A model generated the notes under the pieces. That model ran no database searches. It saw only the letters and a program-made list of their open reading frames with translations, and was not told the origin of the DNA. A stretch of DNA of 63,068 nt, filler included, from Candidatus Desantisbacteria bacterium CG1_02_49_89 (GTDB lineage: Bacteria; Desantisbacteria; UBA1551), in assembly GCA_001871075.1 (NCBI GenBank). It is 5 parts of 5 records of this genome, joined end to end, with 100 filler letters (N's around TTAATTAATTAA, not from the genome) between each part and the next. Parts side by side here need not be neighbours in the genome. Positions count along the whole stretch, not along the records: positions 57,140 to 63,068 come from MNUP01000025.1; 4 more parts are not named here. The stretch is one strand, 5' to 3'. Both the position numbers and the translations under genes were made by a program. Every line of letters begins with the position of its first letter. Within the stretch, counting starts at the first letter, position 1. Shown piece after piece: positions 1-63,068 of this stretch.

Positions 1-800
1 CTGTTGCAATGGGCGAAGCCTTTGTCGCAGCAGCAGACGATATCAATGCCCTGTACTGGAACCCATCCGGCCTGTCCCTATCAGAAGGGAAGCAGGTGAT
101 TTTTACCCACACAGAGTGGTTTCAGGCTATCAGATACGAATATCTTGCTTACTGCCAACCAGCTCTTGGTGGAACCATAGGCACAGGCATAACCTACCTG
201 TATATTACAGATATTGAAAGAAGGGACCTTGCAGGGGTTCTGCTTGGGACTACAGTGCCTGCAAATGACCTTGCAATAGCCGTATCTTACGCTAAAACGC
301 TCTCAGAGCGCCTGAACCTTGGCGGTACAGTCAAGATCATCAACCAGCAGTTGGATGACAAGTCCGCACTTGGCATAGCCGTAGACCTTGGCCTGCAATA
401 CAAGCTGAACAAGGAAGGTCTGATTTTAGGTTTTGCCCTGCAGAACATGGGCTACGAAGCCCCGTTCGTTTTGGAAGCAAGCAGTCTGCCTATGAACCTG
501 AAAGCAGGCATTGCCAATAAGACTGCTGACAACAAGCTTACTCTATCAGCTGACCTGAATTACTCCATCCTTGATTCTATCTGGGCTGTGGGAGCAGGTA
601 TTGAATACTGGGTCCATCCTGTGTTTGCCATAAGGGTAGGATACAAGTATAACAGCGCGATAAACAACACTCTGGGGGCGCTTGCCGGTCTGACCTGCGG
701 AGCCGGGTTCAAGATCGGTATATTGGGTATAGATTACGCGCTCGTTCCTTATGGCGACCTTGGATATAGCCATCGCATATCTTTGCTTGCAAAGTTCTAA
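1..800 (+). CDS. PorV/PorQ-family outer-membrane beta-barrel (5' truncated)
   Basis: MGEAFVAAADDINALYWNPSGL motif typical of FadL/PorV-like barrels; alternating beta-strands; C-terminal SHRISLLAKF aromatic end; frame open from window start. Confidence 0.8.
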   Translation, partial: VAMGEAFVAAADDINALYWNPSGLSLSEGKQVIFTHTEWFQAIRYEYLAYCQPALGGTIGTGITYLYITDIERRDLAGVLLGTTVPANDLAIAVSYAKTLSERLNLGGTVKIINQQLDDKSALGIAVDLGLQYKLNKEGLILGFALQNMGYEAPFVLEASSLPMNLKAGIANKTADNKLTLSADLNYSILDSIWAVGAGIEYWVHPVFAIRVGYKYNSAINNTLGALAGLTCGAGFKIGILGIDYALVPYGDLGYSHRISLLAKF

Positions 801-801
801 T

Positions 802-858
802 CAGTGTCCAGTGTCCAGAACGAGGTTGCTTCGCTTGCGGCTTCGTCTCGCAAAGACA
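802..858. repeat. CAGTGTC heptamer pair plus degenerate GATTGC...CTCGCAATGAC palindromic repeat
   Basis: cagtgtccagtgtccag then gaggttgcttcg...ctcgcaaagaca; same family at 972-1002 and 22424-22508. Confidence 0.6.
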
Positions 859-894
859 TTTGTAAATCTATTTTGCGAAACTCAATAGAGTGTT

Positions 895-920
895 AACCCG
901 TTTCAATGGCGGGTTTTTTT
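895..920 (+). terminator. Rho-independent terminator
   Basis: AACCCG-loop-CGGGTT followed by a T run. Confidence 0.7.
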
Positions 921-926
921 CTTTTC

Positions 927-954
927 TTGACTTTTTATCAGGAAAGTGTATAAT
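927..954 (+). promoter_or_regulatory. sigma70-type promoter
   Basis: TTGACT (927-932) N16 TATAAT (949-954). Confidence 0.7.
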
Positions 955-1058
955 AGTAGAAGATCAGTTCTGGATTGCCACGCCCTTCGGGCTCGCAATG
1001 ACCTACAAACGGTCATCTTGTGAAAATCTAGTGTAATCTTGTGGTTTTAAGGGATAAA

Positions 1059-2225
1059 ATGGAAAGGGAACACATAAAAGTCCTGCTTGTAGAGGATAAT
1101 CCGGGCGATGCCAGGCTGATACAGGAAATGCTCAAAGAGGTGAAGGACGCGGATTTTGAGCTTGAGCAGGCAAGCAGGATATCCGAAGCCGTAAAGCGCG
1201 TTACAGGGAAAGGCATAGACGTGATCCTGCTGGACCTTTCGCTTCCTGACAGCGACGGCCTTGATACCTTTATAAGGGTCAGCGCGAAAGCAGGCGAAAT
1301 ACCCATCGTGGTCATGACCGGCCTTACCGACAGAACGCTTGCCATAAAAGCAGTGCAGGGCGGAGCCCAGGACTATCTTGTCAAGGGCACGGTGGACAGT
1401 AACCTGATTATCCATTCCCTGCGCTACGCCATAGAGCGCAAGAAAGCCGAGCTCAAGCTGAAGGAATTGCAGGAGCAGCTCGCGCAGGCTAACAAAATGG
1501 CCGCGGTCGGCACTCTTACCGGAGGCGTGGCGCACAGGATCAAGGACCCCCTCACTGTTATAATCACCAACATACGCATGATACGGGACCTGATCGAGAA
1601 AGAGAAGGAATCCATCAGTATTGAGGAGCTGCGCGTCATGGCGGAAAAAATTGATTCCGCCTCGGAGTTCGCTCAGAAAACAGTTTCCGACCTGTTCCTT
1701 TTCACGAGGGAATTCATGCTGGAAATGAAGCCGCTGGATGCCGTGGAAGTGATAGAGGGATCTGTTTCTTCTTTGAAAGGGACAGCCTTTGAAAAGATAA
1801 AAATAACCAGGAATTTTGAAAGCGGCCTGCCTGCGGTTTCCGGAAGCAGGGAAAAACTGGCACTGGCTTTTTCGCACATTATACAGAACGCGGTTGAGGC
1901 TATGCCCAGGGGCGGAACACTCGGGATCAAGGCGGTAAAAACGAAGGACGGTAACTGGGTCGAGATAAGCTTCCTGGACAGCGGATGCGGCATACCCGAG
2001 AAAAAACTCCAGAGCATATTCGAACCCTTCTTCACCACGAAAGAGCTTGGCACAGGCCTGGGGTTATCAATAACCCACGAAATAATCGCAAGGCACAAAG
2101 GCGCGATAGAAATCAAAAGCAGAAGTATGCGCAAGGCATCCGAAGATACCGACTGGTATAAAACCGAAGACCCGGAGCGAGGCACCACGGTTACGATCAG
2201 ATTACCAGTAACAAGTAACAAGTAA
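1059..2225 (+). CDS. Hybrid receiver + histidine kinase
   Basis: N-terminal REC domain (VLLVEDNPGD, LLDLSLPD, QDYLVK), HisKA-like GVAHRIKDPL, HATPase (DSGCGI, FFTTK, GTGLGL); ATG 1059 after AAGGGA. Confidence 0.9.
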   Translation: MEREHIKVLLVEDNPGDARLIQEMLKEVKDADFELEQASRISEAVKRVTGKGIDVILLDLSLPDSDGLDTFIRVSAKAGEIPIVVMTGLTDRTLAIKAVQGGAQDYLVKGTVDSNLIIHSLRYAIERKKAELKLKELQEQLAQANKMAAVGTLTGGVAHRIKDPLTVIITNIRMIRDLIEKEKESISIEELRVMAEKIDSASEFAQKTVSDLFLFTREFMLEMKPLDAVEVIEGSVSSLKGTAFEKIKITRNFESGLPAVSGSREKLALAFSHIIQNAVEAMPRGGTLGIKAVKTKDGNWVEISFLDSGCGIPEKKLQSIFEPFFTTKELGTGLGLSITHEIIARHKGAIEIKSRSMRKASEDTDWYKTEDPERGTTVTIRLPVTSNK

Positions 2226-2237
2226 CAAGTAACAAGT
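2207..2237 (+). repeat. Perfect (AGTAACA)4 heptamer array containing the stop codon
   Basis: Four exact copies; TAA at 2223-2225 lies in the array. Confidence 0.9.
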
Positions 2238-2244
2238 TTAATTT

Positions 2245-2328
2245 CAATTATGAATTATGAGTTATGCCCCAAGGGGCATTATGAATCAACAGCATGAATT
2301 TTATTGTAACTCAGGGCTTCAGCCCTGA
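2245..2328 (+). repeat. Composite module: AATTATG array, GCCCCAAGGGGC palindrome, linker, GTAAC-REP hairpin
   Basis: Near-identical reverse complement at 6118-6196; partial copies at 14936, 21049-21168, 22196-22337, 43680-43735. Confidence 0.85.
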
Positions 2329-2435
2329 TGTATCTAAACAGTGTTCACCTGTGGTTTCAAAGGCAGTTGTCAGTTATCAGTTGTCAACAAAAGCCAATAA
2401 TTTCTCTGTGTCTCCGTGCCTCTGTGGTAAAGAAT

Positions 2436-4184
2436 ATGAAAAAGTATATAATTGTAATCCTGCTGTTAACGCTCTCAGGCGTTTTCCTTCCGTGTTTTGC
2501 CTCTGCGAAAACCATAAAAGTCGGGTTGTACCAGAACAAACCGCTTATATTCACCGAAAAGAACGGTGATGAAAGCGGTTTTTATATTGATATCCTTAAA
2601 TACATCGCCAAAAAAGAAGGATGGGAACTGCAATACGTGCGGGGTTCCTGGCAGGAATGCGCGCAGAGGCTACAGGGCGGCGAGATAGACGTACTTGCCG
2701 GCGTTCCATATTCCAAGGAAACCGCGGGAAAATATCTTTTCGCGAATGTCCCGATACTTTCGAACTGGGCGCAGGTTTACACGCTCAAGAATTCCAGGAT
2801 CCAGACGATAATTGACCTGGATAAAAAAACAGTGGCTGGAGTCAAGAACGACATTTATTTCGAAGACCTGAAATCGCAGATCGAGATGCTTTGCCCTACC
2901 TGCAATATAATAGAAATGGAAGATAACGACGCGGTGTTCAATTTCCTGAGCCAGCAGTTTTCCGACGCCGGGATCACGGATGTCCTTTACGGGATGAAGC
3001 ACGAAAGGGAATACGGGCTGGCAGGCGTTTCCATAGTGTCTTCGCCCAAAGAGCTTTATTTCGCCATCCCCTTGAACGGGGACGTGAGGATAATAACCGT
3101 CCTGGACAAGCACCTTTTTGATTTGAAGAATAACGATAATTCCGTGTATCACAGGTCGCTGGACAGGTGGCTCGGAGGCGTGGGCAGGTGGACATTCCCC
3201 GTGTGGCTGGTAGCTATCCTTGTTCTCGCGGGAACGATGCTGGCAATGTTCCTGTTCATGAACAACATACTGAGGCAGCAGGTTCTTGGAAAAACAAACG
3301 AGCTCCTTAAGGTGAACAAGGCGCTGGAGGAGGAAATAAAGGAGCGCAAGTGGGCGCACGACAAGCTGTCCGAGACCCTTATGGACATGGAAAAAAGGAT
3401 AAGGGAAAGAACTTCCGAGCTTTCGCAGTCAAACGAGCTTCTGAAAAAAGAGGTGGCTGAGCGCAGGTTGGCAGAGGAGAAGCTGCAGCAGGCAATGAAT
3501 GACCTTTCACGCTCCAACAGGGAACTCGAACAGTTCGCTTATGTTGTTTCCCACGACCTGAAAGAGCCCCTGAGGATGGTCACAAGCTACCTCCAGCTCC
3601 TTGAGCGCAGGTACAAGGGAAAGCTTGATAAGGACGCGAAGGAATTCATAGATTTTGCCAAAGACGGCGGGAAAAGGATGGAGACGCTTATAGAAGACCT
3701 GCTTTCATATTCGCGGCTCGACACTTTCAGTAAAAGGTTTGAGCAGGTTGACTGCAACGCCATCGTGGACGGCATACTTGATGTCCTCGGGATCGCAATA
3801 GAAAAAAACAGGGCGGAGGTTACGCGCGATCCCCTGCCGGGTGTTATCGCGGACAAGACCCAGCTTGGCCAGGTCTTTCAGAACCTTATCAGCAACGCGC
3901 TTAAATTCCGCAGCAAAAAACCTCCCGCCATTCATGTGGGCGCGCAGCGCGTGGAAGGGGAGTGGCTTTTTAGGATTTCGGACAACGGCATCGGCATAGA
4001 TCCCAAAGACGCGGAACGCGTTTTCGTGATATTCCAGCGCCTTCACTCAAGGGATGAATACCCGGGCACGGGTGTGGGGCTTGCCATATGCAAGAAAATA
4101 GTTGAATATCACGGGGGGAAGATATGGATTGAGTCAGAACCGGGCAAGGGCTCAACGTTTTGCTTTACAATACCGGACAGGTGA
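2436..4184 (+). CDS. Sensor histidine kinase with periplasmic substrate-binding (PBP2) domain
   Basis: Signal peptide MKKYIIVILL, PBPb-like domain (GFYIDIL, GSWQEC, GEIDVL), TM helix, FAYVVSHDLKEPLR HisKA, YPGTGVGLAICKKIV. Confidence 0.9.
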   Translation: MKKYIIVILLLTLSGVFLPCFASAKTIKVGLYQNKPLIFTEKNGDESGFYIDILKYIAKKEGWELQYVRGSWQECAQRLQGGEIDVLAGVPYSKETAGKYLFANVPILSNWAQVYTLKNSRIQTIIDLDKKTVAGVKNDIYFEDLKSQIEMLCPTCNIIEMEDNDAVFNFLSQQFSDAGITDVLYGMKHEREYGLAGVSIVSSPKELYFAIPLNGDVRIITVLDKHLFDLKNNDNSVYHRSLDRWLGGVGRWTFPVWLVAILVLAGTMLAMFLFMNNILRQQVLGKTNELLKVNKALEEEIKERKWAHDKLSETLMDMEKRIRERTSELSQSNELLKKEVAERRLAEEKLQQAMNDLSRSNRELEQFAYVVSHDLKEPLRMVTSYLQLLERRYKGKLDKDAKEFIDFAKDGGKRMETLIEDLLSYSRLDTFSKRFEQVDCNAIVDGILDVLGIAIEKNRAEVTRDPLPGVIADKTQLGQVFQNLISNALKFRSKKPPAIHVGAQRVEGEWLFRISDNGIGIDPKDAERVFVIFQRLHSRDEYPGTGVGLAICKKIVEYHGGKIWIESEPGKGSTFCFTIPDR

Positions 4185-4187
4185 CGT

Positions 4188-4210
4188 GTAGCCGCAAGCT
4201 TCAGCTTGCG
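4188..4210 (+). repeat. GTAG-type REP-like hairpin
   Basis: GTAGC + CGCAAGCT-TC-AGCTTGCG, 3 nt after the stop codon. Confidence 0.7.
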
Positions 4211-4318
4211 TCCACAAGTTAAAAGTCAAATTGTCCCTAAGGGATTCCTGCGTTTAGATTTAATAAGAAATCTGCAGGAATAAATTGCAAAATGTAAATT
4301 TTAAATACAAAAAGAAAC

Positions 4319-4350
4319 AGGGCGGGATTTCCCCGCCCTTTTTATTTTTT
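4319..4350. terminator. Probable bidirectional terminator between convergent genes
   Basis: AGGGCGGG-loop-CCCGCCCT flanked by an A-rich run and a T run. Confidence 0.75.
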
Positions 4351-4382
4351 AACCGGCTGACCGGCTGACCGGCAGACCAACG

Positions 4383-6041
4383 CTATTTCCATTCATACTG
4401 TTCGAGGAATTTAAGCCCGTTTTTGAGGGGATTGAAGGTGACATAAAAGGTGAGGAGCAGGGTGCCTGCCACCGAGATCCAGGCTTCAAGGTTATAAGTC
4501 TGTTTGAAGCCGGCGATGAACAGAAGGAACTGCACTGCCTGCCTGTCAAGAAGGAATATCATCAGGCCCACGTAACCGAGAGCAAAGACCATATACATTA
4601 TCCCGCCGTATGAACCGCCTACCTCAGCAGGATTCTTAGCCTTAAATTTGGGATAGCTCGCTCCCATGCCGACAGCCAGGCCCGTAAGCCCGAGCGTTAT
4701 CAGGAAGACCGCGAACATGCCGGTAAAAAATATTTCCCGGTTTACTTTTAATAATATGCCGGATGTGATCACAAGCACTTCCCCGAGTGCAAGTAAAGGG
4801 ATATAACTCGTCCAGAACTTTTCAGCAAGAAGGGTTTTCATCGGGTACGGCGCGGCTTTCAGGAGCCAGAATCCCTTTCCTTCAAGTGAGATCGCGGGAA
4901 ACGAGAAACGCACGCCTGTCGCGGCTATCACGAAACCGGCGAAACCAAGGTTTATAAAGGATATCAGCACGGTGGAAGATGTCTGAAGCCTGAAAGATTT
5001 AAGGTTGAACATGTAGATCACGCCTATTGCAAGGAAGAGGAATATCTGCGACCACTGGGACACATCCCGCCAGAAAAGTCGCAGATCCCTAAGGAGCAGG
5101 ACGTTGAACATTGATCTCGTGCCCAGCAGTTTTTCAAGCATAAGGAACCTTACAGGCCGTCCGCTTACCTTGTTAAGGGATTTAGTCCAGCTTTCGTAAT
5201 ATATTTTTTCCGCGACCCACTTGCAGAAAACGTATGACGCGCCGGCAGAGCTTAGGAGCATTAGGAAATAAAAGAGCATGTCGGTCGGTTTGCCCCTTAT
5301 CGTGTTGAGGAAAAGGGTGGAAACCCAGTAACTCGGAAGATATGTGGAACTGGGCCCTTTCAGGAAGGTCAGGTAATCCGCAAGCGCGGAAAACCCTTCG
5401 GGGTTGGCCAGCCTTTCCGGCTGCAGGAACCTGAAATAGATCACCAGCACGGCTGCCAGGGCAATACTTATGAAAAGCGTTATTTCCTTTATCCTTTTCA
5501 CGGGATAAACCCTGATCAGCAGCATTGTGAGCATCACGCCGGCACCCGCGGGTATTACCAGGAAGGGAAGCAGGAACACGGGGATAAGCGGGTAAAAAAA
5601 CCAGCTGCTTTTAAGGATTATCCCGTAGGCGAGGAACACGGGTATGCCGAAGAAAAGCACGGCCCACGAGCTCTGCAGGACAGTTTCGAAAAACTTTGAG
5701 GCGAAAATGGATTCCACCCGCAGGGGGCTTGAAAAAAGGAAATGCAGGTCGTTTGATAGGTAATACGTGGAAATAGCCGTAATGACGTTTGAAAAAACAA
5801 GCATCATCAGGAACGTGAGGAATATTATGAAAAGCAGTTTTTCGATAAGGATAGGGCCTATGATTTCAAAGGAATAGAGCCTTGTGAGCAGCCAGTGGAA
5901 CATGAAATAGACGCCCGCAACGAAGGCTAATCCCAGCACCGAGAAAGCGTAAGTCCGCAGCCTGCTTTCCTTCGAAATGCGCGCCGCGGTATTTCTGATG
6001 CCGGCCCAGTAGTTGCGTATAAGCTCGATTGTTTCGTGCAT
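4383..6041 (-). CDS. Putative ABC transporter permease (large multi-TM type)
   Basis: About 14 hydrophobic helices; DLHFLFSSP and FPAISLEGKGFWLLKAAP motifs; co-oriented with ABC ATPase. Confidence 0.8.
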   Translation of the reverse strand: MHETIELIRNYWAGIRNTAARISKESRLRTYAFSVLGLAFVAGVYFMFHWLLTRLYSFEIIGPILIEKLLFIIFLTFLMMLVFSNVITAISTYYLSNDLHFLFSSPLRVESIFASKFFETVLQSSWAVLFFGIPVFLAYGIILKSSWFFYPLIPVFLLPFLVIPAGAGVMLTMLLIRVYPVKRIKEITLFISIALAAVLVIYFRFLQPERLANPEGFSALADYLTFLKGPSSTYLPSYWVSTLFLNTIRGKPTDMLFYFLMLLSSAGASYVFCKWVAEKIYYESWTKSLNKVSGRPVRFLMLEKLLGTRSMFNVLLLRDLRLFWRDVSQWSQIFLFLAIGVIYMFNLKSFRLQTSSTVLISFINLGFAGFVIAATGVRFSFPAISLEGKGFWLLKAAPYPMKTLLAEKFWTSYIPLLALGEVLVITSGILLKVNREIFFTGMFAVFLITLGLTGLAVGMGASYPKFKAKNPAEVGGSYGGIMYMVFALGYVGLMIFLLDRQAVQFLLFIAGFKQTYNLEAWISVAGTLLLTFYVTFNPLKNGLKFLEQYEWK

Positions 6042-6070
6042 CGTGCATCGCCCGTCTTGCGTCGTTAAAT

Positions 6071-6112
6071 CCCTTTCTTTCCCCCTTTGATAAAGGGGGA
6101 TTAGAGGGGGAT
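6071..6112. repeat. CCCCCTTTGATAAAGGGGGA palindromic repeat
   Basis: tccccctttgataaaggggga hairpin plus ttagagggggattt. Confidence 0.6.
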
Positions 6113-6117
6113 TTTTT

Positions 6118-6196
6118 TCAGGGCTGAAGCCCTGAGTTACAATAAAATTCCTTCATTCATAATGCCCCTTGGGGCATAACTCATAATTTATAATTG
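6118..6196 (-). repeat. Composite module, inverted copy of 2245-2328
   Basis: Reverse complement matches except in the short linker; overlaps the ATPase stop at 6188-6190. Confidence 0.85.
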
Positions 6197-6910
6197 AGAG
6201 TTTGGTTTTGTTAGTTGTAAGAACACGTCTTCAAGTTCGCCGGTCCTGCCCATCGAGACTATTTCCTTCGTGGTACCGAGGGCTATAAGGTTTCCATTGT
6301 TTATTATGCCTATCCTGGTGCAGATGTCCTGCGCGAGGTCCAGCGTGTGGGTGGACATGAATATCGTAAGCCCACCTGAAGCGCTGTCCCTGAACAATTC
6401 CTTCACGAGCCTTATGCTCTTGGGGTCAAGCCCCACCATTGGCTCGTCAACCAGGATGACTTTGGGGTCGTGCAGGAAACAGGCGCCCATAACGAGTTTC
6501 TGGCACATCCCGTGCGAGTAGCTTTCTATCAAGTCATCCCTGTACTGTATAAGTTCGAACATCCGCAGGTATCTATCGATTTTCGGGCCGGGATCCTCCA
6601 CGCGGTAAAGGTTCGCGGCAAACTGAAGGAATTCCATGCCTGTGAGTTTGGGGTAGAGGAAGGGCTGGTCAGGGATGTAACCGATCAGTTTTTTGGCTTC
6701 GATCGGATCCTCCTGGATATCGAACCCGGAAACAATAGCCTTTCCTTCGGTGGGCTTGAGCAGGCCTGTAAGCATTTTGATCGTGGTTGTCTTGCCGGCG
6801 CCGTTCGGGCCAAGGAACCCGAATATCTCGCCTTTTCCTATTTCCAGGTTCAGATTATTGACCGCGGTGATCCTGTCAAATTTTTTTACCAGATTGATTG
6901 TTTTTATCAT
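6188..6910 (-). CDS. ABC transporter ATP-binding protein
   Basis: Walker A GPNGAGKTT, signature YSHGM, Walker B ILVDEP, H-loop STH; ATG 6910 after AGGAG. Confidence 0.95.
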   Translation of the reverse strand: MIKTINLVKKFDRITAVNNLNLEIGKGEIFGFLGPNGAGKTTTIKMLTGLLKPTEGKAIVSGFDIQEDPIEAKKLIGYIPDQPFLYPKLTGMEFLQFAANLYRVEDPGPKIDRYLRMFELIQYRDDLIESYSHGMCQKLVMGACFLHDPKVILVDEPMVGLDPKSIRLVKELFRDSASGGLTIFMSTHTLDLAQDICTRIGIINNGNLIALGTTKEIVSMGRTGELEDVFLQLTKPNSQL

Positions 6911-7089
6911 CAGTGCTCCTATTAAATTAACAATTAACAATTTAAAATTTACAATTTAAAATGAAGGAATTTATTTGTATCTTGAATTTAGTAAAAAATC
7001 TGTGGTAATCCGTGTAAATCCGTGGTTAAAAGGCAGTCATTTGTAAAACCCGATAAATTCTCTGTGCCTCTGTGCCTCCGTGGTGAATC

Positions 7090-8586
7090 CTATTTATATT
7101 CTTCAACGGATATCACCAGATTTCCTATCAGCCTTACTAATTCAGCCTGTTTTTCTATGTCCCCGTCCAGAAGCTTGATGTGCGCGGCGTCAACTTCGTT
7201 CTGCCCGAACGTAGGGTCCAGCATTTTCCACCCGCCCGATATATTAACTTCAACCCAGGCATGGTAGAAGAACGAGCCATTGTCTCCTTTGCCCACGGTC
7301 AGCCCGCTGGGGGGCATGTAGACCACGCCTGCCACAGCCCGGGCAGGGATCCTGCAGGCGCGGCACAGCGCGACCAGCAGCACCGCGTGTTCGTTGCAGT
7401 CCCCCCGTTTTTCTTTCATGACGTTTATGGCCGAAGGCAGGGAGAAAGTCGGGACTTTCTTAATGTTATTAAATGCCCACCGGTTCAGGTGTTTTGCTTT
7501 TTCCCATGGCAGGGTGTCGTCTTCGGTGATATCAATGGCGGTATTTACTATTTCGGGTTCATTGGACTGCACGAGCATTGACGGCATCGTGTATTCCCTG
7601 AACTTTTCGCCTGCAAGGTTTTCTTCCTCTTCAAGCCGGCTGTTTATCTCCAGGATTATTTCACCCCCGCTGCCGGAAACCGCCTGCCTTTTACTCGGGG
7701 GCATTATGAAACCTTTTAAGCCCCTCATCCTGACCTTAAGATAAGAGATGCTCCTTGCCGCTTTTATGAAAACATTGGAAGATATGGAAGCCTTTGAAAC
7801 AAGTTCGCCGGCTTCAAATTTTCCGCCTGAAAGAGCCATTTCCTTTGATTCGGTTATCATCTTCATGCCAAGGGCATTTTCTTCCTTTATTACTTCTCCC
7901 TTCATGTTCATCCAGGATGTTGATACCAGTCCCTTGTAATCTTTTTCGACCACGAGTATTTCCTCGTTGTTGAGTTTTTCCTTCCTTTTGAGGGTCACGG
8001 TCATGTATTCGCCCGAGAGGATCTGGGGGTCAAAAAGGTCTATGCGGTACGGCTTCCCGATCTCAAGGTCCTGTTTCACGAGCAGCATGTCCACGGATGA
8101 AGGGAGGTATGTGGCTGCGGTAATAGGGAATTCCTTTTTCGTTTTAGACCCGCCCGAATCCATAACCACTTCCATTTTATCGCCTTTTGCCTTTCCTTCA
8201 ATGACAGCCCTGTAAACATCGGTGAATATGGATATTGAAAAGGAAAGAGGCCTCATGTTTGTCCGGACATAGACCTTTGCGTTGACGTTGGCGTCGTATG
8301 ACTGGTAATCGTATTTGAATTTCATGAAAGTTTCGTCCGTGACGCAGTAGGCATCTTTGCCTTCATAGGTTGTTTTTGTTATATTGAGGTGGGAGTAGCC
8401 GATCTTCTTTTCACCCATGTATATGCCCATCCAGTTGTCGCGTTCCAGTTTTTCATCGGCAATATTTATTTTCCCGAGTTTTACCTGGTCTTTTTCAGCC
8501 CTGGGCAGGTTCCTGGACACCAGCAGCGCTGCCATCACGCAGAAAAACACGATCACCGAAGTCTCGATCCATTTTCGCAGTTTCAT
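7090..8586 (-). CDS. Membrane-anchored transglutaminase-like (Cys-His-Asp) protein
   Basis: N-terminal TM; GDCNEHA, YHAWVEV and LDPT triad motifs. Confidence 0.85.
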   Translation of the reverse strand: MKLRKWIETSVIVFFCVMAALLVSRNLPRAEKDQVKLGKINIADEKLERDNWMGIYMGEKKIGYSHLNITKTTYEGKDAYCVTDETFMKFKYDYQSYDANVNAKVYVRTNMRPLSFSISIFTDVYRAVIEGKAKGDKMEVVMDSGGSKTKKEFPITAATYLPSSVDMLLVKQDLEIGKPYRIDLFDPQILSGEYMTVTLKRKEKLNNEEILVVEKDYKGLVSTSWMNMKGEVIKEENALGMKMITESKEMALSGGKFEAGELVSKASISSNVFIKAARSISYLKVRMRGLKGFIMPPSKRQAVSGSGGEIILEINSRLEEEENLAGEKFREYTMPSMLVQSNEPEIVNTAIDITEDDTLPWEKAKHLNRWAFNNIKKVPTFSLPSAINVMKEKRGDCNEHAVLLVALCRACRIPARAVAGVVYMPPSGLTVGKGDNGSFFYHAWVEVNISGGWKMLDPTFGQNEVDAAHIKLLDGDIEKQAELVRLIGNLVISVEEYK

Positions 8587-8674
8587 TTTTAATCCTTGAT
8601 TTTGTGTTTTTGCGGAAAGTTTTACTTTTGACCTTTGAGCTTTGACCTTTGAGCTGATTTCAAATATAGATATT

Positions 8675-8737
8675 ATTATAAAGGTTTTTAGGAAAAAGTC
8701 AAAGAAAACTTGCTTTTTAGCAAATTTGTATTATAAT
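8675..8737. promoter_or_regulatory. Divergent sigma70-type promoters
   Basis: Minus strand TTGACT (8702-8697) N16 TATAAT (8680-8675); plus strand TTGCTT (8710-8715) N16 TATAAT (8732-8737). Confidence 0.6.
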
Positions 8738-8796
8738 ATAAATGTTCAGAAGTCTGGCCAGGCTTTCTATATAATAAATATAATAAAAGGCAGAAA

Positions 8797-9954
8797 ATGA
8801 TCACCAGAGAAGAAATTGAAGAGCAGGAGGAGAAAAATCTTGCCTCCTACGCGATGAAATCCAGGGACAGCAGGGGCAGGATGCACTCCGAAAAAGAGCA
8901 TCCTTACCGTACCTGTTTCCAGCGCGACAGGGACAGGATAGTGCACTGCGGCGCTTTCAGGAAACTCGAATACAAAACCCAGGTTTTTGTCAACCATGAA
9001 GGCGATTATTACAGGACAAGGCTGACCCACACGCTTGAAGTGTCTCAGATCTCGCGTTCCATATCAAGGACATTGCGGCTGAACGAGGACCTTACGGAGG
9101 CAGTCGCGCTTGCGCATGACCTCGGGCACACGCCGTTCGGCCACTCCGGTGAAACGGTCCTGCATGACCTTATGAAAAAGTACGGCGGTTCGTTCGAGCA
9201 CAACAGCCAGAGCCTTAAGATAGTGGATAAGCTTGAGCGCAGGTACCAGGATTTCCCGGGCTTGAACCTTACTTACGAAGTAAGGGAAGGCATAATAAAG
9301 CACAAAACATCATTTGACCAGCCTGAAGTGAAGGGGTTTGACCCGGATAAGTCCCCCACGCTTGAGGCGCAGGTGGTCAATGTTGCCGACGAGATCGCTT
9401 ATACCGCGCACGACGTGGATGACGGGCTTACTTCAGGTTATCTTTCGGAGGATGACCTTAAGAAACTGAAAATATGGAAGCAGGTAAGCGCGGGGCTGAA
9501 GAACAAGTTTGACAGGGAAACATTCAAGTACCAGCTCGTGCGGATGCTCATTAACAGGCAGGCGTCTGACCTTATTGAGAATACGGCCGCAAATATTAAA
9601 AAGAAGAAAATAACTTCTGTCCGGGACGTGCGCGACGCGCACACGGCCGCGGCATTCAGCCCGGGAATGCAGAAGATGAACTCGGAGCTGAAGGAATTCC
9701 TTTTCGCGAAACTGTATAACCATTACATGGTGAAAAGGATGGTAGACAAGGCGGGAAGGTTCATAAGCGAGCTTTTCGACGCGTATTTAAAACGCCCGGG
9801 AATACTGCCGCCGGAAGAACAGTCGAAAATATCCGCGTGCGGGAAGAACGAGCTGGAAAAAGCCCGCGCGATATGCGACTACATCGCCGGAATGACGGAC
9901 CGTTCGGTCCAGGACGAATATATAAAACTTTTTATGCCTTACGAGAAAGTATAA
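8797..9954 (+). CDS. dgt: Deoxyguanosinetriphosphate triphosphohydrolase (HD domain)
   Basis: FQRDRDRI, KTQVF, RTRLTHTLEV, AHDLGHTPFGH, CDYIAGMTD. Confidence 0.95.
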   Translation: MITREEIEEQEEKNLASYAMKSRDSRGRMHSEKEHPYRTCFQRDRDRIVHCGAFRKLEYKTQVFVNHEGDYYRTRLTHTLEVSQISRSISRTLRLNEDLTEAVALAHDLGHTPFGHSGETVLHDLMKKYGGSFEHNSQSLKIVDKLERRYQDFPGLNLTYEVREGIIKHKTSFDQPEVKGFDPDKSPTLEAQVVNVADEIAYTAHDVDDGLTSGYLSEDDLKKLKIWKQVSAGLKNKFDRETFKYQLVRMLINRQASDLIENTAANIKKKKITSVRDVRDAHTAAAFSPGMQKMNSELKEFLFAKLYNHYMVKRMVDKAGRFISELFDAYLKRPGILPPEEQSKISACGKNELEKARAICDYIAGMTDRSVQDEYIKLFMPYEKV

Positions 9955-9961
9955 AAAGGCA

Positions 9962-10068
9962 GTCGAGCGTCGTAAGTCGTGCGCAAAAGCTTAAAATTTA
10001 TTACGTACGACGTAAGACGCACGACATTCGACGTGGGACGTACGACGTAAGACGTCCGACGTATGACG
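9962..10068. repeat. CGTCGTA-type heptamer array followed by its inverted array
   Basis: About 3 forward units, an AT linker, about 9 reverse units; same family at 12447-12524, 34329-34467, 43621-43675. Confidence 0.9.
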
Positions 10069-10088
10069 GTAGTTATCATGGAGAGAAG

Positions 10089-10250
10089 ATGAAAAAGGAA
10101 AAGATATTTGAATATCTTTTTATCGGAGCGGTAGTTGCTTTCATAATTATCGCCATAATAATGGCGATCAAGCCGGACCTTGGAAGGCCGCCCATAAAGG
10201 TCGATGAGCCGCCTGTTGCCGCGCCCGTCCAGCCCGTAACCACGGACTAA
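10089..10250 (+). CDS. Small single-TM membrane protein (53 aa)
   Basis: GGAGAG RBS, MKKEK then hydrophobic helix, Pro-rich tail. Confidence 0.65.
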   Translation: MKKEKIFEYLFIGAVVAFIIIAIIMAIKPDLGRPPIKVDEPPVAAPVQPVTTD

Positions 10251-10254
10251 TACA

Positions 10255-11025
10255 GTGGCCAGTGGCGAGTGGTCAGTGGATAGCGGGCAGAATTCCTTAA
10301 GATACTTTGCGGAAGGACTGCTCAATTTCATATACCCCCCGAGATGCCTTGCGTGCAGTAAGCTTCTTGAAGACAACGCGGGCCTTTGCGGACAGTGTTT
10401 CGAAGAGATCAGGATCATCGTAGACCCGTATTGCCAAAGGTGCGGGATGCCGCTTGACCCGCCGGAAGCTTTCAAGGGGATCGAAACGCCGCTTTGCGCA
10501 GACTGCAGGAACCACAGAAGGCCTTTCGCGCTGGCAAGGTCGATAGGAAGGTATGAAGGCGTCCTGAAAAAATGTATCCATCTTTTTAAGTATAAGGGCA
10601 GAAAGGTAATACTTAAACCGATCGACAAACTAATTTCGCTCTATTTCCCGGGATTGTTCCCGGTTGAAAAAATATCTTTTATAGTGCCGGTGCCTTTGCA
10701 CAGAAAGCGGCTGCGCGAAAGGGAGTTCAACCAGTCTGAGCTTGTCGCGGATATGATCGGCTCAAAATACGGGATCCCGGTTCTGGCGGACATTCTCAGC
10801 AGGACAGTATATACTTCCCCGCAGGTTGCGCTGACCAGGGATGAAAGGGCGGAGAACGTAAAGGGAGCTTTTAAGGCGGGGGAAAGCAGCTGGCTTCCGA
10901 AGAGCAATATTTTACTGGTTGATGATGTCTACACGACAGGGGCCACTGCCTGCGAGTGCGCGAGGGTCCTGAAGCAGGCAGGCGCGGAATCGGTGTATAT
11001 TTTCACGCTTGCGCATGACGTATAG
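10255..11025 (+). CDS. comF: ComF family protein (zinc ribbon + phosphoribosyltransferase)
   Basis: YPPRCLAC, CQRCG, VPVPLH..R...R.FNQS, LLVDDVYTTGAT. Confidence 0.93.
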   Translation: MASGEWSVDSGQNSLRYFAEGLLNFIYPPRCLACSKLLEDNAGLCGQCFEEIRIIVDPYCQRCGMPLDPPEAFKGIETPLCADCRNHRRPFALARSIGRYEGVLKKCIHLFKYKGRKVILKPIDKLISLYFPGLFPVEKISFIVPVPLHRKRLREREFNQSELVADMIGSKYGIPVLADILSRTVYTSPQVALTRDERAENVKGAFKAGESSWLPKSNILLVDDVYTTGATACECARVLKQAGAESVYIFTLAHDV

Positions 11026-11111
11026 TTTTGTAATAGTTTAAAGGATTAAAGGTTCTATGGCTAAAAACCATTAAACCGTTAATCCGTTAATCAAATAAAA
11101 AGGAAGTTTTA

Positions 11112-12365
11112 ATGAAGATATTGGTTCAGAAATTCGGCGGGACTTCTGTGGCTGATCCCGAAAAGGTCAGGAAAGTTGCCAGGATAGCGGTCAGCGCCAG
11201 GAAGCAGGGCTACGCTGTCGCGGTGGTTGTTTCAGCCCCGGGGGACATGACAGACGACCTTATTGACTACGCGTCCGCTGTTTCGAAAAAAATTCCCGAC
11301 AGGGAAATGGACATGCTGATGGCCATAGGGGAGCAGAAATCGATTGCTTCGCTGGCAATGGCGCTTGCGGAGATGGGGCAGAAAGCGGTTTCTTTTACAG
11401 GCGAACAGGCCGGCATACTTACGGACGGCATTTTTGGCAAGGCGAGGATACTCAGGATAGATCCTTCGAAGGTGCTTAAGGCGCTGAAAGAAGGCAGCAT
11501 CGCGGTCGTGGCGGGTTTCCAGGGCGTTGACAGAAAAGGTGAAATAACCACGCTGGGCAGGGGAGGCTCTGACACAACCGCCGTAGCGCTTGCGGTCGCG
11601 ATTAAAGCGGATATGTGCGATATCTATACGGATGTCAAGGGGGTTTTTACCTCTGACCCCAGGGTTGTGCAGGGCGCGAAAAGGATCAGAACTATCTCCT
11701 ATGACGAGGCGCTTGAAATGACCAGCCTGGGCGCGAAGGTCCTGCATCCGAGGTCCGCCGAAATAGCGAAGGTATACGGGCTGAAAGTCAGGGTTAGGTC
11801 AAGCTTCAACCCCGGCGACGCGGGAACGCTTGTGTTCGACACTGGATCCGGGAAGAAACTGAAGATCAAAACAAGAGGTGAGGATATGGAAAGAACTTAT
11901 GTCGTAAGCGCTACCGCTGATAAGAACCAGGCCAAGGTGACGGTCGTGGGCGTGCCTGACAGGCCCGGGATCGTTTCAAAGATCTTCAGCCCGATCGCTA
12001 AAGGCCGCATAAGCGTTGATGTTATCGTTCAGAACGTCAGCCACAAGGGGCACACGGACGTTTCGTTCACGATCTCCCGCGTGGACCTTTCCAGGACCAT
12101 GGCGATAGTCAAAAAGGTCGCGAAGGAACTGAGGGCGCAAACCGTGATGCACGCGTCCGGCGTCGCAAAGGTGTCGATCGTGGGCGCGGGCATGTACAGC
12201 TATCCGGGGGTGGCAGCGAAGATGTTCACGGCCCTTGCAAAGAAAGGCATCAATATTGAGATGATAAGCACTTCTGAGATAAAGATCTCATGTGTTGTTG
12301 AGGAAAAGGATGCGGATAACGCGGTGCGCGCGCTGAACAGGGAATTCCGGCTAGGCAAAAAATAA
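11112..12365 (+). CDS. lysC: Aspartate kinase
   Basis: VQKFGGTSV, TTLGRGGSDTTA, two ACT domains, ISTSEIKISC. Confidence 0.97.
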   Translation: MKILVQKFGGTSVADPEKVRKVARIAVSARKQGYAVAVVVSAPGDMTDDLIDYASAVSKKIPDREMDMLMAIGEQKSIASLAMALAEMGQKAVSFTGEQAGILTDGIFGKARILRIDPSKVLKALKEGSIAVVAGFQGVDRKGEITTLGRGGSDTTAVALAVAIKADMCDIYTDVKGVFTSDPRVVQGAKRIRTISYDEALEMTSLGAKVLHPRSAEIAKVYGLKVRVRSSFNPGDAGTLVFDTGSGKKLKIKTRGEDMERTYVVSATADKNQAKVTVVGVPDRPGIVSKIFSPIAKGRISVDVIVQNVSHKGHTDVSFTISRVDLSRTMAIVKKVAKELRAQTVMHASGVAKVSIVGAGMYSYPGVAAKMFTALAKKGINIEMISTSEIKISCVVEEKDADNAVRALNREFRLGKK

Positions 12366-12372
12366 GTGATTT

Positions 12373-12407
12373 CCACGAAAACACGAAAGTGTCACGAAAG
12401 CACGAAA
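12373..12407 (+). repeat. CCACGAAA-type array (35 bp)
   Basis: Identical 35-mer at 31801-31835; inverted variant at 42126-42160. Confidence 0.9.
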
Positions 12408-12623
12408 AAAGTCTTTTTTCACAGTGATTTAAAGAGATTTAGATTCCGTCTTACGTCGTAAGTCGTACGTCGTTCGCAAATGATTTTAATAATACGTAAG
12501 ACGTTCGACGCATGACGCATGACGGCATTATGAATCCCGCTGAATCCCTGTTAAATTTCTCAGTGAACTCAGTGCCTTCAATGGCAAAAGTTTTTTGTGC
12601 CTTCGTGGTAAAGAATCGGTGGT

Positions 12624-13865
12624 ATGAAATATATCGTGCTTGTAGGCGACGGGATGGCGGATTATCCCCTGAAAGAGCTGAAGCGCAGGACACCGCTTGA
12701 AGCCGCCGGGATAAAAAATCTGAATTATTTCGCGCGGGCCGGGACCCTGGGCCTTATAAGAACGACGCCGCGCGGGATGACGCCGGGAACGGATGTCGCG
12801 AACCTCGCGATACTCGGTTACGACCCGCAAAGATATTATAGCGGCAGGGGCCCGCTTGAAGCCCTGAACCAGGGAATAAGGTACGGCAGGCAAGATATAA
12901 TATTCAGATGCAACCTTGTGACGGCGGCAAACGGGAAGCTTATTGACTACAGCGCCGGGCATGTCACAAGCGAAGAGGGAAAAGAGCTGTTCAGGGCACT
13001 TAACAGGGAGATAGGAACAGGTTCTTTGAAATTCTTTCCGGGTGTCAGCTACCGCAACCTGGCGCTCCTAAAAAAGCCCGCCGGCCTTGCGTCCCTGCTT
13101 TCCCTGAGGACGCATCCTCCGCACGACGTGATGGGAAAAAAGTTTTCCGTGATCTTCCCGAAAGGAAAAGGCGCGGGGATGCTGATCGGCCTGATGGAGA
13201 GGTCAAGGGAAATACTTGAAACGCATCCGGTCAATGCCAGGAGAAAAAGGCATGGGAAAGGTCCCGCCAACATGATCTGGCTGTGGGGCCAGGGCACAAG
13301 ACCGGAGATGCCGTCCTTTTACAGGAAATACGGCCTGAAGGGTGCGGTAATATCGGCGGTCGACATAGTCAAGGGCATAGGCAGGGCAACCGGGATGGAG
13401 ATAATAGACGTGCCGGGTGCGACAGGATACTTCGACACGGACTACGAAGGGAAGGCAAGATACGCGCTTAAAGCTCTGAAGAAAAACGATCTTGTTTTTG
13501 TGCACGTTGAGGCGCCTGATGAGGCGGGGCACAACGGTGACATTAAAGCAAAGATAAAGGCGATAGAGGATTTTGACCGAAAGGTCGCGGGCACAGTGTT
13601 AAAAGGGATAGGTGCATACGGCAACTATAAGATACTGGCGCTTACAGACCATCCCACACCCATTTCGTTAAGAACTCATGCTCCGGACCCGGTTCCTTTC
13701 GCAATATTCAAAAATGGGGATAATAAAAGAGGGAAGGCGGGTTTTAACGAGCGGGACGCGAAAAAAAGCAGGCTGTTCTTTAATAAGGGTCATAAGCTGA
13801 TGGAGTTTTTCCTTAAAAACACCCTCACCCCGGCCCTCTCCCCTCGAGGGAGAGGAATAAGGTGA
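12624..13865 (+). CDS. apgM: Cofactor-independent phosphoglycerate mutase, ApgM family
   Basis: GDGMAD, TPLEAA, PGTDVANL, GRGPLEA, HVEAPDEAGH, TDHPTP. Confidence 0.9.
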   Translation: MKYIVLVGDGMADYPLKELKRRTPLEAAGIKNLNYFARAGTLGLIRTTPRGMTPGTDVANLAILGYDPQRYYSGRGPLEALNQGIRYGRQDIIFRCNLVTAANGKLIDYSAGHVTSEEGKELFRALNREIGTGSLKFFPGVSYRNLALLKKPAGLASLLSLRTHPPHDVMGKKFSVIFPKGKGAGMLIGLMERSREILETHPVNARRKRHGKGPANMIWLWGQGTRPEMPSFYRKYGLKGAVISAVDIVKGIGRATGMEIIDVPGATGYFDTDYEGKARYALKALKKNDLVFVHVEAPDEAGHNGDIKAKIKAIEDFDRKVAGTVLKGIGAYGNYKILALTDHPTPISLRTHAPDPVPFAIFKNGDNKRGKAGFNERDAKKSRLFFNKGHKLMEFFLKNTLTPALSPRGRGIR

Positions 13866-13870
13866 GGGGG
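13822..13870 (+). repeat. CCCTCACCCC...CCTCTCCC/GGGAGAGG...GGTGAGGG palindromic repeat forming the apgM 3' end
   Basis: Encodes LTPALSPRGRGIR and the TGA stop. Confidence 0.8.
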
Positions 13871-13884
13871 AATCCCGAGATTAG

Positions 13885-14919
<1,035 letters not shown>

Positions 14920-14935
14920 CTCTTTTACAAGAGCT

Positions 14936-15033
14936 AAATTATGAATTATGAATGATGAATTATGAATCAACGGCAAGGTTTTTATTTAAAATAAAACTCC
15001 TTCACTCATAACTCATAATTCATAACTCATAAC
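14936..15033. repeat. AATTATG array followed by inverted CATAAYT array
   Basis: aattatgaattatgaatgatgaattatgaat ... ctcataactcataattcataactcataact. Confidence 0.9.
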
Positions 15034-15061
15034 TAATCCTTTATTGATTTTGGGGGTTTTT

Positions 15062-16243
15062 ATGGCAAAGTTAGGCGTGGAAGACCTTGACATGGCGGGT
15101 AAAAATGTTTTGATCCGCGTTGATTTCAACGTCACGCAGGACAAGGAAGGCAAGATAACGGACGATACGAGGATCAAGGCAAGTGTTCAGACCATTAAAT
15201 ACTGCGTTGACAAGGGCGCGAAGGTTATTTTGATGTCACACCTCGGCAGGCCTGAGGGCAAGGTCGTTGAGTCCATGCGGCTTACGCCGGTGGCAAAAAG
15301 GCTGGGTGAACTACTCGGTAAGAAGATCGCCAAAACGGAAGATTGCGTGGGCCCGGACGCGGAAAAGGCAGTGTCCGCGATGAAGAACGGGGACGTTCTT
15401 CTGCTGGAGAACCTGCGCTTCCATCCCGAGGAGGAAAACAACGCCGAGGATTTCAGCAAGAAGCTCGCGAAACTGGGTGACCTGTATGTTAACGACGCTT
15501 TCGGGACAGCGCACAGGGCGCACTCTTCCACTGTTGGCGTGGCAAGGCTCCTTCCGTCAGCCGCGGGGTTCCTCATGAAAAAGGAAATTGAGGTGCTGGG
15601 CAAAATACTTGAGGAGCCTGACAAGCCCTTTGCCGCGGTCCTGGGCGGGGCAAAAGTTTCCACAAAAATAGGGGTTATCAAAAATCTGCTTCCCAGGGTT
15701 TCCTTCCTTCTCATAGGCGGTGCGATGGCATACACGTTCCTTAAGGCGATCGGGGAAGAAGTCGGCAACTCTAAGATAGAGGAAGACAAATTAGGTCTGG
15801 CAAGGGACCTGATACTGGGTGATTCTGAGTCGAAAATACACCTTCCCATCGACCACGTTGTCGCAAAGGAGATCAGAGAGGGCGCTCAGATGGAGGAGAC
15901 CGGGGGCAGGGCGATACAGAACGGCTGGATAGGCGTTGACATAGGCCCGAAGACCGTTGCGGAATACAGGCAGGTAATATCGAAATCAAAAACAGTGTTT
16001 TGGAACGGTCCGATGGGGATATTCGAGGTAGACGCTTTCGCTAAGGGGACCGTGGAAATAGCGAAGGCAATGGCGGAAAGCGGCGCCGTGACCGTAATAG
16101 GGGGCGGGGATTCTGTTTCAGCGGCCGCGAAAGCTGGAGTGAGCGACAAAATAACTCACATTTCGACTGGCGGAGGCGCAAGCCTCGAGCTGCTGGAAGG
16201 GATAACGCTTCCGGGCATCGCCGCGCTTTCAGAAAAAAAGTGA
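15062..16243 (+). CDS. pgk: Phosphoglycerate kinase
   Basis: RVDFNV, SHLGRP, LLENLRF, NDAFGTAHRAH, HISTGGGASLE. Confidence 0.98.
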   Translation: MAKLGVEDLDMAGKNVLIRVDFNVTQDKEGKITDDTRIKASVQTIKYCVDKGAKVILMSHLGRPEGKVVESMRLTPVAKRLGELLGKKIAKTEDCVGPDAEKAVSAMKNGDVLLLENLRFHPEEENNAEDFSKKLAKLGDLYVNDAFGTAHRAHSSTVGVARLLPSAAGFLMKKEIEVLGKILEEPDKPFAAVLGGAKVSTKIGVIKNLLPRVSFLLIGGAMAYTFLKAIGEEVGNSKIEEDKLGLARDLILGDSESKIHLPIDHVVAKEIREGAQMEETGGRAIQNGWIGVDIGPKTVAEYRQVISKSKTVFWNGPMGIFEVDAFAKGTVEIAKAMAESGAVTVIGGGDSVSAAAKAGVSDKITHISTGGGASLELLEGITLPGIAALSEKK

Positions 16244-16389
16244 TTACAGTGATTATAAATTAGATTACAGTGATTATTTCTAAATTATCATGATTAACTT
16301 TATATAATCACCGGAATTCGTCGTTTGTCGACATAGCCCACAAAGAATGTTGCGAAGCAAAGATCATCAGTTAAAATCACCGTAATCAA
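16240..16389. repeat. GATTACAGTG array then inverted AATCACCGTAATC units
   Basis: First unit contains the pgk TGA; last unit abuts the tpiA RBS. Confidence 0.8.
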
Positions 16390-16400
16390 TGGAGGAATAA

Positions 16401-17165
16401 GTGAGGAAGCCGATAATAGCTGCAAACTGGAAGATGAACAAAACCGTCTCGGAGGCGGCTGAATTTGCCAGGGAGCTTAAAGACCTTGCAAAGGACATAT
16501 TCAGCGTTGAGATCGTAGTGTGCCCTCCTTTCATAGCGCTGGGCGCGGTGGGCGAGGTTCTGAGGAACACGAATATCAGGATGGGAGCGCAGAACATGCA
16601 CTGGGAGAAGAGCGGGGCGTTTACCGGCGAGATCTCGCCTGTTATGCTGCGCGACCTGGGATGCAGGTTCGTGATCATAGGGCATTCGGAAAGGCGCGGG
16701 TATTTTCAAGAAACAAACAAGGATATAAATAAAAAGATGAAATCCGCTTTTTCTTTCAACCTTACGCCGATAATGTGCGTGGGAGAGAAACTTGAGGAAA
16801 GGGAATCGAAGAGCACGCTTAAGGTCGTGGAAAAACAGATAAAGGAAGGCCTGGCAGAGATCGGGAAAGAGGAGATCAAGAGCCTTGTTGTCGCGTATGA
16901 ACCCATATGGGCCATAGGCACAGGCAAGACCGCGACCCCTGCGGATGCGTCCGAGGTCCACGCGCACATACGCTCAGTGCTTTCATCGATGCATGACAGC
17001 GAGACCGCGCAGCAGGTAAGGATCCAGTACGGCGGAAGCGTAACTCCGGAAAGCGTGGGCGGGCTGATGAAGGAAGAGGGAATAGACGGCGCGCTGGTGG
17101 GTGGAGCAAGCCTGAATGTTAATTCTTTTTTAAAAATTATACAGTTTAATAATAGCAGAGTTTAG
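16401..17165 (+). CDS. tpiA: Triosephosphate isomerase
   Basis: AANWKM, GHSERR, AYEPIWAIGTG, YGGSV, GALVGGAS. Confidence 0.98.
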   Translation: MRKPIIAANWKMNKTVSEAAEFARELKDLAKDIFSVEIVVCPPFIALGAVGEVLRNTNIRMGAQNMHWEKSGAFTGEISPVMLRDLGCRFVIIGHSERRGYFQETNKDINKKMKSAFSFNLTPIMCVGEKLEERESKSTLKVVEKQIKEGLAEIGKEEIKSLVVAYEPIWAIGTGKTATPADASEVHAHIRSVLSSMHDSETAQQVRIQYGGSVTPESVGGLMKEEGIDGALVGGASLNVNSFLKIIQFNNSRV

Positions 17166-17296
17166 GCGCTGGTGGGAATAATATAAGCAGGTCAAAAGTC
17201 AAAGGTCAAAAGTGAATGCTGTAATTTGATTTTAATCAGTACTGGATCAGCGAAAATCAGCGTCAAATTCATTTTTTAGAGAAGGGGGCGATTAGT

Positions 17297-17521
17297 TTGC
17301 TCGAAGTAAGATTAGGGAAAGGTGAATCTCTGGAAAGCGCTCTGCGGAGGTTCAAAAGGGTTTGCGAACGCGATGGGATCCTCACCGAGATCAAGAAAAG
17401 AGAGCATTATGAGAAACCCAGCGAGAAGCGTAAACGCCTTGCGCAGATGAGAGAAAAGCGCATCCGCAGGTTAAAGGCAAAGATGGCAAGGTACGCTGCC
17501 AGAAGGCCGGTGCGAAAATGA
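17297..17521 (+). CDS. rpsU: 30S ribosomal protein bS21
   Basis: [28 protein letters not shown] start. Confidence 0.95.
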
Positions 17522-17973
17522 GCCTTTCAGAAAAACTTATAAATGACCTTAAGGAAGCTCTGAAGAACAAGCAGGAACGCAGGCTTTCCGCGATAAGATT
17601 CCTGCGCAGCCTGGTGCAAAGGCGCGAGATAGATAAGCGCGTTCCGCTCACGGATGAGGAGATACTGGATATAATCCAGAAGAATATCAAACAGAGGAAG
17701 GAAGTATTTCCGAACTATGAGCGTATGAACAGGCAGGACCTGCTTGAAAAAGAAAAGGAAGAAGTTGCTGTCCTGGAGAAGTATCTCCCGCAGCAGCTTT
17801 CCAAAGAGGAGCTTCAGGTAATCGTTGATGAGGCGATCAAGGAAACCGGAGCCGCGACACCCAGGGACATAGGCAAGGTTATGGGTGTTCTGATGCCCAA
17901 GGTAAAGGGCAAGGCAGACGGAAAGCTTGTGGGTGAGCTTGTAAAAGCGCGCCTGCAGCCGCCTGCCGCGTAG
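17518..17973 (+). CDS. yqeY: GatB/YqeY domain protein
   Basis: [23 protein letters not shown]; follows rpsU with ATGA overlap. Confidence 0.93.
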
Positions 17974-17986
17974 CTGCAATAAAAAC

Positions 17987-18047
17987 CGTTGAACGTTAAA
18001 AGTTGAAGGTTGAAGGTTGAAGGTTAAAGGTTAAACTCTCAACCTTA
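17987..18047. repeat. GTTGAAG heptamer array
   Basis: About 7 units after the yqeY stop, short inverted unit; same family at 31704-31737 and 50049-50085. Confidence 0.85.
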
Positions 18048-18098
18048 ATTTTCATTTTATATTTATTTTGTCGATGCACGAGCAGGCGGAGGTTTAAA

Positions 18099-19067
18099 AT
18101 GAAGCTGGGCGAGATCTATAAAAAAGCGATTAGCACAGGCATAGAGAATGACCCGAGGGGAAAGGCAAGGGTCCTGCAGGTCTTAAAAAAAGCAGAGAAG
18201 GATTTTGCTAAGCTTGAAGGCAGGGAAAAAGAAAATTATGACAAAGAAAAACTTACCAATCCCTACGCTGACACAAGGATACTTTACGGCGACCACGGCA
18301 GAGAGATCATATCTTTGCTTGCCGGCATAGATATGGAGGTCGGGGAGGTCCTGGTAGCCCAGATGCTTGCCCTGAAAGGCCGCAAGGTGGATCTGGTTCT
18401 TTCCCATCACCCGCAGGGTTCTGCTTTCGCGGCATTCTACGAGGTCATGGACATGCAGGCCGATATATTCAACAAATATGGCGTTCCCATAAACGTTATG
18501 GAAGGGCTTCTGGGGGAAAGGATGAATGAGGTCAGGCAGAAAATAATGCCGTCAAACCACCAGAGGGGAGTTGACATCGCCAAGCTGTTCGACATACCTA
18601 TAATGTGCATCCATACTCCCGCTGACAACTGCGTTGCCACTTTTCTCCAGAAAATATTCGACAGGGAACGCCCGGAAATTCTTGACGGTATTATGTCAAT
18701 TCTTGAGGGCATACCGGAATACAAACAGGCCGCGGAACAGAAAAATGGGCCCAGCATACTTATCGGCTCTAAGGAAAAAAGATGCGGCAGGATAATGGTG
18801 GACATGACCGGCGGCACAGAGGGTTCGAAGAACGTCTTTGAAAAACTTTCCAACACGGATGTGGGCACCCTTGTGGTCATGCACATGGGTTCCGAGCACA
18901 AGAAGGAAGCTGAGAAGAATCATATAAACGTGGTTATCGCGGGGCACATTGCAAGCGACAACCTCGGCCTGAACATCATGCTCGACTCTGTTACAGGCAA
19001 GGAAAAGCTCAGTATCATACCGGTGTCCGGTTTCCGAAGGATTGAAAGAAACAAGAGAAAATCCTAA
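18099..19067 (+). CDS. NIF3-like metal-binding protein
   Basis: NPYADTRIL, GIDMEVGE, SHHPQG, HTPADN, AGHIASDNLG. Confidence 0.85.
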   Translation: MKLGEIYKKAISTGIENDPRGKARVLQVLKKAEKDFAKLEGREKENYDKEKLTNPYADTRILYGDHGREIISLLAGIDMEVGEVLVAQMLALKGRKVDLVLSHHPQGSAFAAFYEVMDMQADIFNKYGVPINVMEGLLGERMNEVRQKIMPSNHQRGVDIAKLFDIPIMCIHTPADNCVATFLQKIFDRERPEILDGIMSILEGIPEYKQAAEQKNGPSILIGSKEKRCGRIMVDMTGGTEGSKNVFEKLSNTDVGTLVVMHMGSEHKKEAEKNHINVVIAGHIASDNLGLNIMLDSVTGKEKLSIIPVSGFRRIERNKRKS

Positions 19068-19070
19068 AAG

Positions 19071-20042
19071 ATGTGGAAATATATCGCAAGGCGGCTCCTC
19101 CTGATGATACCCGTTTTCCTGGGTATCACCCTGGTCACATTTTTCATAATACACCTCGCTCCGGGAAGCCCGTCTGACCTTCTGGCGGAGGCCGGGCCGA
19201 GGGTCAGTTATGAAGCGAGGGCAAGGCTTGAGAAGCTTTACGGCCTTGACCAGCCCATACATATTCAATATCTGCGATGGCTTAAAAGATTTGTGGTCCT
19301 TGATTTCGGCCGTTCTTTCAGGGATGAAAGGCCGGTGATCGATAAGATCCTTGAACGGCTTCCCGCGACAATACTTCTTGAAGGCCTTTCCCTCCTTTTT
19401 ATCTTCCTGATAGCGATCCCGATAGGCGTTCTTTCCGCGGCAAAACAGTATTCCGCGTTCGACAAGTCCACAACCCTTCTTGTTTTTATCGGTTTTTCAG
19501 TTCCGTCTTTCTGGCTTGCGCTTATGCTGATGGATGTTTTCGGCGTAAGATTCAATATCCTGCCCATTTCCGGGATAAGGGACATAGGCAGCGAATACCT
19601 GCCTTTCTGGGGCAGGATGCTGGATACTTTGAAACACCTTGTGCTTCCGGTTTTTGTATCCGCTTTCACCGGGCTTGCCTCGGTTTCCAGGTATACGCGT
19701 GCCGCGATGCTGGAGGCGATACGCCAGGATTACATAAGGACCGCCAGGGCAAAGGGGCTGGATGAGAACACGGTGATTTACAGGCACGCGCTGCGCAACG
19801 CGATGCTTCCGGTCGTAACGCTCATAGGATTTTCTATCCCCGGGTTGATAGGGGGGAGCTTTATAATTGAGACTATTTTTGCCTGGCCCGGAATGGGAAG
19901 GCTGGGTTTTAACGCGATAATGGCAAGGGACTATCCGGTCATAATGGGGGTCGGGGTAATAAGCGCGTTCCTGACGCTTGCCGGGAACCTGGTAGCGGAT
20001 ATATTATATGCGGTAGTGGACCCCCGCATCCGCTACAGGTGA
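19071..20042 (+). CDS. Peptide/nickel ABC permease (OppB/DppB-like)
   Basis: YGLDQP, DFGRSF, DYIRTARAKGL EAA loop, DPRIR. Confidence 0.95.
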   Translation: MWKYIARRLLLMIPVFLGITLVTFFIIHLAPGSPSDLLAEAGPRVSYEARARLEKLYGLDQPIHIQYLRWLKRFVVLDFGRSFRDERPVIDKILERLPATILLEGLSLLFIFLIAIPIGVLSAAKQYSAFDKSTTLLVFIGFSVPSFWLALMLMDVFGVRFNILPISGIRDIGSEYLPFWGRMLDTLKHLVLPVFVSAFTGLASVSRYTRAAMLEAIRQDYIRTARAKGLDENTVIYRHALRNAMLPVVTLIGFSIPGLIGGSFIIETIFAWPGMGRLGFNAIMARDYPVIMGVGVISAFLTLAGNLVADILYAVVDPRIRYR

Positions 20043-20114
20043 AAACAGTTTACAAAGTTGACAAGTTTATAAAGTTTTAAGTTATATTTCTAAACTTCGT
20101 AAACTTGAAAAAAA

Positions 20115-20966
20115 ATGAAAAAAACAAAAGCCGGGAGTTTCTGGGGAAGGTTCAAGAGGAACAAGCTGGGCGTTGCCGGAGCCATCATTGTTGCCTCGCT
20201 CTTTGTTGTCTATTTCCTGGTGCCGTTCATATCTCCTCATGACCCTAACGCCCAGGACCTTTCAAATAGGTTTACGCCCCCGAGCCTTCATTCCGCGAAT
20301 CCACTCGGAACTGATGAGCTGGGCAGGGACTTACTGAGCAGGATCTTATGGGGCCTTAGGATCTCGATAAAAGTCGGGTTCGCGGCGGTCGCGATATCCA
20401 TTCTCATAGGCACCATTCTGGGCGCTATTTCCGGGTATTACGGCGGCTGGGTGGACGGGCTTATAATGCGGCTTGTGGACATAATGATGTGTTTCCCGGA
20501 TTTCTTCCTGATACTGATGGTTATAGCGATGCTTGAGCCGAACATCAACTATGTAATGATCGTGATAGGCCTTGTGAGCTGGCCGGGAGTTACCAGGCTT
20601 GTGCGAGCCGAATTCCTGAAGCTTAAAAAGCAGGATTTCGTCCAGGCGGCGAAGGCGTCCGGTTTAAGCGACGCGAGGATAATATTCAGGCATATACTGC
20701 CTAACGCGCTTTACCCGGTTTTTGTGGCCGCGACGCTTGGGATCGCGTCCGCTATACTGGTTGAATCAGGCTTGAGTTTCCTGGGGTTGGGCGTTCAGCC
20801 GCCCACAGCTTCGTGGGGCAACATACTGACAAGCGGGAAAGATTATCTTCTCCAGCACGTATGGTGGCTGAGCTTCTTCCCGGGATGCGCCATTTTCATC
20901 ACAGTCCTGGCATACATTATGCTGGGGGAAGGGCTGAGGGATGCTTTAGATCCGCGCTTGAAATGA
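20115..20966 (+). CDS. Peptide/nickel ABC permease (OppC/DppC-like)
   Basis: LGTDELGRDLLSR, RHILPN, ESGLSFLGLG, GEGLRDALDPR. Confidence 0.95.
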   Translation: MKKTKAGSFWGRFKRNKLGVAGAIIVASLFVVYFLVPFISPHDPNAQDLSNRFTPPSLHSANPLGTDELGRDLLSRILWGLRISIKVGFAAVAISILIGTILGAISGYYGGWVDGLIMRLVDIMMCFPDFFLILMVIAMLEPNINYVMIVIGLVSWPGVTRLVRAEFLKLKKQDFVQAAKASGLSDARIIFRHILPNALYPVFVAATLGIASAILVESGLSFLGLGVQPPTASWGNILTSGKDYLLQHVWWLSFFPGCAIFITVLAYIMLGEGLRDALDPRLK

Positions 20967-21048
20967 GCGCAAGTTAAAATGCAAAATGTAAAATGTAAAA
21001 GTCAAAATTAGAAGCTCAACCACAGAGACACAGAGGCACAGAGTTTCT

Positions 21049-21168
21049 GTAACTCAAACCTTCAGGTTTGATATCAGGGCTAAAGCCCTGAGTTACTCCA
21101 AAGGAGTCCCTTTGGGACAATAAATTCCTTGTTTTGGATTCATAATTCATAACTCATAATTCATAATT
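21049..21168. repeat. REP-like doublet + TCCAAAGGAGTCCCTTTGGGA palindrome + CATAATT array
   Basis: gtaactcaaaccttcaggtttga / tcagggctaaagccctgagttac; inverted counterpart at 22196-22337. Confidence 0.85.
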
Positions 21169-21176
21169 GGAAATAT

Positions 21177-22139
21177 ATGGAAAAGTTGCTGGAAATCAAT
21201 AACTTAAAGACTTATTTTAACACTGCCGAGGGAATAGTGAGGGCGGTGGACGGCGTTGATCTTTCCGTGGGAGCCGGCAGAACGCTAGCGCTCGCGGGCG
21301 AATCCGGATGCGGCAAGAGCGTGACCGCCCTATCTGTCCTGAGGCTTGTCCAGCATCCGGGTAAAATAGTTGGCGGAGAAATTATTTATAAGGGCTCTGA
21401 ACTTCTGAAGCTTTCAGAGGACGGGATAAGGAAGATCAGAGGCAAAGAGATATCAATGATATTCCAGGACCCTTTTACCTCGCTCAACCCGGTTTTCACG
21501 GTGGGAAACCAGATAGAGGAGGCTATAAAAGTCCATATCCCCGGAAGCGCGAAAAACCGGGAAGCCGCAAGAAGGGCGGTGGAAATGCTTTCGCTTGTTG
21601 AACTGCCTTCCCCGGAAAACATCTACCATTACTATCCGCACCAGCTTAGCGGTGGCATGCAGCAGCGCGCGATGATAGCGATGGCGCTTGCCACAAACCC
21701 ATCCCTGCTGATAGCTGACGAGCCTACCACAGCCCTGGACATAACCATACAGGCGCAGATACTGGACCTGCTGGAAAGGCTGAGGCAGAAATTCAACATG
21801 AGCGTGATGCTTATAACGCATAACCTGGGCATAATAGACAGGATAGCTGACGATGTTGCCATAATGTACCTGGGCAGGATCATGGAATGCTCGGAGAAGA
21901 ATGAGTTTTTCAAAACCCCCCTTCATCCTTATACGAGGGGATTACTCGACGCGGTCCCGAAGATCAGGGAAAAGAAAAAACTGTACGTAATACCCGGCAG
22001 CCTGCCTTCGCCGCTTGAGATCCCGCAGGGATGCAGGTTCAATCCCAGGTGCGAGAAGAAAATGGAGATATGCGGCAGGGAAGAGCCCGCTCTTAAAGAG
22101 ATATCGCCGGGGCATACGTGCAGGTGCTGGTTGTATTAA
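21177..22139 (+). CDS. Peptide ABC ATP-binding protein (OppD/DppD-like)
   Basis: GESGCGKS, YPHQLSGGM, IADEPTTALD, HPYTRGL, GCRFNPRC. Confidence 0.95.
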   Translation: MEKLLEINNLKTYFNTAEGIVRAVDGVDLSVGAGRTLALAGESGCGKSVTALSVLRLVQHPGKIVGGEIIYKGSELLKLSEDGIRKIRGKEISMIFQDPFTSLNPVFTVGNQIEEAIKVHIPGSAKNREAARRAVEMLSLVELPSPENIYHYYPHQLSGGMQQRAMIAMALATNPSLLIADEPTTALDITIQAQILDLLERLRQKFNMSVMLITHNLGIIDRIADDVAIMYLGRIMECSEKNEFFKTPLHPYTRGLLDAVPKIREKKKLYVIPGSLPSPLEIPQGCRFNPRCEKKMEICGREEPALKEISPGHTCRCWLY

Positions 22140-22160
22140 ATACAGTGGTCAGATTAACTT

Positions 22161-22337
22161 CGTGTCAGCGTGTCAACGTATCAACGTGTCAACGCAACAA
22201 CAAGGAATTTTATCGTAACTCAGGGCTTTAGCCCTGATTTCAAACCTCCCTCCTTAAAAATTTCCACCTTAAGAATTGGCGGACAAGGGCGGGTCTTCGA
22301 AAAGGTTTGAGTTACTCCAAAGGAGTCCCTTTGGGAT
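22161..22337. repeat. CGTGTCAA octamer array + REP doublet with nested insertion
   Basis: cgtgtcagcgtgtcaacgtatcaacgtgtcaacg; doublet 22215-22315 is the reverse complement of 21049-21096 with about 54 extra nt in one loop. Confidence 0.8.
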
Positions 22338-22374
22338 AAGATCTCAGTGAATTCAGTGGCGTTATTAAAAGGTT

Positions 22375-22610
22375 ACTAGTGTGGTGTCACATAAATCCCT
22401 TGACATTTGATTCTGCTTTGAGTTGTCATTGCGAGCGACCAAAGGGAGCGTGGCAATCTCGATTTTTAGGTCGAGATTGCTTCGTCGTTAACACTCCTCG
22501 CAATGACAGCCCAAATGTAAAGATCTGTTAGAGACACCACACTAGTGTGGTGTTACATAAATCCCTTGACATTTGATTCTGCTTTGAGTTGTCATTGCGA
22601 GCGACCAAAG
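22375..22610. mobile_element. MITE-like element in tandem (166-bp unit; second copy cut by contig end)
   Basis: Terminal inverted repeats ACTAGTGTGGTGTC / GACACCACACTAGT; copies share ACTAGT at 22541-22546; internal GTCATTGCGAG...CTCGCAATGAC palindrome; no ORF. Confidence 0.75.
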
Positions 22611-22710
22611 NNNNNNNNNNNNNNNNNNNNNNNNNNNNNNNNNNNNNNNNNNNNTTAATTAATTAANNNNNNNNNNNNNNNNNNNNNNNNNNNNNNNNNN
22701 NNNNNNNNNN
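22611..22710. other. Artificial contig linker
   Basis: N run with central TTAATTAATTAA (stops in all six frames), 100 nt. Confidence 0.98.
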
Positions 22711-22737
22711 GCTTTCTTTTAGCTTTGTTTTTGCCAT
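22711..22737 (-). CDS. First 9 codons of a gene cut by the contig end (MAKTKLKES); gyrA possible from position only
   Basis: ATG at 22737 with purine-rich upstream, open to the gap; too short to identify. Confidence 0.3.
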
Positions 22738-22786
22738 ACTCAACCCTTTTTCTCTGCCGCGCATTTTTCTCGGTTTTGAATTCAAC

Positions 22787-22972
22787 TCATTGAATATAAG
22801 ACCTATCTAATATTATAGCAAGCAATTCGGTATTTGAGAGTTTTTCGGGCCCATACCGTTCCAGTCTTTCCCTGGGCCGCTCAATCCTCGGCATGCCCTC
22901 TATGGTGGTTCCGCCGAGGCGCCCTTTGGAGTTTTTATTTTTTGACTCCTGTGTTTTCATCTGTGCTCTCAA
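22787..22972 (-). pseudogene. radC: Truncated RadC/UPF0758 N-terminus
   Basis: MPRIERPRERLERYGPEKLSNTELLAIIL matches the RadC N-terminal motif, then DRSYIQ-stop; JAB domain absent. Confidence 0.8.
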
Positions 22973-23100
22973 AACAATATTATACTACTAATTATACTAA
23001 TAATACTAATAATTTAACCGATTAAAACGCTTGATTTTGCTATACTTATTGAAATTGAACCGCCCATTTATTACTAATTTTACTACTTCTTTATTACTAA

Positions 23101-24768
23101 TTATTCGGCTAAAACCCACTTGGATTTTTTCTTTGAACCATCATTCCTGATGGTCTTGTCTCTGGACGACATAGAAAAAAGCAGGTTATTAATTTTAGAT
23201 TGCTTTTGTCTCTCACTTAGCGCGTCTGATATCTTGTCCATTAACAGATCGTTTATTTCTTTCTTGCTTGCAGAACTATATTCTTTTATGAAGTCAATTA
23301 TCATTTTCTTATAATGTGCATTGTTGAAACCGCGATATTTAATATATTTTGCTTTGTCTGCGGCGCTTACCGCAACCCGTGATGTTATAAAGATGTTTGG
23401 ATGTCTGCCTTCAATCAATTTTTGTTTTTTTAATAAGTTCGCCTCTTCTTTATTAATTTTCTCTCTTTTTTGGACTTTGTCTAAAAGCATTACAATTCTA
23501 ATATCAACGTTCGGGTTCTCAATAAGCAGCTGTGTATAATTTTCATTTAATACTTTCCCTGCTATTTTTACGGTCACTTCATTTGGTTTGCTTAAATCAT
23601 AGGAGGGTAAGGGGAAAAAGCGGTCTTTTTGCACAGTGAACATTTTTCTTATGCCTCCGCCGATTGTATCAATCATGTTCAGGTTTGCCATTGCGGTCGT
23701 TAAAAACTGGTTTCTATAATATTTTGGCGGGGCATTCTGTTCTATGACCGCCTCTATGGTTTTGGGTATGAAACTACCCCCATTGTTAAAAATCAATTCT
23801 TCCGGTTTCTCTATTACATTAATTCTTTCCTTTAATTCATAGTTTTGATGAGCTATGCAGTTATGAAGCGCTTCCCTGATAACATAGGGATCATATTGAT
23901 TTATTTCAACCGGGAACAAGGTTTCGTTGGGCAGATAACGATATTTTAAATTTCGTATTTTCGCAAGAATCCTGTTTGTGTTCAAAATAAAGGGCGGACC
24001 GAAATGTTCATAGTCTTTATCAACACCGTGTTCATCTTTAAGAACCCATGTTATCTTTGCTATGCCGGGAGCAATAAAGTGTTCTGACTCGGGCTTGCCC
24101 AGCAAAACGATCGCCGCTCTTGTAATGTTGCCTTGAATTATTACTTTGGCTTTATTTAAAAAAGTAAGGTCGTCCCACCTATTCACTTCGTTAGCAAATC
24201 CTGGTTGTTTCTTTTTATATTCTTCTCTTGCTTTTTTCAGCGCATCTGAATCTAAATCATTTGTGCCGGCTCCTTCACAAATTTCCGCAGACCAATCAGC
24301 TTTAATCTGGCTTCGAATTTCCTCTAATTCTTGTATATTTAAAGCGACAAGGGATTCTCCGTCTCTTCCATAATAATGACCCTGCCAGGCGATTGGAATG
24401 CCTGGTGGTGCCGCAGGTATTTGAAACATAAGCACCCTTCCTTCAGAAAAAATAAGTTCGTGGATTTCCACAAATGTAATATTATTGGTAGTTTGTCGGG
24501 CTACCTCATGTTTTAAGTTGTCCAGGCCTATTCTGTTGGGTTTATAATTTGTGCCTACTATTTTTCTGGTTTTATCTGTAACCCCAAAAATCAACCAGCC
24601 CCATTGTTTATCTTTAAGGTTGGCTTCGTTACTTAAAGCAGAAAAATATTTTCCCAGCTTGTCAAAGTTAAAACCATTTTTTGCCTCTTTAAAATCTACC
24701 CATTCATTTTCTCCGGGCAGAGCCCTAAGTTCACCAAATAGCTTTTTCAATTCTGCATCTTGCATCAT
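23101..24768 (-). CDS. AlbA_2/Schlafen-like domain + HATPase-like (RecG C-terminal-type) + HTH protein
   Basis: ENEWVDFKEA, YFSALSNEA, WLIFGV, YYGRDGES; IREALHNCIAHQNY, YRNQFL..AM..LNMIDTIGGGI; visibly AT-rich. Confidence 0.85.
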   Translation of the reverse strand: MMQDAELKKLFGELRALPGENEWVDFKEAKNGFNFDKLGKYFSALSNEANLKDKQWGWLIFGVTDKTRKIVGTNYKPNRIGLDNLKHEVARQTTNNITFVEIHELIFSEGRVLMFQIPAAPPGIPIAWQGHYYGRDGESLVALNIQELEEIRSQIKADWSAEICEGAGTNDLDSDALKKAREEYKKKQPGFANEVNRWDDLTFLNKAKVIIQGNITRAAIVLLGKPESEHFIAPGIAKITWVLKDEHGVDKDYEHFGPPFILNTNRILAKIRNLKYRYLPNETLFPVEINQYDPYVIREALHNCIAHQNYELKERINVIEKPEELIFNNGGSFIPKTIEAVIEQNAPPKYYRNQFLTTAMANLNMIDTIGGGIRKMFTVQKDRFFPLPSYDLSKPNEVTVKIAGKVLNENYTQLLIENPNVDIRIVMLLDKVQKREKINKEEANLLKKQKLIEGRHPNIFITSRVAVSAADKAKYIKYRGFNNAHYKKMIIDFIKEYSSASKKEINDLLMDKISDALSERQKQSKINNLLFSMSSRDKTIRNDGSKKKSKWVLAE

Positions 24769-24808
24769 GCTAAGATTCCTATAATTATTCTCTTTGATAG
24801 AATGTATT

Positions 24809-24871
24809 TTATATATCCAAACCGTGCTTATTTAACGCCCTGTATAATTTTACGTGTTCGTTTAAAAGCAT
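24809..24871 (-). pseudogene. Probable 5' remnant of a nucleotidyltransferase gene (20 codons)
   Basis: MLLNEHVKLYRALNKHGLDI-stop overlaps the end of the small gene; resembles starts of the type ...LN.H.V.YL.IGG but stops before IGG. Confidence 0.4.
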
Positions 24872-25022
24872 GCGAATTGCCTTTTTTGCCGCGCGCCGCG
24901 AGGATAAACTGAGCGAATCCGGCTATAATCTCATAGCGCCGGCTTGGTGAAAACCGGGAAAACCACCTCACCTTTTCCTTCATAGACTCGTGCTTTAAGC
25001 CGATTAATACTTCCGGATTCAT
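24828..25022 (-). CDS. Small basic hypothetical protein (64 aa), antitoxin-like
   Basis: ATG 25022 after GAGG just past the gyrB stop; ESMKEKVRWFSRFSPSRRYE. Confidence 0.6.
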   Translation of the reverse strand: MNPEVLIGLKHESMKEKVRWFSRFSPSRRYEIIAGFAQFILAARGKKGNSHAFKRTRKIIQGVK

Positions 25023-25032
25023 GCGGCGCCTC

Positions 25033-26949
<1,917 letters not shown>

Positions 26950-26967
26950 TTATCTCCCTTTTGCAAG

Positions 26968-27023
26968 ATGATTACGGTGATTATCAACTACTGATTACAG
27001 TGATTATTAAAGAGATTACGGTG
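26968..27023. repeat. 56-bp GATTAC module upstream of gyrB
   Basis: Two mismatches to 27494-27549; similar to 28820-28871. Confidence 0.9.
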
Positions 27024-27114
27024 TCGCCCCTGCGGCGAGTCGCCGAAGTGGAGACCGAAGTGGCGGGATTATTTAAAGATAGTCTTTGGTTTGCGAGCAA
27101 ATACCCCGCTCCAC

Positions 27115-27138
27115 GGGCTTGATGAATCAAGCCCCTAC
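27115..27138 (-). repeat. GTAG-type REP-like hairpin supplying the dciA stop
   Basis: Minus strand GTAG-GGGCTTGAT-TC-ATCAAGCCC; TAG at 27137-27135. Confidence 0.75.
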
Positions 27139-27488
27139 TTATTTTTCTTTCTTTTTGTTTTGGGGCGACGGGGGCGGGGCTCGTGCTTGATCTCGCCGGT
27201 CCTGAAAACCACTTCCTTAACGATGTCCTTGCCCAGCCTCGCGTTCAGCTTCTTCTTTATTTCGTTCCTGAGGAATGAGTATTCCTGGATGTAACTGCTG
27301 TTCTCCGCGATCACGGCAAGCCTTCCCTTTATTATGCGGTCCGGCTTTGTGTGGCGGGCGATCCTTGAACCCACAACGTCATCCCAGACCTGGAAAAGGC
27401 CCGCTTCCTCCACCCTGTCCTCGATGTGCATTCTCTTAAGAATGCGCCTCAGTATGCCCGAGATATGCTCTGCCCGTTCTTTCCTCAT
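27135..27488 (-). CDS. dciA: DUF721/DciA helicase-loader family protein
   Basis: WDDVVGSRIARHTKP, GRLAV.AENSSY.QE..F....IKKKLN, basic tail; between dnaN and gyrB. Confidence 0.88.
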   Translation of the reverse strand: MRKERAEHISGILRRILKRMHIEDRVEEAGLFQVWDDVVGSRIARHTKPDRIIKGRLAVIAENSSYIQEYSFLRNEIKKKLNARLGKDIVKEVVFRTGEIKHEPRPRRPKTKRKKNK

Positions 27489-27493
27489 AAATT

Positions 27494-27549
27494 ATGATTA
27501 CGGTGATTATCAACCACTGATTACAGTGATTATTAAAGAGATTACAGTG
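27494..27549. repeat. 56-bp GATTAC module upstream of dciA
   Basis: Near-identical to 26968-27023. Confidence 0.9.
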
Positions 27550-27674
27550 ATTAAATATAGCTGCGAAACCTTAAACCCTAAACCTCGAAACAATACTGTT
27601 TAACCACGAATTCGCACGAATTTCACGAATTAATTTCTTGCTGGATGCTGGACACTGGCAACTGGACACTGAGT

Positions 27675-28799
27675 TTACAGGCGCAGGGGCATGACAACGC
27701 AGAGGTAATTGTCCTCTTTTGGGTCCTTCGAAAAGGGCTGCAGGAGCACGGGGCTTGCGGGGTTTGTAAGCCTTATAACCACCTCTTCGGTGTCCATGGC
27801 CCTTAGTATATCCAGCAGGTACTTGACGTTGAACCCAACCTCTATTTCCTCGCCCGTAAGCGTGCAATCTATCTCTTCTTTGCCCTCTCCCGCGGAAGGG
27901 GTGCTGCCGGTTATAAGGAGCTTTCCCTTTTCCACCTTTACCTTGATAAGGTTTGATTTTTCGTCGGTCAGCAGGGATATGCGCCTTGTGGATTCAAGCA
28001 GCGCCTTGGTGTTCGCCTGGACGCTTATCCTCGGCTCTTTCGGGATCACCTGCTCGTAGTTGGGGAATGTCCCCTCGACAAGCCTTGACATTATTGATAT
28101 GTTCTCGAGGCTGAACAGGATGTAGTTCTTGCCAATCGACACCTTCACCTTTTCCCCTTCCTCAGGGAAAATCCTTATGATCTCGTTAAGGACCTTTGTC
28201 GGGACGATAACGCTGAGCTCCTCTTTGGGCGGGGTGGGAACCTGTTCCCCGATGAACGCGAGCCTGTGCCCGTCCGTGGCAACCATTTTTACCCGGTTAT
28301 CCTTAAGGGTTAAATTAACGCCGGTAAGCGCGTGCCTCGTTTCATCAGTAGACACCGCGAACCTTGTTTTCCTTATTATATCTTTAAGGATGTTGCTGTT
28401 AATGCTTGTGGATATTATTTCGTCAGGTTTGGGGGGGCTGGGGAATTCGTTTGGTGGCAGGCCGAATACCTTAAACACGGATTTTTCGCATTCTATAACA
28501 ATATTATTTTCCTTAGTCTGTATGGTCAGCTCTTTTTCAGGCAGTTCCCTTATAATGCTTGAAAAAAGCCTTACCGGTATGGTTATGCCGCCCGGTTCCT
28601 CTATATTTATAGGTATCATGCACCTTGTGGTTATTTCAAGGTTTGTTGTTGTCATCCTTAACTTGCTGGCGCCTATACTTTTTTCATCGGCTTCCATTAA
28701 TATATTCGAGAGTATTGGAAGCGATGGTTTTATACTTACTGTATTTTCCACCACCTGGACGCCGTATAAGATCTGACTCTTTGAACCCCTTATCTTCAT
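27675..28799 (-). CDS. dnaN: DNA polymerase III beta clamp
   Basis: LPILSNIL, VATDGHRL, SRLVEGTFPNY, GFNVKYL, VVMPLRL. Confidence 0.97.
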   Translation of the reverse strand: MKIRGSKSQILYGVQVVENTVSIKPSLPILSNILMEADEKSIGASKLRMTTTNLEITTRCMIPINIEEPGGITIPVRLFSSIIRELPEKELTIQTKENNIVIECEKSVFKVFGLPPNEFPSPPKPDEIISTSINSNILKDIIRKTRFAVSTDETRHALTGVNLTLKDNRVKMVATDGHRLAFIGEQVPTPPKEELSVIVPTKVLNEIIRIFPEEGEKVKVSIGKNYILFSLENISIMSRLVEGTFPNYEQVIPKEPRISVQANTKALLESTRRISLLTDEKSNLIKVKVEKGKLLITGSTPSAGEGKEEIDCTLTGEEIEVGFNVKYLLDILRAMDTEEVVIRLTNPASPVLLQPFSKDPKEDNYLCVVMPLRL

Positions 28800-28819
28800 C
28801 TTTTCCTCCCTTTAACAAT

Positions 28820-28871
28820 ATAATTACAGTGATTATCAACTACTGATTACGGTGATTATTTAAAGAGATTA
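28820..28871. repeat. GATTAC module upstream of dnaN
   Basis: Third copy of the module, just upstream of the GGGAGG RBS. Confidence 0.85.
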
Positions 28872-28979
28872 TAATAATCCTGCTACACCAAAGCTTTGTA
28901 GGATGAGTTTTAATTAATAATTAATGGTGATTATTTTTAATTTTGACTTTTACACTTTGCCTTTTAACTTTTGACTTAT

Positions 28980-29215
28980 TTTTAATTCTCTATAATACTA
29001 TTTTTACTTATTCGTTATAGATAAAACTAGTAGTAATAGTAGTAGTGTGGTTAATTGTGTGGAAAAGCCGGGATCCCGCATTGGTAAAAAGATATTAACA
29101 AACTTATCCATAGGGGTATTGATAAACCCCTACTTGTCCATATTGTCCACAGAACCGCGGTTAAGCACAAACTTTAAACAGGTTTATACACAAAATTATT
29201 AACAACTGTGGATAA
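28980..29215. other. oriC: Replication origin (oriC) between dnaA and dnaN
   Basis: DnaA boxes at 29207-29215 and 29184-29192 (consensus) and 29143-29151, 29104-29112, 29058-29066, 29046-29054 (one mismatch); TAG-TAG-TAA-TAG-TAG-TAG trios at 29028-29045; AT-rich tract. Confidence 0.92.
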
Positions 29216-29237
29216 AGTCGCCTACCCAGAAAAACCC

Positions 29238-30581
29238 TTATTTTTCAAGCTCTTCCCTGATTTTTTTAAGCTTGTTGTATAATTCAGGGTCCGCCTTGAG
29301 TTTCTCCTGGACCTTGTTATAGGAGTGTATTACCGTGGTGTGGTCCCTTTTGCCGAATTCCCTTCCGATCTCGGGGAGAGAAAAATCTGTCAACTCCCTG
29401 GCAAGATACATCGCGACCTGCCTGGGGAACACTATTTCCCTGTCCCTTCTTTTGACCTTCATATCTTCAAACCTTATACCGAACGCCCTGGCAACAACCC
29501 TCTGAACCAATTCAACCGATATTTCTTTGCCGCTGTCCAGAGAGAATATTTCCTTGAGCACGTCCCTTGCCATGCTAAGCGTTATGTCCTTCTTCATCAG
29601 GGAAGAATACGCCAGCAGCTTGGTAAGCGTGCCTTCCAGCTCACGGATGTTATACTTGATCCTGTTCGCTATGTAAACCACCACATCTTCCGGGATCTCG
29701 GTCCCCTCTGCCTCCATTTTCTTGCGCAGGATGGCGATCCTTGTTTCAAGGTCAGGCGACTGTATATCCACGATAAGGCCCCATTCAAACCTGGAGCGTA
29801 TGCGTTCCTCAAGCGGCACCATTTCCTTCGGCGCTCTGTCAGAGGACAGCACTATCTGCCGGTGGGACTCATGCAGCTCATTGAACGTGTGGAAAAATTC
29901 CTCCTGCACCCTTTCCTTCTCGACTATAAACTGTATATCGTCTATGAGCAGGACATCCGGGGTCCGGTACACGTTCCTGAAGTTCTCCATCTGGTTGTGG
30001 GCTATGCCGTCTATGAAATCATTTGTGAATTTCTCGGAAGAGACATACTTTACCTTTATGGCGGGATTTCTCTTTTTAATGAAATGCCCGATCGCCTGCA
30101 GCAGGTGGGTTTTGCCCAGCCCTACCTTTCCATATATAAAAAGCGGGTTATAGGCTTCGGCGGGGATCTCCGCGACCGCAAGTGATGCCGCCTGGGCGAA
30201 ATGGTTGTTCTCCCCGACAACGAAATTTTCAAAAATGTATTTCGGGTTGAGTTCATCAACCGGGGGCGGAGGGGTGTGAAGTACCTGCTGGATCGGCAGG
30301 GGTTCCGGCGGGGGCATCGCGGGCTTGATGCTTTCATCCACAGACAGAACGATCCCCATCTCTTTTTCCGCGAGGCCTTTTATTATCTCGGTTATAAGCG
30401 GCACGTAATGTTCCTTGATCCAGTCAAGGCAGAATTTGTTGGGCACAGCGACCTCAAGCGCGGAGCCGGTGTACCTTACGAGCTTTGTGGGAACAAACCA
30501 TGTTTCAAAGCTCTGTTTGTTTAAGGTTTTTTCAAGGCCGGATAGAACAGCCTGCCAGATCTCATCTCCAGACATAGCCAT
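29238..30581 (-). CDS. dnaA: Chromosomal replication initiator DnaA
   Basis: LNPKYIFENFVVG, YNPLFIYGKVGLGKTHL, LLIDDIQF, RSRFEWGL, RDHTTVIH. Confidence 0.99.
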   Translation of the reverse strand: MAMSGDEIWQAVLSGLEKTLNKQSFETWFVPTKLVRYTGSALEVAVPNKFCLDWIKEHYVPLITEIIKGLAEKEMGIVLSVDESIKPAMPPPEPLPIQQVLHTPPPPVDELNPKYIFENFVVGENNHFAQAASLAVAEIPAEAYNPLFIYGKVGLGKTHLLQAIGHFIKKRNPAIKVKYVSSEKFTNDFIDGIAHNQMENFRNVYRTPDVLLIDDIQFIVEKERVQEEFFHTFNELHESHRQIVLSSDRAPKEMVPLEERIRSRFEWGLIVDIQSPDLETRIAILRKKMEAEGTEIPEDVVVYIANRIKYNIRELEGTLTKLLAYSSLMKKDITLSMARDVLKEIFSLDSGKEISVELVQRVVARAFGIRFEDMKVKRRDREIVFPRQVAMYLARELTDFSLPEIGREFGKRDHTTVIHSYNKVQEKLKADPELYNKLKKIREELEK

Positions 30582-30626
30582 ACAAGACCTCCGATAACTG
30601 CGGTTAAGAGAGGCAGAGCAGAATCT

Positions 30627-30759
30627 TTATCCACAGTTTTATTAACAGGTGTGGATATCGTTTTGCACAGCCCCTTCTGTATATTAGTATAGCATAAAAT
30701 AAAAAAAAATGCAAGCCAAAACGCATTATCCTTGACTTTTTCTAAAAAACAGATATAAT
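30627..30759. promoter_or_regulatory. DnaA boxes and divergent dnaA/rpmH promoters
   Basis: TTATCCACA 30627-30635, TGTGGATAT 30650-30658; minus TTGCAT (30714-30709) N17 TATACT with TGn; plus TTGACT (30732-30737) N16 TATAAT (30754-30759). Confidence 0.8.
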
Positions 30760-30870
30760 TAATCTGTTAAATGAGTGGATGGCTTATCAGCCGGTTTATT
30801 CATTAGCCGGTTTTTATTTTTAAACCACCGGATCAATCGCAGATATCGAAGATGCAGACAAGGAGAAACC

Positions 30871-31005
30871 ATGAAAAGGACATTTCAGCCGAACTGGAGA
30901 AAAAGGCGCAAAACCCACGGCTTCCGCATAAGGATGAGAAGAAAAAGAGGAAGGAACGTTCTCAAGAGAAGGCGGAGGAAGGGAAGAAAAAGGCTTACGG
31001 TTTGA
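30871..31005 (+). CDS. rpmH: 50S ribosomal protein bL34
   Basis: [19 protein letters not shown]...[14 protein letters not shown], 44 aa, AGGAG RBS. Confidence 0.98.
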
Positions 31006-31021
31006 TCTTAACGGGGACAAC

Positions 31022-31381
31022 TTGATGCGACAGACTTTCACCAGGGACGAGAGGATCTCCCGCGAGCACGACATCCTGCACACCCTTTACAAAGGAACCC
31101 GCCTGCCAACCCCTCTCGCAAACTACTACTTCGCGGCCAACTCTAAAAACCTCAGAAGGTTGTGCGTGATCGTCAGCAGGCGTATAGGGAACGCGTGCGT
31201 CAGGAACAGGGTCAAAAGGTGCTTCCGTGAAGCGTTCCGCCTGAACAAAAACAATCTTGCCGCCGGCACAGACATCATAGTGAAGATGAACTCTGCCGTC
31301 TCGCAAAAATTCAGTTTTAAAGAAGCCGAGCAGGCCCTGCTTTCCGCCTGCAGGTCAAAGGGTAAACTTGCTAATAAATGA
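31022..31381 (+). CDS. rnpA: Ribonuclease P protein component
   Basis: VSRRIGNACVRNRVKR..RE.FR (RNR motif); follows rpmH. Confidence 0.93.
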   Translation: MMRQTFTRDERISREHDILHTLYKGTRLPTPLANYYFAANSKNLRRLCVIVSRRIGNACVRNRVKRCFREAFRLNKNNLAAGTDIIVKMNSAVSQKFSFKEAEQALLSACRSKGKLANK

Positions 31382-31479
31382 TTACACCGATTTTTAACCA
31401 ATGATTACACCGATTAATGATTCAATGTTAATAACGGACCAATCTGTGTAATCACTCGCGAATGACAGAAGGAATAAAT

Positions 31480-31737
31480 ATGGGCATTCAGGAAAGAGCA
31501 GCGGTTTGGGCGATAGGGTTTTATCAAAGATTCTTATCCCCGCTGAAAGGAAGGACGTGCAGGTTCCATCCGTCCTGCTCGCAGTATGCCGCGTCAGCGA
31601 TACGGGATTTCGGCTTGATCCAGGGCCTGGGGCTTTCCCTGAAAAGGATCCTGAAGTGCCACCCTTTTCATCCGGGCGGATACGACCCGCTCCCCATTAA
31701 GACAGTTAAAGGTTTAAAGTTAAAGGTTGAAGGTTGA
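31480..31737 (+). CDS. yidD: Membrane protein insertion efficiency factor YidD
   Basis: YQRFLSP, CRFHPSCSQY, RILKCHPFHPGGYDP; tail extended by a heptamer array. Confidence 0.95.
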   Translation: MGIQERAAVWAIGFYQRFLSPLKGRTCRFHPSCSQYAASAIRDFGLIQGLGLSLKRILKCHPFHPGGYDPLPIKTVKGLKLKVEG

Positions 31738-31740
31738 AAA

Positions 31741-31957
31741 ACATCACGAAACATAAAGAGCTTTTTACGGGGAACTTAAGAGAACTTAAAAACAAGATTA
31801 CCACGAAAACACGAAAGTGTCACGAAAGCACGAAACAAGCTTAACCACGCGATTTCACACGATTATCACGAGATTAATTTTCTACTTGACACCTGATACT
31901 TGACTCTTGACACTAAAAATAATCACCGTAATCATCTTTCAGAAATCACCGTAATCA
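31741..31957. repeat. Mosaic spacer of five array families between yidD and yidC
   Basis: GGGAACTTA pair (also 51291-51313), CCACGAAA array, CACGAGATT units, CTTGACA array, AATCACCGTAATC pair. Confidence 0.8.
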
Positions 31958-31975
31958 TATTTTCGGGAGGAAGAA

Positions 31976-33532
31976 GTGACAAAAAGACTTATTACCGCGG
32001 TGGGGCTGTCAATAGCGATACTCATCGCATATAATTTCGTTATGAGAAGGTTTTTACAAGCGCCCGCGCCGGTAAATATAACGGGAACAGAACCTTCGGC
32101 GGTTGAAGAGAAAGCCAAGATCCGGGCACAGGAACCCGGAACCCTTGCCCCTGCAGCGGCAATTGAGCCGGGGGAGAGAAAACCCGTGCGCGCGTCATCC
32201 GCGCCGATCCGGGTCGAGACCAAGTTTTATAAAATAGAATTTGCCCCAGATGGCAAAATAGAACATTGGTTTTTAAAAGAATATAAGGGATATGGTCCAA
32301 CCATGCATCGTTTCCTTATTCAATATAGAACCAAACAAGAAACGCCGGTTGATCTTGCGCTCGGAACAGAAACGCTTCCCCGTCGTTATAAGTCTTCAGT
32401 AAGTATGTCAAAAGATAAAAAGAAAGTGATTTTTTTCTCCAAATCAGATGGTATAAAAATCCTAAAGGAAATTACTTTCGAAGAAGAAAAATATTATTCC
32501 ACGATGCACTTTGAGATTGTGAATGAGTCCGGGGATGATCAACGAGATGTGGATATAGAGCTATTCAGGTGGGGGCCCACGATTGCGGACTCAAAAGACC
32601 CCAGGCAGTTGACCTTCATGTCCTACCAGAAGGGCAAATTACTCAAATACAATTCCGGCAAAATAAAAAAAATTGACGAAGATGCCCAGAAAGATGCACT
32701 TTGGTGCTCTATTAATGAAAAACACTTTACAGTTGCACTCCTTCCCCGGGCTCAGGACAAGGATCTTAGTCTTAGTTTGAAAAAAGAGGGCTTTGTGACC
32801 TGCGCCCTTAAAGTGAAAGAAATAGAGAAGGGTAAAAGTATTACCGGTAACCTTAAGATATATGCAGCGCCAAAATCTCACGAGCTCCTTAAAAAAGAAG
32901 GAAGCAACCTTGAGCAGATAGCCAATTTCGGGTTCATAGGCCAGGGGATCTTCTGGCTGCTGAAAGTATTTTACTCGTTCACAAAGAACTACGGGCTTGC
33001 CATAATACTTATTTCCGTCCTTATTAAATTAATATTGCTGCCCCTCAGCTACAGGGGCGCGAAATCCATGCAGGAAATGCAAAGGGTCCAGCCCCAGCTT
33101 GAAATGCTCAAGCAAAGATTTAAACACGACCAGGAAGCCCTGAACCGGGAAACAATGGAGCTTTACAAGAGGCTGAAAATAAACCCGCTCGGGGGCTGCC
33201 TGCCCATAGTGCTGCAGATGCCGGTGTTCTTCGCGCTTTTCTCGGTCCTGCAGAACGCCATCGAGCTGAGGCAGGCCCCGTTCATGTTATGGATACAAGA
33301 CCTGTCAATGCCGGATACTTGGCTCGTGCTTCCCATTGTCATGGGCCTGACAACGTTCCTGCAGCAGAAGATGACGCCTTCAACCTCGTCGCAATCAAAA
33401 GGAATGAGCACCTTTATGACCATATTCCTTACTTTTATATTCCTGAGTTTTCCGGCAGGGCTTGTGCTTTACTGGCTTATCAATAATATTCTTTCCATAG
33501 GGGAACAGTACCTTATTAAAACAAGAGCATAA
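31976..33532 (+). CDS. yidC: Membrane protein insertase YidC (with periplasmic domain)
   Basis: NYGLAII, NPLGGCLP..LQMPVF, ELRQAPF.LWIQDLS, PAGLVLYW..NN. Confidence 0.96.
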   Translation: MTKRLITAVGLSIAILIAYNFVMRRFLQAPAPVNITGTEPSAVEEKAKIRAQEPGTLAPAAAIEPGERKPVRASSAPIRVETKFYKIEFAPDGKIEHWFLKEYKGYGPTMHRFLIQYRTKQETPVDLALGTETLPRRYKSSVSMSKDKKKVIFFSKSDGIKILKEITFEEEKYYSTMHFEIVNESGDDQRDVDIELFRWGPTIADSKDPRQLTFMSYQKGKLLKYNSGKIKKIDEDAQKDALWCSINEKHFTVALLPRAQDKDLSLSLKKEGFVTCALKVKEIEKGKSITGNLKIYAAPKSHELLKKEGSNLEQIANFGFIGQGIFWLLKVFYSFTKNYGLAIILISVLIKLILLPLSYRGAKSMQEMQRVQPQLEMLKQRFKHDQEALNRETMELYKRLKINPLGGCLPIVLQMPVFFALFSVLQNAIELRQAPFMLWIQDLSMPDTWLVLPIVMGLTTFLQQKMTPSTSSQSKGMSTFMTIFLTFIFLSFPAGLVLYWLINNILSIGEQYLIKTRA

Positions 33533-33533
33533 T

Positions 33534-33610
33534 TGGTTTCCTGGTTTGTCGGTTCGCTGGTTTATCGGTTCAAAACCAGCCAACCAGCCAACCGGAGAAC
33601 CAGCTAACCG
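33534..33610. repeat. TGGTTNNC octamer array and inverted AACCAGCC array
   Basis: Five forward and five reverse units filling the yidC-jag spacer; related array at 4351-4380. Confidence 0.85.
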
Positions 33611-33619
33611 AGGGACAAC

Positions 33620-34318
33620 ATGATGATAGAACAGGAAGGAGAGACAGTTGAGGCCGCTGTTGAAGCGGCGCTCCAGAAACTGGGGCTTCCGAAGGAAAAG
33701 GTAAAGATAGAAATCGTGGCAGAGCCCAGGAAAGGCGTTTTCGGGCTGGGCGCAAGACCCGCGCTTGTAAGGGCCACGGTTGCCGAGGTCGGTAAGGAAA
33801 AAGAACCTGCGCAGGCCGAAACGCCAAAAGCCGCGCAGGCCGAAACGCCAAAAGCCGCCGCAGGCAAGGAAGAAGAGTTTGTGATCGGGTTCCTGGACAG
33901 GGTGCTTGAGGGGATATGCCTTAAATCCAAGTTCAAGGCCTCCGCGGTCGACGATAAGACAACCCGCATAGAAATTACCTGCTCGGACAGCGCTCTCCTT
34001 ATCGGGAAAAAAGGCAAAAACCTGGAGGCGCTGCAGTACCTGGTCACGATAATCTCAAACAAGGCAGGCGTGGACAGGCTAAGGTTCGTCCTGGACGCTG
34101 AGGGATATAGGGGCAGGAGAAAAGAATCTCTGACAACGCTCGCGAAGAAAGTGGCGGAGGATGTAAGGAAAACAGGAAGGCCTGTAAGCCTTGAGCCCAT
34201 GAACTCCTTCGAGAGAAGGATCGTGCACATGTTCCTTGAAAACGACCAGGAAGTAATGACGGAGAGCACCGGCAGGGGAGAAGACAGGCGCGTCGTTATA
34301 AAACCGAAACACAAATAA
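33620..34318 (+). CDS. jag: Jag/KhpB (EloR) RNA-binding protein
   Basis: Jag_N (GETVEAAV), KH ([15 protein letters not shown]), R3H ([10 protein letters not shown]). Confidence 0.95.
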
Positions 34319-34328
34319 AGTTAAAAAT

Positions 34329-34467
34329 CGTCGAACGTCGTAAGTCGTACGTCTTACGTAAATACCGTCATGCGTCGCAGGTCTTACGTTTTAAGGATTC
34401 ATACGCACGACATAAGACGCTCGACATTCGATGTGAAACGTACGACGCTCGACGTATGACGTACGAC
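34329..34467. repeat. CGTCGTA-type arrays, forward then inverted
   Basis: About 7 forward and 9 reverse heptamers. Confidence 0.9.
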
Positions 34468-34482
34468 AAGACCGGAGGACTG

Positions 34483-35259
34483 ATGAAGATAGGGGTAATG
34501 CTGCCAAACCTTAAGCTTCCGACAAAGAAGGCGCTTAAGAAAGCCGCGGAAATGAAGATGGACGGCATACAGCTGTGGACCACCGGGGGCGACCTTGACC
34601 CGGAGAAGATGGGCGGGACGGCAAGAGACAACCTTATCCACTTCGTCGGCTCGCTGGGCCTGGAGATCTCAGCGCTGTGCGGTGACCTGGGGCACGGTTT
34701 CAGCGACGAGACCGACCTTGAAAAAAGGGTGAAGCTCACAAAGAAGATTCTGGACCTGAGCGTGGACCTGAGAAGCCCCATAATGACAACGCATATCGGC
34801 GTGGTGCCGGAAGACGCGAACGCAAAGGAATACAAGCTTATGATGCAGGTGCTCAAGGATGTGGGGAAATACGCCGCGGAGATAGAAACCTGCATTGCGG
34901 CGGAAACAGGCCCGGAAACAGCGGAGACCCTCGCGAAATTCCTGAAAGAACTCAACAGCCCCGGGGTAAAGGTAAACTTTGACCCGGCGAACCTTGTTAT
35001 GTGCATGGGGGCAGACCCTGTCAACGGGGTGCAGGTATTAAAGGACTACATAGTTCACACGCACGCGAAAGACGGCATAAAGCTTGAAAACGGATGGAAA
35101 GAAGTTCCTCTGGGCGAGGGCGGAGTTCCCTGGAAAGAATATATAGCCGCGCTCAAGGGCATAGGCTTTGAGGGGTTCCTGGCGATAGAGCGTGAGGTCG
35201 GGGATAACCCGGCGGCTGACATCGAGAAAGCAAGGGACTTCTTAAGAAGCGTGCTTTAA
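34483..35259 (+). CDS. Sugar phosphate isomerase/epimerase (xylose isomerase-like TIM barrel)
   Basis: [41 protein letters not shown]. Confidence 0.9.
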
Positions 35260-35366
35260 TAAAAGGCTGAAGGGCTGAAGAGCTGAAGAGATAAAGGGCT
35301 GAAGGGTTAAAAACTTCCCGGAGCCCTTTTTTAAAATATGCGCGATCATTTTCAGGAGGAGAATCA

Positions 35367-37297
35367 ATGAAAAAAAGGCTGATATTATCAGTATTACTTG
35401 CGGCCGTCCTGTATTTTGCCGGCGCAAATACCGCTGAGTCCGCGGGAGTGCTTGTCAGGGTGGATTCCCTTTCAAGCGGAGGCTTCAATCCATCCGCTGG
35501 AGAGAAAAGTGTCCTCACGTTCGCGGTCATCGAGGACACGACCGTAAATGTCGTAGTCAGGGTTTTCACAATGTCGGGCATAATGGCGGCTGAGAAAAAA
35601 ATAGACGGGCTGAGGGCGGGGAAATATAAATTCACCTGGGACGGCAAAGACACAAAAGGGAAAATAGCGGAGCCGGGCTTTTACAAATACGAACTGGCAG
35701 CCTCTACCGCGAACAAGCTGAAAACAGACGCGGACAACACGCTTGTGGAAGTCAGGAAAGCAAAAGCAGGAAAGGAAGAAGCGGCTGCCGAAGAGCTGCC
35801 CCCTGCCCTTTATGAAATGGCGGGCGAGCAGGCGGGTTACAGCTTTACGGCGGAGCCACGGGGGCACTTCAGGACCTCCACCGGAGCTGACACAGGCGGC
35901 GTTACCTGGAACAGAGAAGAAATATTTTTCGGGATAAAAGGCGGATACGGTCCGATGTGGGTTTATGACATGGCGTTCTTCCCGTCCTATACGAAAGACC
36001 AGGCGTTTGCCCGGGATAACCTTGTTTACAATATGCTTATCGGGTACAGGACGCCGTGGGCGGCGTTCGACCTTGGATACAGGAATTACCTGGAAGGATA
36101 CTACGATCCCTTAAGGCTGCTGTCGGATTATATGATGGGGTCCCAGCGCCTCAGTTTCCAGGCAAGGCTGAACCTCCTTGAAAATCTGTATATTGACGCG
36201 GGCATCCACAGGATGATGGAGTTAAACCAGGGCGGGTTTGACGTCAGGGCGACTTACGACATATGGAACGGAATAAAAGCCGGGGGTGTGTTATAACGAA
36301 CCTGTATCCGCTCTACAGGAACACGGTGATCGGCGGAGACGCAAGGATTGACCTGGGCGGGTTCACCCCGGCTGAGGGAACTGTTTTTTCCATTCAGGTT
36401 GCGCGCAGCAACGGGGCGACAAAGCTTGACGACACGCATCCGGAGTCAACCTTCGGCGGCACCGCAATAAGGTTCGAAGCGGACCACAGGCTTTTCTATA
36501 TGTCCCCCAGCGCGGGAGAACTGACGATAAAATTCGCGGCCCAAAAAATAGACGGGGCGTTTGTCGCGGATTACGGGGATATCCCCAACGGCATTGACAC
36601 AGTGGGGACCGAGTTCGGGTTCGACTATTTTTTAAATCCAAACTTCCCTATCCTCCGCAGTTTCAGGAACGAGCTTAAAGGGGTATTTTTAGGCAACACC
36701 GGCAATACGATCATAACCAACAAGCTGAGGGAATATATTTCGCTGGGGATCACGGAAAGCTTAGGTTTTATTGCCCAGTATGAGCAGTCCACCATGGACA
36801 ACAAGTCCGTAATAAACACGGCGCCAATCTGCAGGAATTACAACACCTTCGTAGAACTGCGCTATTATAAGCCCGGGGGCAAATTTGAAACGTCCCTCAG
36901 GGCAACATACACTGCCGATACATACACGGCACTCCCTTCGCAGAGCGAAAACGCCGCGACAAGGTTCCTGGCAAAGTATTACATAACGCCAAACGTAAGG
37001 CCCTACATCACCTATGAAAGGATCAGCAGGTATTACGGGCCGGGGCTTACTTCAAACCAGGACTACCACCATATAATGCCGGGCTTTGAATGGACGATAA
37101 GGCCCGCAACAAGGACGGAGATGGCGATCCAGGGCGGCTACGTTATAAACAACCTGAATTTTAATGTCGGGACGTATTATCTAAAGCTCTCCCACTACTT
37201 CCTGGAAAGGCTCAGCGCCATGCTTACTATCGGCAGTCAGACAAGCATTGACCAGGCGTTCAGGGCATACCTGGAAGTGAAGTGGGAATTTTTGTAA
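35367..37297 (+). pseudogene. Secreted FlgD-Ig + probable beta-barrel protein, frameshifted near 36282-36291
   Basis: Signal peptide; FNPS...AGKYKFTWDGKD..G....PGFY.Y (FlgD-Ig); ORFs 35367-36296 and 36263-37297 join by removing one GT or adding one G; ends YLEVKWEFL. Confidence 0.75.
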
Positions 37298-37429
37298 AGA
37301 TGATTACCCCTACTGCTTTCTCATGAAAGTCCCAAAGGGATTCCTTTGGAACAAGACGCAGGGGGTCCTTTATGGACACAGATTTCAGAAGCGAGATTAT
37401 ATAGATTAAGGACGGGAGGAAACACAAAA

Positions 37430-38356
37430 ATGAAAAGAATAATATTAATAACTATTGTTATTATTTCTGGAGTTATTTTTTCTGCTAATGCTCAGGAGAA
37501 AAAAATAACTGCCGCAGTAATGGACCTTGAGGCAAAAGAAGGCATTTCTGCGGGGCTGGTGTCTACGCTGTCGGATTATTTCCGCACCCAGCTTGTTAAT
37601 ACAAATGAGTTTACAATGGTAACACGCGAAAATATGCAGGAAATATTAAAAGAACAGAAGTTCCAACTTTCGGGGTGCACAAGTAAAGAATGCATAGTAG
37701 AAGTGGGTCAACTACTCGGTGTCAGAAAAATATTCGCGGGATCTATAGGGAAAGCAGGAGCCACCTATGTCTTAAATATTAAACTTATTGATGTACAGTC
37801 CGGCAAGATAGAAAAAGCAACAACGGAAGAATGCGCCAAGTGCGAAGAAGACACGCTGCTCGTTTCTGTTAAAAACATTACAGGCAAAATAACAGGAATA
37901 GGTGTAGCAGAAAAGGCAGAAGAGAAACAAACAAAGCCAAAAGAGGTAACCGAAAAGAAAACAGCGGTTACAAAAACAATCGTAATTCCTACGTCCGCAG
38001 AACGAAAAGAAGTAGAGGTTTCAAGGCCGATGGGGATTGCTGAAAAAAACATGCTGGCAAAAGCGAACCAGCTCTACGAGCAGGGAAAATACGACGACGC
38101 TTTGGGAGCCTACCAGGAGTTAAGGGACAAATATATTGACAATGCCCTTGCGTGGTACGGAATGGGCGCGGTGTTTTATGCGAATAAAATGTATGACAAG
38201 GCGATCGACAGGTTTCAGACAGCGATCAAGCTGGACCCAAACCTTACTACAGCAATGCACTGGCTCGGTAATGCCTATGAAAAAAAAGGGAATAAACAGG
38301 AAGCGGCAAAATACCGGAAAATGGCCCTGGAAAAAGATTTAAAAACGAAGAGATAA
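37430..38356 (+). CDS. Secreted CsgG/TolB_N-like domain + TPR protein
   Basis: Signal peptide; AVMDL, RENMQEILKEQKFQLSGC, EVGQLLGV, GSIGK.G..Y.LNIKLIDVQSG; C-terminal TPRs. Confidence 0.8.
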   Translation: MKRIILITIVIISGVIFSANAQEKKITAAVMDLEAKEGISAGLVSTLSDYFRTQLVNTNEFTMVTRENMQEILKEQKFQLSGCTSKECIVEVGQLLGVRKIFAGSIGKAGATYVLNIKLIDVQSGKIEKATTEECAKCEEDTLLVSVKNITGKITGIGVAEKAEEKQTKPKEVTEKKTAVTKTIVIPTSAERKEVEVSRPMGIAEKNMLAKANQLYEQGKYDDALGAYQELRDKYIDNALAWYGMGAVFYANKMYDKAIDRFQTAIKLDPNLTTAMHWLGNAYEKKGNKQEAAKYRKMALEKDLKTKR

Positions 38357-38384
38357 AAAATAATTTGAAAGCAGCGGGGGTAAA

Positions 38385-41300
38385 ATGAAAAAAATAGTAA
38401 TACTTATTTTTGGCCTACTTATGGCAAGCAGCGCTTTTGCCCAGATGGAAACGGTCAAGGATGAATATATAAGCACCACCAATATTCCTGCGGACCTGTC
38501 AAGCAGGGTGATCACAAGCGGCGGCGTGGACGAAAACGAAGCCTATAAAGCGGGATGGAGCAGCGCGAATGAAGTGTGGGGGCTTGAGGGTGCGGGATTA
38601 ACCCTTCTTGAAGAAGTCGGCGAGGTCGGGGCGCTGAAAACAATAAACGAGTATTGCGGCGAAATGGGGCTCGGGCTTGCGTTTATACAGTTGGGGCTTG
38701 ACCTTTCAGAGGGCAAGAAAACAGAGGGCTGGCTGAATTTCACGAAAAATTCGTTCAATTATGCGATCGGCAAATGGGGGTGGCAGAGCCTGAAAATTGC
38801 CTCCTGCGGGGTCGCCTTTATTGATTATGCCCTTAACAAATTCGGGAATACGGTGCTCGGATGGAAATATACCGCATGGGAATCAGCCTATACAAGGTAT
38901 TTCAATATAGGGCCCGGAAAACGCAGCCTTACGGAATGGAGGCAGGTTTTCCAGGGGGTTAAAAGCCAGGAAGACATAATGGGCAGGATCAACCAGCACC
39001 TTGATACATTTGACTGGAGTTATGATACGCTGAAAACATGGACGGCAGAACCCAGCGGCCTTGTTTTCGCCGAACCATTGCAGGAGGACAAGGAAAAAAT
39101 AAGGGGGAGCTATTTAAATACTTATCTCCTGACCTACCTCAGGGCGTTGTTCTTAACCCTGCAGAAGGAAGCAAATTACCAGGCATGGAAAGCCACCCAG
39201 GATGCCTACCAAAAGTCCAAAAAGGTCCTGAACACTGTTTACAAACTGCAGGTCAAGGTTGTAGGGCCGAAAACAAAGATCGCCGGGCTGAAGGTTGCCA
39301 TCAACAAATGGGAAGGCGCGACTGACGCAAACGGCGTCTGGAAAATATCGTATACCCTTTACGGTTTTATTAAAGGCGGCGGCTCTGAAATTATCCTGTA
39401 CGTTCCTTCAGAAAAGCAGGGAATAAAGGAACTCAAAGAGAAAATGGTCCTTAAGAAGGACGCAACCGTTGTTTTTTAGCTCGGAGGGGTCGCCGATGTG
39501 AAGGGAACGGTTACGGACGAAGCAACCAAGGACCCGGTTAAGGGGGCAAAGGTCGGTATCGCGGCGGCAAAGGTATCGGCCGCGACGGACGCTTCAGGCC
39601 AGTACCTGATGAAAGACGTGCCCAACGGCGATTACCAGGTGGCAGCAGAGCACCGCGCTTATGAAAAGAAAAGCGTTCCTTTGAAAGTGGAAGTTCCCGA
39701 GGGAGAAAAAACCAAACAGACCTTAGAGCTGGACATTGCCCTTAAGCCCCTCCCGCCGTCCGTGCAGATACTTTCTCCCAAAGAGGGAGAAGTGGTGCCC
39801 GGCAAAGGCGCAGGGCCCATAATAGTGGCCGTAAAAGCCCTGGTGGGCGGGGGCGGCGCAGCGAAAAAAGAAGCAATAAAAATGCTTTTTGACGGAAAGG
39901 AAGTCGATTTTGATTATAATGAAAATAACGGGAATATCTCTTATACCTCTCCGCCTTTGGCCGAAGACATTCCGACCAAGGCAAAGCATACAGTGACGGT
40001 CACCGCGGAGGTGACCGACGAAAAAGGGCAGAAAAAGACCGTTTCCAAGACAGTCAATTTCACAGCGGGCATCCGTCCGGAAATTACGGGGCTTGGGTTT
40101 AATAAAAAATTCCTCGAGGATCCCGCGAAGGAACCGCTCCTGACAGGACAGGCTTTTGATGAGCACAGCGGCCCCAACGCTGGCTCAGTGCTGCTCCTGC
40201 TTGACGGAACCCCTGTCAAGATGGAATACGGGAACGAAAACCCGCAGAGCATACTCATTTATTATTTCCACCGCGGCGCGGCCTTAAGGGGCGGGACGCA
40301 TATCGTGACGGTGTCTTTGAGCGACAACGCGGGAATACCCTCAAAGCCAAGGACCATAAATTTTGACGTGCCGGGCCCCAACATCCAGCTCGTGAAGCCC
40401 GTTAATGTAGGCAAGGTTATTTCCGGGGACGCGTTCGGCCTGCCCCTTGTTGTAAGGAACGCGGGCAACGGCCCGGCGCAGAACCTCAGGGGCGTGCTTA
40501 TGTGCAACGACAGGCAGTACGCGACAGTTACAACAGCAAATGCTTCATTCGGAACCCTTGACCCCGGGCTTGAGGCCTCAAATGCGCCGCTGTTCAACGT
40601 TAAAACAGCGCAGAACCTTGGTAACCCGGAGAACGGAGAGCCGGTTTACGCGAACTTCACCCTGCGCACATACCAGGCCGGAGATCCCAAGCAGTTCTGG
40701 CAGGACAATTTCTCTATCCCCATCTATCCGGGCGAGATGGCCGGCGGTATAGTCTATGTAAAACTGATACACGGCACGTATATGTCCGGGGACTGGCCTA
40801 TACACACAGCTAACCAGAGAGTGTGCCTTGACGGGACAGGCGGGAACTTCATCGCGATATCCGACGGCTCCGGAAACGCTGTGTTCCAGAACATACCGCC
40901 AGGCGATTACAGGACCTATGTGCCAAGCTGGTATACTTACGGCGCGAAGCTGGGTGAATACGAGAAATTTGTCACAGTAGTGGCAGGCCAGGAAGCAAGG
41001 GCGACCCTGAAAGGCTCCTGCCCTTACCTGTTCGTTTGGGACGGGAAGGATTATGTAAAGGATAATGACATATACTCTGTCGCGAACGCGCAGGGATCCG
41101 TGGGTTCTCCTTTCGCGTTCAACGAGGCTGTGGCGGCGAAATTCGGTTACACCGATTATTATAAGCTGGAGAAGAAACTTGCTGAGCGCGACGGTTTCTA
41201 TCCCCTGATGCTTGAAGAGGTCAGGAACGAAATTTCGCACACAGACATGCTGTCGCTTTGGGTGGTTGATCATGCCAGTGGAACAAAGGTCCTCTGCGAT

Positions 41301-42002
41301 ACGGACGGCAGGATCATGACCTACCGGTCTATGCTCAACCCGCTTGAGGCAAATATCAGTAACGGCGCAGGCACCGGGCAGATACGCTCGCTCGGTTCCA
41401 GAGACGGAAAAGGATGGAGAGCCTATAATAACGACAGCATTGACATCGTGTTCGGCGGGCTCAAAGAAGCCGGGGACGCAAAACTCATTGTTTACTGGAA
41501 AGGATTCCAGGACGGAGCGGGGAAAGAGGAGAACGCCTGCAGCTTATCCAGGCCTTCGTTAAAAGTATATGTGAAATCAGGCAATGAGTGGAAGGAAGCC
41601 GGGAAAGTCTATCCGAGAATGGAATGGGCCCACTCAGTGGTTGATATTTCCGGATTAACCGGTTTGACCGGGAAAGTGACCCTGCGCATAACCGCAAGCT
41701 CCTGCCACAGGGATAAATACCATCTCGTTGATTTCATCGGGCTGGGTTTCGGCGGGACGGAACAGGCGCGGGTCATAAAACTTGCCCCGGCCATGGTGTT
41801 CCATTCAACGCTGGGCGATGTTACGGCTAAGATCTCCGTAAGCGATGACTCAAGCGTCGAAATGGTGCCCGGCGAAAAAATGACGGTTTCATTCCCGTAT
41901 ACGGAAAAAACCACCGGTTCAGAACGCAGCTTCATATTCGTTTCCGAGGGGTATTATAACTCCATTACAGACAGCACCGTCGCGGTGCGGCTCGGAAAAT
42001 AG
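38385..42002 (+). pseudogene. Large secreted multidomain protein with in-frame TAG at 39477-39479
   Basis: ORFs 38385-39479 and 39498-42002 share a frame (DATVVF*LGGVADVKGTV); signal peptide, helical N-domain, carboxypeptidase-regulatory-like and Ig-like domains, GSCPYLFVWDG module. Confidence 0.75.
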
Positions 42003-42181
42003 AAATAACGCACGTTGTTCGTCGTGCATCGTCCCTCGCAACATCGTTTAAATCTGTGGTTATATCAGTGTCAAGGGTCAAGTATCAAGTAAAAACCGTA
42101 ATCTCTGGGTTCTCTGTGGTTAATTTTCGTGCCTTCGTGACACTTTCGTGATTTCGTGGAAATCTTTTGCCCGTGGAGACC

Positions 42182-42664
42182 ATGAAGAGAATATTGTTTA
42201 TCCTTATTGGGCTGCTGTTCGCGGCTGCGGCTTGCAGGGCGGAGGACACTGATCCGTGTAAGTCCACGGATGCTCTGGTCGCAATGTTCAAAAAGGCATA
42301 CAGCTCAGAAGACACCGCGGCGCTGATGAAATACGTCTGGTATAACTCACCGAAGGGCAGCAAGGTCCTGCAGAGGTCGCGGGAGGAGTTTGCCAGATAC
42401 GATTCGATCACTTTCGAGCTACGGCCTGTTTCAACCGTGTTTTATAAGAGGATGGGATACGAAAACGTCGAGATCCGCTTTATAGAGGATTTCAGGGGTG
42501 TTGATGTCGGCACAAAGAGCTTTGATGAAAGTTCCTGCATGAGCGTCTTTACCCTGTTCAAGGATTTTGACGGCACATTTTATATTCTTAACTGGGAAAG
42601 AAAGGGAACGATCCCCATGATAAAAATACAGAAAACCACTTCTCCCTCAACACCCGGTACTTAA
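42182..42664 (+). CDS. Secreted hypothetical protein (possibly NTF2-like)
   Basis: GGAG RBS, MKRILFILIGLLFAAAACRA signal peptide. Confidence 0.7.
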   Translation: MKRILFILIGLLFAAAACRAEDTDPCKSTDALVAMFKKAYSSEDTAALMKYVWYNSPKGSKVLQRSREEFARYDSITFELRPVSTVFYKRMGYENVEIRFIEDFRGVDVGTKSFDESSCMSVFTLFKDFDGTFYILNWERKGTIPMIKIQKTTSPSTPGT

Positions 42665-42717
42665 ACCAGCGGAAAACCGGCTATTTTTAAAGGCAATAAC
42701 TTCGGTCTGCGTAAAAG

Positions 42718-42746
42718 AAACCGCTGCTATTATCAGCGGTTTTTTT
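42718..42746 (+). terminator. Rho-independent terminator
   Basis: AAACCGCTG-loop-CAGCGGTTT plus T run. Confidence 0.8.
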
Positions 42747-42753
42747 ATTTATC

Positions 42754-42782
42754 TTGATTTTATTATGAATTTATGTTATAAT
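42754..42782 (+). promoter_or_regulatory. sigma70-type promoter with extended -10
   Basis: TTGATT N17 (TGt) TATAAT. Confidence 0.7.
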
Positions 42783-42832
42783 ATTATATTTATAAGACTT
42801 TCTTAAATGAAGCCTGATTACAGTGATAGAAA

Positions 42833-43618
42833 ATGGCAGATATAATACAAGCGGAAAACAGTATAAAATTTTTAGGGACGGCCGGAGCAAGGTTCGTAAT
42901 GATAAAACAGCTGCGCTCTTCGGGCGGCACATGGCTATGCCTCGCGGGCAAGAACATACTTCTGGACCCGGGGCCAGGCTCCCTTGTGCGCGCGACCTCC
43001 AGCAAGCCGAAACTTGACCCCACGAAACTCGACGCGATCATTATAACGCACAAGCACCTTGACCACACCGGTGACCTCAGCGTCATGATAGAGGCGATGA
43101 CCGAAGGCGGTTTTAAAAAGCGAGGGCTCCTGTTCGGTCCGGGGGACGCGCTGGAAGACGGTAAAGACCCGATACTGCTCAAATACCTGCGCGGATTTCC
43201 GGAAAAGACAGAAATTTTTAAGGAAGGCGGGGAATACAGGATCGGGGACGTTTCGTTCAGCACGCCGGTCAGGCACATCCACGGGGTGGAGACATACGGC
43301 CTGAATTTCCGGGTTGGCGGCAACGACATCCTCTCGGTCATAACCGATACAAAATATTTTGAAGGCATTGAGAAATATTATCCCGGGAAAGTTCTTATCA
43401 TAAACGTGGTGCGTTTTGAGGTGGACCCCAGCCTTGACCACCTAAGCATACCGGAAGCAAAAAGGATAATAGAGAAGGCAAAGCCGCAAAAAGCGGTCAT
43501 CACCCATTTCGGGATGAAGGTGGTGCAGGCAAAGCCCTGGGAAGTGGCTGAAGCAATGACAAAGGAGCTGGGGATCGAAGTGATCGCGGCCCGGGACGGA
43601 ATGGAGCTTTCCTTATAA
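42833..43618 (+). CDS. MBL-fold metallo-hydrolase
   Basis: FLGTAG, LDPGPG, THKHLDH, TDT, HLS, THFG. Confidence 0.9.
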   Translation: MADIIQAENSIKFLGTAGARFVMIKQLRSSGGTWLCLAGKNILLDPGPGSLVRATSSKPKLDPTKLDAIIITHKHLDHTGDLSVMIEAMTEGGFKKRGLLFGPGDALEDGKDPILLKYLRGFPEKTEIFKEGGEYRIGDVSFSTPVRHIHGVETYGLNFRVGGNDILSVITDTKYFEGIEKYYPGKVLIINVVRFEVDPSLDHLSIPEAKRIIEKAKPQKAVITHFGMKVVQAKPWEVAEAMTKELGIEVIAARDGMELSL

Positions 43619-43763
43619 TTCGTCGAACGTCATACGTCTTACGTCGTACGTACGACCCGCCAGGGCGACGCACGGCGTAATGAGTTACGAATCAACAACA
43701 AGGATTCTTATTGTAACTCAGGGCTTTAGCCCTGATTCCTTGGCTCATAAATTTTCATATTTA

Positions 43764-43990
43764 GAATAAGGGCTTTGCTCCACGACTACGCTGCGGCGCA
43801 GGCAAATTCTGAAAGCCCGGCTTGAGGGCCACACGATTGCTCTCCCGCCAATATTCGCGGCGGGCTGGAATTCTCTTATCAGGGTGCGTCGAAACAAGCT
43901 TCGTCGGTCAGTTCCAGCTTTCCTCCTTATCGCAATCGGGAATTTGCAGCTGCGCCTGCGCTTAGGTCTGTTCCGCAAAGGCCCTTGTTC
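43764..43990. other. Long nested imperfect hairpin (structured ncRNA or MITE-like element)
   Basis: Nested pairs 43764-43778/43975-43990, 43795-43801/43950-43956, 43802-43809/43940-43947, 43834-43840/43932-43938, 43864-43870/43912-43918. Confidence 0.6.
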
Positions 43991-44042
43991 CACGTTCCTA
44001 ACATTTATTTTATCATGTGACAATATTTTGAGGAAGGTTTTA

Positions 44043-44771
44043 ATGCGAAAGAAACTGCTCGTTATCGTATCGATAATATTTATAAACTTTCCGGTAGCCT
44101 TCAATGTTTTTGCGGAAGACACGGAAGGATTGAAGAACCCGTGGGTTTCAACGGGGCTTTCCTGTTTATGGCCAGGGCTGGGTCAGATTTATTCCGGGGG
44201 ATTTGACAAGGGCTTGAGCTGTGCCATTGTGATTCCTTTGGGTATTTGGAGATTTGACGCACTTAAACCAATTGCTTGCGAGCTCCCTAGCCCATATCAA
44301 GATTATCTTGTTCAGATGATTACCGATTTTCAAATTTCACTGTATATAGGAAACATTGCAGATGCCTATCTTACAGCTGTTTCGCACAACAACAAAGATT
44401 ATCTTAAGAAGAAATCGTTGGACCAAGCAATGTTTTTTTCTCTTATTTTCCCAGGGGGAGGAGATATTTATGTAGGCGACGCTGCGGCCTTTGGATTTGC
44501 CTGGGCTGGATGGGAAGGATTCTTTTTATTCAAAATAATATTTCCGGACGGTTCAACAGACGAAGAAAAAAACAAGATCCGTCTTGCAAGCGGGTTTGGC
44601 GCTCTTTTAACATATGGCGCTCAATTTGCCACTGCCGCACTATCAGTTTGGATTCATAATATAAACGTCGAGGAGCGGCTTAAAAAAAATAAACAGCCTG
44701 ACGTTTCTTTTAAAATCAAATATGACATTCAAAGGGAAAATATTGCATTGGCCATATGTAAAAGTTTTTAA
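44043..44771 (+). CDS. Hypothetical membrane protein with two TM2/DUF5683-like repeats
   Basis: KNP....LS.LWPGLGQIY.G and KS...AMFFSLIFPGGGDIYVG; signal peptide; AT-rich. Confidence 0.7.
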   Translation: MRKKLLVIVSIIFINFPVAFNVFAEDTEGLKNPWVSTGLSCLWPGLGQIYSGGFDKGLSCAIVIPLGIWRFDALKPIACELPSPYQDYLVQMITDFQISLYIGNIADAYLTAVSHNNKDYLKKKSLDQAMFFSLIFPGGGDIYVGDAAAFGFAWAGWEGFFLFKIIFPDGSTDEEKNKIRLASGFGALLTYGAQFATAALSVWIHNINVEERLKKNKQPDVSFKIKYDIQRENIALAICKSF

Positions 44772-44793
44772 ACATTAAATTAGTGGAGAAAAA

Positions 44794-45004
44794 ATGGATG
44801 CAATTGAATGTTTGAAGACAAGACGGAGCGTCAGGAGCTTCGCGGATAAGGAAATACCCGCAAACGTGATCGAGGACATAATTGACGCAGGCCGGCTTGC
44901 CCCCACCGCCAACAACCTTCAGCCCTGGGAATTCATAGTTGTCACAGATAAAGAAACAAGAAAGAAGATCGCCGCTCTCACAGACTGGGGCAAATTTATC
45001 GCTG
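44794..45004 (+). CDS. Nitroreductase family protein (3' truncated)
   Basis: TRRSVRSF, APTANNLQPWEFIVV. Confidence 0.92.
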
Positions 45005-45104
45005 NNNNNNNNNNNNNNNNNNNNNNNNNNNNNNNNNNNNNNNNNNNNTTAATTAATTAANNNNNNNNNNNNNNNNNNNNNNNNNNNNNNNNNNNNNNNN
45101 NNNN
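45005..45104. other. Artificial contig linker
   Basis: N run with TTAATTAATTAA. Confidence 0.98.
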
Positions 45105-45217
45105 AAACGTTAAATTTAACTTCCTTAAACCACGGATTAACACGAATTCCCACAGATTTTAACTCGGACTCTTTGACTCTAAATCTGCAATCTACAATGT
45201 CTGTAAACGGGGGCGTC

Positions 45218-48200
45218 ATGAAGAAATTGGTATTATTTTCAGTATTGGTTTTTACTGTGGTCTGTGGACTGCCCGCCCCGATGTCCATCGGGGCGAGGTC
45301 TCGCCCGCCAATATTCGTGGCGGGCGGATTGACTTCAGTTTGTTTTGCCGCAGACCAGGTGACAAACGGACTTGTGACAGTAGGCCCTGTTGTAAAAGAC
45401 GGGAAGACCCTGGGATTTTATCTTGAAAAGGCCGGAACAAAGATAAGCGAAGTGCTGTTCGGGTCAGTGGGCAACATAACCGCGGATTCCGTGAAACAGG
45501 ACGGGAACAAACTCGTGTTTACGGGTTTGAAGGCAAACCCCACTCCTGTGCTTGGCCCTGGTTCATACGTGAGCGTTGAACTGCTTACCAATGATGAATT
45601 CCCACGCGTCAGGTTCAGGCTGGAACTGGTAAAGTTTGAAAAAAGCCTTTGGGAAGGAGTTCTTGACAAGGTGCCTTTCCACTTTATGGTATGCAGCATG
45701 CCCGGGTCTGAGATATTTCACCAGAGGGGATGGCCGCTGGGAACTCCTGTTGTTGAGCCCTACGTGATACTGACTGACCCCGGCTCAGGCAGGACTATCG
45801 GCAGCAACTTTAACAGGAACTGGTCTTACGACCCGCCAATAGGCGCGTATCCTGTGCCGGTCGCGGGATTGTGGAACGTTAAGGAAAAGAAATACGTGGC
45901 TTACCTTTTCCAGGAAGCCCGCTCAACCGACAACACAGAGAAATCCATCTCGACCACTTACTGCTGGGAGTTCCAGACAGCAAAAGAGTTCTTCTGCCTT
46001 GCCTCAAAATACGCCAACGGTTACATGGACCTGAACTACCCCAAAGACGGGGATGTTCTTGAAAGCCATTTCAGGCTGATCTTTAACCTTAACCTGCCTT
46101 CTGAGGATGACCCCAACGCTTTCGTGCTCAACTATATCCACACAACATACGCGGACCTCATACCCGGGGTCCCGGAAATAAACGACATGAATTGGCTTCC
46201 CGGCAATCTCAGGTTCAAGACGCCGGGAAGGCCTTCTTTAAGCGGGCTTTTTCACACGGTCGGGGAAAAAGACCCGTTTATGAAGCCGGGTACTATTTTT
46301 AGTGACGGCGTAAGCTACATTGACCCTGGCATAGAATTCGCTTACGACACAGGGAAAAGCACAGCGACCCTTAACTCCTTCAAGAAAAAAATGGAATTCC
46401 TTATGGAAAAAGCGAAAAAATGGAAGGTGGGCGAGGATGAATGCGTTTTCTGGCAGCTGCCCATAGAGGGAGAATGGTGGCCTAATTTCGGCAAGGGCGT
46501 GGAAACCATGCACAACGTGTGGGGAGTGCAGGAAGCAAGGGCGTTCCTCGAGGTTTATAAATGCGAGAAAGACCCGAAATACCTGCCGTACGTTGACGGC
46601 ACGACCAGGTGGCTGAAACACATGCTCTACACCAGGAACTGCTATCCTGACGTTACCGCGGCAATGTTCGCGTGGTCAGGCGGGCCCATAGTTTCATACC
46701 TTCTGCGCTATTATTACGTTTTCAGGGACGCGCCTGACGTTGAGCACAAGGCTCTTGCAGATCTGGCTTATAAGCTTGCCCGCTCTTACGCGTACAGGTA
46801 CCTTCCGATCTGGACCACTGACAACGATAAGGCGGATAACCTGGATTCCGCGTTTTTCTGCGAGCCCAATGCAGGCGTGCCGTGGCTGGGCGCCGCGTGT
46901 TCCAACGAGGTCTGGATAAATGCGTACATGGCAGCGGTTGCCTATGTTGCCACAGGCGACCCGCTTTTCGGGTATTATTTGCGCGGCATGCTTGAAAGGT
47001 GGCACGACCTGTACAAGGACCTGGCCAAGCCAAAACCCCAGGCATACGGTTCGGCTGACCTTACGGAAAGGTTCGGGCTGTATGACGGAGCTCCGCAGGT
47101 AAAAGGGACAAGAGCGAATTACGGCGGGCTCTGGGGCGGGTTTGAAGCGATCTGCTACCCGCTTGCGGGATCAAAAATGAGGGTGCTGTGCGGGGAAAAG
47201 GCAGCCATGGCGTTTGACCAGGGCGGAGTTGAGACGAATTTCAGGGATTACAGGTATTACGGCAGCGGCAATTTTTCTTTTACAGTGGCAAGCACGCTTT
47301 CAGAGCCCTGCGCTGTCTCGATAACGTTTCCCTATTTCAAGCTCTCGGGAAAACCGGTGTATGTTATAAACAAGGGGCAGAAAAAAGCCCTTGTTGAGGA
47401 CACGGATTTTAAGGTATACAAATTTTCTCCGGACTCAATGTTTGTAGGGGGAGTTTCAAACGGGGACATTGTGGCTGTGGGAGACTGGAACCCGGATGTT
47501 AAGCCGCTCTCCTGTTCCGTGGGCAAGACGCACAAGGTGGAAAAGCAGATAACTATCGAAAGGGACGGGTATTCAGCGGCTAACATCGCGAAGTCCTGCA
47601 ACACGGGCATCAAGGAAGACTGGGGCGATCCAGGGACAATGGCAGGATACGTGCCCGGCATTACTTTCCTGTGGGGAGTGCCGTTTTACCTTGTGCCCGG
47701 CTCTGATAACGCGGGCAAGGTCGCTGTAAGGAATGCTGTCGCAAAAGTGGATATTTCCTGCCAGCGGCTCTTCTTCCTTGTTTCAAACCCCGGGCCTAAG
47801 GCTTTGCTTTCACTGACATTTGCTGACGGTTCCAAACAGGACCTATCGGTCAAGGATTCGATCTGCGCGATAACCGGCTGGCCCCCTTGTTTCAAGTGGC
47901 GCATTGACCTGATAACGGTTGCGGCAAAAGGCAAAGCGCTCAAGGAGGTAAAGGCAACTGATGTCAGCCTTTTCTCGGTTACAGGCACCCAGAGATCCGA
48001 CAAGGATATCGCGGAAGCCCTTTCGCTCATAGCCGCAGAGGCAAAAAAGCAGGACATCGAGGCTAAATTCGTGAAAAAACTTGAAGGTCTTGCAGGAGAG
48101 TTCAAAAGGCTTTCAAAGCGCATAGCGGTCATTCCCGTGCCCCAGTTCTCAATAGAGCAGGTGCCTGCCGGAGCGCTTATGCGCAAGGCAGGGGTGCTGG

Positions 48201-48871
48201 GCGATGTGGTAGTGCTCACGCCTGAACAGCTTATCTCAAAAGCCTTTAACGGCCAGAGGTATCCTGTGGCTGTTTACCTTGGCGGGGAACAGTATTACCA
48301 GACAGTCAAGGATGACGGAGATGCGGACCAGGCTATCATCAACTACCTGAAAACCGGGGGCCTGCTTGTCGTGATACCCAGCCCCAGCCAGCCTTTCCCG
48401 TTCTATTATAATGAAAAAGGAAAGCCTGTTGTGTCAGCCCCGAAGTTCGGCATGACGATATCCGGAAGCGGGGCTCTTGACAGGCAGGATACATTAAAAT
48501 ACAGCCGGGTAACAGGATGGGAAAAACCCCCTGTTTCAAATCTTACGTTCAGGGTTAACCCGAAGCAGGACATAATAAAAGGTCTGCTGCCAGAAACATT
48601 TGCCTGGATGGAAGATGGGGACCAGAGATGGAGGCCTATGATAGGCGCGGTGCCTGCGCCCGGCGTTTACACGCCTGTGGTAAGCCTTTACGATGCCGAT
48701 AACAACTGCTACGGTGAAGGGATAGCTTATCTGGAATATAAGTCTGACCCGGTTGCAGGCGGAAAGATCATTTACGCCTGGCCCAGCCTTGCGAACCACG
48801 AAAAATATTCCGGCACAATAATCCCGGCGCTTCTTGAATACGCGCTTAAGAGCATTAAGCTGGGCAACTGA
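45218..48871 (+). CDS. Large secreted protein (1217 aa), possibly carbohydrate-active
   Basis: Signal peptide (with palindrome insert), aromatic-rich helical mid-region, C-terminal GATase-like fold (YLGGEQY...YLKTGGLLVV); upstream of a DUF2961 gene; function inferred. Confidence 0.7.
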   Translation: MKKLVLFSVLVFTVVCGLPAPMSIGARSRPPIFVAGGLTSVCFAADQVTNGLVTVGPVVKDGKTLGFYLEKAGTKISEVLFGSVGNITADSVKQDGNKLVFTGLKANPTPVLGPGSYVSVELLTNDEFPRVRFRLELVKFEKSLWEGVLDKVPFHFMVCSMPGSEIFHQRGWPLGTPVVEPYVILTDPGSGRTIGSNFNRNWSYDPPIGAYPVPVAGLWNVKEKKYVAYLFQEARSTDNTEKSISTTYCWEFQTAKEFFCLASKYANGYMDLNYPKDGDVLESHFRLIFNLNLPSEDDPNAFVLNYIHTTYADLIPGVPEINDMNWLPGNLRFKTPGRPSLSGLFHTVGEKDPFMKPGTIFSDGVSYIDPGIEFAYDTGKSTATLNSFKKKMEFLMEKAKKWKVGEDECVFWQLPIEGEWWPNFGKGVETMHNVWGVQEARAFLEVYKCEKDPKYLPYVDGTTRWLKHMLYTRNCYPDVTAAMFAWSGGPIVSYLLRYYYVFRDAPDVEHKALADLAYKLARSYAYRYLPIWTTDNDKADNLDSAFFCEPNAGVPWLGAACSNEVWINAYMAAVAYVATGDPLFGYYLRGMLERWHDLYKDLAKPKPQAYGSADLTERFGLYDGAPQVKGTRANYGGLWGGFEAICYPLAGSKMRVLCGEKAAMAFDQGGVETNFRDYRYYGSGNFSFTVASTLSEPCAVSITFPYFKLSGKPVYVINKGQKKALVEDTDFKVYKFSPDSMFVGGVSNGDIVAVGDWNPDVKPLSCSVGKTHKVEKQITIERDGYSAANIAKSCNTGIKEDWGDPGTMAGYVPGITFLWGVPFYLVPGSDNAGKVAVRNAVAKVDISCQRLFFLVSNPGPKALLSLTFADGSKQDLSVKDSICAITGWPPCFKWRIDLITVAAKGKALKEVKATDVSLFSVTGTQRSDKDIAEALSLIAAEAKKQDIEAKFVKKLEGLAGEFKRLSKRIAVIPVPQFSIEQVPAGALMRKAGVLGDVVVLTPEQLISKAFNGQRYPVAVYLGGEQYYQTVKDDGDADQAIINYLKTGGLLVVIPSPSQPFPFYYNEKGKPVVSAPKFGMTISGSGALDRQDTLKYSRVTGWEKPPVSNLTFRVNPKQDIIKGLLPETFAWMEDGDQRWRPMIGAVPAPGVYTPVVSLYDADNNCYGEGIAYLEYKSDPVAGGKIIYAWPSLANHEKYSGTIIPALLEYALKSIKLGN
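45272..45331. repeat. In-frame 60-nt double-hairpin insert in a signal peptide
   Basis: Hairpins 45274-45295 and 45302-45326; the second recurs at 43844-43864. Confidence 0.8.
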
Positions 48872-48983
48872 TAAATAACGTTCATCGTGCGTCGTTCTTC
48901 GTTCATCGTTTGAACATATGGCTGTTTCTGCGATGCACGACCCGAAAGGGCGAGGTACGATGCACGAATAATGGGAGGCATGT

Positions 48984-50045
48984 ATGGATGACATGGATAA
49001 ATTAAGCTTCATAAGCGGGCTGCCGATGATGTCAAACGCGAAAACAAGGTCGATCTCAGCTGAGAACCCCGACGGAAAGCCCGGAAGCGGGGCCCAGGCA
49101 GAGCCGAATATGAACGGCGCTGAAGCGATGCTGGGGAAGGGATGGAAGGTGCGGCCGTGCATAAGCCTTTTGAAGGGAATGACCACGACCCTCGCGGACA
49201 TAGAAGGGCCCGGGATTATCCAGCACATATGGATCACGGTCTCAGAGCCCGCTTACAGGGACTGCGTCCTGCGTTTTTACTGGGACGGAGAAAAAGAGCC
49301 TTCGGTTGAAGTCCCGCTCGGGGATTTCTTCTGCAACGGCCACGCCCTGCGCTGTAAAATTAATTCGCTTATGGTGTGCGTCAACCCCTCAGGCGGGTTC
49401 AATTCATACTGGCCTATGCCTTTCAGGAAACACTGCAAAATAACCATTGAGAACCAGCGCTGGGAGGACATCCACGGGTTTTTCTACCAGGTGAATTTTT
49501 GCCTTGCTGATAAGATACCTGACGACGCGGCTTATTTCCACGCCCAGTGGAGGAGATGCGCCCGGCTTGATATGAAGAACCCTGACCACGTGATACTCGA
49601 GGGAATAAAAGGCAGAGGCCATTATGTCGGGACTTTCCTGGCGTGGACCCAGCTGACAAACGGGTGGTGGGGAGAAGGAGAAATAAAGTTTTTCATTGAC
49701 GATGACAAAGAATATCCCACGATATGCGGCACAGGCACGGAAGATTATTTCTGCGGCGCCTGGGGTTTCGGCGGGGAAACCTATTCAACGCCTTTCCTGG
49801 GATATCCGCTTTTCCGCAAAGAACCGGGCGAGGTCCCAAAACACGGGCTTTACAGGTGGCACGTGCTTGACCCGATAAGGTTTGAGAAGAAACTGAAAGT
49901 GACTATACAGGCGCTCGGATGGTGGCTTAACGGCAAGTTCAAGCCGCTTGACGACGACATTGCGTCAGTCGGCTACTGGTACCAGGCAGAGCCGCACGCC
50001 CAGTTCCCGATACTTCCGGATGTGCCCGGACGCTGCCCAAGATAA
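48984..50045 (+). CDS. DUF2961 / glycoside hydrolase family 172 protein
   Basis: RSISAENPDG, GPGIIQHIWIT, PSVEVPLGDFF, NSYWPMPF, WWGEGE, GTGTEDYF, YRWH..DPI.F. Confidence 0.92.
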   Translation: MDDMDKLSFISGLPMMSNAKTRSISAENPDGKPGSGAQAEPNMNGAEAMLGKGWKVRPCISLLKGMTTTLADIEGPGIIQHIWITVSEPAYRDCVLRFYWDGEKEPSVEVPLGDFFCNGHALRCKINSLMVCVNPSGGFNSYWPMPFRKHCKITIENQRWEDIHGFFYQVNFCLADKIPDDAAYFHAQWRRCARLDMKNPDHVILEGIKGRGHYVGTFLAWTQLTNGWWGEGEIKFFIDDDKEYPTICGTGTEDYFCGAWGFGGETYSTPFLGYPLFRKEPGEVPKHGLYRWHVLDPIRFEKKLKVTIQALGWWLNGKFKPLDDDIASVGYWYQAEPHAQFPILPDVPGRCPR

Positions 50046-50241
50046 AACAGTTAAAAGTTGAAAGTTGAACGTTGAAAGTTGAAAACGCTGAAGGCTGAAT
50101 GCTGGATGCTAAATGTAAAATATAAAATCTGTGACAATCTGTGTTAATCTGTGTCTAATTTTATTTCGTGATTTCGTGGAAATCTTAATCCGTATGAATT
50201 CGCGTTATCTAATCCGTTTGCATCCGCAAAAGGAGTGGTAT

Positions 50242-51216
50242 ATGCTGAAAGTGGCTATGCTGAGTTTCTGGCACGTGCACGCTGAAGGCTACGCCAAGCA
50301 GTTAAGGGAAAGGAACGACAACAAGATCACCTGCATGTGGGACGAGATACCGCAGCGCGGCAAGGACTGGGCGGGAAAACTCGGTATTGATCTTGAGCCT
50401 GACCTGAGCAAGCTGCTGAAAAGGGATGACGTTGACGCGGTTGTAATAAATTCGCCTACAAACCTGCACGCGAAAATTATGATTGCCGCAGCGAAAGCCG
50501 GGAAGCACATTTTCACGGAAAAAGTAATGGCGCTTACCGTCAGGGAGTGCAAAGAGATCTCGGAAGCGGTCAAAAAAGCAGGCGTGAAATTCTGCGTTTC
50601 ATTCCCCCAGCTTACAGTGCCTTACGTGCGGTTCGCGAAAAAGGCGATAGACGAAAAGATCATAGGTGACGTGACGCTTGCCAGGTTCAGGGCAGCGCAC
50701 GCCGGAGCGTCCGCAGGATGGCTTCCGCCTCATTTCTTTGACCCTGTGCAGACAGGCGGAGGGGCGATGATGGACCTTGGCGCGCACCCGATGTATACGC
50801 TCAGGTACCTGCTGGGAAAGCCCAAAAGCATTAATTCCATATTCACTGTCCTGACAGGAAAGCAGGTTGAGGACAATTCCGTGTGCGCCATTGAATTTGA
50901 GAACAAGGCGATAGGCGTATCGGAAGCGTCATTCGTGTCAGGCGGGGGAATGATAGGCCTTGAAGTTTACGGCACAAAAGGCTGCCTGATAGTTGAATCA
51001 TCCGCTTCAGGCCCTGTCATCAAAATGGTCCCTGCTGAGCTTGAAAAACAGATCTCCCTGCCCCCTGCCCTGCCAAGGCCGATCGATATCTGGGTGGACG
51101 GGATTCTAAAGGGAACCGAAATTCCGTTCGGCACAGAACAGGGCACCCAGCTAACCGAACTTATGGAAGCCGCTTATAAATCGTTCCGCGAAAAGCGCCA
51201 GGTCTCCATTAAATAA
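50242..51216 (+). CDS. Gfo/Idh/MocA oxidoreductase
   Basis: AGKHIFTEK, GGGAMMDLGAH, VEDN; ATG after AGGAG. Confidence 0.92.
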   Translation: MLKVAMLSFWHVHAEGYAKQLRERNDNKITCMWDEIPQRGKDWAGKLGIDLEPDLSKLLKRDDVDAVVINSPTNLHAKIMIAAAKAGKHIFTEKVMALTVRECKEISEAVKKAGVKFCVSFPQLTVPYVRFAKKAIDEKIIGDVTLARFRAAHAGASAGWLPPHFFDPVQTGGGAMMDLGAHPMYTLRYLLGKPKSINSIFTVLTGKQVEDNSVCAIEFENKAIGVSEASFVSGGGMIGLEVYGTKGCLIVESSASGPVIKMVPAELEKQISLPPALPRPIDIWVDGILKGTEIPFGTEQGTQLTELMEAAYKSFREKRQVSIK

Positions 51217-51319
51217 CGCACATAGCACATGGCATATTGCATATGGCGAAAAAAATAAGATCATCGTGCGCCGCAAAAGACAAATTAACAGGGAACTTAA
51301 GAGAACTTAAAAAAGGTAC

Positions 51320-51419
51320 NNNNNNNNNNNNNNNNNNNNNNNNNNNNNNNNNNNNNNNNNNNNTTAATTAATTAANNNNNNNNNNNNNNNNNNNNNNNNN
51401 NNNNNNNNNNNNNNNNNNN
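51320..51419. other. Artificial contig linker
   Basis: N run with TTAATTAATTAA. Confidence 0.98.
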
Positions 51420-54400
51420 GCAGGAAGCGAGCGCTCCTGTGACCGTAATGACAGGCGACCCGGATCTTGAATCCGTGAAATAAACTGCTGTCTCCCCGTC
51501 TATAAAGTTCAGCGTGACTGAATCCGACCACGGCCCTGATGCGGAAGCGCTGAGAAAACCCAGAGCTGAGCTCATTGCCACGGCGCAGGTCCCGGTGTAG
51601 CTTATGTCCTTTACACCGCTTGCGAACTGCGCCTGTATGCAAATAGATTCGGATGTCCCGCCCGCGGTAAAAGACCTGGCCGGCGTGGCAATCCCGAATT
51701 TTGAGCCGCTTATGAATTCAACCGTGGGAGTCCTTTGAAGGCGCACACAGTCAAACCAGGCTGTGCCCACCCCCCAGTTCTGGTTCCTGAAAAGAATGCC
51801 GTTCGCTTCCGCAGGCGCTGTAACAGAACCGCTGATCAGCGTCCACGGATTGCTGCCGCTTATTGAACCGCCGGTGACCTCGCCGATGGCAGCTGTGTCT
51901 TCCACGTTCTTGAACCAGACTATCCTTATGCCTGCTACACCGGAGGAAAGCTCGGTCCTGGCAAACTGCGAAACCAAATAAGACACGTCCGGTGTAGCCG
52001 TATATACCGGATAAGTCGGCCTGTATGGTTTAACCCATTGCGCCTGCAGGTAATTGTCATTATTGCTTAGGCAGGAATGGACCATCGCCCTTGCGCCGTC
52101 TGCGACGTTTTCGGTCCAGGACCAGGACCCGGTGTGCTGACCGGGATTGTCCCCTGTGAAATCCCACCAGGACGCTGTTGTTTCGCCTGAAAAACTCTGT
52201 TCAAAAGACGGGTTGTTCAGCATGTTCTCAGTGACCGTCAGGCCCGCGCAGGCCGCTGTGATCGTGCAAGCGCCCATATATTGAGAGCTAACCGTAAAAG
52301 TGCTCTGGCCGTTCGCGTCTGTTACCTGCGGGTTCGAAGGCCCTACAGAATCGGAATTCCCGCGCGACGTAATAAGCGTGACGGTTTCCCCCGGAACGGG
52401 ATTGCCGAACGTGTCAAAAATATTTGCCAAAACTGTTACTGCGTCAACCCCATCTGCCTGTATCTTGACCTTGCTCATCCTCAGGTATGACGCAAACGCG
52501 TTCACCGACGGCAAAACCACGGTCTCCGTCTGCGTGTCAGCGTGTAACGTGTAACGTGTAACGGTTATGACGGGATTTCCGGCCTGTCCGTCCTTGTAGT
52601 AAAGAACTGCCGCTCCCGACATGAACGTGACCTCGGTTGTGTCAGCCCAGGCATTTTTATCTGCCGAGAACCGGCCTGCAGGCGAACTTGTTAACAAAGC
52701 GCAGGTACTGTCGAAAGTCAGGTCCCTTGCTCCGGTCTCGTCCTGCGCCTGGACCGTAATACCCGGAGAAGGATTGTTCAGGGAAGCCGTAAACGGCGGG
52801 GAAACGATCTTTATGAAAACATTGCGCACTGTTATGGTTTCAACCTGGGAACCTTCGGCCATCCCTTCCCTGTAAACGGATATCGCCGGGTTACCTGTCT
52901 CTCTGTCAGTGTAATAAAAAACGCCGTAACCCGAACTCAGCGTGATAACAGTGGTGTCAGCCCAGTTTATACCGCTGGCAGAGAACCGGCCTTCCTGCGA
53001 ACTCGTGAACAGGCACACAGTACCATTGAAAGAAGTGTCTTTTGCCCCAGTGTAATCCCTTGCCTCTATTTCTATTGCCGGTGATATGTCCTTCTGCCTT
53101 ATGCTGAATTGTCCGGACAGGATCACTAGTGAACCTGTAGGTGAAATTATCGTTTCTGCCTGGCTACCTGCGATAAGCGATTCGCGATACGCGGTTATTA
53201 CGGGGTTGCCGGTCTCTGAATCCACGTAGTAAAAAACCGCCGCGCCGCTGCTCAGCGTTATTTCGGTAGTATCAGACCAGGGAGCAAAGGTAGCCGAGAA
53301 CCTTCCGCCCGGAGAACTCGTGACCAGCGCCGCGGTGCCGCTGAACGAAGCATCCAGCGCGCCTGTATCATCAACCGCCTGCACGGTGATCGCAGTCGAA
53401 GTACTATTCTGGGTTATGCTGAAAGGCAGGGATGTGATCTTAAGCGCGGCAACCGGGTGCTGGTCGTATTTTATCGTGAAGAAATCGTAGCTCAGGCCGT
53501 TTGAGGCATAGCCGAACATATAAACGTTCCCCGCCCCTGCAGGTGATCCCTCAACCACAGCGTCAAACCCTTTGTCTGTAGAACCCGCGTCATAAACCGC
53601 CTGCCACACAGAATCTCCGGACGTGTTAAGCTTTATCAAAAAGAAATCCGCGTCGTTGACCTGCCCTGTTAGATAGGCGTTTCCTTCAGGGTCAGCGTCA
53701 ATCCCATAACCGTAGTCCCCACCCCCGGTTGAATAGATCTTTACCCAAAGAGAATTCCCGCTTGAATCGTATTTAATGGCAACTGCGTCGTTATCAGTTC
53801 CGTTAAAAGAATATCCGCTAACGTAAAAACAGCCTGCGGGGTCCACCGCCGTCTTGTACCCGAAATCGCTCGGACCTCCATCAAACGTGCGCGCCCAGAG
53901 CATGTCCCCGTTGGGATCGAATTTCACAGTGAGTATATCGTAAGCTGCGAAATCTGGAGTCGAGTAACCGTTCACGCATACGCTGCCTGAGCTGTCAACC
54001 GCTATACCGAATCCATAATCTTCATTCCCGCTGTCATACGTTTTTTGCCAGATCGTGTCACCTGAAGAAGTATATTTCAAAATAAGGTAATCAGCTGTAG
54101 CTATATATGACATACCTGCGACATAAACATTTCCTGTGTCATCAACAGTGACAGCGAAGCTGTAATCAGAATTGCCGCTGTCATATGTTTTTTGCCAGGC
54201 TATATTTCCGTCTGGATCATATTTAATAAGAAGAATGTCGCTGTAATTGACTGTTCCTGATACATAGACGCTGCGCCCGCTGAATCCATGGCGGCATCAA
54301 TATAAATGTCGTCAAACCCGCTGTCGTATATTTTCTGCCATAATGTTTCTCCGTTCGAGTTGTATTTTACGGTAAGGAAATCGTTATCCGCACCGTTAAA

Positions 54401-54616
54401 AAAACAGCCTGCAACGCAGAAATTGCCCGTATCATCAAGGTCTATGCCGCCGAAATAGCTGTTATCGTTCCCGGCAGGGAACATCTGCGTGGACAGGACC
54501 GTTGCCGGGTTCTCCCCAAAACAGTGGGAAGTGAGGAACAAGAAGCAAAAAACAAACAATATCGGTAATATATTGTAGGGCAAGGCTTTAGCCTTGCAAA
54601 ATATAGATTTTTTCAT
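51420..54616 (-). pseudogene. Large surface protein (SBBP-type propeller, Ig-like repeats, Big_1, CBM-like), frameshifted near 54273-54276, 3' truncated
   Basis: Repeats D..G..YV.G...D....KY...G...W; removing one GC joins ORF 54200-54622 to ORF 51372-54113 (DSAGSVYVSGT); four GRFSA...W.DTT...GNPVI repeats; ADGVDAVTV...D.FGNPV. Confidence 0.8.
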
Positions 54617-54811
54617 TTCCACCTCTAATTTAACTACATTAAATCATATTTTAAACATAAAAGAACCAAGAAAAGGATATTTTCTATAGTTATTAACTAT
54701 ATCTTTTCTAACAGGATTCTCAAATATATAACAGGAAATTTTTAAGCCTGATACGTTTCTTAAGGATTAATTTATCCATAATGATTCAGCAAGGCTAAAG
54801 CCTTGCCCTAC
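54575..54811. repeat. Inverted pair of identical 23-bp GTAG REP-like elements (REPIN-like)
   Basis: GTAGGGCAAGGCTTTAGCCTTGC at 54575-54597 and exact reverse complement at 54789-54811. Confidence 0.9.
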
Positions 54812-54822
54812 TGAATACCGTT

Positions 54823-57039
54823 TTACTGTTTTAAGGCGGCCGGCGGCGGCTGCTCTGAAAACCTTATATAGTCTAACTCAATAACCGCTCCAGGCAGGTT
54901 ATAGTTCGGGTCAAGGCGCAGCCTTAATATTTCTCCGCGCCAGGATTTCACGTCACCCACCCTGAGCAGGTACTCGTGGAACTGGGTATCGGACGACGTG
55001 CTGAAAGAAAGGCTGTTCCTCTCGCTTTCCGGGCTTGAAGCAGTGGTCCAGAATAGCTGGGCTGAATTCCCCTTGTCTATTTTCATTTTTATCACCGCGA
55101 ACCTGTATTTGGAGGCATCTATGTTTGCCGCGGCAGCGAATGCCGGGTCCCCGCCTGTCACTGCCGCTTTCATCACGCCCCTCTTTACGCTGAAATCAGC
55201 AAGCCCCATCATCGGGCCCCATCCTTCCCCGTTGTCGTCTTTGTCGAATTCCCAGTTCGTCATGGGCTTCACTTCAACCCATTGCTTCACTTCCAGGCCT
55301 ATATCCCTGGGCGTAACATCAATATGCCCTTTCTGATCTTCCGCAAAAACCTCTCTTATCGCATCGAGGTAGCCGAACCCGAACTCCCTGTGCGGCTCTA
55401 TGTAGTCCCCTTCCCCGAATTCATTCCACGACTCAACCAGGACAACCCTGCTTTTGTCTTCCCCGACAGGATGCTTATCCGCGAAACTCCTTGCAAACTC
55501 AAGCATTTTTTTGAATTTTGCGGGATTCTTCCCCGTGCGCACAAGCGCGCTCTCCCCTGCCCAGGGCCTGGCGTCCCATCCCGGGTCTGCGACCGCTATA
55601 TAATCCAGGAACTTGTACCCCGCGATCTCCTCCCATATTTCCCTGTAACCGCTTATCGCCGACTCATACGGGGGGCGGTTCCCATCCTCAGCGACTGAAC
55701 CGGCAGCGGGATAGTTGTAACCTGTTATCGCGTCGTATCCCTCCTCCTGCAACTGCTTCGCCTTATCCATGCCAGGGTACGCGCAGCCTGCCAGGTAAAG
55801 CCCGTCAAAACCATTTTCCCTGCAAAGATTCTCCATCTTTTCAAAAGCATCCTTTGTCGCGGCAACGCCCATATCCTCCGTGATGCGGTCCACGCTGAAA
55901 ATAATGACAACCGGCTTGCCGTCGATCTTCAGGTATTCGGGCAGCTTGAAATAATTGTCGATCCAGTATTTCGTAACGTTCAGGAGATCCTGTTCGGACG
56001 AGCTCCCTTTCGGGTTGTGGTTCGCCCACAGCAGGCAGAATTTCAGGTATTTCCTGTACATCGAATTGAAATAACCGTCGTGCAGCGCGTGTTCAAGAGA
56101 CCTTGCTCCCCTGTCCCAGTACCAGTCATAGGCAAAGAACGATATACCGTGCTCAACAGCCCATTTTATCTGCCAGCTGGCTATGTCCGGCTCGCCTTCC
56201 TGGTACCAGCCCAGCACCGGCTTCCTCTCGGGAAAAGGCCTTATCGCGTCCCACCCCCTGGTAGTTCCCTGTTTCCAGCCCGGGAAATAATACGCGCCGA
56301 TAAGGTATTTTGTTTTCGCCGCGACCGGCTCAGGCGGGTAAACCCTGCCCCCTGTCATAACCGGAGACACGGAAATTTTCTTGGAGAACGCAAGGTTCAC
56401 CGAAGCCGACACCGGAGCGAAATTATCCCCGGTGATATCCACTTTCGCACTGCCTTCGGAAGGGTCTGAACTGATCACTATCCACTGAAAACTTTGTTTT
56501 TTCTCCAGGACCGGCATTGCCGCCGCGCCCTGTGACCCCATCATCTGCATTCCCTGCGGCAGCGAAACCCTTAGACTAACGTTCCGCGCCGGTTCCCCTC
56601 CCGCGTTCTCAAGCACGCAGACAAGGCTTGCAAACTGTCCCGCGGGATTTATGACATTGTCAAACGCGAATTCCCTGACAATTATTTCCGCAGGGCCTTT
56701 CGGCTTTTCACCCGCCCTGAAAGATTTAAACTCGATTTTTGCCCCTTTTGCGTTTGAAGGGCGCACCGCGATCCCTTCAACCGTGCCTTCCCACCCGGGA
56801 TCTGAGAACATATCCATCACGTATGCATGGAACTGGTTGTCCGCTATAACCGGAAATTCATGCCTTGCGACGCCGGACTTTCCTTTTACGAACCACAGTA
56901 TTTCGCCTGCTGTGCCCTTGTCAGCCTTCATGACCAACGTGATCCAGCTCAGGTCCTCCGCTTTGAATTCCGTGCGCGGAGCCATTGCAAGCGGCTCCTT
57001 TTCCAGGGCATTAACCTTAAGGGTCTCCTTTCCCGGCTC
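54823..57039 (-). CDS. GH99-like/WbsX-type glycoside hydrolase with accessory domains (5' truncated)
   Basis: GAYYFPGW, PVLGWY, HGISFFAYDWYW, FCLLWANH, YLKIDGKP, GWDARPW, SWNEFGEG.YIEP; frame open to the gap. Confidence 0.88.
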   Translation of the reverse strand, partial: EPGKETLKVNALEKEPLAMAPRTEFKAEDLSWITLVMKADKGTAGEILWFVKGKSGVARHEFPVIADNQFHAYVMDMFSDPGWEGTVEGIAVRPSNAKGAKIEFKSFRAGEKPKGPAEIIVREFAFDNVINPAGQFASLVCVLENAGGEPARNVSLRVSLPQGMQMMGSQGAAAMPVLEKKQSFQWIVISSDPSEGSAKVDITGDNFAPVSASVNLAFSKKISVSPVMTGGRVYPPEPVAAKTKYLIGAYYFPGWKQGTTRGWDAIRPFPERKPVLGWYQEGEPDIASWQIKWAVEHGISFFAYDWYWDRGARSLEHALHDGYFNSMYRKYLKFCLLWANHNPKGSSSEQDLLNVTKYWIDNYFKLPEYLKIDGKPVVIIFSVDRITEDMGVAATKDAFEKMENLCRENGFDGLYLAGCAYPGMDKAKQLQEEGYDAITGYNYPAAGSVAEDGNRPPYESAISGYREIWEEIAGYKFLDYIAVADPGWDARPWAGESALVRTGKNPAKFKKMLEFARSFADKHPVGEDKSRVVLVESWNEFGEGDYIEPHREFGFGYLDAIREVFAEDQKGHIDVTPRDIGLEVKQWVEVKPMTNWEFDKDDNGEGWGPMMGLADFSVKRGVMKAAVTGGDPAFAAAANIDASKYRFAVIKMKIDKGNSAQLFWTTASSPESERNSLSFSTSSDTQFHEYLLRVGDVKSWRGEILRLRLDPNYNLPGAVIELDYIRFSEQPPPAALKQ

Positions 57040-57139
57040 NNNNNNNNNNNNNNNNNNNNNNNNNNNNNNNNNNNNNNNNNNNNTTAATTAATTAANNNNN
57101 NNNNNNNNNNNNNNNNNNNNNNNNNNNNNNNNNNNNNNN
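57040..57139. other. Artificial contig linker
   Basis: N run with TTAATTAATTAA. Confidence 0.98.
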
Positions 57140-57439
57140 CAGAACGCGCGTTATGTTTATCCCGCTCGCTTTTATAGCCGTCATTTCATTATCCGCCGAA
57201 AGCCTGCTGATGCTGAGCAGGCACGCCAGGAGCACCGCCATCGGGATGGTGAGCAGGAGCATTGACGGAAGGGAGAATATCAGCAGTTTAAAAACAGAGA
57301 TCACGCCTACACCCTTATTAATCACCAGGTTGGTAAGGTATACCATCTTGCTTGCTATAAAAATGAACGTGAAAATGGCTATGCCGAAAAGAAACGGCGG
57401 CACGTATTCCCTAATAGTGTAATTTCTCAATATATTCAT
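57140..57439 (-). CDS. lptF: LPS export permease LptF (3' truncated)
   Basis: Y.IRE..PPF..G..IFTFI, TIPMAVL...L....RLSADNE.TAIKASG. Confidence 0.9.
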
Positions 57440-57541
57440 ATTTTTCGAAATTTGATTACACCGATTTCAAAAAAGTGATTACACCGATTGTAAACAATGG
57501 TTATTATGGTAATAAATTTTTACCTTAATCTGTGTAATCAT

Positions 57542-57569
57542 ATTATACTCAGATTTGTTTTTTTTTCAA
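57542..57569 (-). promoter_or_regulatory. Probable lptF promoter
   Basis: TTGAAA (57569-57564) N16 TATAAT (57547-57542). Confidence 0.55.
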
Positions 57570-57595
57570 GTAAATATGAAAACGGGGATTGTTTC

Positions 57596-60500
57596 ATGAA
57601 ATTTAAAGTGTTAATAATTTTTATCCTGTTTTTGCTGATCACTGTCCACTGTCCACTGTCCACTGTCTGTCGCGCCGCCGACACCCAGACCCCCGGCCTG
57701 GGGGACCAGATAGTCAGGGAAGTGCAGTCCCGCATAGCTGCTTCCGGGAGGAAGATGTGGGAAGTGAAATACACGTGGTCTCACTACCTGGATCCCCGCA
57801 TAAACAGCGATTTCGAGAACAGTTTCGCGATGTACCAGGAGCTGCAGTTCCGCCTCAGCGGGAAGGTTGGTGACAGGATCACGGTGAATGTCGAATACGA
57901 CGATACCCAGCAGAAGAAACAGAAAATATCGGTCATTTACACCGGAGAGGGAAGGGAAGCCACCGGGATACAGGAAGTAAACTTCGGCGACCAGGTCCTT
58001 TCGCTTCCGGGCACCGAGTTCGTCGCGTATAACAAGCAGCTTTTTGGGTTGAGCGTGAAGGGCCAGTACGAGAAATTCAGGTATTATTTCGTCGGCAGTC
58101 AGACAAAAGGTTATTCGGAGACCAGGGAATTCAGGGGGAAGAGTGAGTTCAAGGTTGTGGACATAAGGGATATCTCTTACTACACGAGGAAGTATTACAT
58201 ACTCAGGCACATAAATCAGGGCAGGGAAAAGGTTTACATAGACGACAGGAACGCCTCAAATAACACCGCCAACACATTCTATTTTCAGGGTTTAGACATG
58301 GTTACAAACCCGGTTTCACCTGACACAATTTCCGGTTACTTCGACCCGGCTTTTTCCGGAGTCGACTATGTCATAGATTACGGAACAGCCGCATCCGACA
58401 GCACCGTGATATCATTTTCAAAGGGCATAGACCAGAATTTCGTCCTGCTTGTTTATGACATGGACCTTAACAATACGTTCGCCATAAAAGACGATCTCGG
58501 CACTGAGACAAGGACTTCCAGGTACGAACTGAAGAACTACTATTACCTTGGGTACCGCAAGATCATACAGAACGACCCCAATTTCATCCTGGAGGTCTGG
58601 GATTCGGATAAGGCAAGGCATCCGGTTTACCTGTGGCCGAATACCGCTCCGGCAGGCGAATCATACACCGCGAAGATAGATTACGATTTCGGTATAATAC
58701 ATTTCGTGGATTCAACCGGAAGGGACGTTCGGCCGTTCGCCCCCGAAGTCTACCTGCCTTCAAACCCGGTGACGACCCGCGAGATACACGCGGAATTTAA
58801 ATATTCCATACAGGCGCTGATACTGCGCCCCTACCTTGTTGAGGGAAGCGAGCGCGTGTACCTGAACGGCAGCCTTCTGAGGAAGGATTCGGATTACACG
58901 ATAGACTACGATAGCGGCTGGCTTTCATTCCTGCGCGAGGAAATGATCACAGAGGACAGCGTTATCAAGGTGGACTACGAATACATGCCGTTCGGCGGCC
59001 AGTACGTGGAAACCCTTTTAGGTATGAGGGGCGAGTTGCCGCTTTCTCCGGATTTTTCCATCGGCACAACATACCTGTACAGCGGCACGCCTTCGCCCAA
59101 CGAAATACCCAGCGTAAGGTCCACGCCTAAAAGCCACCAGGTAGTGGACGTTGACATGCAGCTTGACCCCAAATCGCTGATCTCAAGGATTATCCCGGGC
59201 CTGGAAAAGGTCCCGTTTTCCACAAGCATGAATTTTGAGGGCGCGTACAGCTGGAAAGACCCGAATACTTTCAAGAAGGCCATGGTGGACGACATGGAAG
59301 GCGCAAAACTGCAGGTCAGCGTGCCGATGACAGATACCAACTCATGGAGGATCTCTTCGGCTCCAACAGGCGAATCACTCGGGCTGAGGGGACTTATAGG
59401 CGGGGGGGTGTTCAATCTCAGGGGAGCTGAAGAGGGCCATGACCCTAACCTGACCACCCCGAAGTCCATAGTGCTGGATTATTCCCTTGCGGACAGCAAC
59501 TGGGTCGCGATCTGCTACCCGATCTCAAAATATTCGCAGGACTACTCTCAGTATAACAATATTGAGTTCTGGGTCAAGGATCCCGTACCGAATGTGAAGG
59601 TCTTCTTTGAGCTGGGAATGATAAGCGAGGATGTTGACGGCAGGGGAGGTTTTGACACCGATGTCTATTCCGGTTCGGCAAAGCTGTGGAGCAAGGGCCA
59701 GCCCAAAACAGAGGATACCAAAATGGCGGACGGCAAGCTCAATCCGGATGAAGACGCCGGCTGGACGTTCTACAGTCCGGGCGGAAGCTCTGCCCAGATA
59801 GGGGCGAATAACGGCAGGCTGGACGGAGAGGACCTTGACGGGGACGGGCAGCTCAACGCATTCAACCAGAAAATACACACGTTGGGAGGGTATTTTGCGG
59901 AATTCGATTTTTCCGGATATAAGATAGGCGAATCCGGCAGCTGGAAGCTTTACAGGATCCCGTTCTCGCGCCAGGTTTCCGGAGATACTGACTGGGCCAT
60001 GGTGAAGAATATACGGATCTGGGTAAAGAACGAATCCGGCGGCGCGAAGTCCGGGTCGCTTCAGATGGACAGCCTTTCAGTGGTAGGCAGCAAGTGGACC
60101 AACGTTGCCGTGGGAGGGCTTGCCGGCATTAATACCTTTTCCGCTGAATCGAGGAACTCGGTTGACAATATCAGTGGGGACAGCCCGTCCTATTATAAAG
60201 ACCCCAGGTATTACGTGCCGGATTCGTCCTACGACGAGGATGAGGACGGCCTGAACGATTATTTCGAAGAGCTGCACCCCAACCTTGAGGAAGACCTGCG
60301 CCTGGTCGTCGCTTCCCAGATACCCAAGGAACAGTCAATGGCGCTGGTCTACCGGTTCAGCGAGGAGTGCACGGGTTCCGTGACCCAGAAATTCACAACA
60401 GCGCTGAATTTTACCGACTACAAAAGGATGAAATTCTGGCTTTTCGTGACTTCCGGCAGTTCCGGCGGCACGTTCTTCATTAGGTTCGGCATGGACGACA

Positions 60501-62476
60501 ACAACTACTACCAGCAGAATTTCGCCCTGTCTTCGGAAAAAGACTGGGAGATCAAATCAGTGGAGCTGGGTGACGTTACAACGCTGGTTAGGTCCGCGAC
60601 AATGACCGTGACAGAGCCGCTGGACATACTGTATAATATCAAACAGATAACGCTGGGTGTGTATGACACCAACACCTTCGGCAGGAAAAAGGAGATCTGG
60701 ATAAACGAGCTGTATCTGGACGAGTCCGGGATAAAGGAGGGTTACGCCCTAAAGGCCGGGCTTAACGTGAATATTGACAACGGATTCGTGGGGTTGGGCG
60801 CAAGTTACAGGAAGCTCTCACACACGTTTGAAACCCTGGGCGTTGCGTCAGCCGCGGAGGACAACGAATCTTTCGGAGGCAGCTGGAGCGTTCTGCTATC
60901 AAGGCTTATACCGTCCGGCTGGGGGATCAGCCTGCCTTATTCAGGCGCATGGTCACAGACGCGCACCCAGCTTGACCCCAATACCGCAAAGGATGTCCCG
61001 CGGTACAGGCTGGGCCTCAGGAATGTGATCGCGCAGAGCCATTTTCTTAATTTCGGGCAGACATATTTGCCTTCGATCACCGGCAGTTATACCCACGCGA
61101 AGATAGACAGCGATTTTAAAGGTTCTGAGGCAAAAGAAATACAGCAGAGCTATTCGGCAAGCATGATTTACAGCTATGCCTTCCCGCGCTGGTTGTGGTA
61201 CGCGCTTTCCGTTAAACCTTCCTATTCCTATTCGAGTTCTTTGCGCGAGGTAAGCATTGGCCCGGCTTTTGTGGATACGAACAATACATGCGATCATGCA
61301 AGCGATTTCCTTGTTTCAATGGGTTTTCAGCCTGTCGCGCAGGTAAACATCATACCGCAGTATAAGCTGCGAAACACGGGCCAGCAGGCAAGCGTCAACG
61401 CGCCACTGGGGGATATGAGGCCTTTGAGCAGGAACCAGAACCTCGGTATTTCAACTTCCACGACGTATTTTAAGGGTGTAAGCCCGTCCGCGTCTCTCAG
61501 CGAGGTCATCGACGAGAATTATTTCATAAGCGTCACGGATACTAAAAAGAACGCAAGCGGCAGCGCGACCGTTGATTTTAACGCAAGCGTTTCACCCAGA
61601 GAATGGTTCAGCGTAATGAAATTCGTTAATTTCTATTACAGCTTCCGGATGAACGCGAACGTTTCGTATGAAAGCCTTGATAAAACAATAGAGCCCGGGG
61701 ATATAAACATGGACATCTGGCAGGCCCTTGTGAACCTGAGAGACACGTTTACGTTCACCCTGATGCGGAAGGCGTCATCCAACCAGAAAAACCACACGCT
61801 CAGCGCTAATTTTTACCTGTGGGACCCGCTCAGCGCGAGCGCGAATATGTCTTTCGGCACGGACGAAAGCCAGAACCAGGGTTCTTTCAACACTGTCAAT
61901 AACCTGGGTTACGGCGGCAGCGCCCGCCTGGACATTAACCAGGCGTTCCCGGAACTGAAGAAATCCATGGAATCTTCGAACCTTATGGGCAGTTTCAACC
62001 ACAGGATCTCGGAAACCCTGGGTTCGTCAAAAACCTCCACCATGACACCCAACTTCAACTGGCAGGTAAGGTGGACCTCAGCCGTAAACCAGAATTATTC
62101 ATTTAACTGGAACATGGAGACCACCCAGACCGGCGCATACACCAGGTTCACAAACACCATGGCTCCTTCTGTGAGGACGGATTATACCGCCGATTTCCCG
62201 CTTGTCCTCGCTATACCGTTTTTCAAGGAATGGAAGCTTGCGAACCGCTTTGACCTCAACAATACCACGAGCCATGAATTCAGGAGCGTGGAAGAAGACG
62301 TATTAAAGCTGGAATCGACAAATAAGTTTTCGACCACCACCGGGCTTTCGTATAACGCGGCTGAGAACCTCCGCCTTACGTTCGGCCACACTTTTATCTG
62401 GTACGCGAACGCCCAGGTCCCGACCCAGGATTATATTTCGCACAGCATAGCGTTCCGCGGCGAGATCCGCTTTTAG
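57596..62476 (+). CDS. sprA: SprA/Sov-like large outer-membrane beta-barrel (T9SS translocon homologue), 1626 aa
   Basis: LSGKVGDRITVNVEYDD, ELKNYYYLG, GSERVYLNG..L....DYTIDYDSG, GMISEDVDG, VKNIRIW, IWINELYL recall SprA blocks; long amphipathic-strand C-terminus ending RGEIRF. Confidence 0.78.
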   Translation: MKFKVLIIFILFLLITVHCPLSTVCRAADTQTPGLGDQIVREVQSRIAASGRKMWEVKYTWSHYLDPRINSDFENSFAMYQELQFRLSGKVGDRITVNVEYDDTQQKKQKISVIYTGEGREATGIQEVNFGDQVLSLPGTEFVAYNKQLFGLSVKGQYEKFRYYFVGSQTKGYSETREFRGKSEFKVVDIRDISYYTRKYYILRHINQGREKVYIDDRNASNNTANTFYFQGLDMVTNPVSPDTISGYFDPAFSGVDYVIDYGTAASDSTVISFSKGIDQNFVLLVYDMDLNNTFAIKDDLGTETRTSRYELKNYYYLGYRKIIQNDPNFILEVWDSDKARHPVYLWPNTAPAGESYTAKIDYDFGIIHFVDSTGRDVRPFAPEVYLPSNPVTTREIHAEFKYSIQALILRPYLVEGSERVYLNGSLLRKDSDYTIDYDSGWLSFLREEMITEDSVIKVDYEYMPFGGQYVETLLGMRGELPLSPDFSIGTTYLYSGTPSPNEIPSVRSTPKSHQVVDVDMQLDPKSLISRIIPGLEKVPFSTSMNFEGAYSWKDPNTFKKAMVDDMEGAKLQVSVPMTDTNSWRISSAPTGESLGLRGLIGGGVFNLRGAEEGHDPNLTTPKSIVLDYSLADSNWVAICYPISKYSQDYSQYNNIEFWVKDPVPNVKVFFELGMISEDVDGRGGFDTDVYSGSAKLWSKGQPKTEDTKMADGKLNPDEDAGWTFYSPGGSSAQIGANNGRLDGEDLDGDGQLNAFNQKIHTLGGYFAEFDFSGYKIGESGSWKLYRIPFSRQVSGDTDWAMVKNIRIWVKNESGGAKSGSLQMDSLSVVGSKWTNVAVGGLAGINTFSAESRNSVDNISGDSPSYYKDPRYYVPDSSYDEDEDGLNDYFEELHPNLEEDLRLVVASQIPKEQSMALVYRFSEECTGSVTQKFTTALNFTDYKRMKFWLFVTSGSSGGTFFIRFGMDDNNYYQQNFALSSEKDWEIKSVELGDVTTLVRSATMTVTEPLDILYNIKQITLGVYDTNTFGRKKEIWINELYLDESGIKEGYALKAGLNVNIDNGFVGLGASYRKLSHTFETLGVASAAEDNESFGGSWSVLLSRLIPSGWGISLPYSGAWSQTRTQLDPNTAKDVPRYRLGLRNVIAQSHFLNFGQTYLPSITGSYTHAKIDSDFKGSEAKEIQQSYSASMIYSYAFPRWLWYALSVKPSYSYSSSLREVSIGPAFVDTNNTCDHASDFLVSMGFQPVAQVNIIPQYKLRNTGQQASVNAPLGDMRPLSRNQNLGISTSTTYFKGVSPSASLSEVIDENYFISVTDTKKNASGSATVDFNASVSPREWFSVMKFVNFYYSFRMNANVSYESLDKTIEPGDINMDIWQALVNLRDTFTFTLMRKASSNQKNHTLSANFYLWDPLSASANMSFGTDESQNQGSFNTVNNLGYGGSARLDINQAFPELKKSMESSNLMGSFNHRISETLGSSKTSTMTPNFNWQVRWTSAVNQNYSFNWNMETTQTGAYTRFTNTMAPSVRTDYTADFPLVLAIPFFKEWKLANRFDLNNTTSHEFRSVEEDVLKLESTNKFSTTTGLSYNAAENLRLTFGHTFIWYANAQVPTQDYISHSIAFRGEIRF
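57640..57667 (+). repeat. Perfect (CACTGTC)4 inside the sprA-like signal peptide
   Basis: Four exact copies encoding TVHCPLSTV. Confidence 0.92.
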
Positions 62477-62481
62477 AGGCA

Positions 62482-62627
62482 GTCATGAGTCATGTGTCAT
62501 GAGTCATGTGTTTAGCTCGTAACATCGTGCATCGTTCATCGTGCATCGTAAATAATTCTCTGTGTCTCCGTGCCTCCGTGGTTAATTTTATAATCACCGT
62601 AATCGCAGTTAAAAATCACCGTAATCA
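62482..62627. repeat. Mosaic spacer: GTCATGW, CATCGTG, CTCTGTG and AATCACCGT arrays
   Basis: Four array families in sequence; three of them also occur elsewhere in the window. Confidence 0.85.
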
Positions 62628-62637
62628 GGATTTTATA

Positions 62638-63068
62638 GTGAAGTTCGGGATATGCAACGAAATTTTCAAGGGCTGGGAATGGGCCAGGGTGGCTGGATAC
62701 GTTTCATCGCTGGGTTACGCCGGTATTGAGCTTGCCCCGTTTATTTTTGCCGGATCGGTTGAACAGGTAAGCGCCGGCAAAAGGAAAGAGATCGCGGATA
62801 TTGCCGGTGCGAACGGCCTTGAAATAACCGGCCTTCACTGGCTGCTGGCGTCCCCGAAGGGCTTGAGCCTGAGTTCTCCGGATAGGTCGATCCGTGAAAG
62901 ATCAACTGAATACCTTAAAGCCCTGGCGCGCTTCTGCGGCGATGTAGGCGGGAAAGTAATGGTGTTCGGCTCTCCGAAGGCAAGGGATATCCCTCCTTCA
63001 TCCGGTTTTGGCGAAACATACGAACGCGTTAAGGATTGTTTCTTTTCAGTCCTTCCGGTCCTGAAAGA
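62638..63068 (+). CDS. Sugar phosphate isomerase/epimerase (3' truncated)
   Basis: GTG start; MKFGICNEIF...GY.GIELAPF...GLHWLL...GGKVMVFGSP; missing from the ORF track because it has no stop. Confidence 0.85.
   Translation, partial: MKFGICNEIFKGWEWARVAGYVSSLGYAGIELAPFIFAGSVEQVSAGKRKEIADIAGANGLEITGLHWLLASPKGLSLSSPDRSIRERSTEYLKALARFCGDVGGKVMVFGSPKARDIPPSSGFGETYERVKDCFFSVLPVLK

Follow-up and report, generated by a model that had tools for sequence, protein, structure and literature searches.

The tandem arrays of short units found in the spacers of the host genome (G000) stand, in our judgement, an even chance of being the ends and remnants of miniature insertion elements resembling the intervening sequences (IVS) of 23S rRNA. 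A complete element would consist of an array of three to about 12 units of 7–10 nt, a middle part, and an inverted copy of that array, and the middle part would be either short or occupied by one small gene, encoding an S23p/IVP four-helix-bundle protein (TIGR02436) or a GxxExxY protein of the PD-(D/E)XK type (TIGR04256). Elements of this kind would have entered same-strand gene junctions in the G000 lineage after its split from the relative G001 and pushed apart formerly abutting or overlapping genes by about 100–130 nt. The outer end of each array would face the neighbouring gene, so that a motif would be found after a stop and its reverse complement before the next start, whichever strand is read. 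Where both ends survive, the transcript could form a long stem from which the insertion is looped out, as in the 23S rRNA IVS; the majority of arrays would be solo ends, that is, remnants, and the number of units would change through slippage. This reading may explain the origin of bacterial heptamer repeats.

The window (63,068 nt) consists of five contigs of the 2.48-Mb, 150-contig G000 genome (Candidatus Desantisbacteria bacterium CG1_02_49_89, from groundwater; completeness 93.5%), joined by N runs. A tandem-repeat search (TRF) returned 90 rows in the window and 3328 in the whole genome, 1043 of the latter with period 7; after removal of overlaps, 2583 arrays of period 6–12 were retained, including 1033 of period 7. 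The shuffled genome gave 367 raw rows (200-nt blocks, all periods, not de-overlapped). The arrays are real and far more abundant than expected by chance, and the search confirmed them genome-wide. Altogether 1592/2583 fall outside called genes, in a fraction that amounts to 17.7% of the genome and in which arrays make up 10.2% of the bases. The earlier note had placed arrays in almost every spacer, which overstates their frequency: at least one array is present in 140/239 same-strand spacers of 50–100 nt, 350/496 of 100–200 nt, 193/251 of 200–400 nt and 125/180 above 400 nt, an occupancy of 59–77% across these classes, and in few shorter ones (26/133 of 20–50 nt and 3/374 below 20 nt). The gene calls that underlie the spacer and orientation counts come from a crude codon-usage caller, so that some start codons may be misplaced. 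The distribution of spacer lengths has two modes, near 0–20 nt and near 80–180 nt, and 470 of 1263 spacers share stretches of 60 nt or longer that align at 88% identity or above.

The units fall into 1072 families, of which AATTATG is the commonest. The orientation rule noticed earlier, by which a motif follows the stop and its reverse complement precedes the next start, holds genome-wide: AATTATG arrays are found 52 times in the sense and three times in the antisense orientation after stops, and once and 42 times, respectively, before starts (Fisher 6e-23), while arrays of AACGTGTC are distributed 32:1 after stops and 1:16 before starts. Among families with at least five arrays at the position concerned, the majority orientation of the family is followed by 432/481 after-stop and 255/309 before-start arrays. 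The 51 families with n≥8 divide into 22 of inverted type, four that are same-strand and 25 that are ambiguous. The label "transcription-polarised", which had been attached to this arrangement, does not fit. A motif followed by its reverse complement reads alike on both strands, and what the rule describes is therefore a direction into the spacer rather than one along the transcript. Pointing into the spacer is what the ends of an element would be expected to do. One family recurs 103 times with a single polarity, and family recurrence of this kind, together with the shared spacer alignments, suggests copying rather than local origin. The statement that 12 motifs recur on all five contigs is true of three of them when exact single-copy matches are counted; single-copy counts of seven of the 12 are near chance, and those of AATTATG, GTCAAAA, GGCTGAAG, CACGAAA and GATTACAGT exceed it.

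Individual spacers of the window, here all on the plus strand and with arrays located by TRF, show the range of arrangements. The names given earlier to gap, pgk, tpiA, yidC and jag (and dnaA) are correct. Between gap and pgk (14937..15034), AATTATG ×4.4, a 36-nt middle and an inverted ACTCATA ×4.4 array fold into a single long imperfect hairpin (partner score 39; fold z −5.07 for 14920–15043, each z-score being taken against 200 shuffles). The yidC–jag spacer (33541..33609) is a near-perfect hairpin of CTGGTTTATCGGTTCG ×1.9 and, immediately after it, inverted AACCAGCC ×4.5 (partner score 26; z −5.25 for 33533–33619), and the spacer past jag (34329..34467) holds CGTCGTA ×4.4 and inverted ACGTACG ×4.3 about 80 nt apart (partner scores 24–26; z −2.29 for 34319–34455). 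Inverted CGTCGTA/ACGTACG arrays, of a family that brackets an IVP gene on contig C39 too, are also present at 9962..10068 (partner score 24; z −3.48 for 9955–10079). Of four spacers described as an array plus its inverted copy, three were folded across the named stretch; the fold of the fourth, 9955–10079, omits most of the array at 10003–10068. The GTTGAAG ×6.4 array after a stop at 17988..18032 is nearly solo, with only a short complementary partner (partner score 17; z −1.83), and the GGCTGAAG ×5.2 array after a stop at 35265..35306 is solo, purine-rich and in the sense orientation (partner score 16). At 2207..2266, AGTAACA ×4.4 lies over the stop of the gene at 1041–2225 and is followed by AATTATG ×3, which the family orientation table gives as sense. 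In the pgk–tpiA spacer (16239..16400), a AGTGATTAC-type array covers the pgk stop, and a dispersed AATCACCGTAATCA module, whose 14-mers occur genome-wide in 64 sense versus 7 antisense spacers, stands directly ahead of the tpiA ribosome-binding site. Four different arrays share the spacer at 50049..50178: AGTTGAA ×5.1, GCTGAAT ×4.1, AATCTGTGTT ×3.3 and ATTTCGTG ×2.

A conserved end ties arrays to one of the gene families. Fifteen aligned ends of GxxExxY genes from eight genomes have in common ACC followed by three CACAGAGA-type units. The GxxExxY gene, of the PD-(D/E)XK family, lies between these ends and its product is a candidate mobilising enzyme. A search for the CACRGAGR end gave eight matches against 0.29 expected, and four gene-less CACRGAGR arrays of the window, identified by sequence search and alignment of ends, align with GxxExxY-gene ends of eight other genomes. 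The first, ACC plus three CACRGAGR units on the minus strand (2403..2426), is the reverse complement on the transcribed strand, directly ahead of what is probably the real start of the following gene. The other three share their spacers with further arrays found by TRF. In the spacer between two minus-strand genes (6925..7089), the order along the transcript is a CACRGAGR ×3 end right after the stop (7059–7082), AAATCCGTGG ×3 (6996–7025) and AATTTAC ×5.4 (6925–6962). The plus-strand spacer between an oppC-like gene and an ABC ATPase gene (20976..21168) contains AAAATGC ×4.7, a CACAGAGA ×3 end (21021–21044, sense, past the stop) and ATTCATA ×4.4, which is the reverse complement of the AATTATG family and stands ahead of the start at 21177. 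At 62481..62580 on the plus strand, AGTCATG ×4 and CATCGTG ×3.9 are followed by a CACRGAGR ×3 end (62557–62580), the reverse complement, ahead of the next start. In total, G000 carries 130 arrays of the CACRGAGR type, 61 sense and 7 antisense after stops and 32 antisense and 9 sense before starts.

According to the earlier note, similar arrays lie beside small genes of the four-helix-bundle and GxxExxY types, an association that holds in G000 and in unrelated genomes. G000 has ten IVP loci (PF05635 matches; TIGR02436 score 104.6 bits, cut-off 24). Seven of them, on C96, C39, C114, C56, C23, C6 and C125, lie between inverted arrays of one family, and an eighth gene (C55) lies between arrays that are direct, not inverted. 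Arrays around these loci reach 12 units, and immediately past the downstream array come a GGAG-type site and the following start codon. Two of the five GxxExxY genes (C56 and C114) are bracketed by inverted arrays and the other three have weak or no arrays. In unrelated genomes, the inverted-repeat score of IVP flanks exceeded the 99th percentile of a shuffled-partner control in 13/26 loci and the 95th in 22/26 (the latter count taken from printed scores; 3/29 loci were dropped for short flanks), and direct repeats reached the 99th-percentile mark in 4/26. GxxExxY loci of unrelated genomes had arrays on both sides in 18/28 cases. None of 20 tested IVP loci from other genomes overlapped an rRNA match. 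Among 300 genomes, 51 had both genes, 16 GxxExxY only, 64 IVP only and 169 neither (odds ratio 8.4, relatedness ignored). In random 20-kb samples, the median density of period-7 arrays was 0.175 per kb in 20 IVP-rich genomes and 0.05 in 19 IVP-free ones (p 0.009, relatedness ignored); the density of arrays of all periods at TRF score 30 showed no difference between the two groups of genomes (p 0.43). Cargo genes are few in G000, about 15 versus more than 1500 arrays; most array pairs are without an ORF, and no IVP or GxxExxY gene associated with the AATTATG family was found in the assembly.

The degree to which arrays are paired limits what RNA folding can explain. A complementary partner in the same spacer was found for 242/1136 arrays (about 21%) versus 40/1136 in the control, and 148 of 680 array-bearing spacers hold such a partner. 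Because of this proportion, the long RNA hairpins suggested earlier fit a minority of the arrays, and most arrays are unpaired. Solo arrays with even one inverted unit were no more frequent than in control spacers (30/549 vs 32/549), so that reading solo arrays as remnants of pairs means accepting that the other end was lost completely, many hundreds of times over. The sense strand folded better in 391 spacers and the antisense strand in 301, with a mean difference of 0.8 kcal/mol; both strands thus fold almost equally and RNA-level selection is not evident. The 23S rRNA IVS has a 28-bp stem of terminal inverted repeats with an S23p ORF in the loop and, at the stem and upstream of the ORF, tandem heptamers whose number differs by strain; RNase III cuts within the stem (cited sections of PMC4990558). 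The paired minority and the IVP elements of G000 resemble it in having terminal inverted repeats that form a long stem. In both the C125 and the C114 element, the two arrays pair as a terminal stem in the MFE and centroid folds, and the loop of about 340–370 nt contains the ORF, as the S23p ORF lies in the loop of the IVS. Unlike the IVS, the G000 elements lie between protein-coding genes (the 23S rRNA gene, C88:34-2876, covers model positions 15–2912 and has no insertion), and most copies are single ends and without an ORF. The nuclease that cuts the IVS also differs in occurrence: an RNase III gene was not found in the 93.5% complete G000 assembly with PF14622, PF00636 or tblastn with the G001 protein, whereas G001 has one, and IVS-style RNA excision therefore cannot be assumed in G000.

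G001 is the only relative from the same taxonomic order, and its proteins are only about 60% identical. The comparison is one across genera, and no empty site is similar enough for alignment. Arrays scoring at least 40 occur at 0.08 per kb in a 341-kb sample of G001 and at 0.48 per kb in G000, and 18 of the top 20 families of G000 are absent from that sample. Spacers were compared at 75 orthologous same-strand junctions, where their median length is 11 nt for G001 and 114 nt for G000; the G000 spacer is the longer in 61 cases, the shorter in 13 and of equal length in one. Arrays are present at 9 of these junctions in G001 and at 42 in G000, again across genera. The gap–pgk junction, for which a comparison with relatives had been proposed, has a spacer of 0 nt in G001 and 124 nt in G000. 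Neither IVP nor GxxExxY genes were found in G001, and with the array load lacking there as well, the earlier description of the spacers as remnants of inserted elements is a fair reading. The array load appears, from these sequences, to have been gained in the G000 lineage. Among four public runs of the same population there were no filled-versus-empty differences; genes were identical and contigs broke at arrays.

STRR heptamer repeats are tandem 7-nt units of filamentous cyanobacteria. The TAACTGA repeats of Beggiatoaceae, Cyanobacteria and Bacteroidetes are described as one motif in forward orientation shortly before starts, inverted in only one case (cited sections of PMC4679880). The G000 arrays share with these repeats the tandem units of 7 nt, the mostly intergenic position near gene ends, the abundance and an unexplained origin (for TAACTGA, same sections). 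They differ in that they comprise hundreds of families with periods of 7–10 nt, are oriented oppositely at either end of a spacer, and are linked to two families of small genes. Direct repeats of the TAACTGA type are ruled out for G000 by the 1072 unit families and by before-start arrays that are mostly opposite to after-stop ones. In Geobacter metallireducens, sets of four or five heptanucleotides in tandem are repeated at dozens of sites, and one class is depicted as paired and strand-switching, as in G000; these were read as global-regulator binding sites, and the cited sections (PMC2700814) report no link to small genes, unlike what we find for the G000 arrays. A wider reading, which taken as a whole we regard as doubtful, is that a superfamily of minimal selfish elements exists across phyla, with two inverted 7–10-nt arrays around one tiny gene (S23p or GxxExxY), and that such elements are the common source of 23S rRNA IVS and STRR-type heptamer arrays. 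The GxxExxY protein would then be a putative nuclease recognising the three-unit CACAGAGA ends and the four-helix protein a putative binder of heptamer arrays, and genomes like G000 would be littered with gene-less ends of elements.

The strongest of the other explanations, although in our view unlikely, is that the arrays are cis-elements under selection, serving as multi-site binding platforms or as RNA structures through which translation, coupling, stability or termination is controlled at junctions, and that the small genes do no more than tolerate these sites or make use of them. The precise placement of the arrays fits such a role: in 379 spacers of 80–180 nt, the first array begins a median of 7 nt past the stop and the last finishes a median of 24 nt ahead of the start, which leaves room for a ribosome-binding site, and the GGAG-type site and start codon that follow the downstream array of IVP elements agree with this. 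Arrays by stops are also more purine-rich on the sense strand than arrays by starts (0.558 vs 0.495, p 9e-18), four of the 51 families occur on the same strand only, folding is slightly better for the sense strand, and roles of this type have been proposed in print for the TAACTGA repeats of Beggiatoaceae (PMC4679880) and the Geobacter heptanucleotides (PMC2700814), as far as the cited sections go. However, G001 runs the same operons with 11-nt junctions and almost no arrays, so the arrays are not needed for these operons. More than 1000 motif families, the fact that no candidate regulator was identified, and a conserved GxxExxY-type end that adjoins one specific gene family in unrelated phyla likewise speak against selected cis-elements.

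We consider it quite improbable that the REP-associated tyrosine transposases (RAYTs) of the genome spread the arrays by acting on hairpins of single-stranded DNA, in which case the arrays would amount to REP/REPIN sequences of an unusual, tandem-repeat kind, the REPIN concept being reportedly known from earlier literature. Like REP and REPIN sequences, G000 has short intergenic palindromes in high copy number together with RAYT genes. There are ten Y1-transposase matches, and in an NCBIfam scan of two of the weaker ones both passed the model for REP-associated tyrosine transposases. The spacers also contain many short hairpin modules resembling REP, some of which start with GTAG or GTAAC and which are often nested between arrays, and some RAYT genes have inverted, non-tandem flanks (bracket scores 50–54). 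On the other hand, of nine Y1-transposase genes examined, none lies within 450 nt of a multi-unit array from the common families, and for four of the nine the only array is weak, with about two units; the REP-like hairpins are separate from the arrays among which they are nested. The genes enclosed by arrays are IVP and GxxExxY genes, and in other genomes arrays travel with both. The insertion elements proposed here resemble MITEs and those transposons whose terminal inverted repeats contain several binding sites, with inverted ends, a conserved outer ACC border, three repeated units, ends that face host DNA, and gene-less copies that far outnumber gene-bearing ones. Unlike those elements, they have no recognised transposase, the candidates being the GxxExxY protein (116–145 aa) and the four-helix-bundle protein (about 125 aa), and neither target-site duplications nor transposition events were observed.

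Even less probable is neutral, microsatellite-like growth by slippage in a lineage without mismatch repair, with neither element nor function. MutS and MutL were not found in G000, and unit numbers do vary: comparison of two assemblies of the same organism over 8.3 kb shows a single indel, of 7 nt, which lies within an AGCTCAT array. A 9-nt unit is missing at window position 8769 in one low-depth contig. MutS was, however, not found in the array-poor G001 either, and arrays of period 1–5 are rare (24/3328 TRF rows). It had been argued that slippage alone would give no strand rule, and rightly so; neither can it account for recurrent families, the ACC-bordered three-unit end or the association with two gene families, and fixed polarity and family recurrence already largely refute it.

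Integron-like docking sites, with ordinary operon genes as mobile cassettes between recombination sites, are scarcely tenable: same-strand junctions (1673/1734) and imperfect palindromes of about 110 nt between genes give the outline of a cassette array, but a cassette array is ruled out by the bracketing of ordinary genes by matching arrays, which is at chance level (45/1712 vs 29/1712 in the control), and by the housekeeping gene order common to G000 and G001 at 75 junctions, and the arrays point away from ordinary genes, opposite to their direction around cargo genes. For the same two reasons, nothing shows small gene cassettes moving through operons, as had been supposed earlier. The host itself is not close to any named group, and its Pgk is 55–59% identical to proteins of Nitrospirota and Bacillota MAGs.

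The five contigs of the window (C42, C44, C46, C49 and C60) all belong to one metagenome-assembled genome, G000, of 2.48 Mb in 150 contigs, with 48.9% G+C and an estimated completeness of 93.5%, and the DNA of the window is present in 24 groundwater or aquifer DNA runs. The Pgk of this genome is 55–59% identical to its closest matches among named records, from MAGs of Nitrospirota and Bacillota. Among the 30 other genomes compared, one (G001) is from the same order and has a Pgk 75% identical to that of G000, and the other 29 share the domain only. The names gap, pgk, tpiA, yidC, jag and dnaA that the earlier note gave to genes proved correct. By our own gene calls, 1673 of the 1734 neighbouring gene pairs in G000 lie on the same strand, and of the 128 contigs that bear five or more genes, 97 carry them all on one strand; the only strand switches in the window are near 4184/4383 and 8586/8797 (C42) and near 30581/31022 (C44). 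G001 is likewise mostly one-stranded (286 of 312 junctions). G000 is so one-stranded that the directions of transcription and of replication are inseparable here.

TRF reported 90 rows of tandem repeats in the window and 3328 in G000, compared with 367 raw rows, over all periods, in a block-shuffled genome that served as the control. The commonest period in G000 was 7 (1043 rows), followed by 8, 9 and 10, and periods of 1 to 5 accounted for only 24 rows. Once overlaps were removed, 2583 arrays of period 6–12 remained. Outside the calls of our own gene caller, a fraction that makes up 17.7% of G000, there are 1592 arrays, which cover 10.2% of the bases. At least one array is found in 59% to 77% of the same-strand spacers of at least 50 nt, and arrays are rare in shorter ones. 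The units group into 1072 families, of which a few dominate, such as AATTATG with 103 arrays and AACGTGTC with 73. The claim that twelve named motifs recur on all five contigs is true for only three of them, and the single-copy counts of seven of the twelve are near chance. The signal resides in the arrays and at the scale of the genome; the observation is real and far larger than the window.

Some arrays extend over the 3′ end of a gene call, at 2207–2237 and 16239–16243 of the window and at C56:1738–1753 on another contig of G000; on C56, the upstream gene takes its final residues and its stop codon from the array. A repeat of another kind lies within jag (33809–33865 of the window), where a 24-nt unit is present 2.3 times with 96% matches and in frame, which makes it a protein-level repeat.

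The orientation of the arrays follows a strict pattern. The rule put forward from the window, one orientation just after a stop and the reverse complement just before the next start, was strongly confirmed: AATTATG arrays are sense to antisense 52:3 after stops and 1:42 before starts, and many families behave alike. The majority orientation of the family is followed by 432 of 481 arrays after stops and by 255 of 309 before starts. The description of this pattern as transcription-polarised does not stand, because a unit after the stop and its reverse complement before the next start read identically from the other strand, and the rule is therefore no evidence for transcription polarity. The rule is that arrays point from the adjoining gene into the spacer, and it predicts the same arrangement in convergent and divergent spacers. 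Arrays diverge around ordinary genes and converge around a set of small cargo genes, and their polarity is that of inward-facing element ends, not of transcription. A residual true polarity is seen in three respects: 4 of 51 families are same-strand only, the arrays nearer a stop (818) outnumber those nearer a start (669), and the sense-strand purine fraction is 0.558 near stops versus 0.495 near starts.

The cargo genes belong to two families. The first, IVP, is the S23p/four-helix-bundle protein of 23S rRNA intervening sequences (IVS), for which G000 has 11 PF05635 matches at 10 loci (NCBIfam TIGR02436, "four helix bundle protein"); the second, the PD-(D/E)XK family GxxExxY (TIGR04256), has five genes. 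Seven of the 10 IVP loci are enclosed by inverted arrays of a single family, and these arrays rank with the longest in the genome; for example, the locus on C56 has AGCTCAT ten times and its complement eight times, and that on C23 has an ACACGTT-type unit twelve and four times. The loci outside this pattern are on C55, with direct arrays, on C34, with none, and on C25, which is cut by the contig end. Two of the five GxxExxY genes are bracketed, by three copies of CACGAATTA on C56 and by three of CACAGAGA on C114. In the IVP elements the stop codon of the preceding gene comes before the upstream array, a GGAG-type site and the next start come immediately after the downstream array, and the two arrays pair, in the RNA folds predicted for the C125 and C114 elements, as a terminal stem that encloses the ORF. 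Several of the IVP-flanking families (ACGACGT, AAATTGC, AACGTGT, AAAGGTT and ACACGCTG) are also among the most abundant gene-less ones. Matching arrays bracket ordinary genes no more often than expected by chance (45 of 1712, control 29 of 1712). Among 14 ORFs scanned between inverted arrays, no third cargo family was found: four are housekeeping genes (YceD, YajC, S18 and L9), three are above the Pfam curated cut-off (DUF5679, a GyrI-like domain and a D-lyxose isomerase-like domain), one has a sub-threshold match only and six have no match.

The same anatomy was found in unrelated genomes. In a domain-wide sample of 301 genomes, PF05635 was present in 116 and TIGR04256 in 68, and the two tend to occur together (odds ratio 8.4, 300 genomes, relatedness uncorrected). 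The flanks of IVP loci from different genomes contain an inverted repeat above the 99th percentile in 13 of 26 cases and above the 95th in 22 of 26, with a shuffled partner as the control. TRF placed heptamer arrays on both sides of IVP genes, with a unit that differs per genome, and none of the 20 IVP loci tested overlapped rRNA. Period-7 arrays have a density of 0.175 per kb in IVP-rich genomes versus 0.05 per kb in IVP-free ones (p 0.009; random 20-kb samples, relatedness uncorrected). In four unrelated genomes, a dense mix of short arrays lies within 3 kb of IVP genes (loci L144 in G008, L151 in G095, L145 in G180 and L139 in G275), and G000 is therefore not unique in kind. At locus L133 of another genome (G121; 2423–3309), an IVP gene and a 14-repeat CRISPR array are about 600 nt apart.

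The GxxExxY loci have arrays on both sides in 18 of 28 cases, with a unit that is conserved across genomes. Their ends consist of ACC and three CACAGAGA-type octamers upstream and the reverse complement downstream. In the window, the CACRGAGR arrays at 2403–2426, 7059–7082, 21021–21044 and 62557–62580 align with these ends, border included. The 130 arrays of this type in G000 obey the orientation rule (61:7 after stops, 9:32 before starts). The GxxExxY protein and its three-unit end, conserved in unrelated phyla, make a concrete candidate protein–DNA pair.

To our knowledge, heptamer arrays and 23S rRNA intervening sequences have both been known for decades, and their origin is not agreed upon. 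In 23S rRNA, the IVS has terminal inverted repeats that form a stem and an S23p ORF in the loop, with tandem heptamers at the stem, upstream of the ORF, whose number varies between strains, and RNase III cuts the IVS out (PMC4990558). Heptamer arrays between genes are described in Beggiatoaceae, cyanobacteria and Bacteroidetes (PMC4679880) and in Geobacter (PMC2700814), and the authors of both reports read them as regulatory sites. In the limited collection of literature searched, no paper was found that connects either of the two cargo families with flanking arrays in places other than rRNA, and only four papers there name GxxExxY or PDDEXK_3. The 23S rRNA intervening sequence is the nearest described object to the G000 elements, which share with it the inverted-repeat stem, the S23p ORF in the loop and the tandem heptamers. 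Unlike it, they lie between protein-coding genes, in a genome in which an RNase III gene was not found with PF14622, PF00636 or tblastn using the G001 protein. G001 has the gene (G001:C14:1194–1568). The G000 gene C27:680–1846 is orthologous to the one next after rnc in G001, and it is preceded by a 340-nt spacer and the end of a different gene, which from its C-terminal sequence is probably fabF. Since 6.5% of G000 is missing, this negative result is no proof of loss.

The best-supported reading, to which we give about even credence, is that the spacers would be heavily laden with the ends and relics of miniature insertion elements of an IVS-like kind, the complete forms of which would carry a four-helix-bundle or a GxxExxY gene. 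Its weakest points are that most arrays are solo and that more than 1500 arrays stand against about 15 cargo genes. G000 ties heptamer arrays to the 23S rRNA IVS through the inverted arrays between its ordinary genes, the loop of which in some cases holds a four-helix-bundle gene. If mobile, the elements would be among the smallest gene-bearing insertion elements known, and would generally act to lengthen spacers, break assemblies and place hairpins within operons.

An alternative raised in the earlier note is that the spacers are long RNA hairpins. Of the four spacers it named as an array plus an inverted array, three fold far better than shuffles, but the fold of the fourth omits most of its array. 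Other spacers also fold far better than shuffled ones. Over 700 spacers the mean MFE is −30.3 kcal/mol versus −22.4 kcal/mol (one shuffle per spacer), and inverted pairs of the same family number 164 versus 66 in permutations, 95 of the 164 being within 100 nt. However, hairpins account for a minority: a complementary partner within the same spacer was found for only 242 of 1136 arrays, versus 40 of 1136 in the control. A complementary pair is present in only 148 of 680 array-bearing spacers, and even a single inverted unit accompanies solo arrays no more often than in controls (30 of 549 versus 32 of 549). In scoring the pairs, exact-family matching covered only 28 of 651 neighbouring array pairs and was replaced by one-mismatch matching and then by alignment scores. 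Both strands fold about equally; the difference in MFE between sense and antisense is small and broadly symmetric, so that the G-U wobble test does not decide between RNA and DNA.

Only one partial reverse transcriptase match (RVT_1, C119:37201–37527, cut by the contig end) was found, so a retro-mobility route is unsupported. Searches of G000 for MutS (PF00488) and MutL (PF08676) gave no match, and a lack of mismatch repair was rejected as the cause, as MutS was likewise not found in array-poor G001; MutS/MutL mismatch repair may be lacking across the order. Ten Y1-transposase hits lie on C13, C100, C38, C80, C114, C23 (two genes), C111 and C83, and two of the weaker ones, scanned against NCBIfam, both pass the model of REP-associated tyrosine transposases (RAYT), but RAYT genes were rejected as drivers because a multi-unit array adjoins none of the nine Y1-transposase genes examined.

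The load of arrays appears to be a gain of the G000 lineage. Strong arrays are between six- and twelvefold less frequent in a sample of G001 (341 kb, 41 contigs, 38.5% G+C) than in G000, and 18 of the top 20 G000 families are absent from it. Neither PF05635 nor TIGR04256 was found in G001. The median same-strand spacer is 21 nt in G001 versus 113 nt in G000, where spacer lengths are bimodal. For 75 same-strand junctions that are orthologous between the two, the median is 11 nt in G001 and 114 nt in G000, with G000 longer at 61, and where genes overlap by 4 nt in G001, their G000 counterparts are separated by 100–180 nt. The IVS-like anatomy occurs at huge copy number in G000, beside a related lineage that lacks this load of arrays and in which the cargo genes were not found. 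Besides two contigs from the organism itself, a metagenome search for near relatives recovered one of a sister lineage (72% identical protein, 50% G+C), which has an AGCTCAT array and REP-like hairpins, as G000 does; the load is therefore older than G000 and younger than the split from G001. The upstream gene on this contig is different, so the site is no clean empty allele.

The same-organism contigs, which come from other samples, match C56 almost perfectly. Over 8.3 kb, the sole indel between C56 and one of them (L283) is of 7 nt and lies inside the AGCTCAT array. The other (L282) differs by about 41 nt in the region of that array and has four copies, against two in C56, of a unit of about 100 nt that bears CACGAATTA arrays; assembly collapse could contribute to both differences. 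All 16 substitutions between C56 and L283 lie within one 76-nt patch inside a gene (C56:1231–1306); recombination may have left this tract, or the region may be a variable one. Among four runs, no variation in array length or between filled and empty sites was found; contigs break at arrays, and the genes are identical. The single exception is a 9-nt unit missing at 8769 of the window, in one contig at a depth of 3, which may be an error.

Two small ORFs without a Pfam match lie among arrays: one of 56 aa with a hydrophobic stretch at 10080–10250 (+) of the window, between CGTCGTA-type arrays and a CAGTGGC array, and one of 85 aa within nested inverted arrays at C8:3309–3801, in the order AATTATG ×4.7, ATTCATA ×3.4, the ORF, TTATGAA ×4.4 and ACTCATA ×4.1. 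With arrays masked, 818 of 1263 spacers still share short matches, and 470 of the 1263 have alignments in common that span 60 nt or more with an identity of at least 88%. The recurrent modules include REP-like hairpins and one module that adjoins different array families. The hairpin modules, some of which start with GTAG or GTAAC, are nested in the spacers, for example at 2304–2327 and 6042–6187 of the window.

Follow-up and report, generated by a model that had tools for sequence, protein, structure and literature searches.

A compact SprA-like barrel protein in a Candidatus Desantisbacteria genome, the probable outer-membrane translocon of a T9SS-like export route

The window, which is the whole 63,068-nt stretch of DNA that was analysed, is made up of five contigs (1-22610, 22711-45004, 45105-51319, 51420-57039 and 57140-63068). 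These are held together by an artificial joiner of no biological meaning, which is found at 22611-22710, 45005-45104 and 51320-51419 as well as directly ahead of the last contig. A large gene related to SprA/Sov occupies most of this last contig and is divergent from an lptF fragment, and a candidate carrier barrel is encoded on another contig of the same bin. The features considered in this work are the following.

3-800, plus strand: PorV/PorQ-family outer-membrane barrel, candidate carrier, with its N-terminus cut by the start of the window (other contig of the bin)
57040-57139, no strand: artificial contig joiner, N44-TTAATTAATTAA-N44
57140-57439, minus strand: lptF/lptG-type LPS export permease, 5' fragment of 100 codons, cut by the contig end
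57440-57595, no strand: divergent intergenic region between lptF (minus-strand ATG at 57439) and the SprA-like gene, 156 nt
57596-62476, plus strand: putative SprA/Sov-like outer-membrane translocon gene, 1626 aa plus stop
57596-57679, plus strand: probable Sec signal peptide, residues 1-28 (MKFKVLIIFILFLL...VCRAA), read off the translation
57731-58168, plus strand: predicted N-terminal barrel block, residues about 46-191 (SGRK..., KVGDRITVNVEYDDT, FVAYNKQLFG), with 8-9 long strands in model m1d9f66714b02
58169-60637, plus strand: predicted cap and extra-barrel domains, residues about 192-1014, collinear with the cap region of SprA
60638-62473, plus strand: predicted C-terminal barrel block, residues about 1015-1626, ending in Phe (DSSP of the model)

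The longest open reading frame here is 57497-62476 on the plus strand (1659 aa), within which the first-pass annotation had placed the start at 57596 (MKFKV...), giving 1626 aa. This start agrees with the homologues, given that M1 is invariant in an alignment of 15 sequences (A1), and a database protein of 1626 aa is 100% identical. The frame runs without interruption across 1626 codons. At its N-terminal end the translation shows, by eye, the signs of a signal peptide (charge at the N-end, then a hydrophobic stretch and a cleavage motif of small residues), and it closes with ...FRGEIRF, the terminal residue being Phe. Relatives of equal length are known at 49-64% identity. Upstream, the 100 codons of lptF match PF03739 LptF_LptG with 89.7 bits (profile positions 2-95 of 353) and TIGR04407 with 80.2 bits. 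The divergent arrangement and the 156-nt gap described earlier therefore stand, but what was called lptF is a 5' fragment only, cut at 57140 by the linker. Promoter-like hexamers are present on both strands of the intergenic region; over the contig, the number of promoter-like sites (8 versus 6.4 +/- 2.6 in shuffles) was not above chance, nor was that of terminator-like sites (3 versus 6.3 +/- 2.7).

The relationship of the protein to SprA was assessed by profile comparisons. NCBIfam TIGR04189 aligned to it in five ordered stretches (E 1.2e-50, 171.9 bits), a search of PDB sequences with the A1 profile matched SprA (6h3i_A, E 1e-56), and hhalign against seven Bacteroidia SprA sequences gave a probability of 100 and an E-value of 4.7e-79 over 1232 aligned columns at ~18% identity. 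All of these values are far beyond chance, and they bear out the first-pass observation of several SprA-like blocks in order. In the greedy hhalign alignment, residues 1-1626 correspond to 1-2350 of SprA, and the protein is hence collinear from end to end with SprA of Flavobacterium johnsoniae (Fjoh_1653) and Sov of Porphyromonas gingivalis, the family represented by TIGR04189, PF14349 and the PDB entries 6H3I, 6H3J, 8GL6 and 8GL8. It differs from them in that the curated TIGR04189 cut-off of 200 is missed, which leaves it outside the equivalog, as are three relatives scanned with the same model (112-165 bits). A Pfam scan returned no family at E<=0.01, so there is no PF14349 SprA_N match, and identity to Bacteroidia SprA in the alignment is only 16-19%. 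Sequence profile and predicted fold make it a genuine homologue of SprA; because it is a divergent one, below the TIGR04189 cut-off and without SprA_N, its function may have drifted.

Two overlapping partial AlphaFold2 models were compared with known structures, one covering residues 427-1626 (pLDDT 78.9) and the other residues 28-1200 (pLDDT 74.8). For each of them, four SprA chains were the top PDB matches in Foldseek, with 8gl8_A in first place; E-values ranged from 5.5e-46 to 4.8e-36 for the first model and from 2.4e-52 to 3.4e-41 for the second, TMq was 0.44-0.50 for both, and the next PDB matches followed at 4e-06 and 3.8e-08. On these two partial models, the protein is predicted to adopt the SprA fold, a giant capped single-chain beta-barrel. 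The HMM and structure comparisons that had been proposed as a check have thus both returned similarity to SprA.

As in SprA/Sov, an N-terminal barrel block of ~150 aa is followed by a cap and then by a long C-terminal barrel region. The N-terminal block is the part most conserved with SprA, aligning to residues 160-296 of the latter, and it is ~150 aa long in 50/50 aligned family members. The cap comprises 818 aa, where Bacteroidia SprA has 998-1199 aa, and for the C-terminal barrel region the lengths are 609 aa here and 905-1012 aa there. In the model of residues 427-1626, DSSP assigns 26-27 long beta-strands between about residues 1015 and 1624, in a block with pLDDT mostly of 80-95, in agreement with the barrel-type C-terminus that had been noticed in the sequence. 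Adding the 8-9 long strands of the N-terminal block, the barrel is estimated at ~34-37 strands, a number derived by DSSP from two partial models and not from the full chain, and the account of the SprA barrel in PMC10994853 gives 36. The whole protein is ~730 aa shorter than Bacteroidia SprA (1626 versus 2347-2491 aa), and the description of it as compact relative to the Flavobacterium type is accurate. Whether it is also reduced depends on the part considered: the term applies to the N-terminal tail, cap and loops, in which the shortening lies, while the barrel itself is not clearly reduced.

Given that the window is a set of joined contigs, the host of the gene requires some care. The housekeeping genes that had been cited as unlike those of Bacteroidota (jag, ApgM, LysC and dnaA-dnaN-gyrB), and likewise the PorV-like and FlgD_ig genes, are on other contigs than the SprA-like gene, and the former are therefore tied to it by binning only. 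Independent best matches agree, however. GyrB is 84% identical to that of Candidatus Desantisbacteria CG1_02_38_46, the SprA-like protein is 56% identical to its counterpart in the same MAG (locus L001, the best genome locus), and the LptF fragment is 69% identical to LptF of that locus. This MAG is placed by NCBI under Bacteria candidate phyla, Ca. Desantisiibacteriota, and a preprint (bioRxiv 10.1101/765248) treats Desantisbacteria as sibling to Elusimicrobia and Omnitrophica. In a FastTree phylogeny, which carried long-branch warnings and was used solely for the well-supported Desantisbacteria clade, the protein falls into a starred clade of five rows with the CG1_02_38_46 protein, and Bacteroidia SprA forms an outgroup clade. 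Judged by sequence, the host is not a member of Bacteroidota or the FCB group, in line with the first-pass reading that placed it outside Bacteroidota, and its best named matches are Candidatus Desantisbacteria. Of the outcomes named at first pass as refuting the observation, neither a lack of structural similarity to SprA nor an FCB genome was seen. The T9SS is described as a Bacteroidota/FCB system in PMC11285876 and PMC10994853, and this host is outside that range.

The SprA-like family extends to at least 268 genome loci, mostly in Elusimicrobiota, where its members (1680-1830 aa) are unannotated and carry the source name 'hypothetical protein'. They share 25-34% identity and the same divergent lptFG with the Desantisbacteria protein and form a sister-like clade in the tree, but are 60-200 aa longer overall and have a longer N-terminal region, with ~100-150 aa before the GRK block, where ORF starts may be over-extended. 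The ESM Atlas contains look-alike clusters of 'hypothetical protein', 12-20% of whose members have SprA_N. PF14349 proteins of middle length also occur among the relatives (P0020-P0026 and P0030).

Genes for PorV-like barrels were found in 11 of 80 related loci and genes for proteases with a C-terminal T9SS domain (CTD) in 10. The PorV_fam model (NF033709, cut-off 90) gave 120.1 bits in L004 and 203.3 bits in L063. For the type A sorting domain TIGR04183 (cut-off 23), scores were 29.7 in an S8 protease of the Desantisbacteria locus L001, 23.3 in L016 and 29.6 in L063 (15037-16368), with the CTD protease of L078 slightly under the cut-off at 21.3. A 906-aa protein with an FGE-sulfatase domain lies downstream in 12 Elusimicrobiota loci. 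GldK has an FGE-sulfatase fold; this protein was nevertheless rejected as a GldK analogue, as it has no NCBIfam match and belongs to the conserved gene-order block of one lineage.

Within the bin itself, a PorV-family protein is encoded at 3-800. It scores 176 bits with NF033709 and is 37% identical to the PorV-like gene beside the lptFG/SprA-like cluster in L063, but the equivalog models are not reached (PorQ 112.8 versus 220, PorV 80 versus 250), and a PorV-type carrier is accordingly present at family level, on a contig other than that of the SprA-like gene. Of the two accessory proteins named in the first-pass annotation, the PorV-like one is thus real, whereas the FlgD_ig protein was discarded as cargo of the CTD type because its domain is internal (residues 55-115 of 309) and not C-terminal. 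A search for a shared C-terminal domain, also suggested earlier, came out negative for the window: with our own CTD profile, 0/523 ORF segments had such a domain at the C-terminus, and the sole match was the internal one of the FlgD_ig protein.

The pairing of carrier and sorting domain was modelled for L063, where the PorV-like barrel folded with the CTD of the adjacent protease reached a score of 0.91, versus 0.01 for the best of three controls. This mark was attained by 116/157 solved complexes and 2/215 mismatched pairs, counts that apply only approximately, as our own alignments were used. At least 91% of contacts were shared between the runs, and the pLDDT of the partner was at least 84. 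Solved structures of PorV-CTD complexes exist (8gl6, 8gl8), so that the high score may stem from resemblance to these, and binding is predicted rather than proven for this pair. The carriers and type A CTDs of the bin or of related loci resemble the known ones in that both family models (NF033709 and TIGR04183) are above their cut-offs. In L004, L063 and L073 the carrier genes directly adjoin individual cargo genes, a layout closer to that of the dedicated carriers of type B substrates than to a single general PorV.

We contend that this Desantisbacteria gene probably specifies the outer-membrane translocon of a T9SS-like route for protein export, and a T9SS-like translocon is the most likely identity of the SprA-like protein. 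By analogy with the known system, Sec-exported proteins bearing a type A C-terminal Ig-like domain would enter the capped barrel of this giant single-chain SprA/Sov-family protein from the periplasm, they would attach to a PorV/PorQ-family carrier barrel at its loops, and cargo and carrier would leave the SprA-like barrel together, sideways. It is from this analogy that we infer the direction and mode of transport, the existence of cargo in the host genome and the docking of the carrier. The evidence comprises the homology and fold similarity to SprA, a host outside FCB and a PorV-family protein in its bin, and, in related genomes, neighbours of the orthologous gene that code for PorV-family proteins and type A CTD proteases. 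Against this reading stands the result for the 63-kb window, in which no C-terminal CTD protein, motor or SprE/SkpA match was found. The score under the SprA equivalog cut-off without a SprA_N match, the absence of the SkpA/SprE-binding tail, the placement of the PorV-like gene on a separate contig, lptFG in place of a T9SS gene as the strongest neighbour, and the L078 protease under the TIGR04183 cut-off count against it as well.

An ordinary, complete T9SS, with motor and ring (GldKLMN/PorKLMN), PorU/PorZ and SprE/PorW elsewhere in the genome and a SprA orthologue that is merely short, is possible though on the unlikely side. The lineage does have SprA, PorV-family and type A CTD components, and only 63 kb of the bin are covered. 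In Bacteroidota the motor operon is not adjacent to sprA, and to find no motor on a contig of 5.9 kb or in flanks of 10 kb is for this reason uninformative. Models for GldK/L/M/N, PorU, PorZ, SprE/PorW, SprT and Skp had no match in the 44 main ORFs of the window, consistent with the earlier remark that it holds no motor genes. The same NCBIfam models likewise had none in 17 + 78 flank ORFs of related loci (95 in all), apart from matches of the PorU and PorZ models at the level of the C-terminal domain, within the CTD proteases; this weighs against a complete system. The review PMC11285876 has T9SS genes absent outside FCB phyla, a surprising statement if complete systems were widespread in Elusimicrobiota.

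The N-terminal tail also argues against a complete system. In the SprA-like protein 50 residues, including the signal peptide, precede the first conserved block, and in the Desantisbacteria clade 50-67 (again with the signal peptide), versus 142-166 and in one case 286 in the seven Bacteroidia SprA sequences; the greedy hhalign alignment has an 88-aa segment at the N-terminus that is found only in SprA. According to PMC10994853, the N-terminal tail of Flavobacterium SprA binds the SkpA trimer and SprE, deletion of the SprA N-terminus in F. johnsoniae has the same effect as deletion of SkpA, and substrate release in the canonical T9SS requires the motor and SprE/SkpA. The extended N terminus is lacking here, the protein being short of ~90-100 residues of the SkpA/SprE-binding tail, and the coupling to an energy source, if one exists, is therefore probably different from that of Bacteroidota SprA.

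It can be speculated, with considerable doubt, that Desantisbacteria and Elusimicrobiota retain an ancient, stripped-down type 9-like route. Such a route would consist of a compact SprA barrel, PorV-type carriers adjacent to their cargo and type A signals, would operate without the GldLM/GldKN motor-and-ring or the SkpA/SprE 'dish', would be coupled to LPS export through lptFG, and would represent the core of the later FCB T9SS. In the literature, we found no description of SprA or a T9SS in Elusimicrobiota or Desantisbacteria.

The strongest conserved neighbour of the gene is lptFG and no T9SS gene, a further difference from SprA/Sov. A divergent lptF/lptG lies directly upstream in 64/72 related loci having upstream sequence, with two copies in 54 and a median gap of 130 nt, and the pairing holds across SprA-like proteins that are mutually just 25-30% identical. 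This conservation suggests co-regulation of the SprA-like gene with LPS export. In Porphyromonas, T9SS cargo is anchored on LPS, and by analogy an anchoring of this kind is one possible reason for the pairing. The same conservation could also be read to mean that the barrel was re-purposed for outer-membrane biogenesis, for instance the surface delivery of LPS, lipid or lipoprotein with LptFG, and is no secretion pore for CTD proteins. The retention of the family in Endomicrobium MAGs and the score under the SprA equivalog cut-off would fit this, but we regard it as quite improbable, as searches for an OstA/LptA-like or lipid-transfer domain came out negative (Pfam found no family, and NCBIfam SprA only), PorV-family genes and CTD proteases occupy the same neighbourhoods, and the CTD-contacting cap region of SprA has a collinear counterpart here. 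Like LptD/LptE, the protein is predicted to be a large barrel of the outer membrane with a genetic link to the Lpt pathway; an LptD-type N-terminal domain was not detected, however, and the match to LptDE was weak and generic (E 4.6e-04, TMq 0.16, versus 5.5e-46 for SprA). Replacement of LptD by the SprA-like barrel was accordingly rated low.

Two further explanations carry little weight. It is very improbable that the contig was binned wrongly and derives from an FCB organism, of Bacteroidota or otherwise, that has a canonical T9SS: only 5.9 kb of the contig are covered and it is joined to the rest through the artificial linker alone, but both of its informative genes best match the Desantisbacteria MAG with the same gene order, Bacteroidia SprA is distant and in the outgroup clade, and its GC content of 0.506 compares with 0.475-0.516 in the other pieces. 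That the gene is a decaying, non-functional SprA remnant, as its shortness and its score under the family cut-off might suggest, is scarcely credible in view of the intact frame with signal peptide and terminal Phe, the relatives of the same length, the conserved synteny at 268 related genome loci, the many small deletions scattered over a collinear alignment without truncations, and the confident models of the barrel region.

A conserved SprA homologue, PorV-type carriers and type A domains in two phyla outside FCB would widen the known range of this kind of export. The SprA-like protein, ~30% smaller and without the SkpA-binding tail, would offer a natural 'minimal' translocon for structural work, and the way in which the translocon is energised would become testable by comparison. 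In pairing almost universally with lptFG, the family gives a new lead on a possible link between type 9-like export and LPS transport.

On sequence and predicted fold, the 1626-aa product of window 57596-62476(+) is SprA-like. It matches the NCBIfam model for the T9SS translocon Sov/SprA (TIGR04189) in five ordered stretches (E 1.2e-50), with a score of 171.9 bits that stays below the curated cut-off of 200 bits, and no Pfam family was found on it. A profile built from 15 sequences, the protein plus 14 relatives, matched only two distinct sequences in the PDB, both of them F. johnsoniae SprA (E 1e-56). Against a profile of seven Bacteroidia SprA proteins, hhalign aligned 1232 columns with a probability of 100 and E 4.7e-79, and greedy hhalign was collinear (residues 1-1626 against SprA 1-2350), so that the blocks described in the first-pass annotation do lie in order. 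As the chain is too long for a single structure prediction, two overlapping parts were folded with a 38-row alignment, residues 427-1626 (mean pLDDT 78.9) and residues 28-1200 (mean pLDDT 74.8). Foldseek against the PDB placed four SprA chains at ranks 1-4 for both parts (TMq 0.47-0.50), the best at E 5.5e-46 and 2.4e-52, respectively, and the first non-SprA matches at E 4e-06 and 3.8e-08. The HMM comparison proposed in the first-pass annotation, below its cut-off, and the structure comparison both point to SprA, and the objection that structural similarity might be lacking falls away.

The longest ORF over this region is 57497..62476(+) (1659 aa). The start at 57596 (MKFKVLIIFILFLL...), giving a protein that ends in ...FRGEIRF, is the better one because its product has a typical signal peptide at the N-terminus, begins where 14 homologues begin in the alignment, and is 100% identical to a 1626-aa database entry. 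The arrangement divergent from lptF with 156 nt between the genes agrees with these coordinates. One joiner sequence is repeated at four positions, from which it follows that the window consists of five bin contigs laid end to end.

Contig pieces, joiners and genes around the SprA-like gene
1-22610, 22711-45004, 45105-51319, 51420-57039, 57140-63068: contig pieces
22611-22710, 45005-45104, 51320-51419, 57040-57139: N44-TTAATTAATTAA-N44 joiners
start 57439, minus: LptF/LptG-type permease fragment, upstream of the SprA-like gene and divergent
from 62506, past the window end: xylose-isomerase-like TIM-barrel gene, downstream of the SprA-like gene

The contig end cuts lptF to a 100-codon 5' fragment, covering positions 2-95 of 353 in the Pfam profile. 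ORFs ending at joiners, such as 51372..54113(-) and the 115-aa lptF ORF, are cut genes rather than short ones. The 45173..48871(+) ORF (1232 aa, no Pfam or NCBIfam match) is probably also cut by a contig end and, lying close to the beginning of its piece, may lack its N-terminus.

The housekeeping genes that had been used to argue for the host (dnaA-dnaN-gyrB, rnpA-yidC-jag, LysC and ApgM) were confirmed by NCBIfam, but they sit on separate contigs joined by filler, so that no physical linkage ties them, or the PorV-like and FlgD_ig genes on other contigs of the bin, to the SprA-like gene. GyrB from piece 2 is 84% identical to that of Candidatus Desantisbacteria bacterium CG1_02_38_46 (NCBI lineage Bacteria candidate phyla, Ca. 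Desantisiibacteriota), with Elusimicrobia, Omnitrophica and archaeal labels in the next tier (66-70%). The SprA-like protein finds its top genome locus in the same MAG (L001; 56% identity over residues 22-652), as is an LptF 69% identical to the window fragment and also divergently arranged. In a FastTree phylogeny of 50 family members, the protein falls with that of L001 in a fully supported five-row Desantisbacteria clade adjoining an Elusimicrobiota clade of 27 rows; outside these fall Bacteroidia SprA and the mid-length PF14349 proteins, with long-branch warnings for other parts of the tree. GyrB, SprA-like and LptF matches agree on Desantisbacteria, so these sequences place the host outside the FCB group, in keeping with the position outside Bacteroidota first proposed, and give no support to the alternative of an FCB genome.

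A genome scan yielded at least 268 loci with relatives, out of 318 pattern matches; the source databases call the proteins 'hypothetical protein'. The best 80 of these loci are mostly from Elusimicrobiota MAGs, with others labelled only 'bacterium' or 'Clostridia bacterium', and ORF calling and clustering across them gave 951 ORFs. Pairing with lptFG is the most strongly conserved feature: LptF/LptG is divergent from the SprA-like gene in 64 of the 72 loci among these 80 with at least 1.2 kb upstream, in two copies in 54 of the 64 (median gap 130 nt), and some of the eight exceptions look like ORF-caller artefacts in GC-rich genomes. We read this pairing as co-regulation with LPS export. Porphyromonas anchors T9SS cargo to LPS, and by analogy LPS-anchored cargo is perhaps the reason here. 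A ComF-like gene follows the SprA-like gene in 40 of the best 80 loci. Six 'Clostridia bacterium' MAGs (L012, L013, L015, L018, L072, L078) carry the lptFG/SprA-like cluster with PorV-like barrels and CTD proteases, genes that point to a diderm and make the label doubtful; probably the labels are wrong or the bins represent a lineage near Elusimicrobiota. In 12 Elusimicrobiota loci (including L002, L005, L009 and L010), a protein of ~906 aa that carries an FGE-sulfatase domain at its C-terminus, a fold also seen in GldK/PorK, is encoded on the minus strand ~6-9 kb downstream; no NCBIfam model matched it.

Candidate carriers and cargo were found beside the gene in related loci. Upstream, in the loci nearest the window's protein, 11 of the best 80 have PorV-like barrels and 10 have M6 or S8 proteases ending in an Ig-like domain, the two kinds often adjoining one another (L004, L063, L073). 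PorV_fam scores are 120.1 bits (L004) and 203.3 bits (L063) against a cut-off of 90, and the type A sorting domain TIGR04183 (cut-off 23) scores 29.7 in the Desantisbacteria locus L001, 23.3 in L016 and 29.6 in L063, with the L078 protease just under at 21.3. The 13 CTDs have NPF, WDGKN, SGIY and GKLAVIK-type motifs in common, with a lysine close to the end. Folding of the L063 PorV-like barrel with the neighbouring protease CTD scored 0.91 (best of three controls 0.01), a mark that 116 of 157 solved complexes attain, as do two of 215 mismatched pairs (approximate counts, since our own alignments were used); at least 91% of contacts agree between runs and partner pLDDT is at least 84. This predicted complex supports binding of the barrel to the adjacent CTD, although the pass may reflect likeness to solved complexes, since PorV-CTD structures exist. 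Two L063 PorV-like proteins (1934-3424 and 13208-15037) have C-terminal extensions of ~180-290 aa past the barrel, the 326-position PorV_fam model covering just residues 30-316.

Within the bin, the PorV-like protein of the first-pass annotation is real (PorV_fam 176 bits, cut-off 90). The FlgD-Ig protein is also present, in a cluster of likely envelope proteins, none of which matched a T9SS model.

Five-gene cluster, 35367-42002, plus (Pfam/NCBIfam)
309-aa protein, internal FlgD_ig
344-aa protein, no family
lipoprotein-like protein, CsgG/LpoB-like N-part and TPR repeats
364-aa protein, no family
834-aa protein, CarboxypepD_reg domain at the N-terminus

The profile of 13 CTDs, run against 523 ORF segments of the window, had this FlgD_ig protein (35367-36296) as its sole match (E 7.7e-06); Pfam places the domain inside the protein, at residues 55-115 of 309, so it is not of the C-terminal cargo type, and no cargo was found in the window. 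Models for GldK/L/M/N, PorU, PorZ, SprE, SprT and Skp matched none of the 44 main window ORFs, in line with the earlier remark that motor genes are missing from the window, and none of 95 flank ORFs of related loci (NCBIfam). This absence says little, as such genes need not adjoin sprA and the window covers only 63 kb of the bin.

Elsewhere in the window, 28800-31021 is probably the replication origin, with six DnaA-box-like sites (at most one mismatch) at 29046-29215 between dnaN and dnaA, two more at 30627-30658 upstream of dnaA, 29 in the window against 12.5 +/- 3.8 in shuffles, and a cumulative GC skew minimum near 30 kb. The low-GC stretch 22711-24768 at the start of piece 2 (0.373 at 22001-24000) lies beside gyrB and may have been inserted there as a mobile or defence-related element; its 555-aa product combines Schlafen AlbA_2 and HATPase_c_4 domains.

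A 50-sequence alignment was split at conserved landmarks to locate the ~730 missing residues.

Segment lengths in the SprA-like protein and relatives
N-terminal barrel block: about 150 aa, as in all members
Cap: 818 aa; Bacteroidia 998-1199 aa
C-terminal barrel region: 609 aa; Bacteroidia 905-1012 aa
Stretch before first conserved block: window's clade 50-67 aa, signal peptide included; Bacteroidia 142-166 aa, 286 in one; Elusimicrobiota roughly 100-150 aa, where ORF starts may be over-extended

SprA-only segments in greedy hhalign are one of 88 aa, N-terminal, and eleven of 20-42 aa, scattered. In the predicted models DSSP counts 8-9 long strands between residues ~46 and ~191 and a further 26-27 between ~1015 and ~1624, roughly 34-37 in total over the two partial models, against the 36 strands given for SprA (PMC10994853). 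The description as compact or reduced therefore holds for the tail, cap and loops, whereas the modelled barrel is not obviously smaller. According to that paper, a SkpA trimer in F. johnsoniae encapsulates the extended SprA N terminus, which contacts SprE; its deletion impairs transport as much as SkpA deletion, and SprE/SkpA are required for substrate release (PMC10994853). The SprA-like protein is without most of this SkpA/SprE-binding tail, which by comparison suggests that the step requiring energy in Bacteroidota may be coupled differently here.

Given this homology, fold, host and context, the protein most likely serves as translocon in the outer membrane for a T9SS-like route. Re-purposing of the barrel for envelope biogenesis is a minority reading, and the fold match to LptDE is only generic (Foldseek E 4.6e-04). 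As a translocon, by analogy, it would admit CTD-bearing proteins into the capped barrel, and these would attach to a PorV-family carrier and exit along with it; we infer transport, carrier docking and cargo for the window genome. Literature outside subscription journals and bioRxiv supplements, on T9SS, type IX secretion or SprA in Elusimicrobia/Elusimicrobiota, Omnitrophota, Fibrobacteres, Gemmatimonadota or non-Bacteroidetes, or on Desantisbacteria, contained no report of the family that we could find. Published accounts assign T9SS to Bacteroidota/FCB phyla and describe its genes as absent elsewhere (PMC11285876, PMC10994853).
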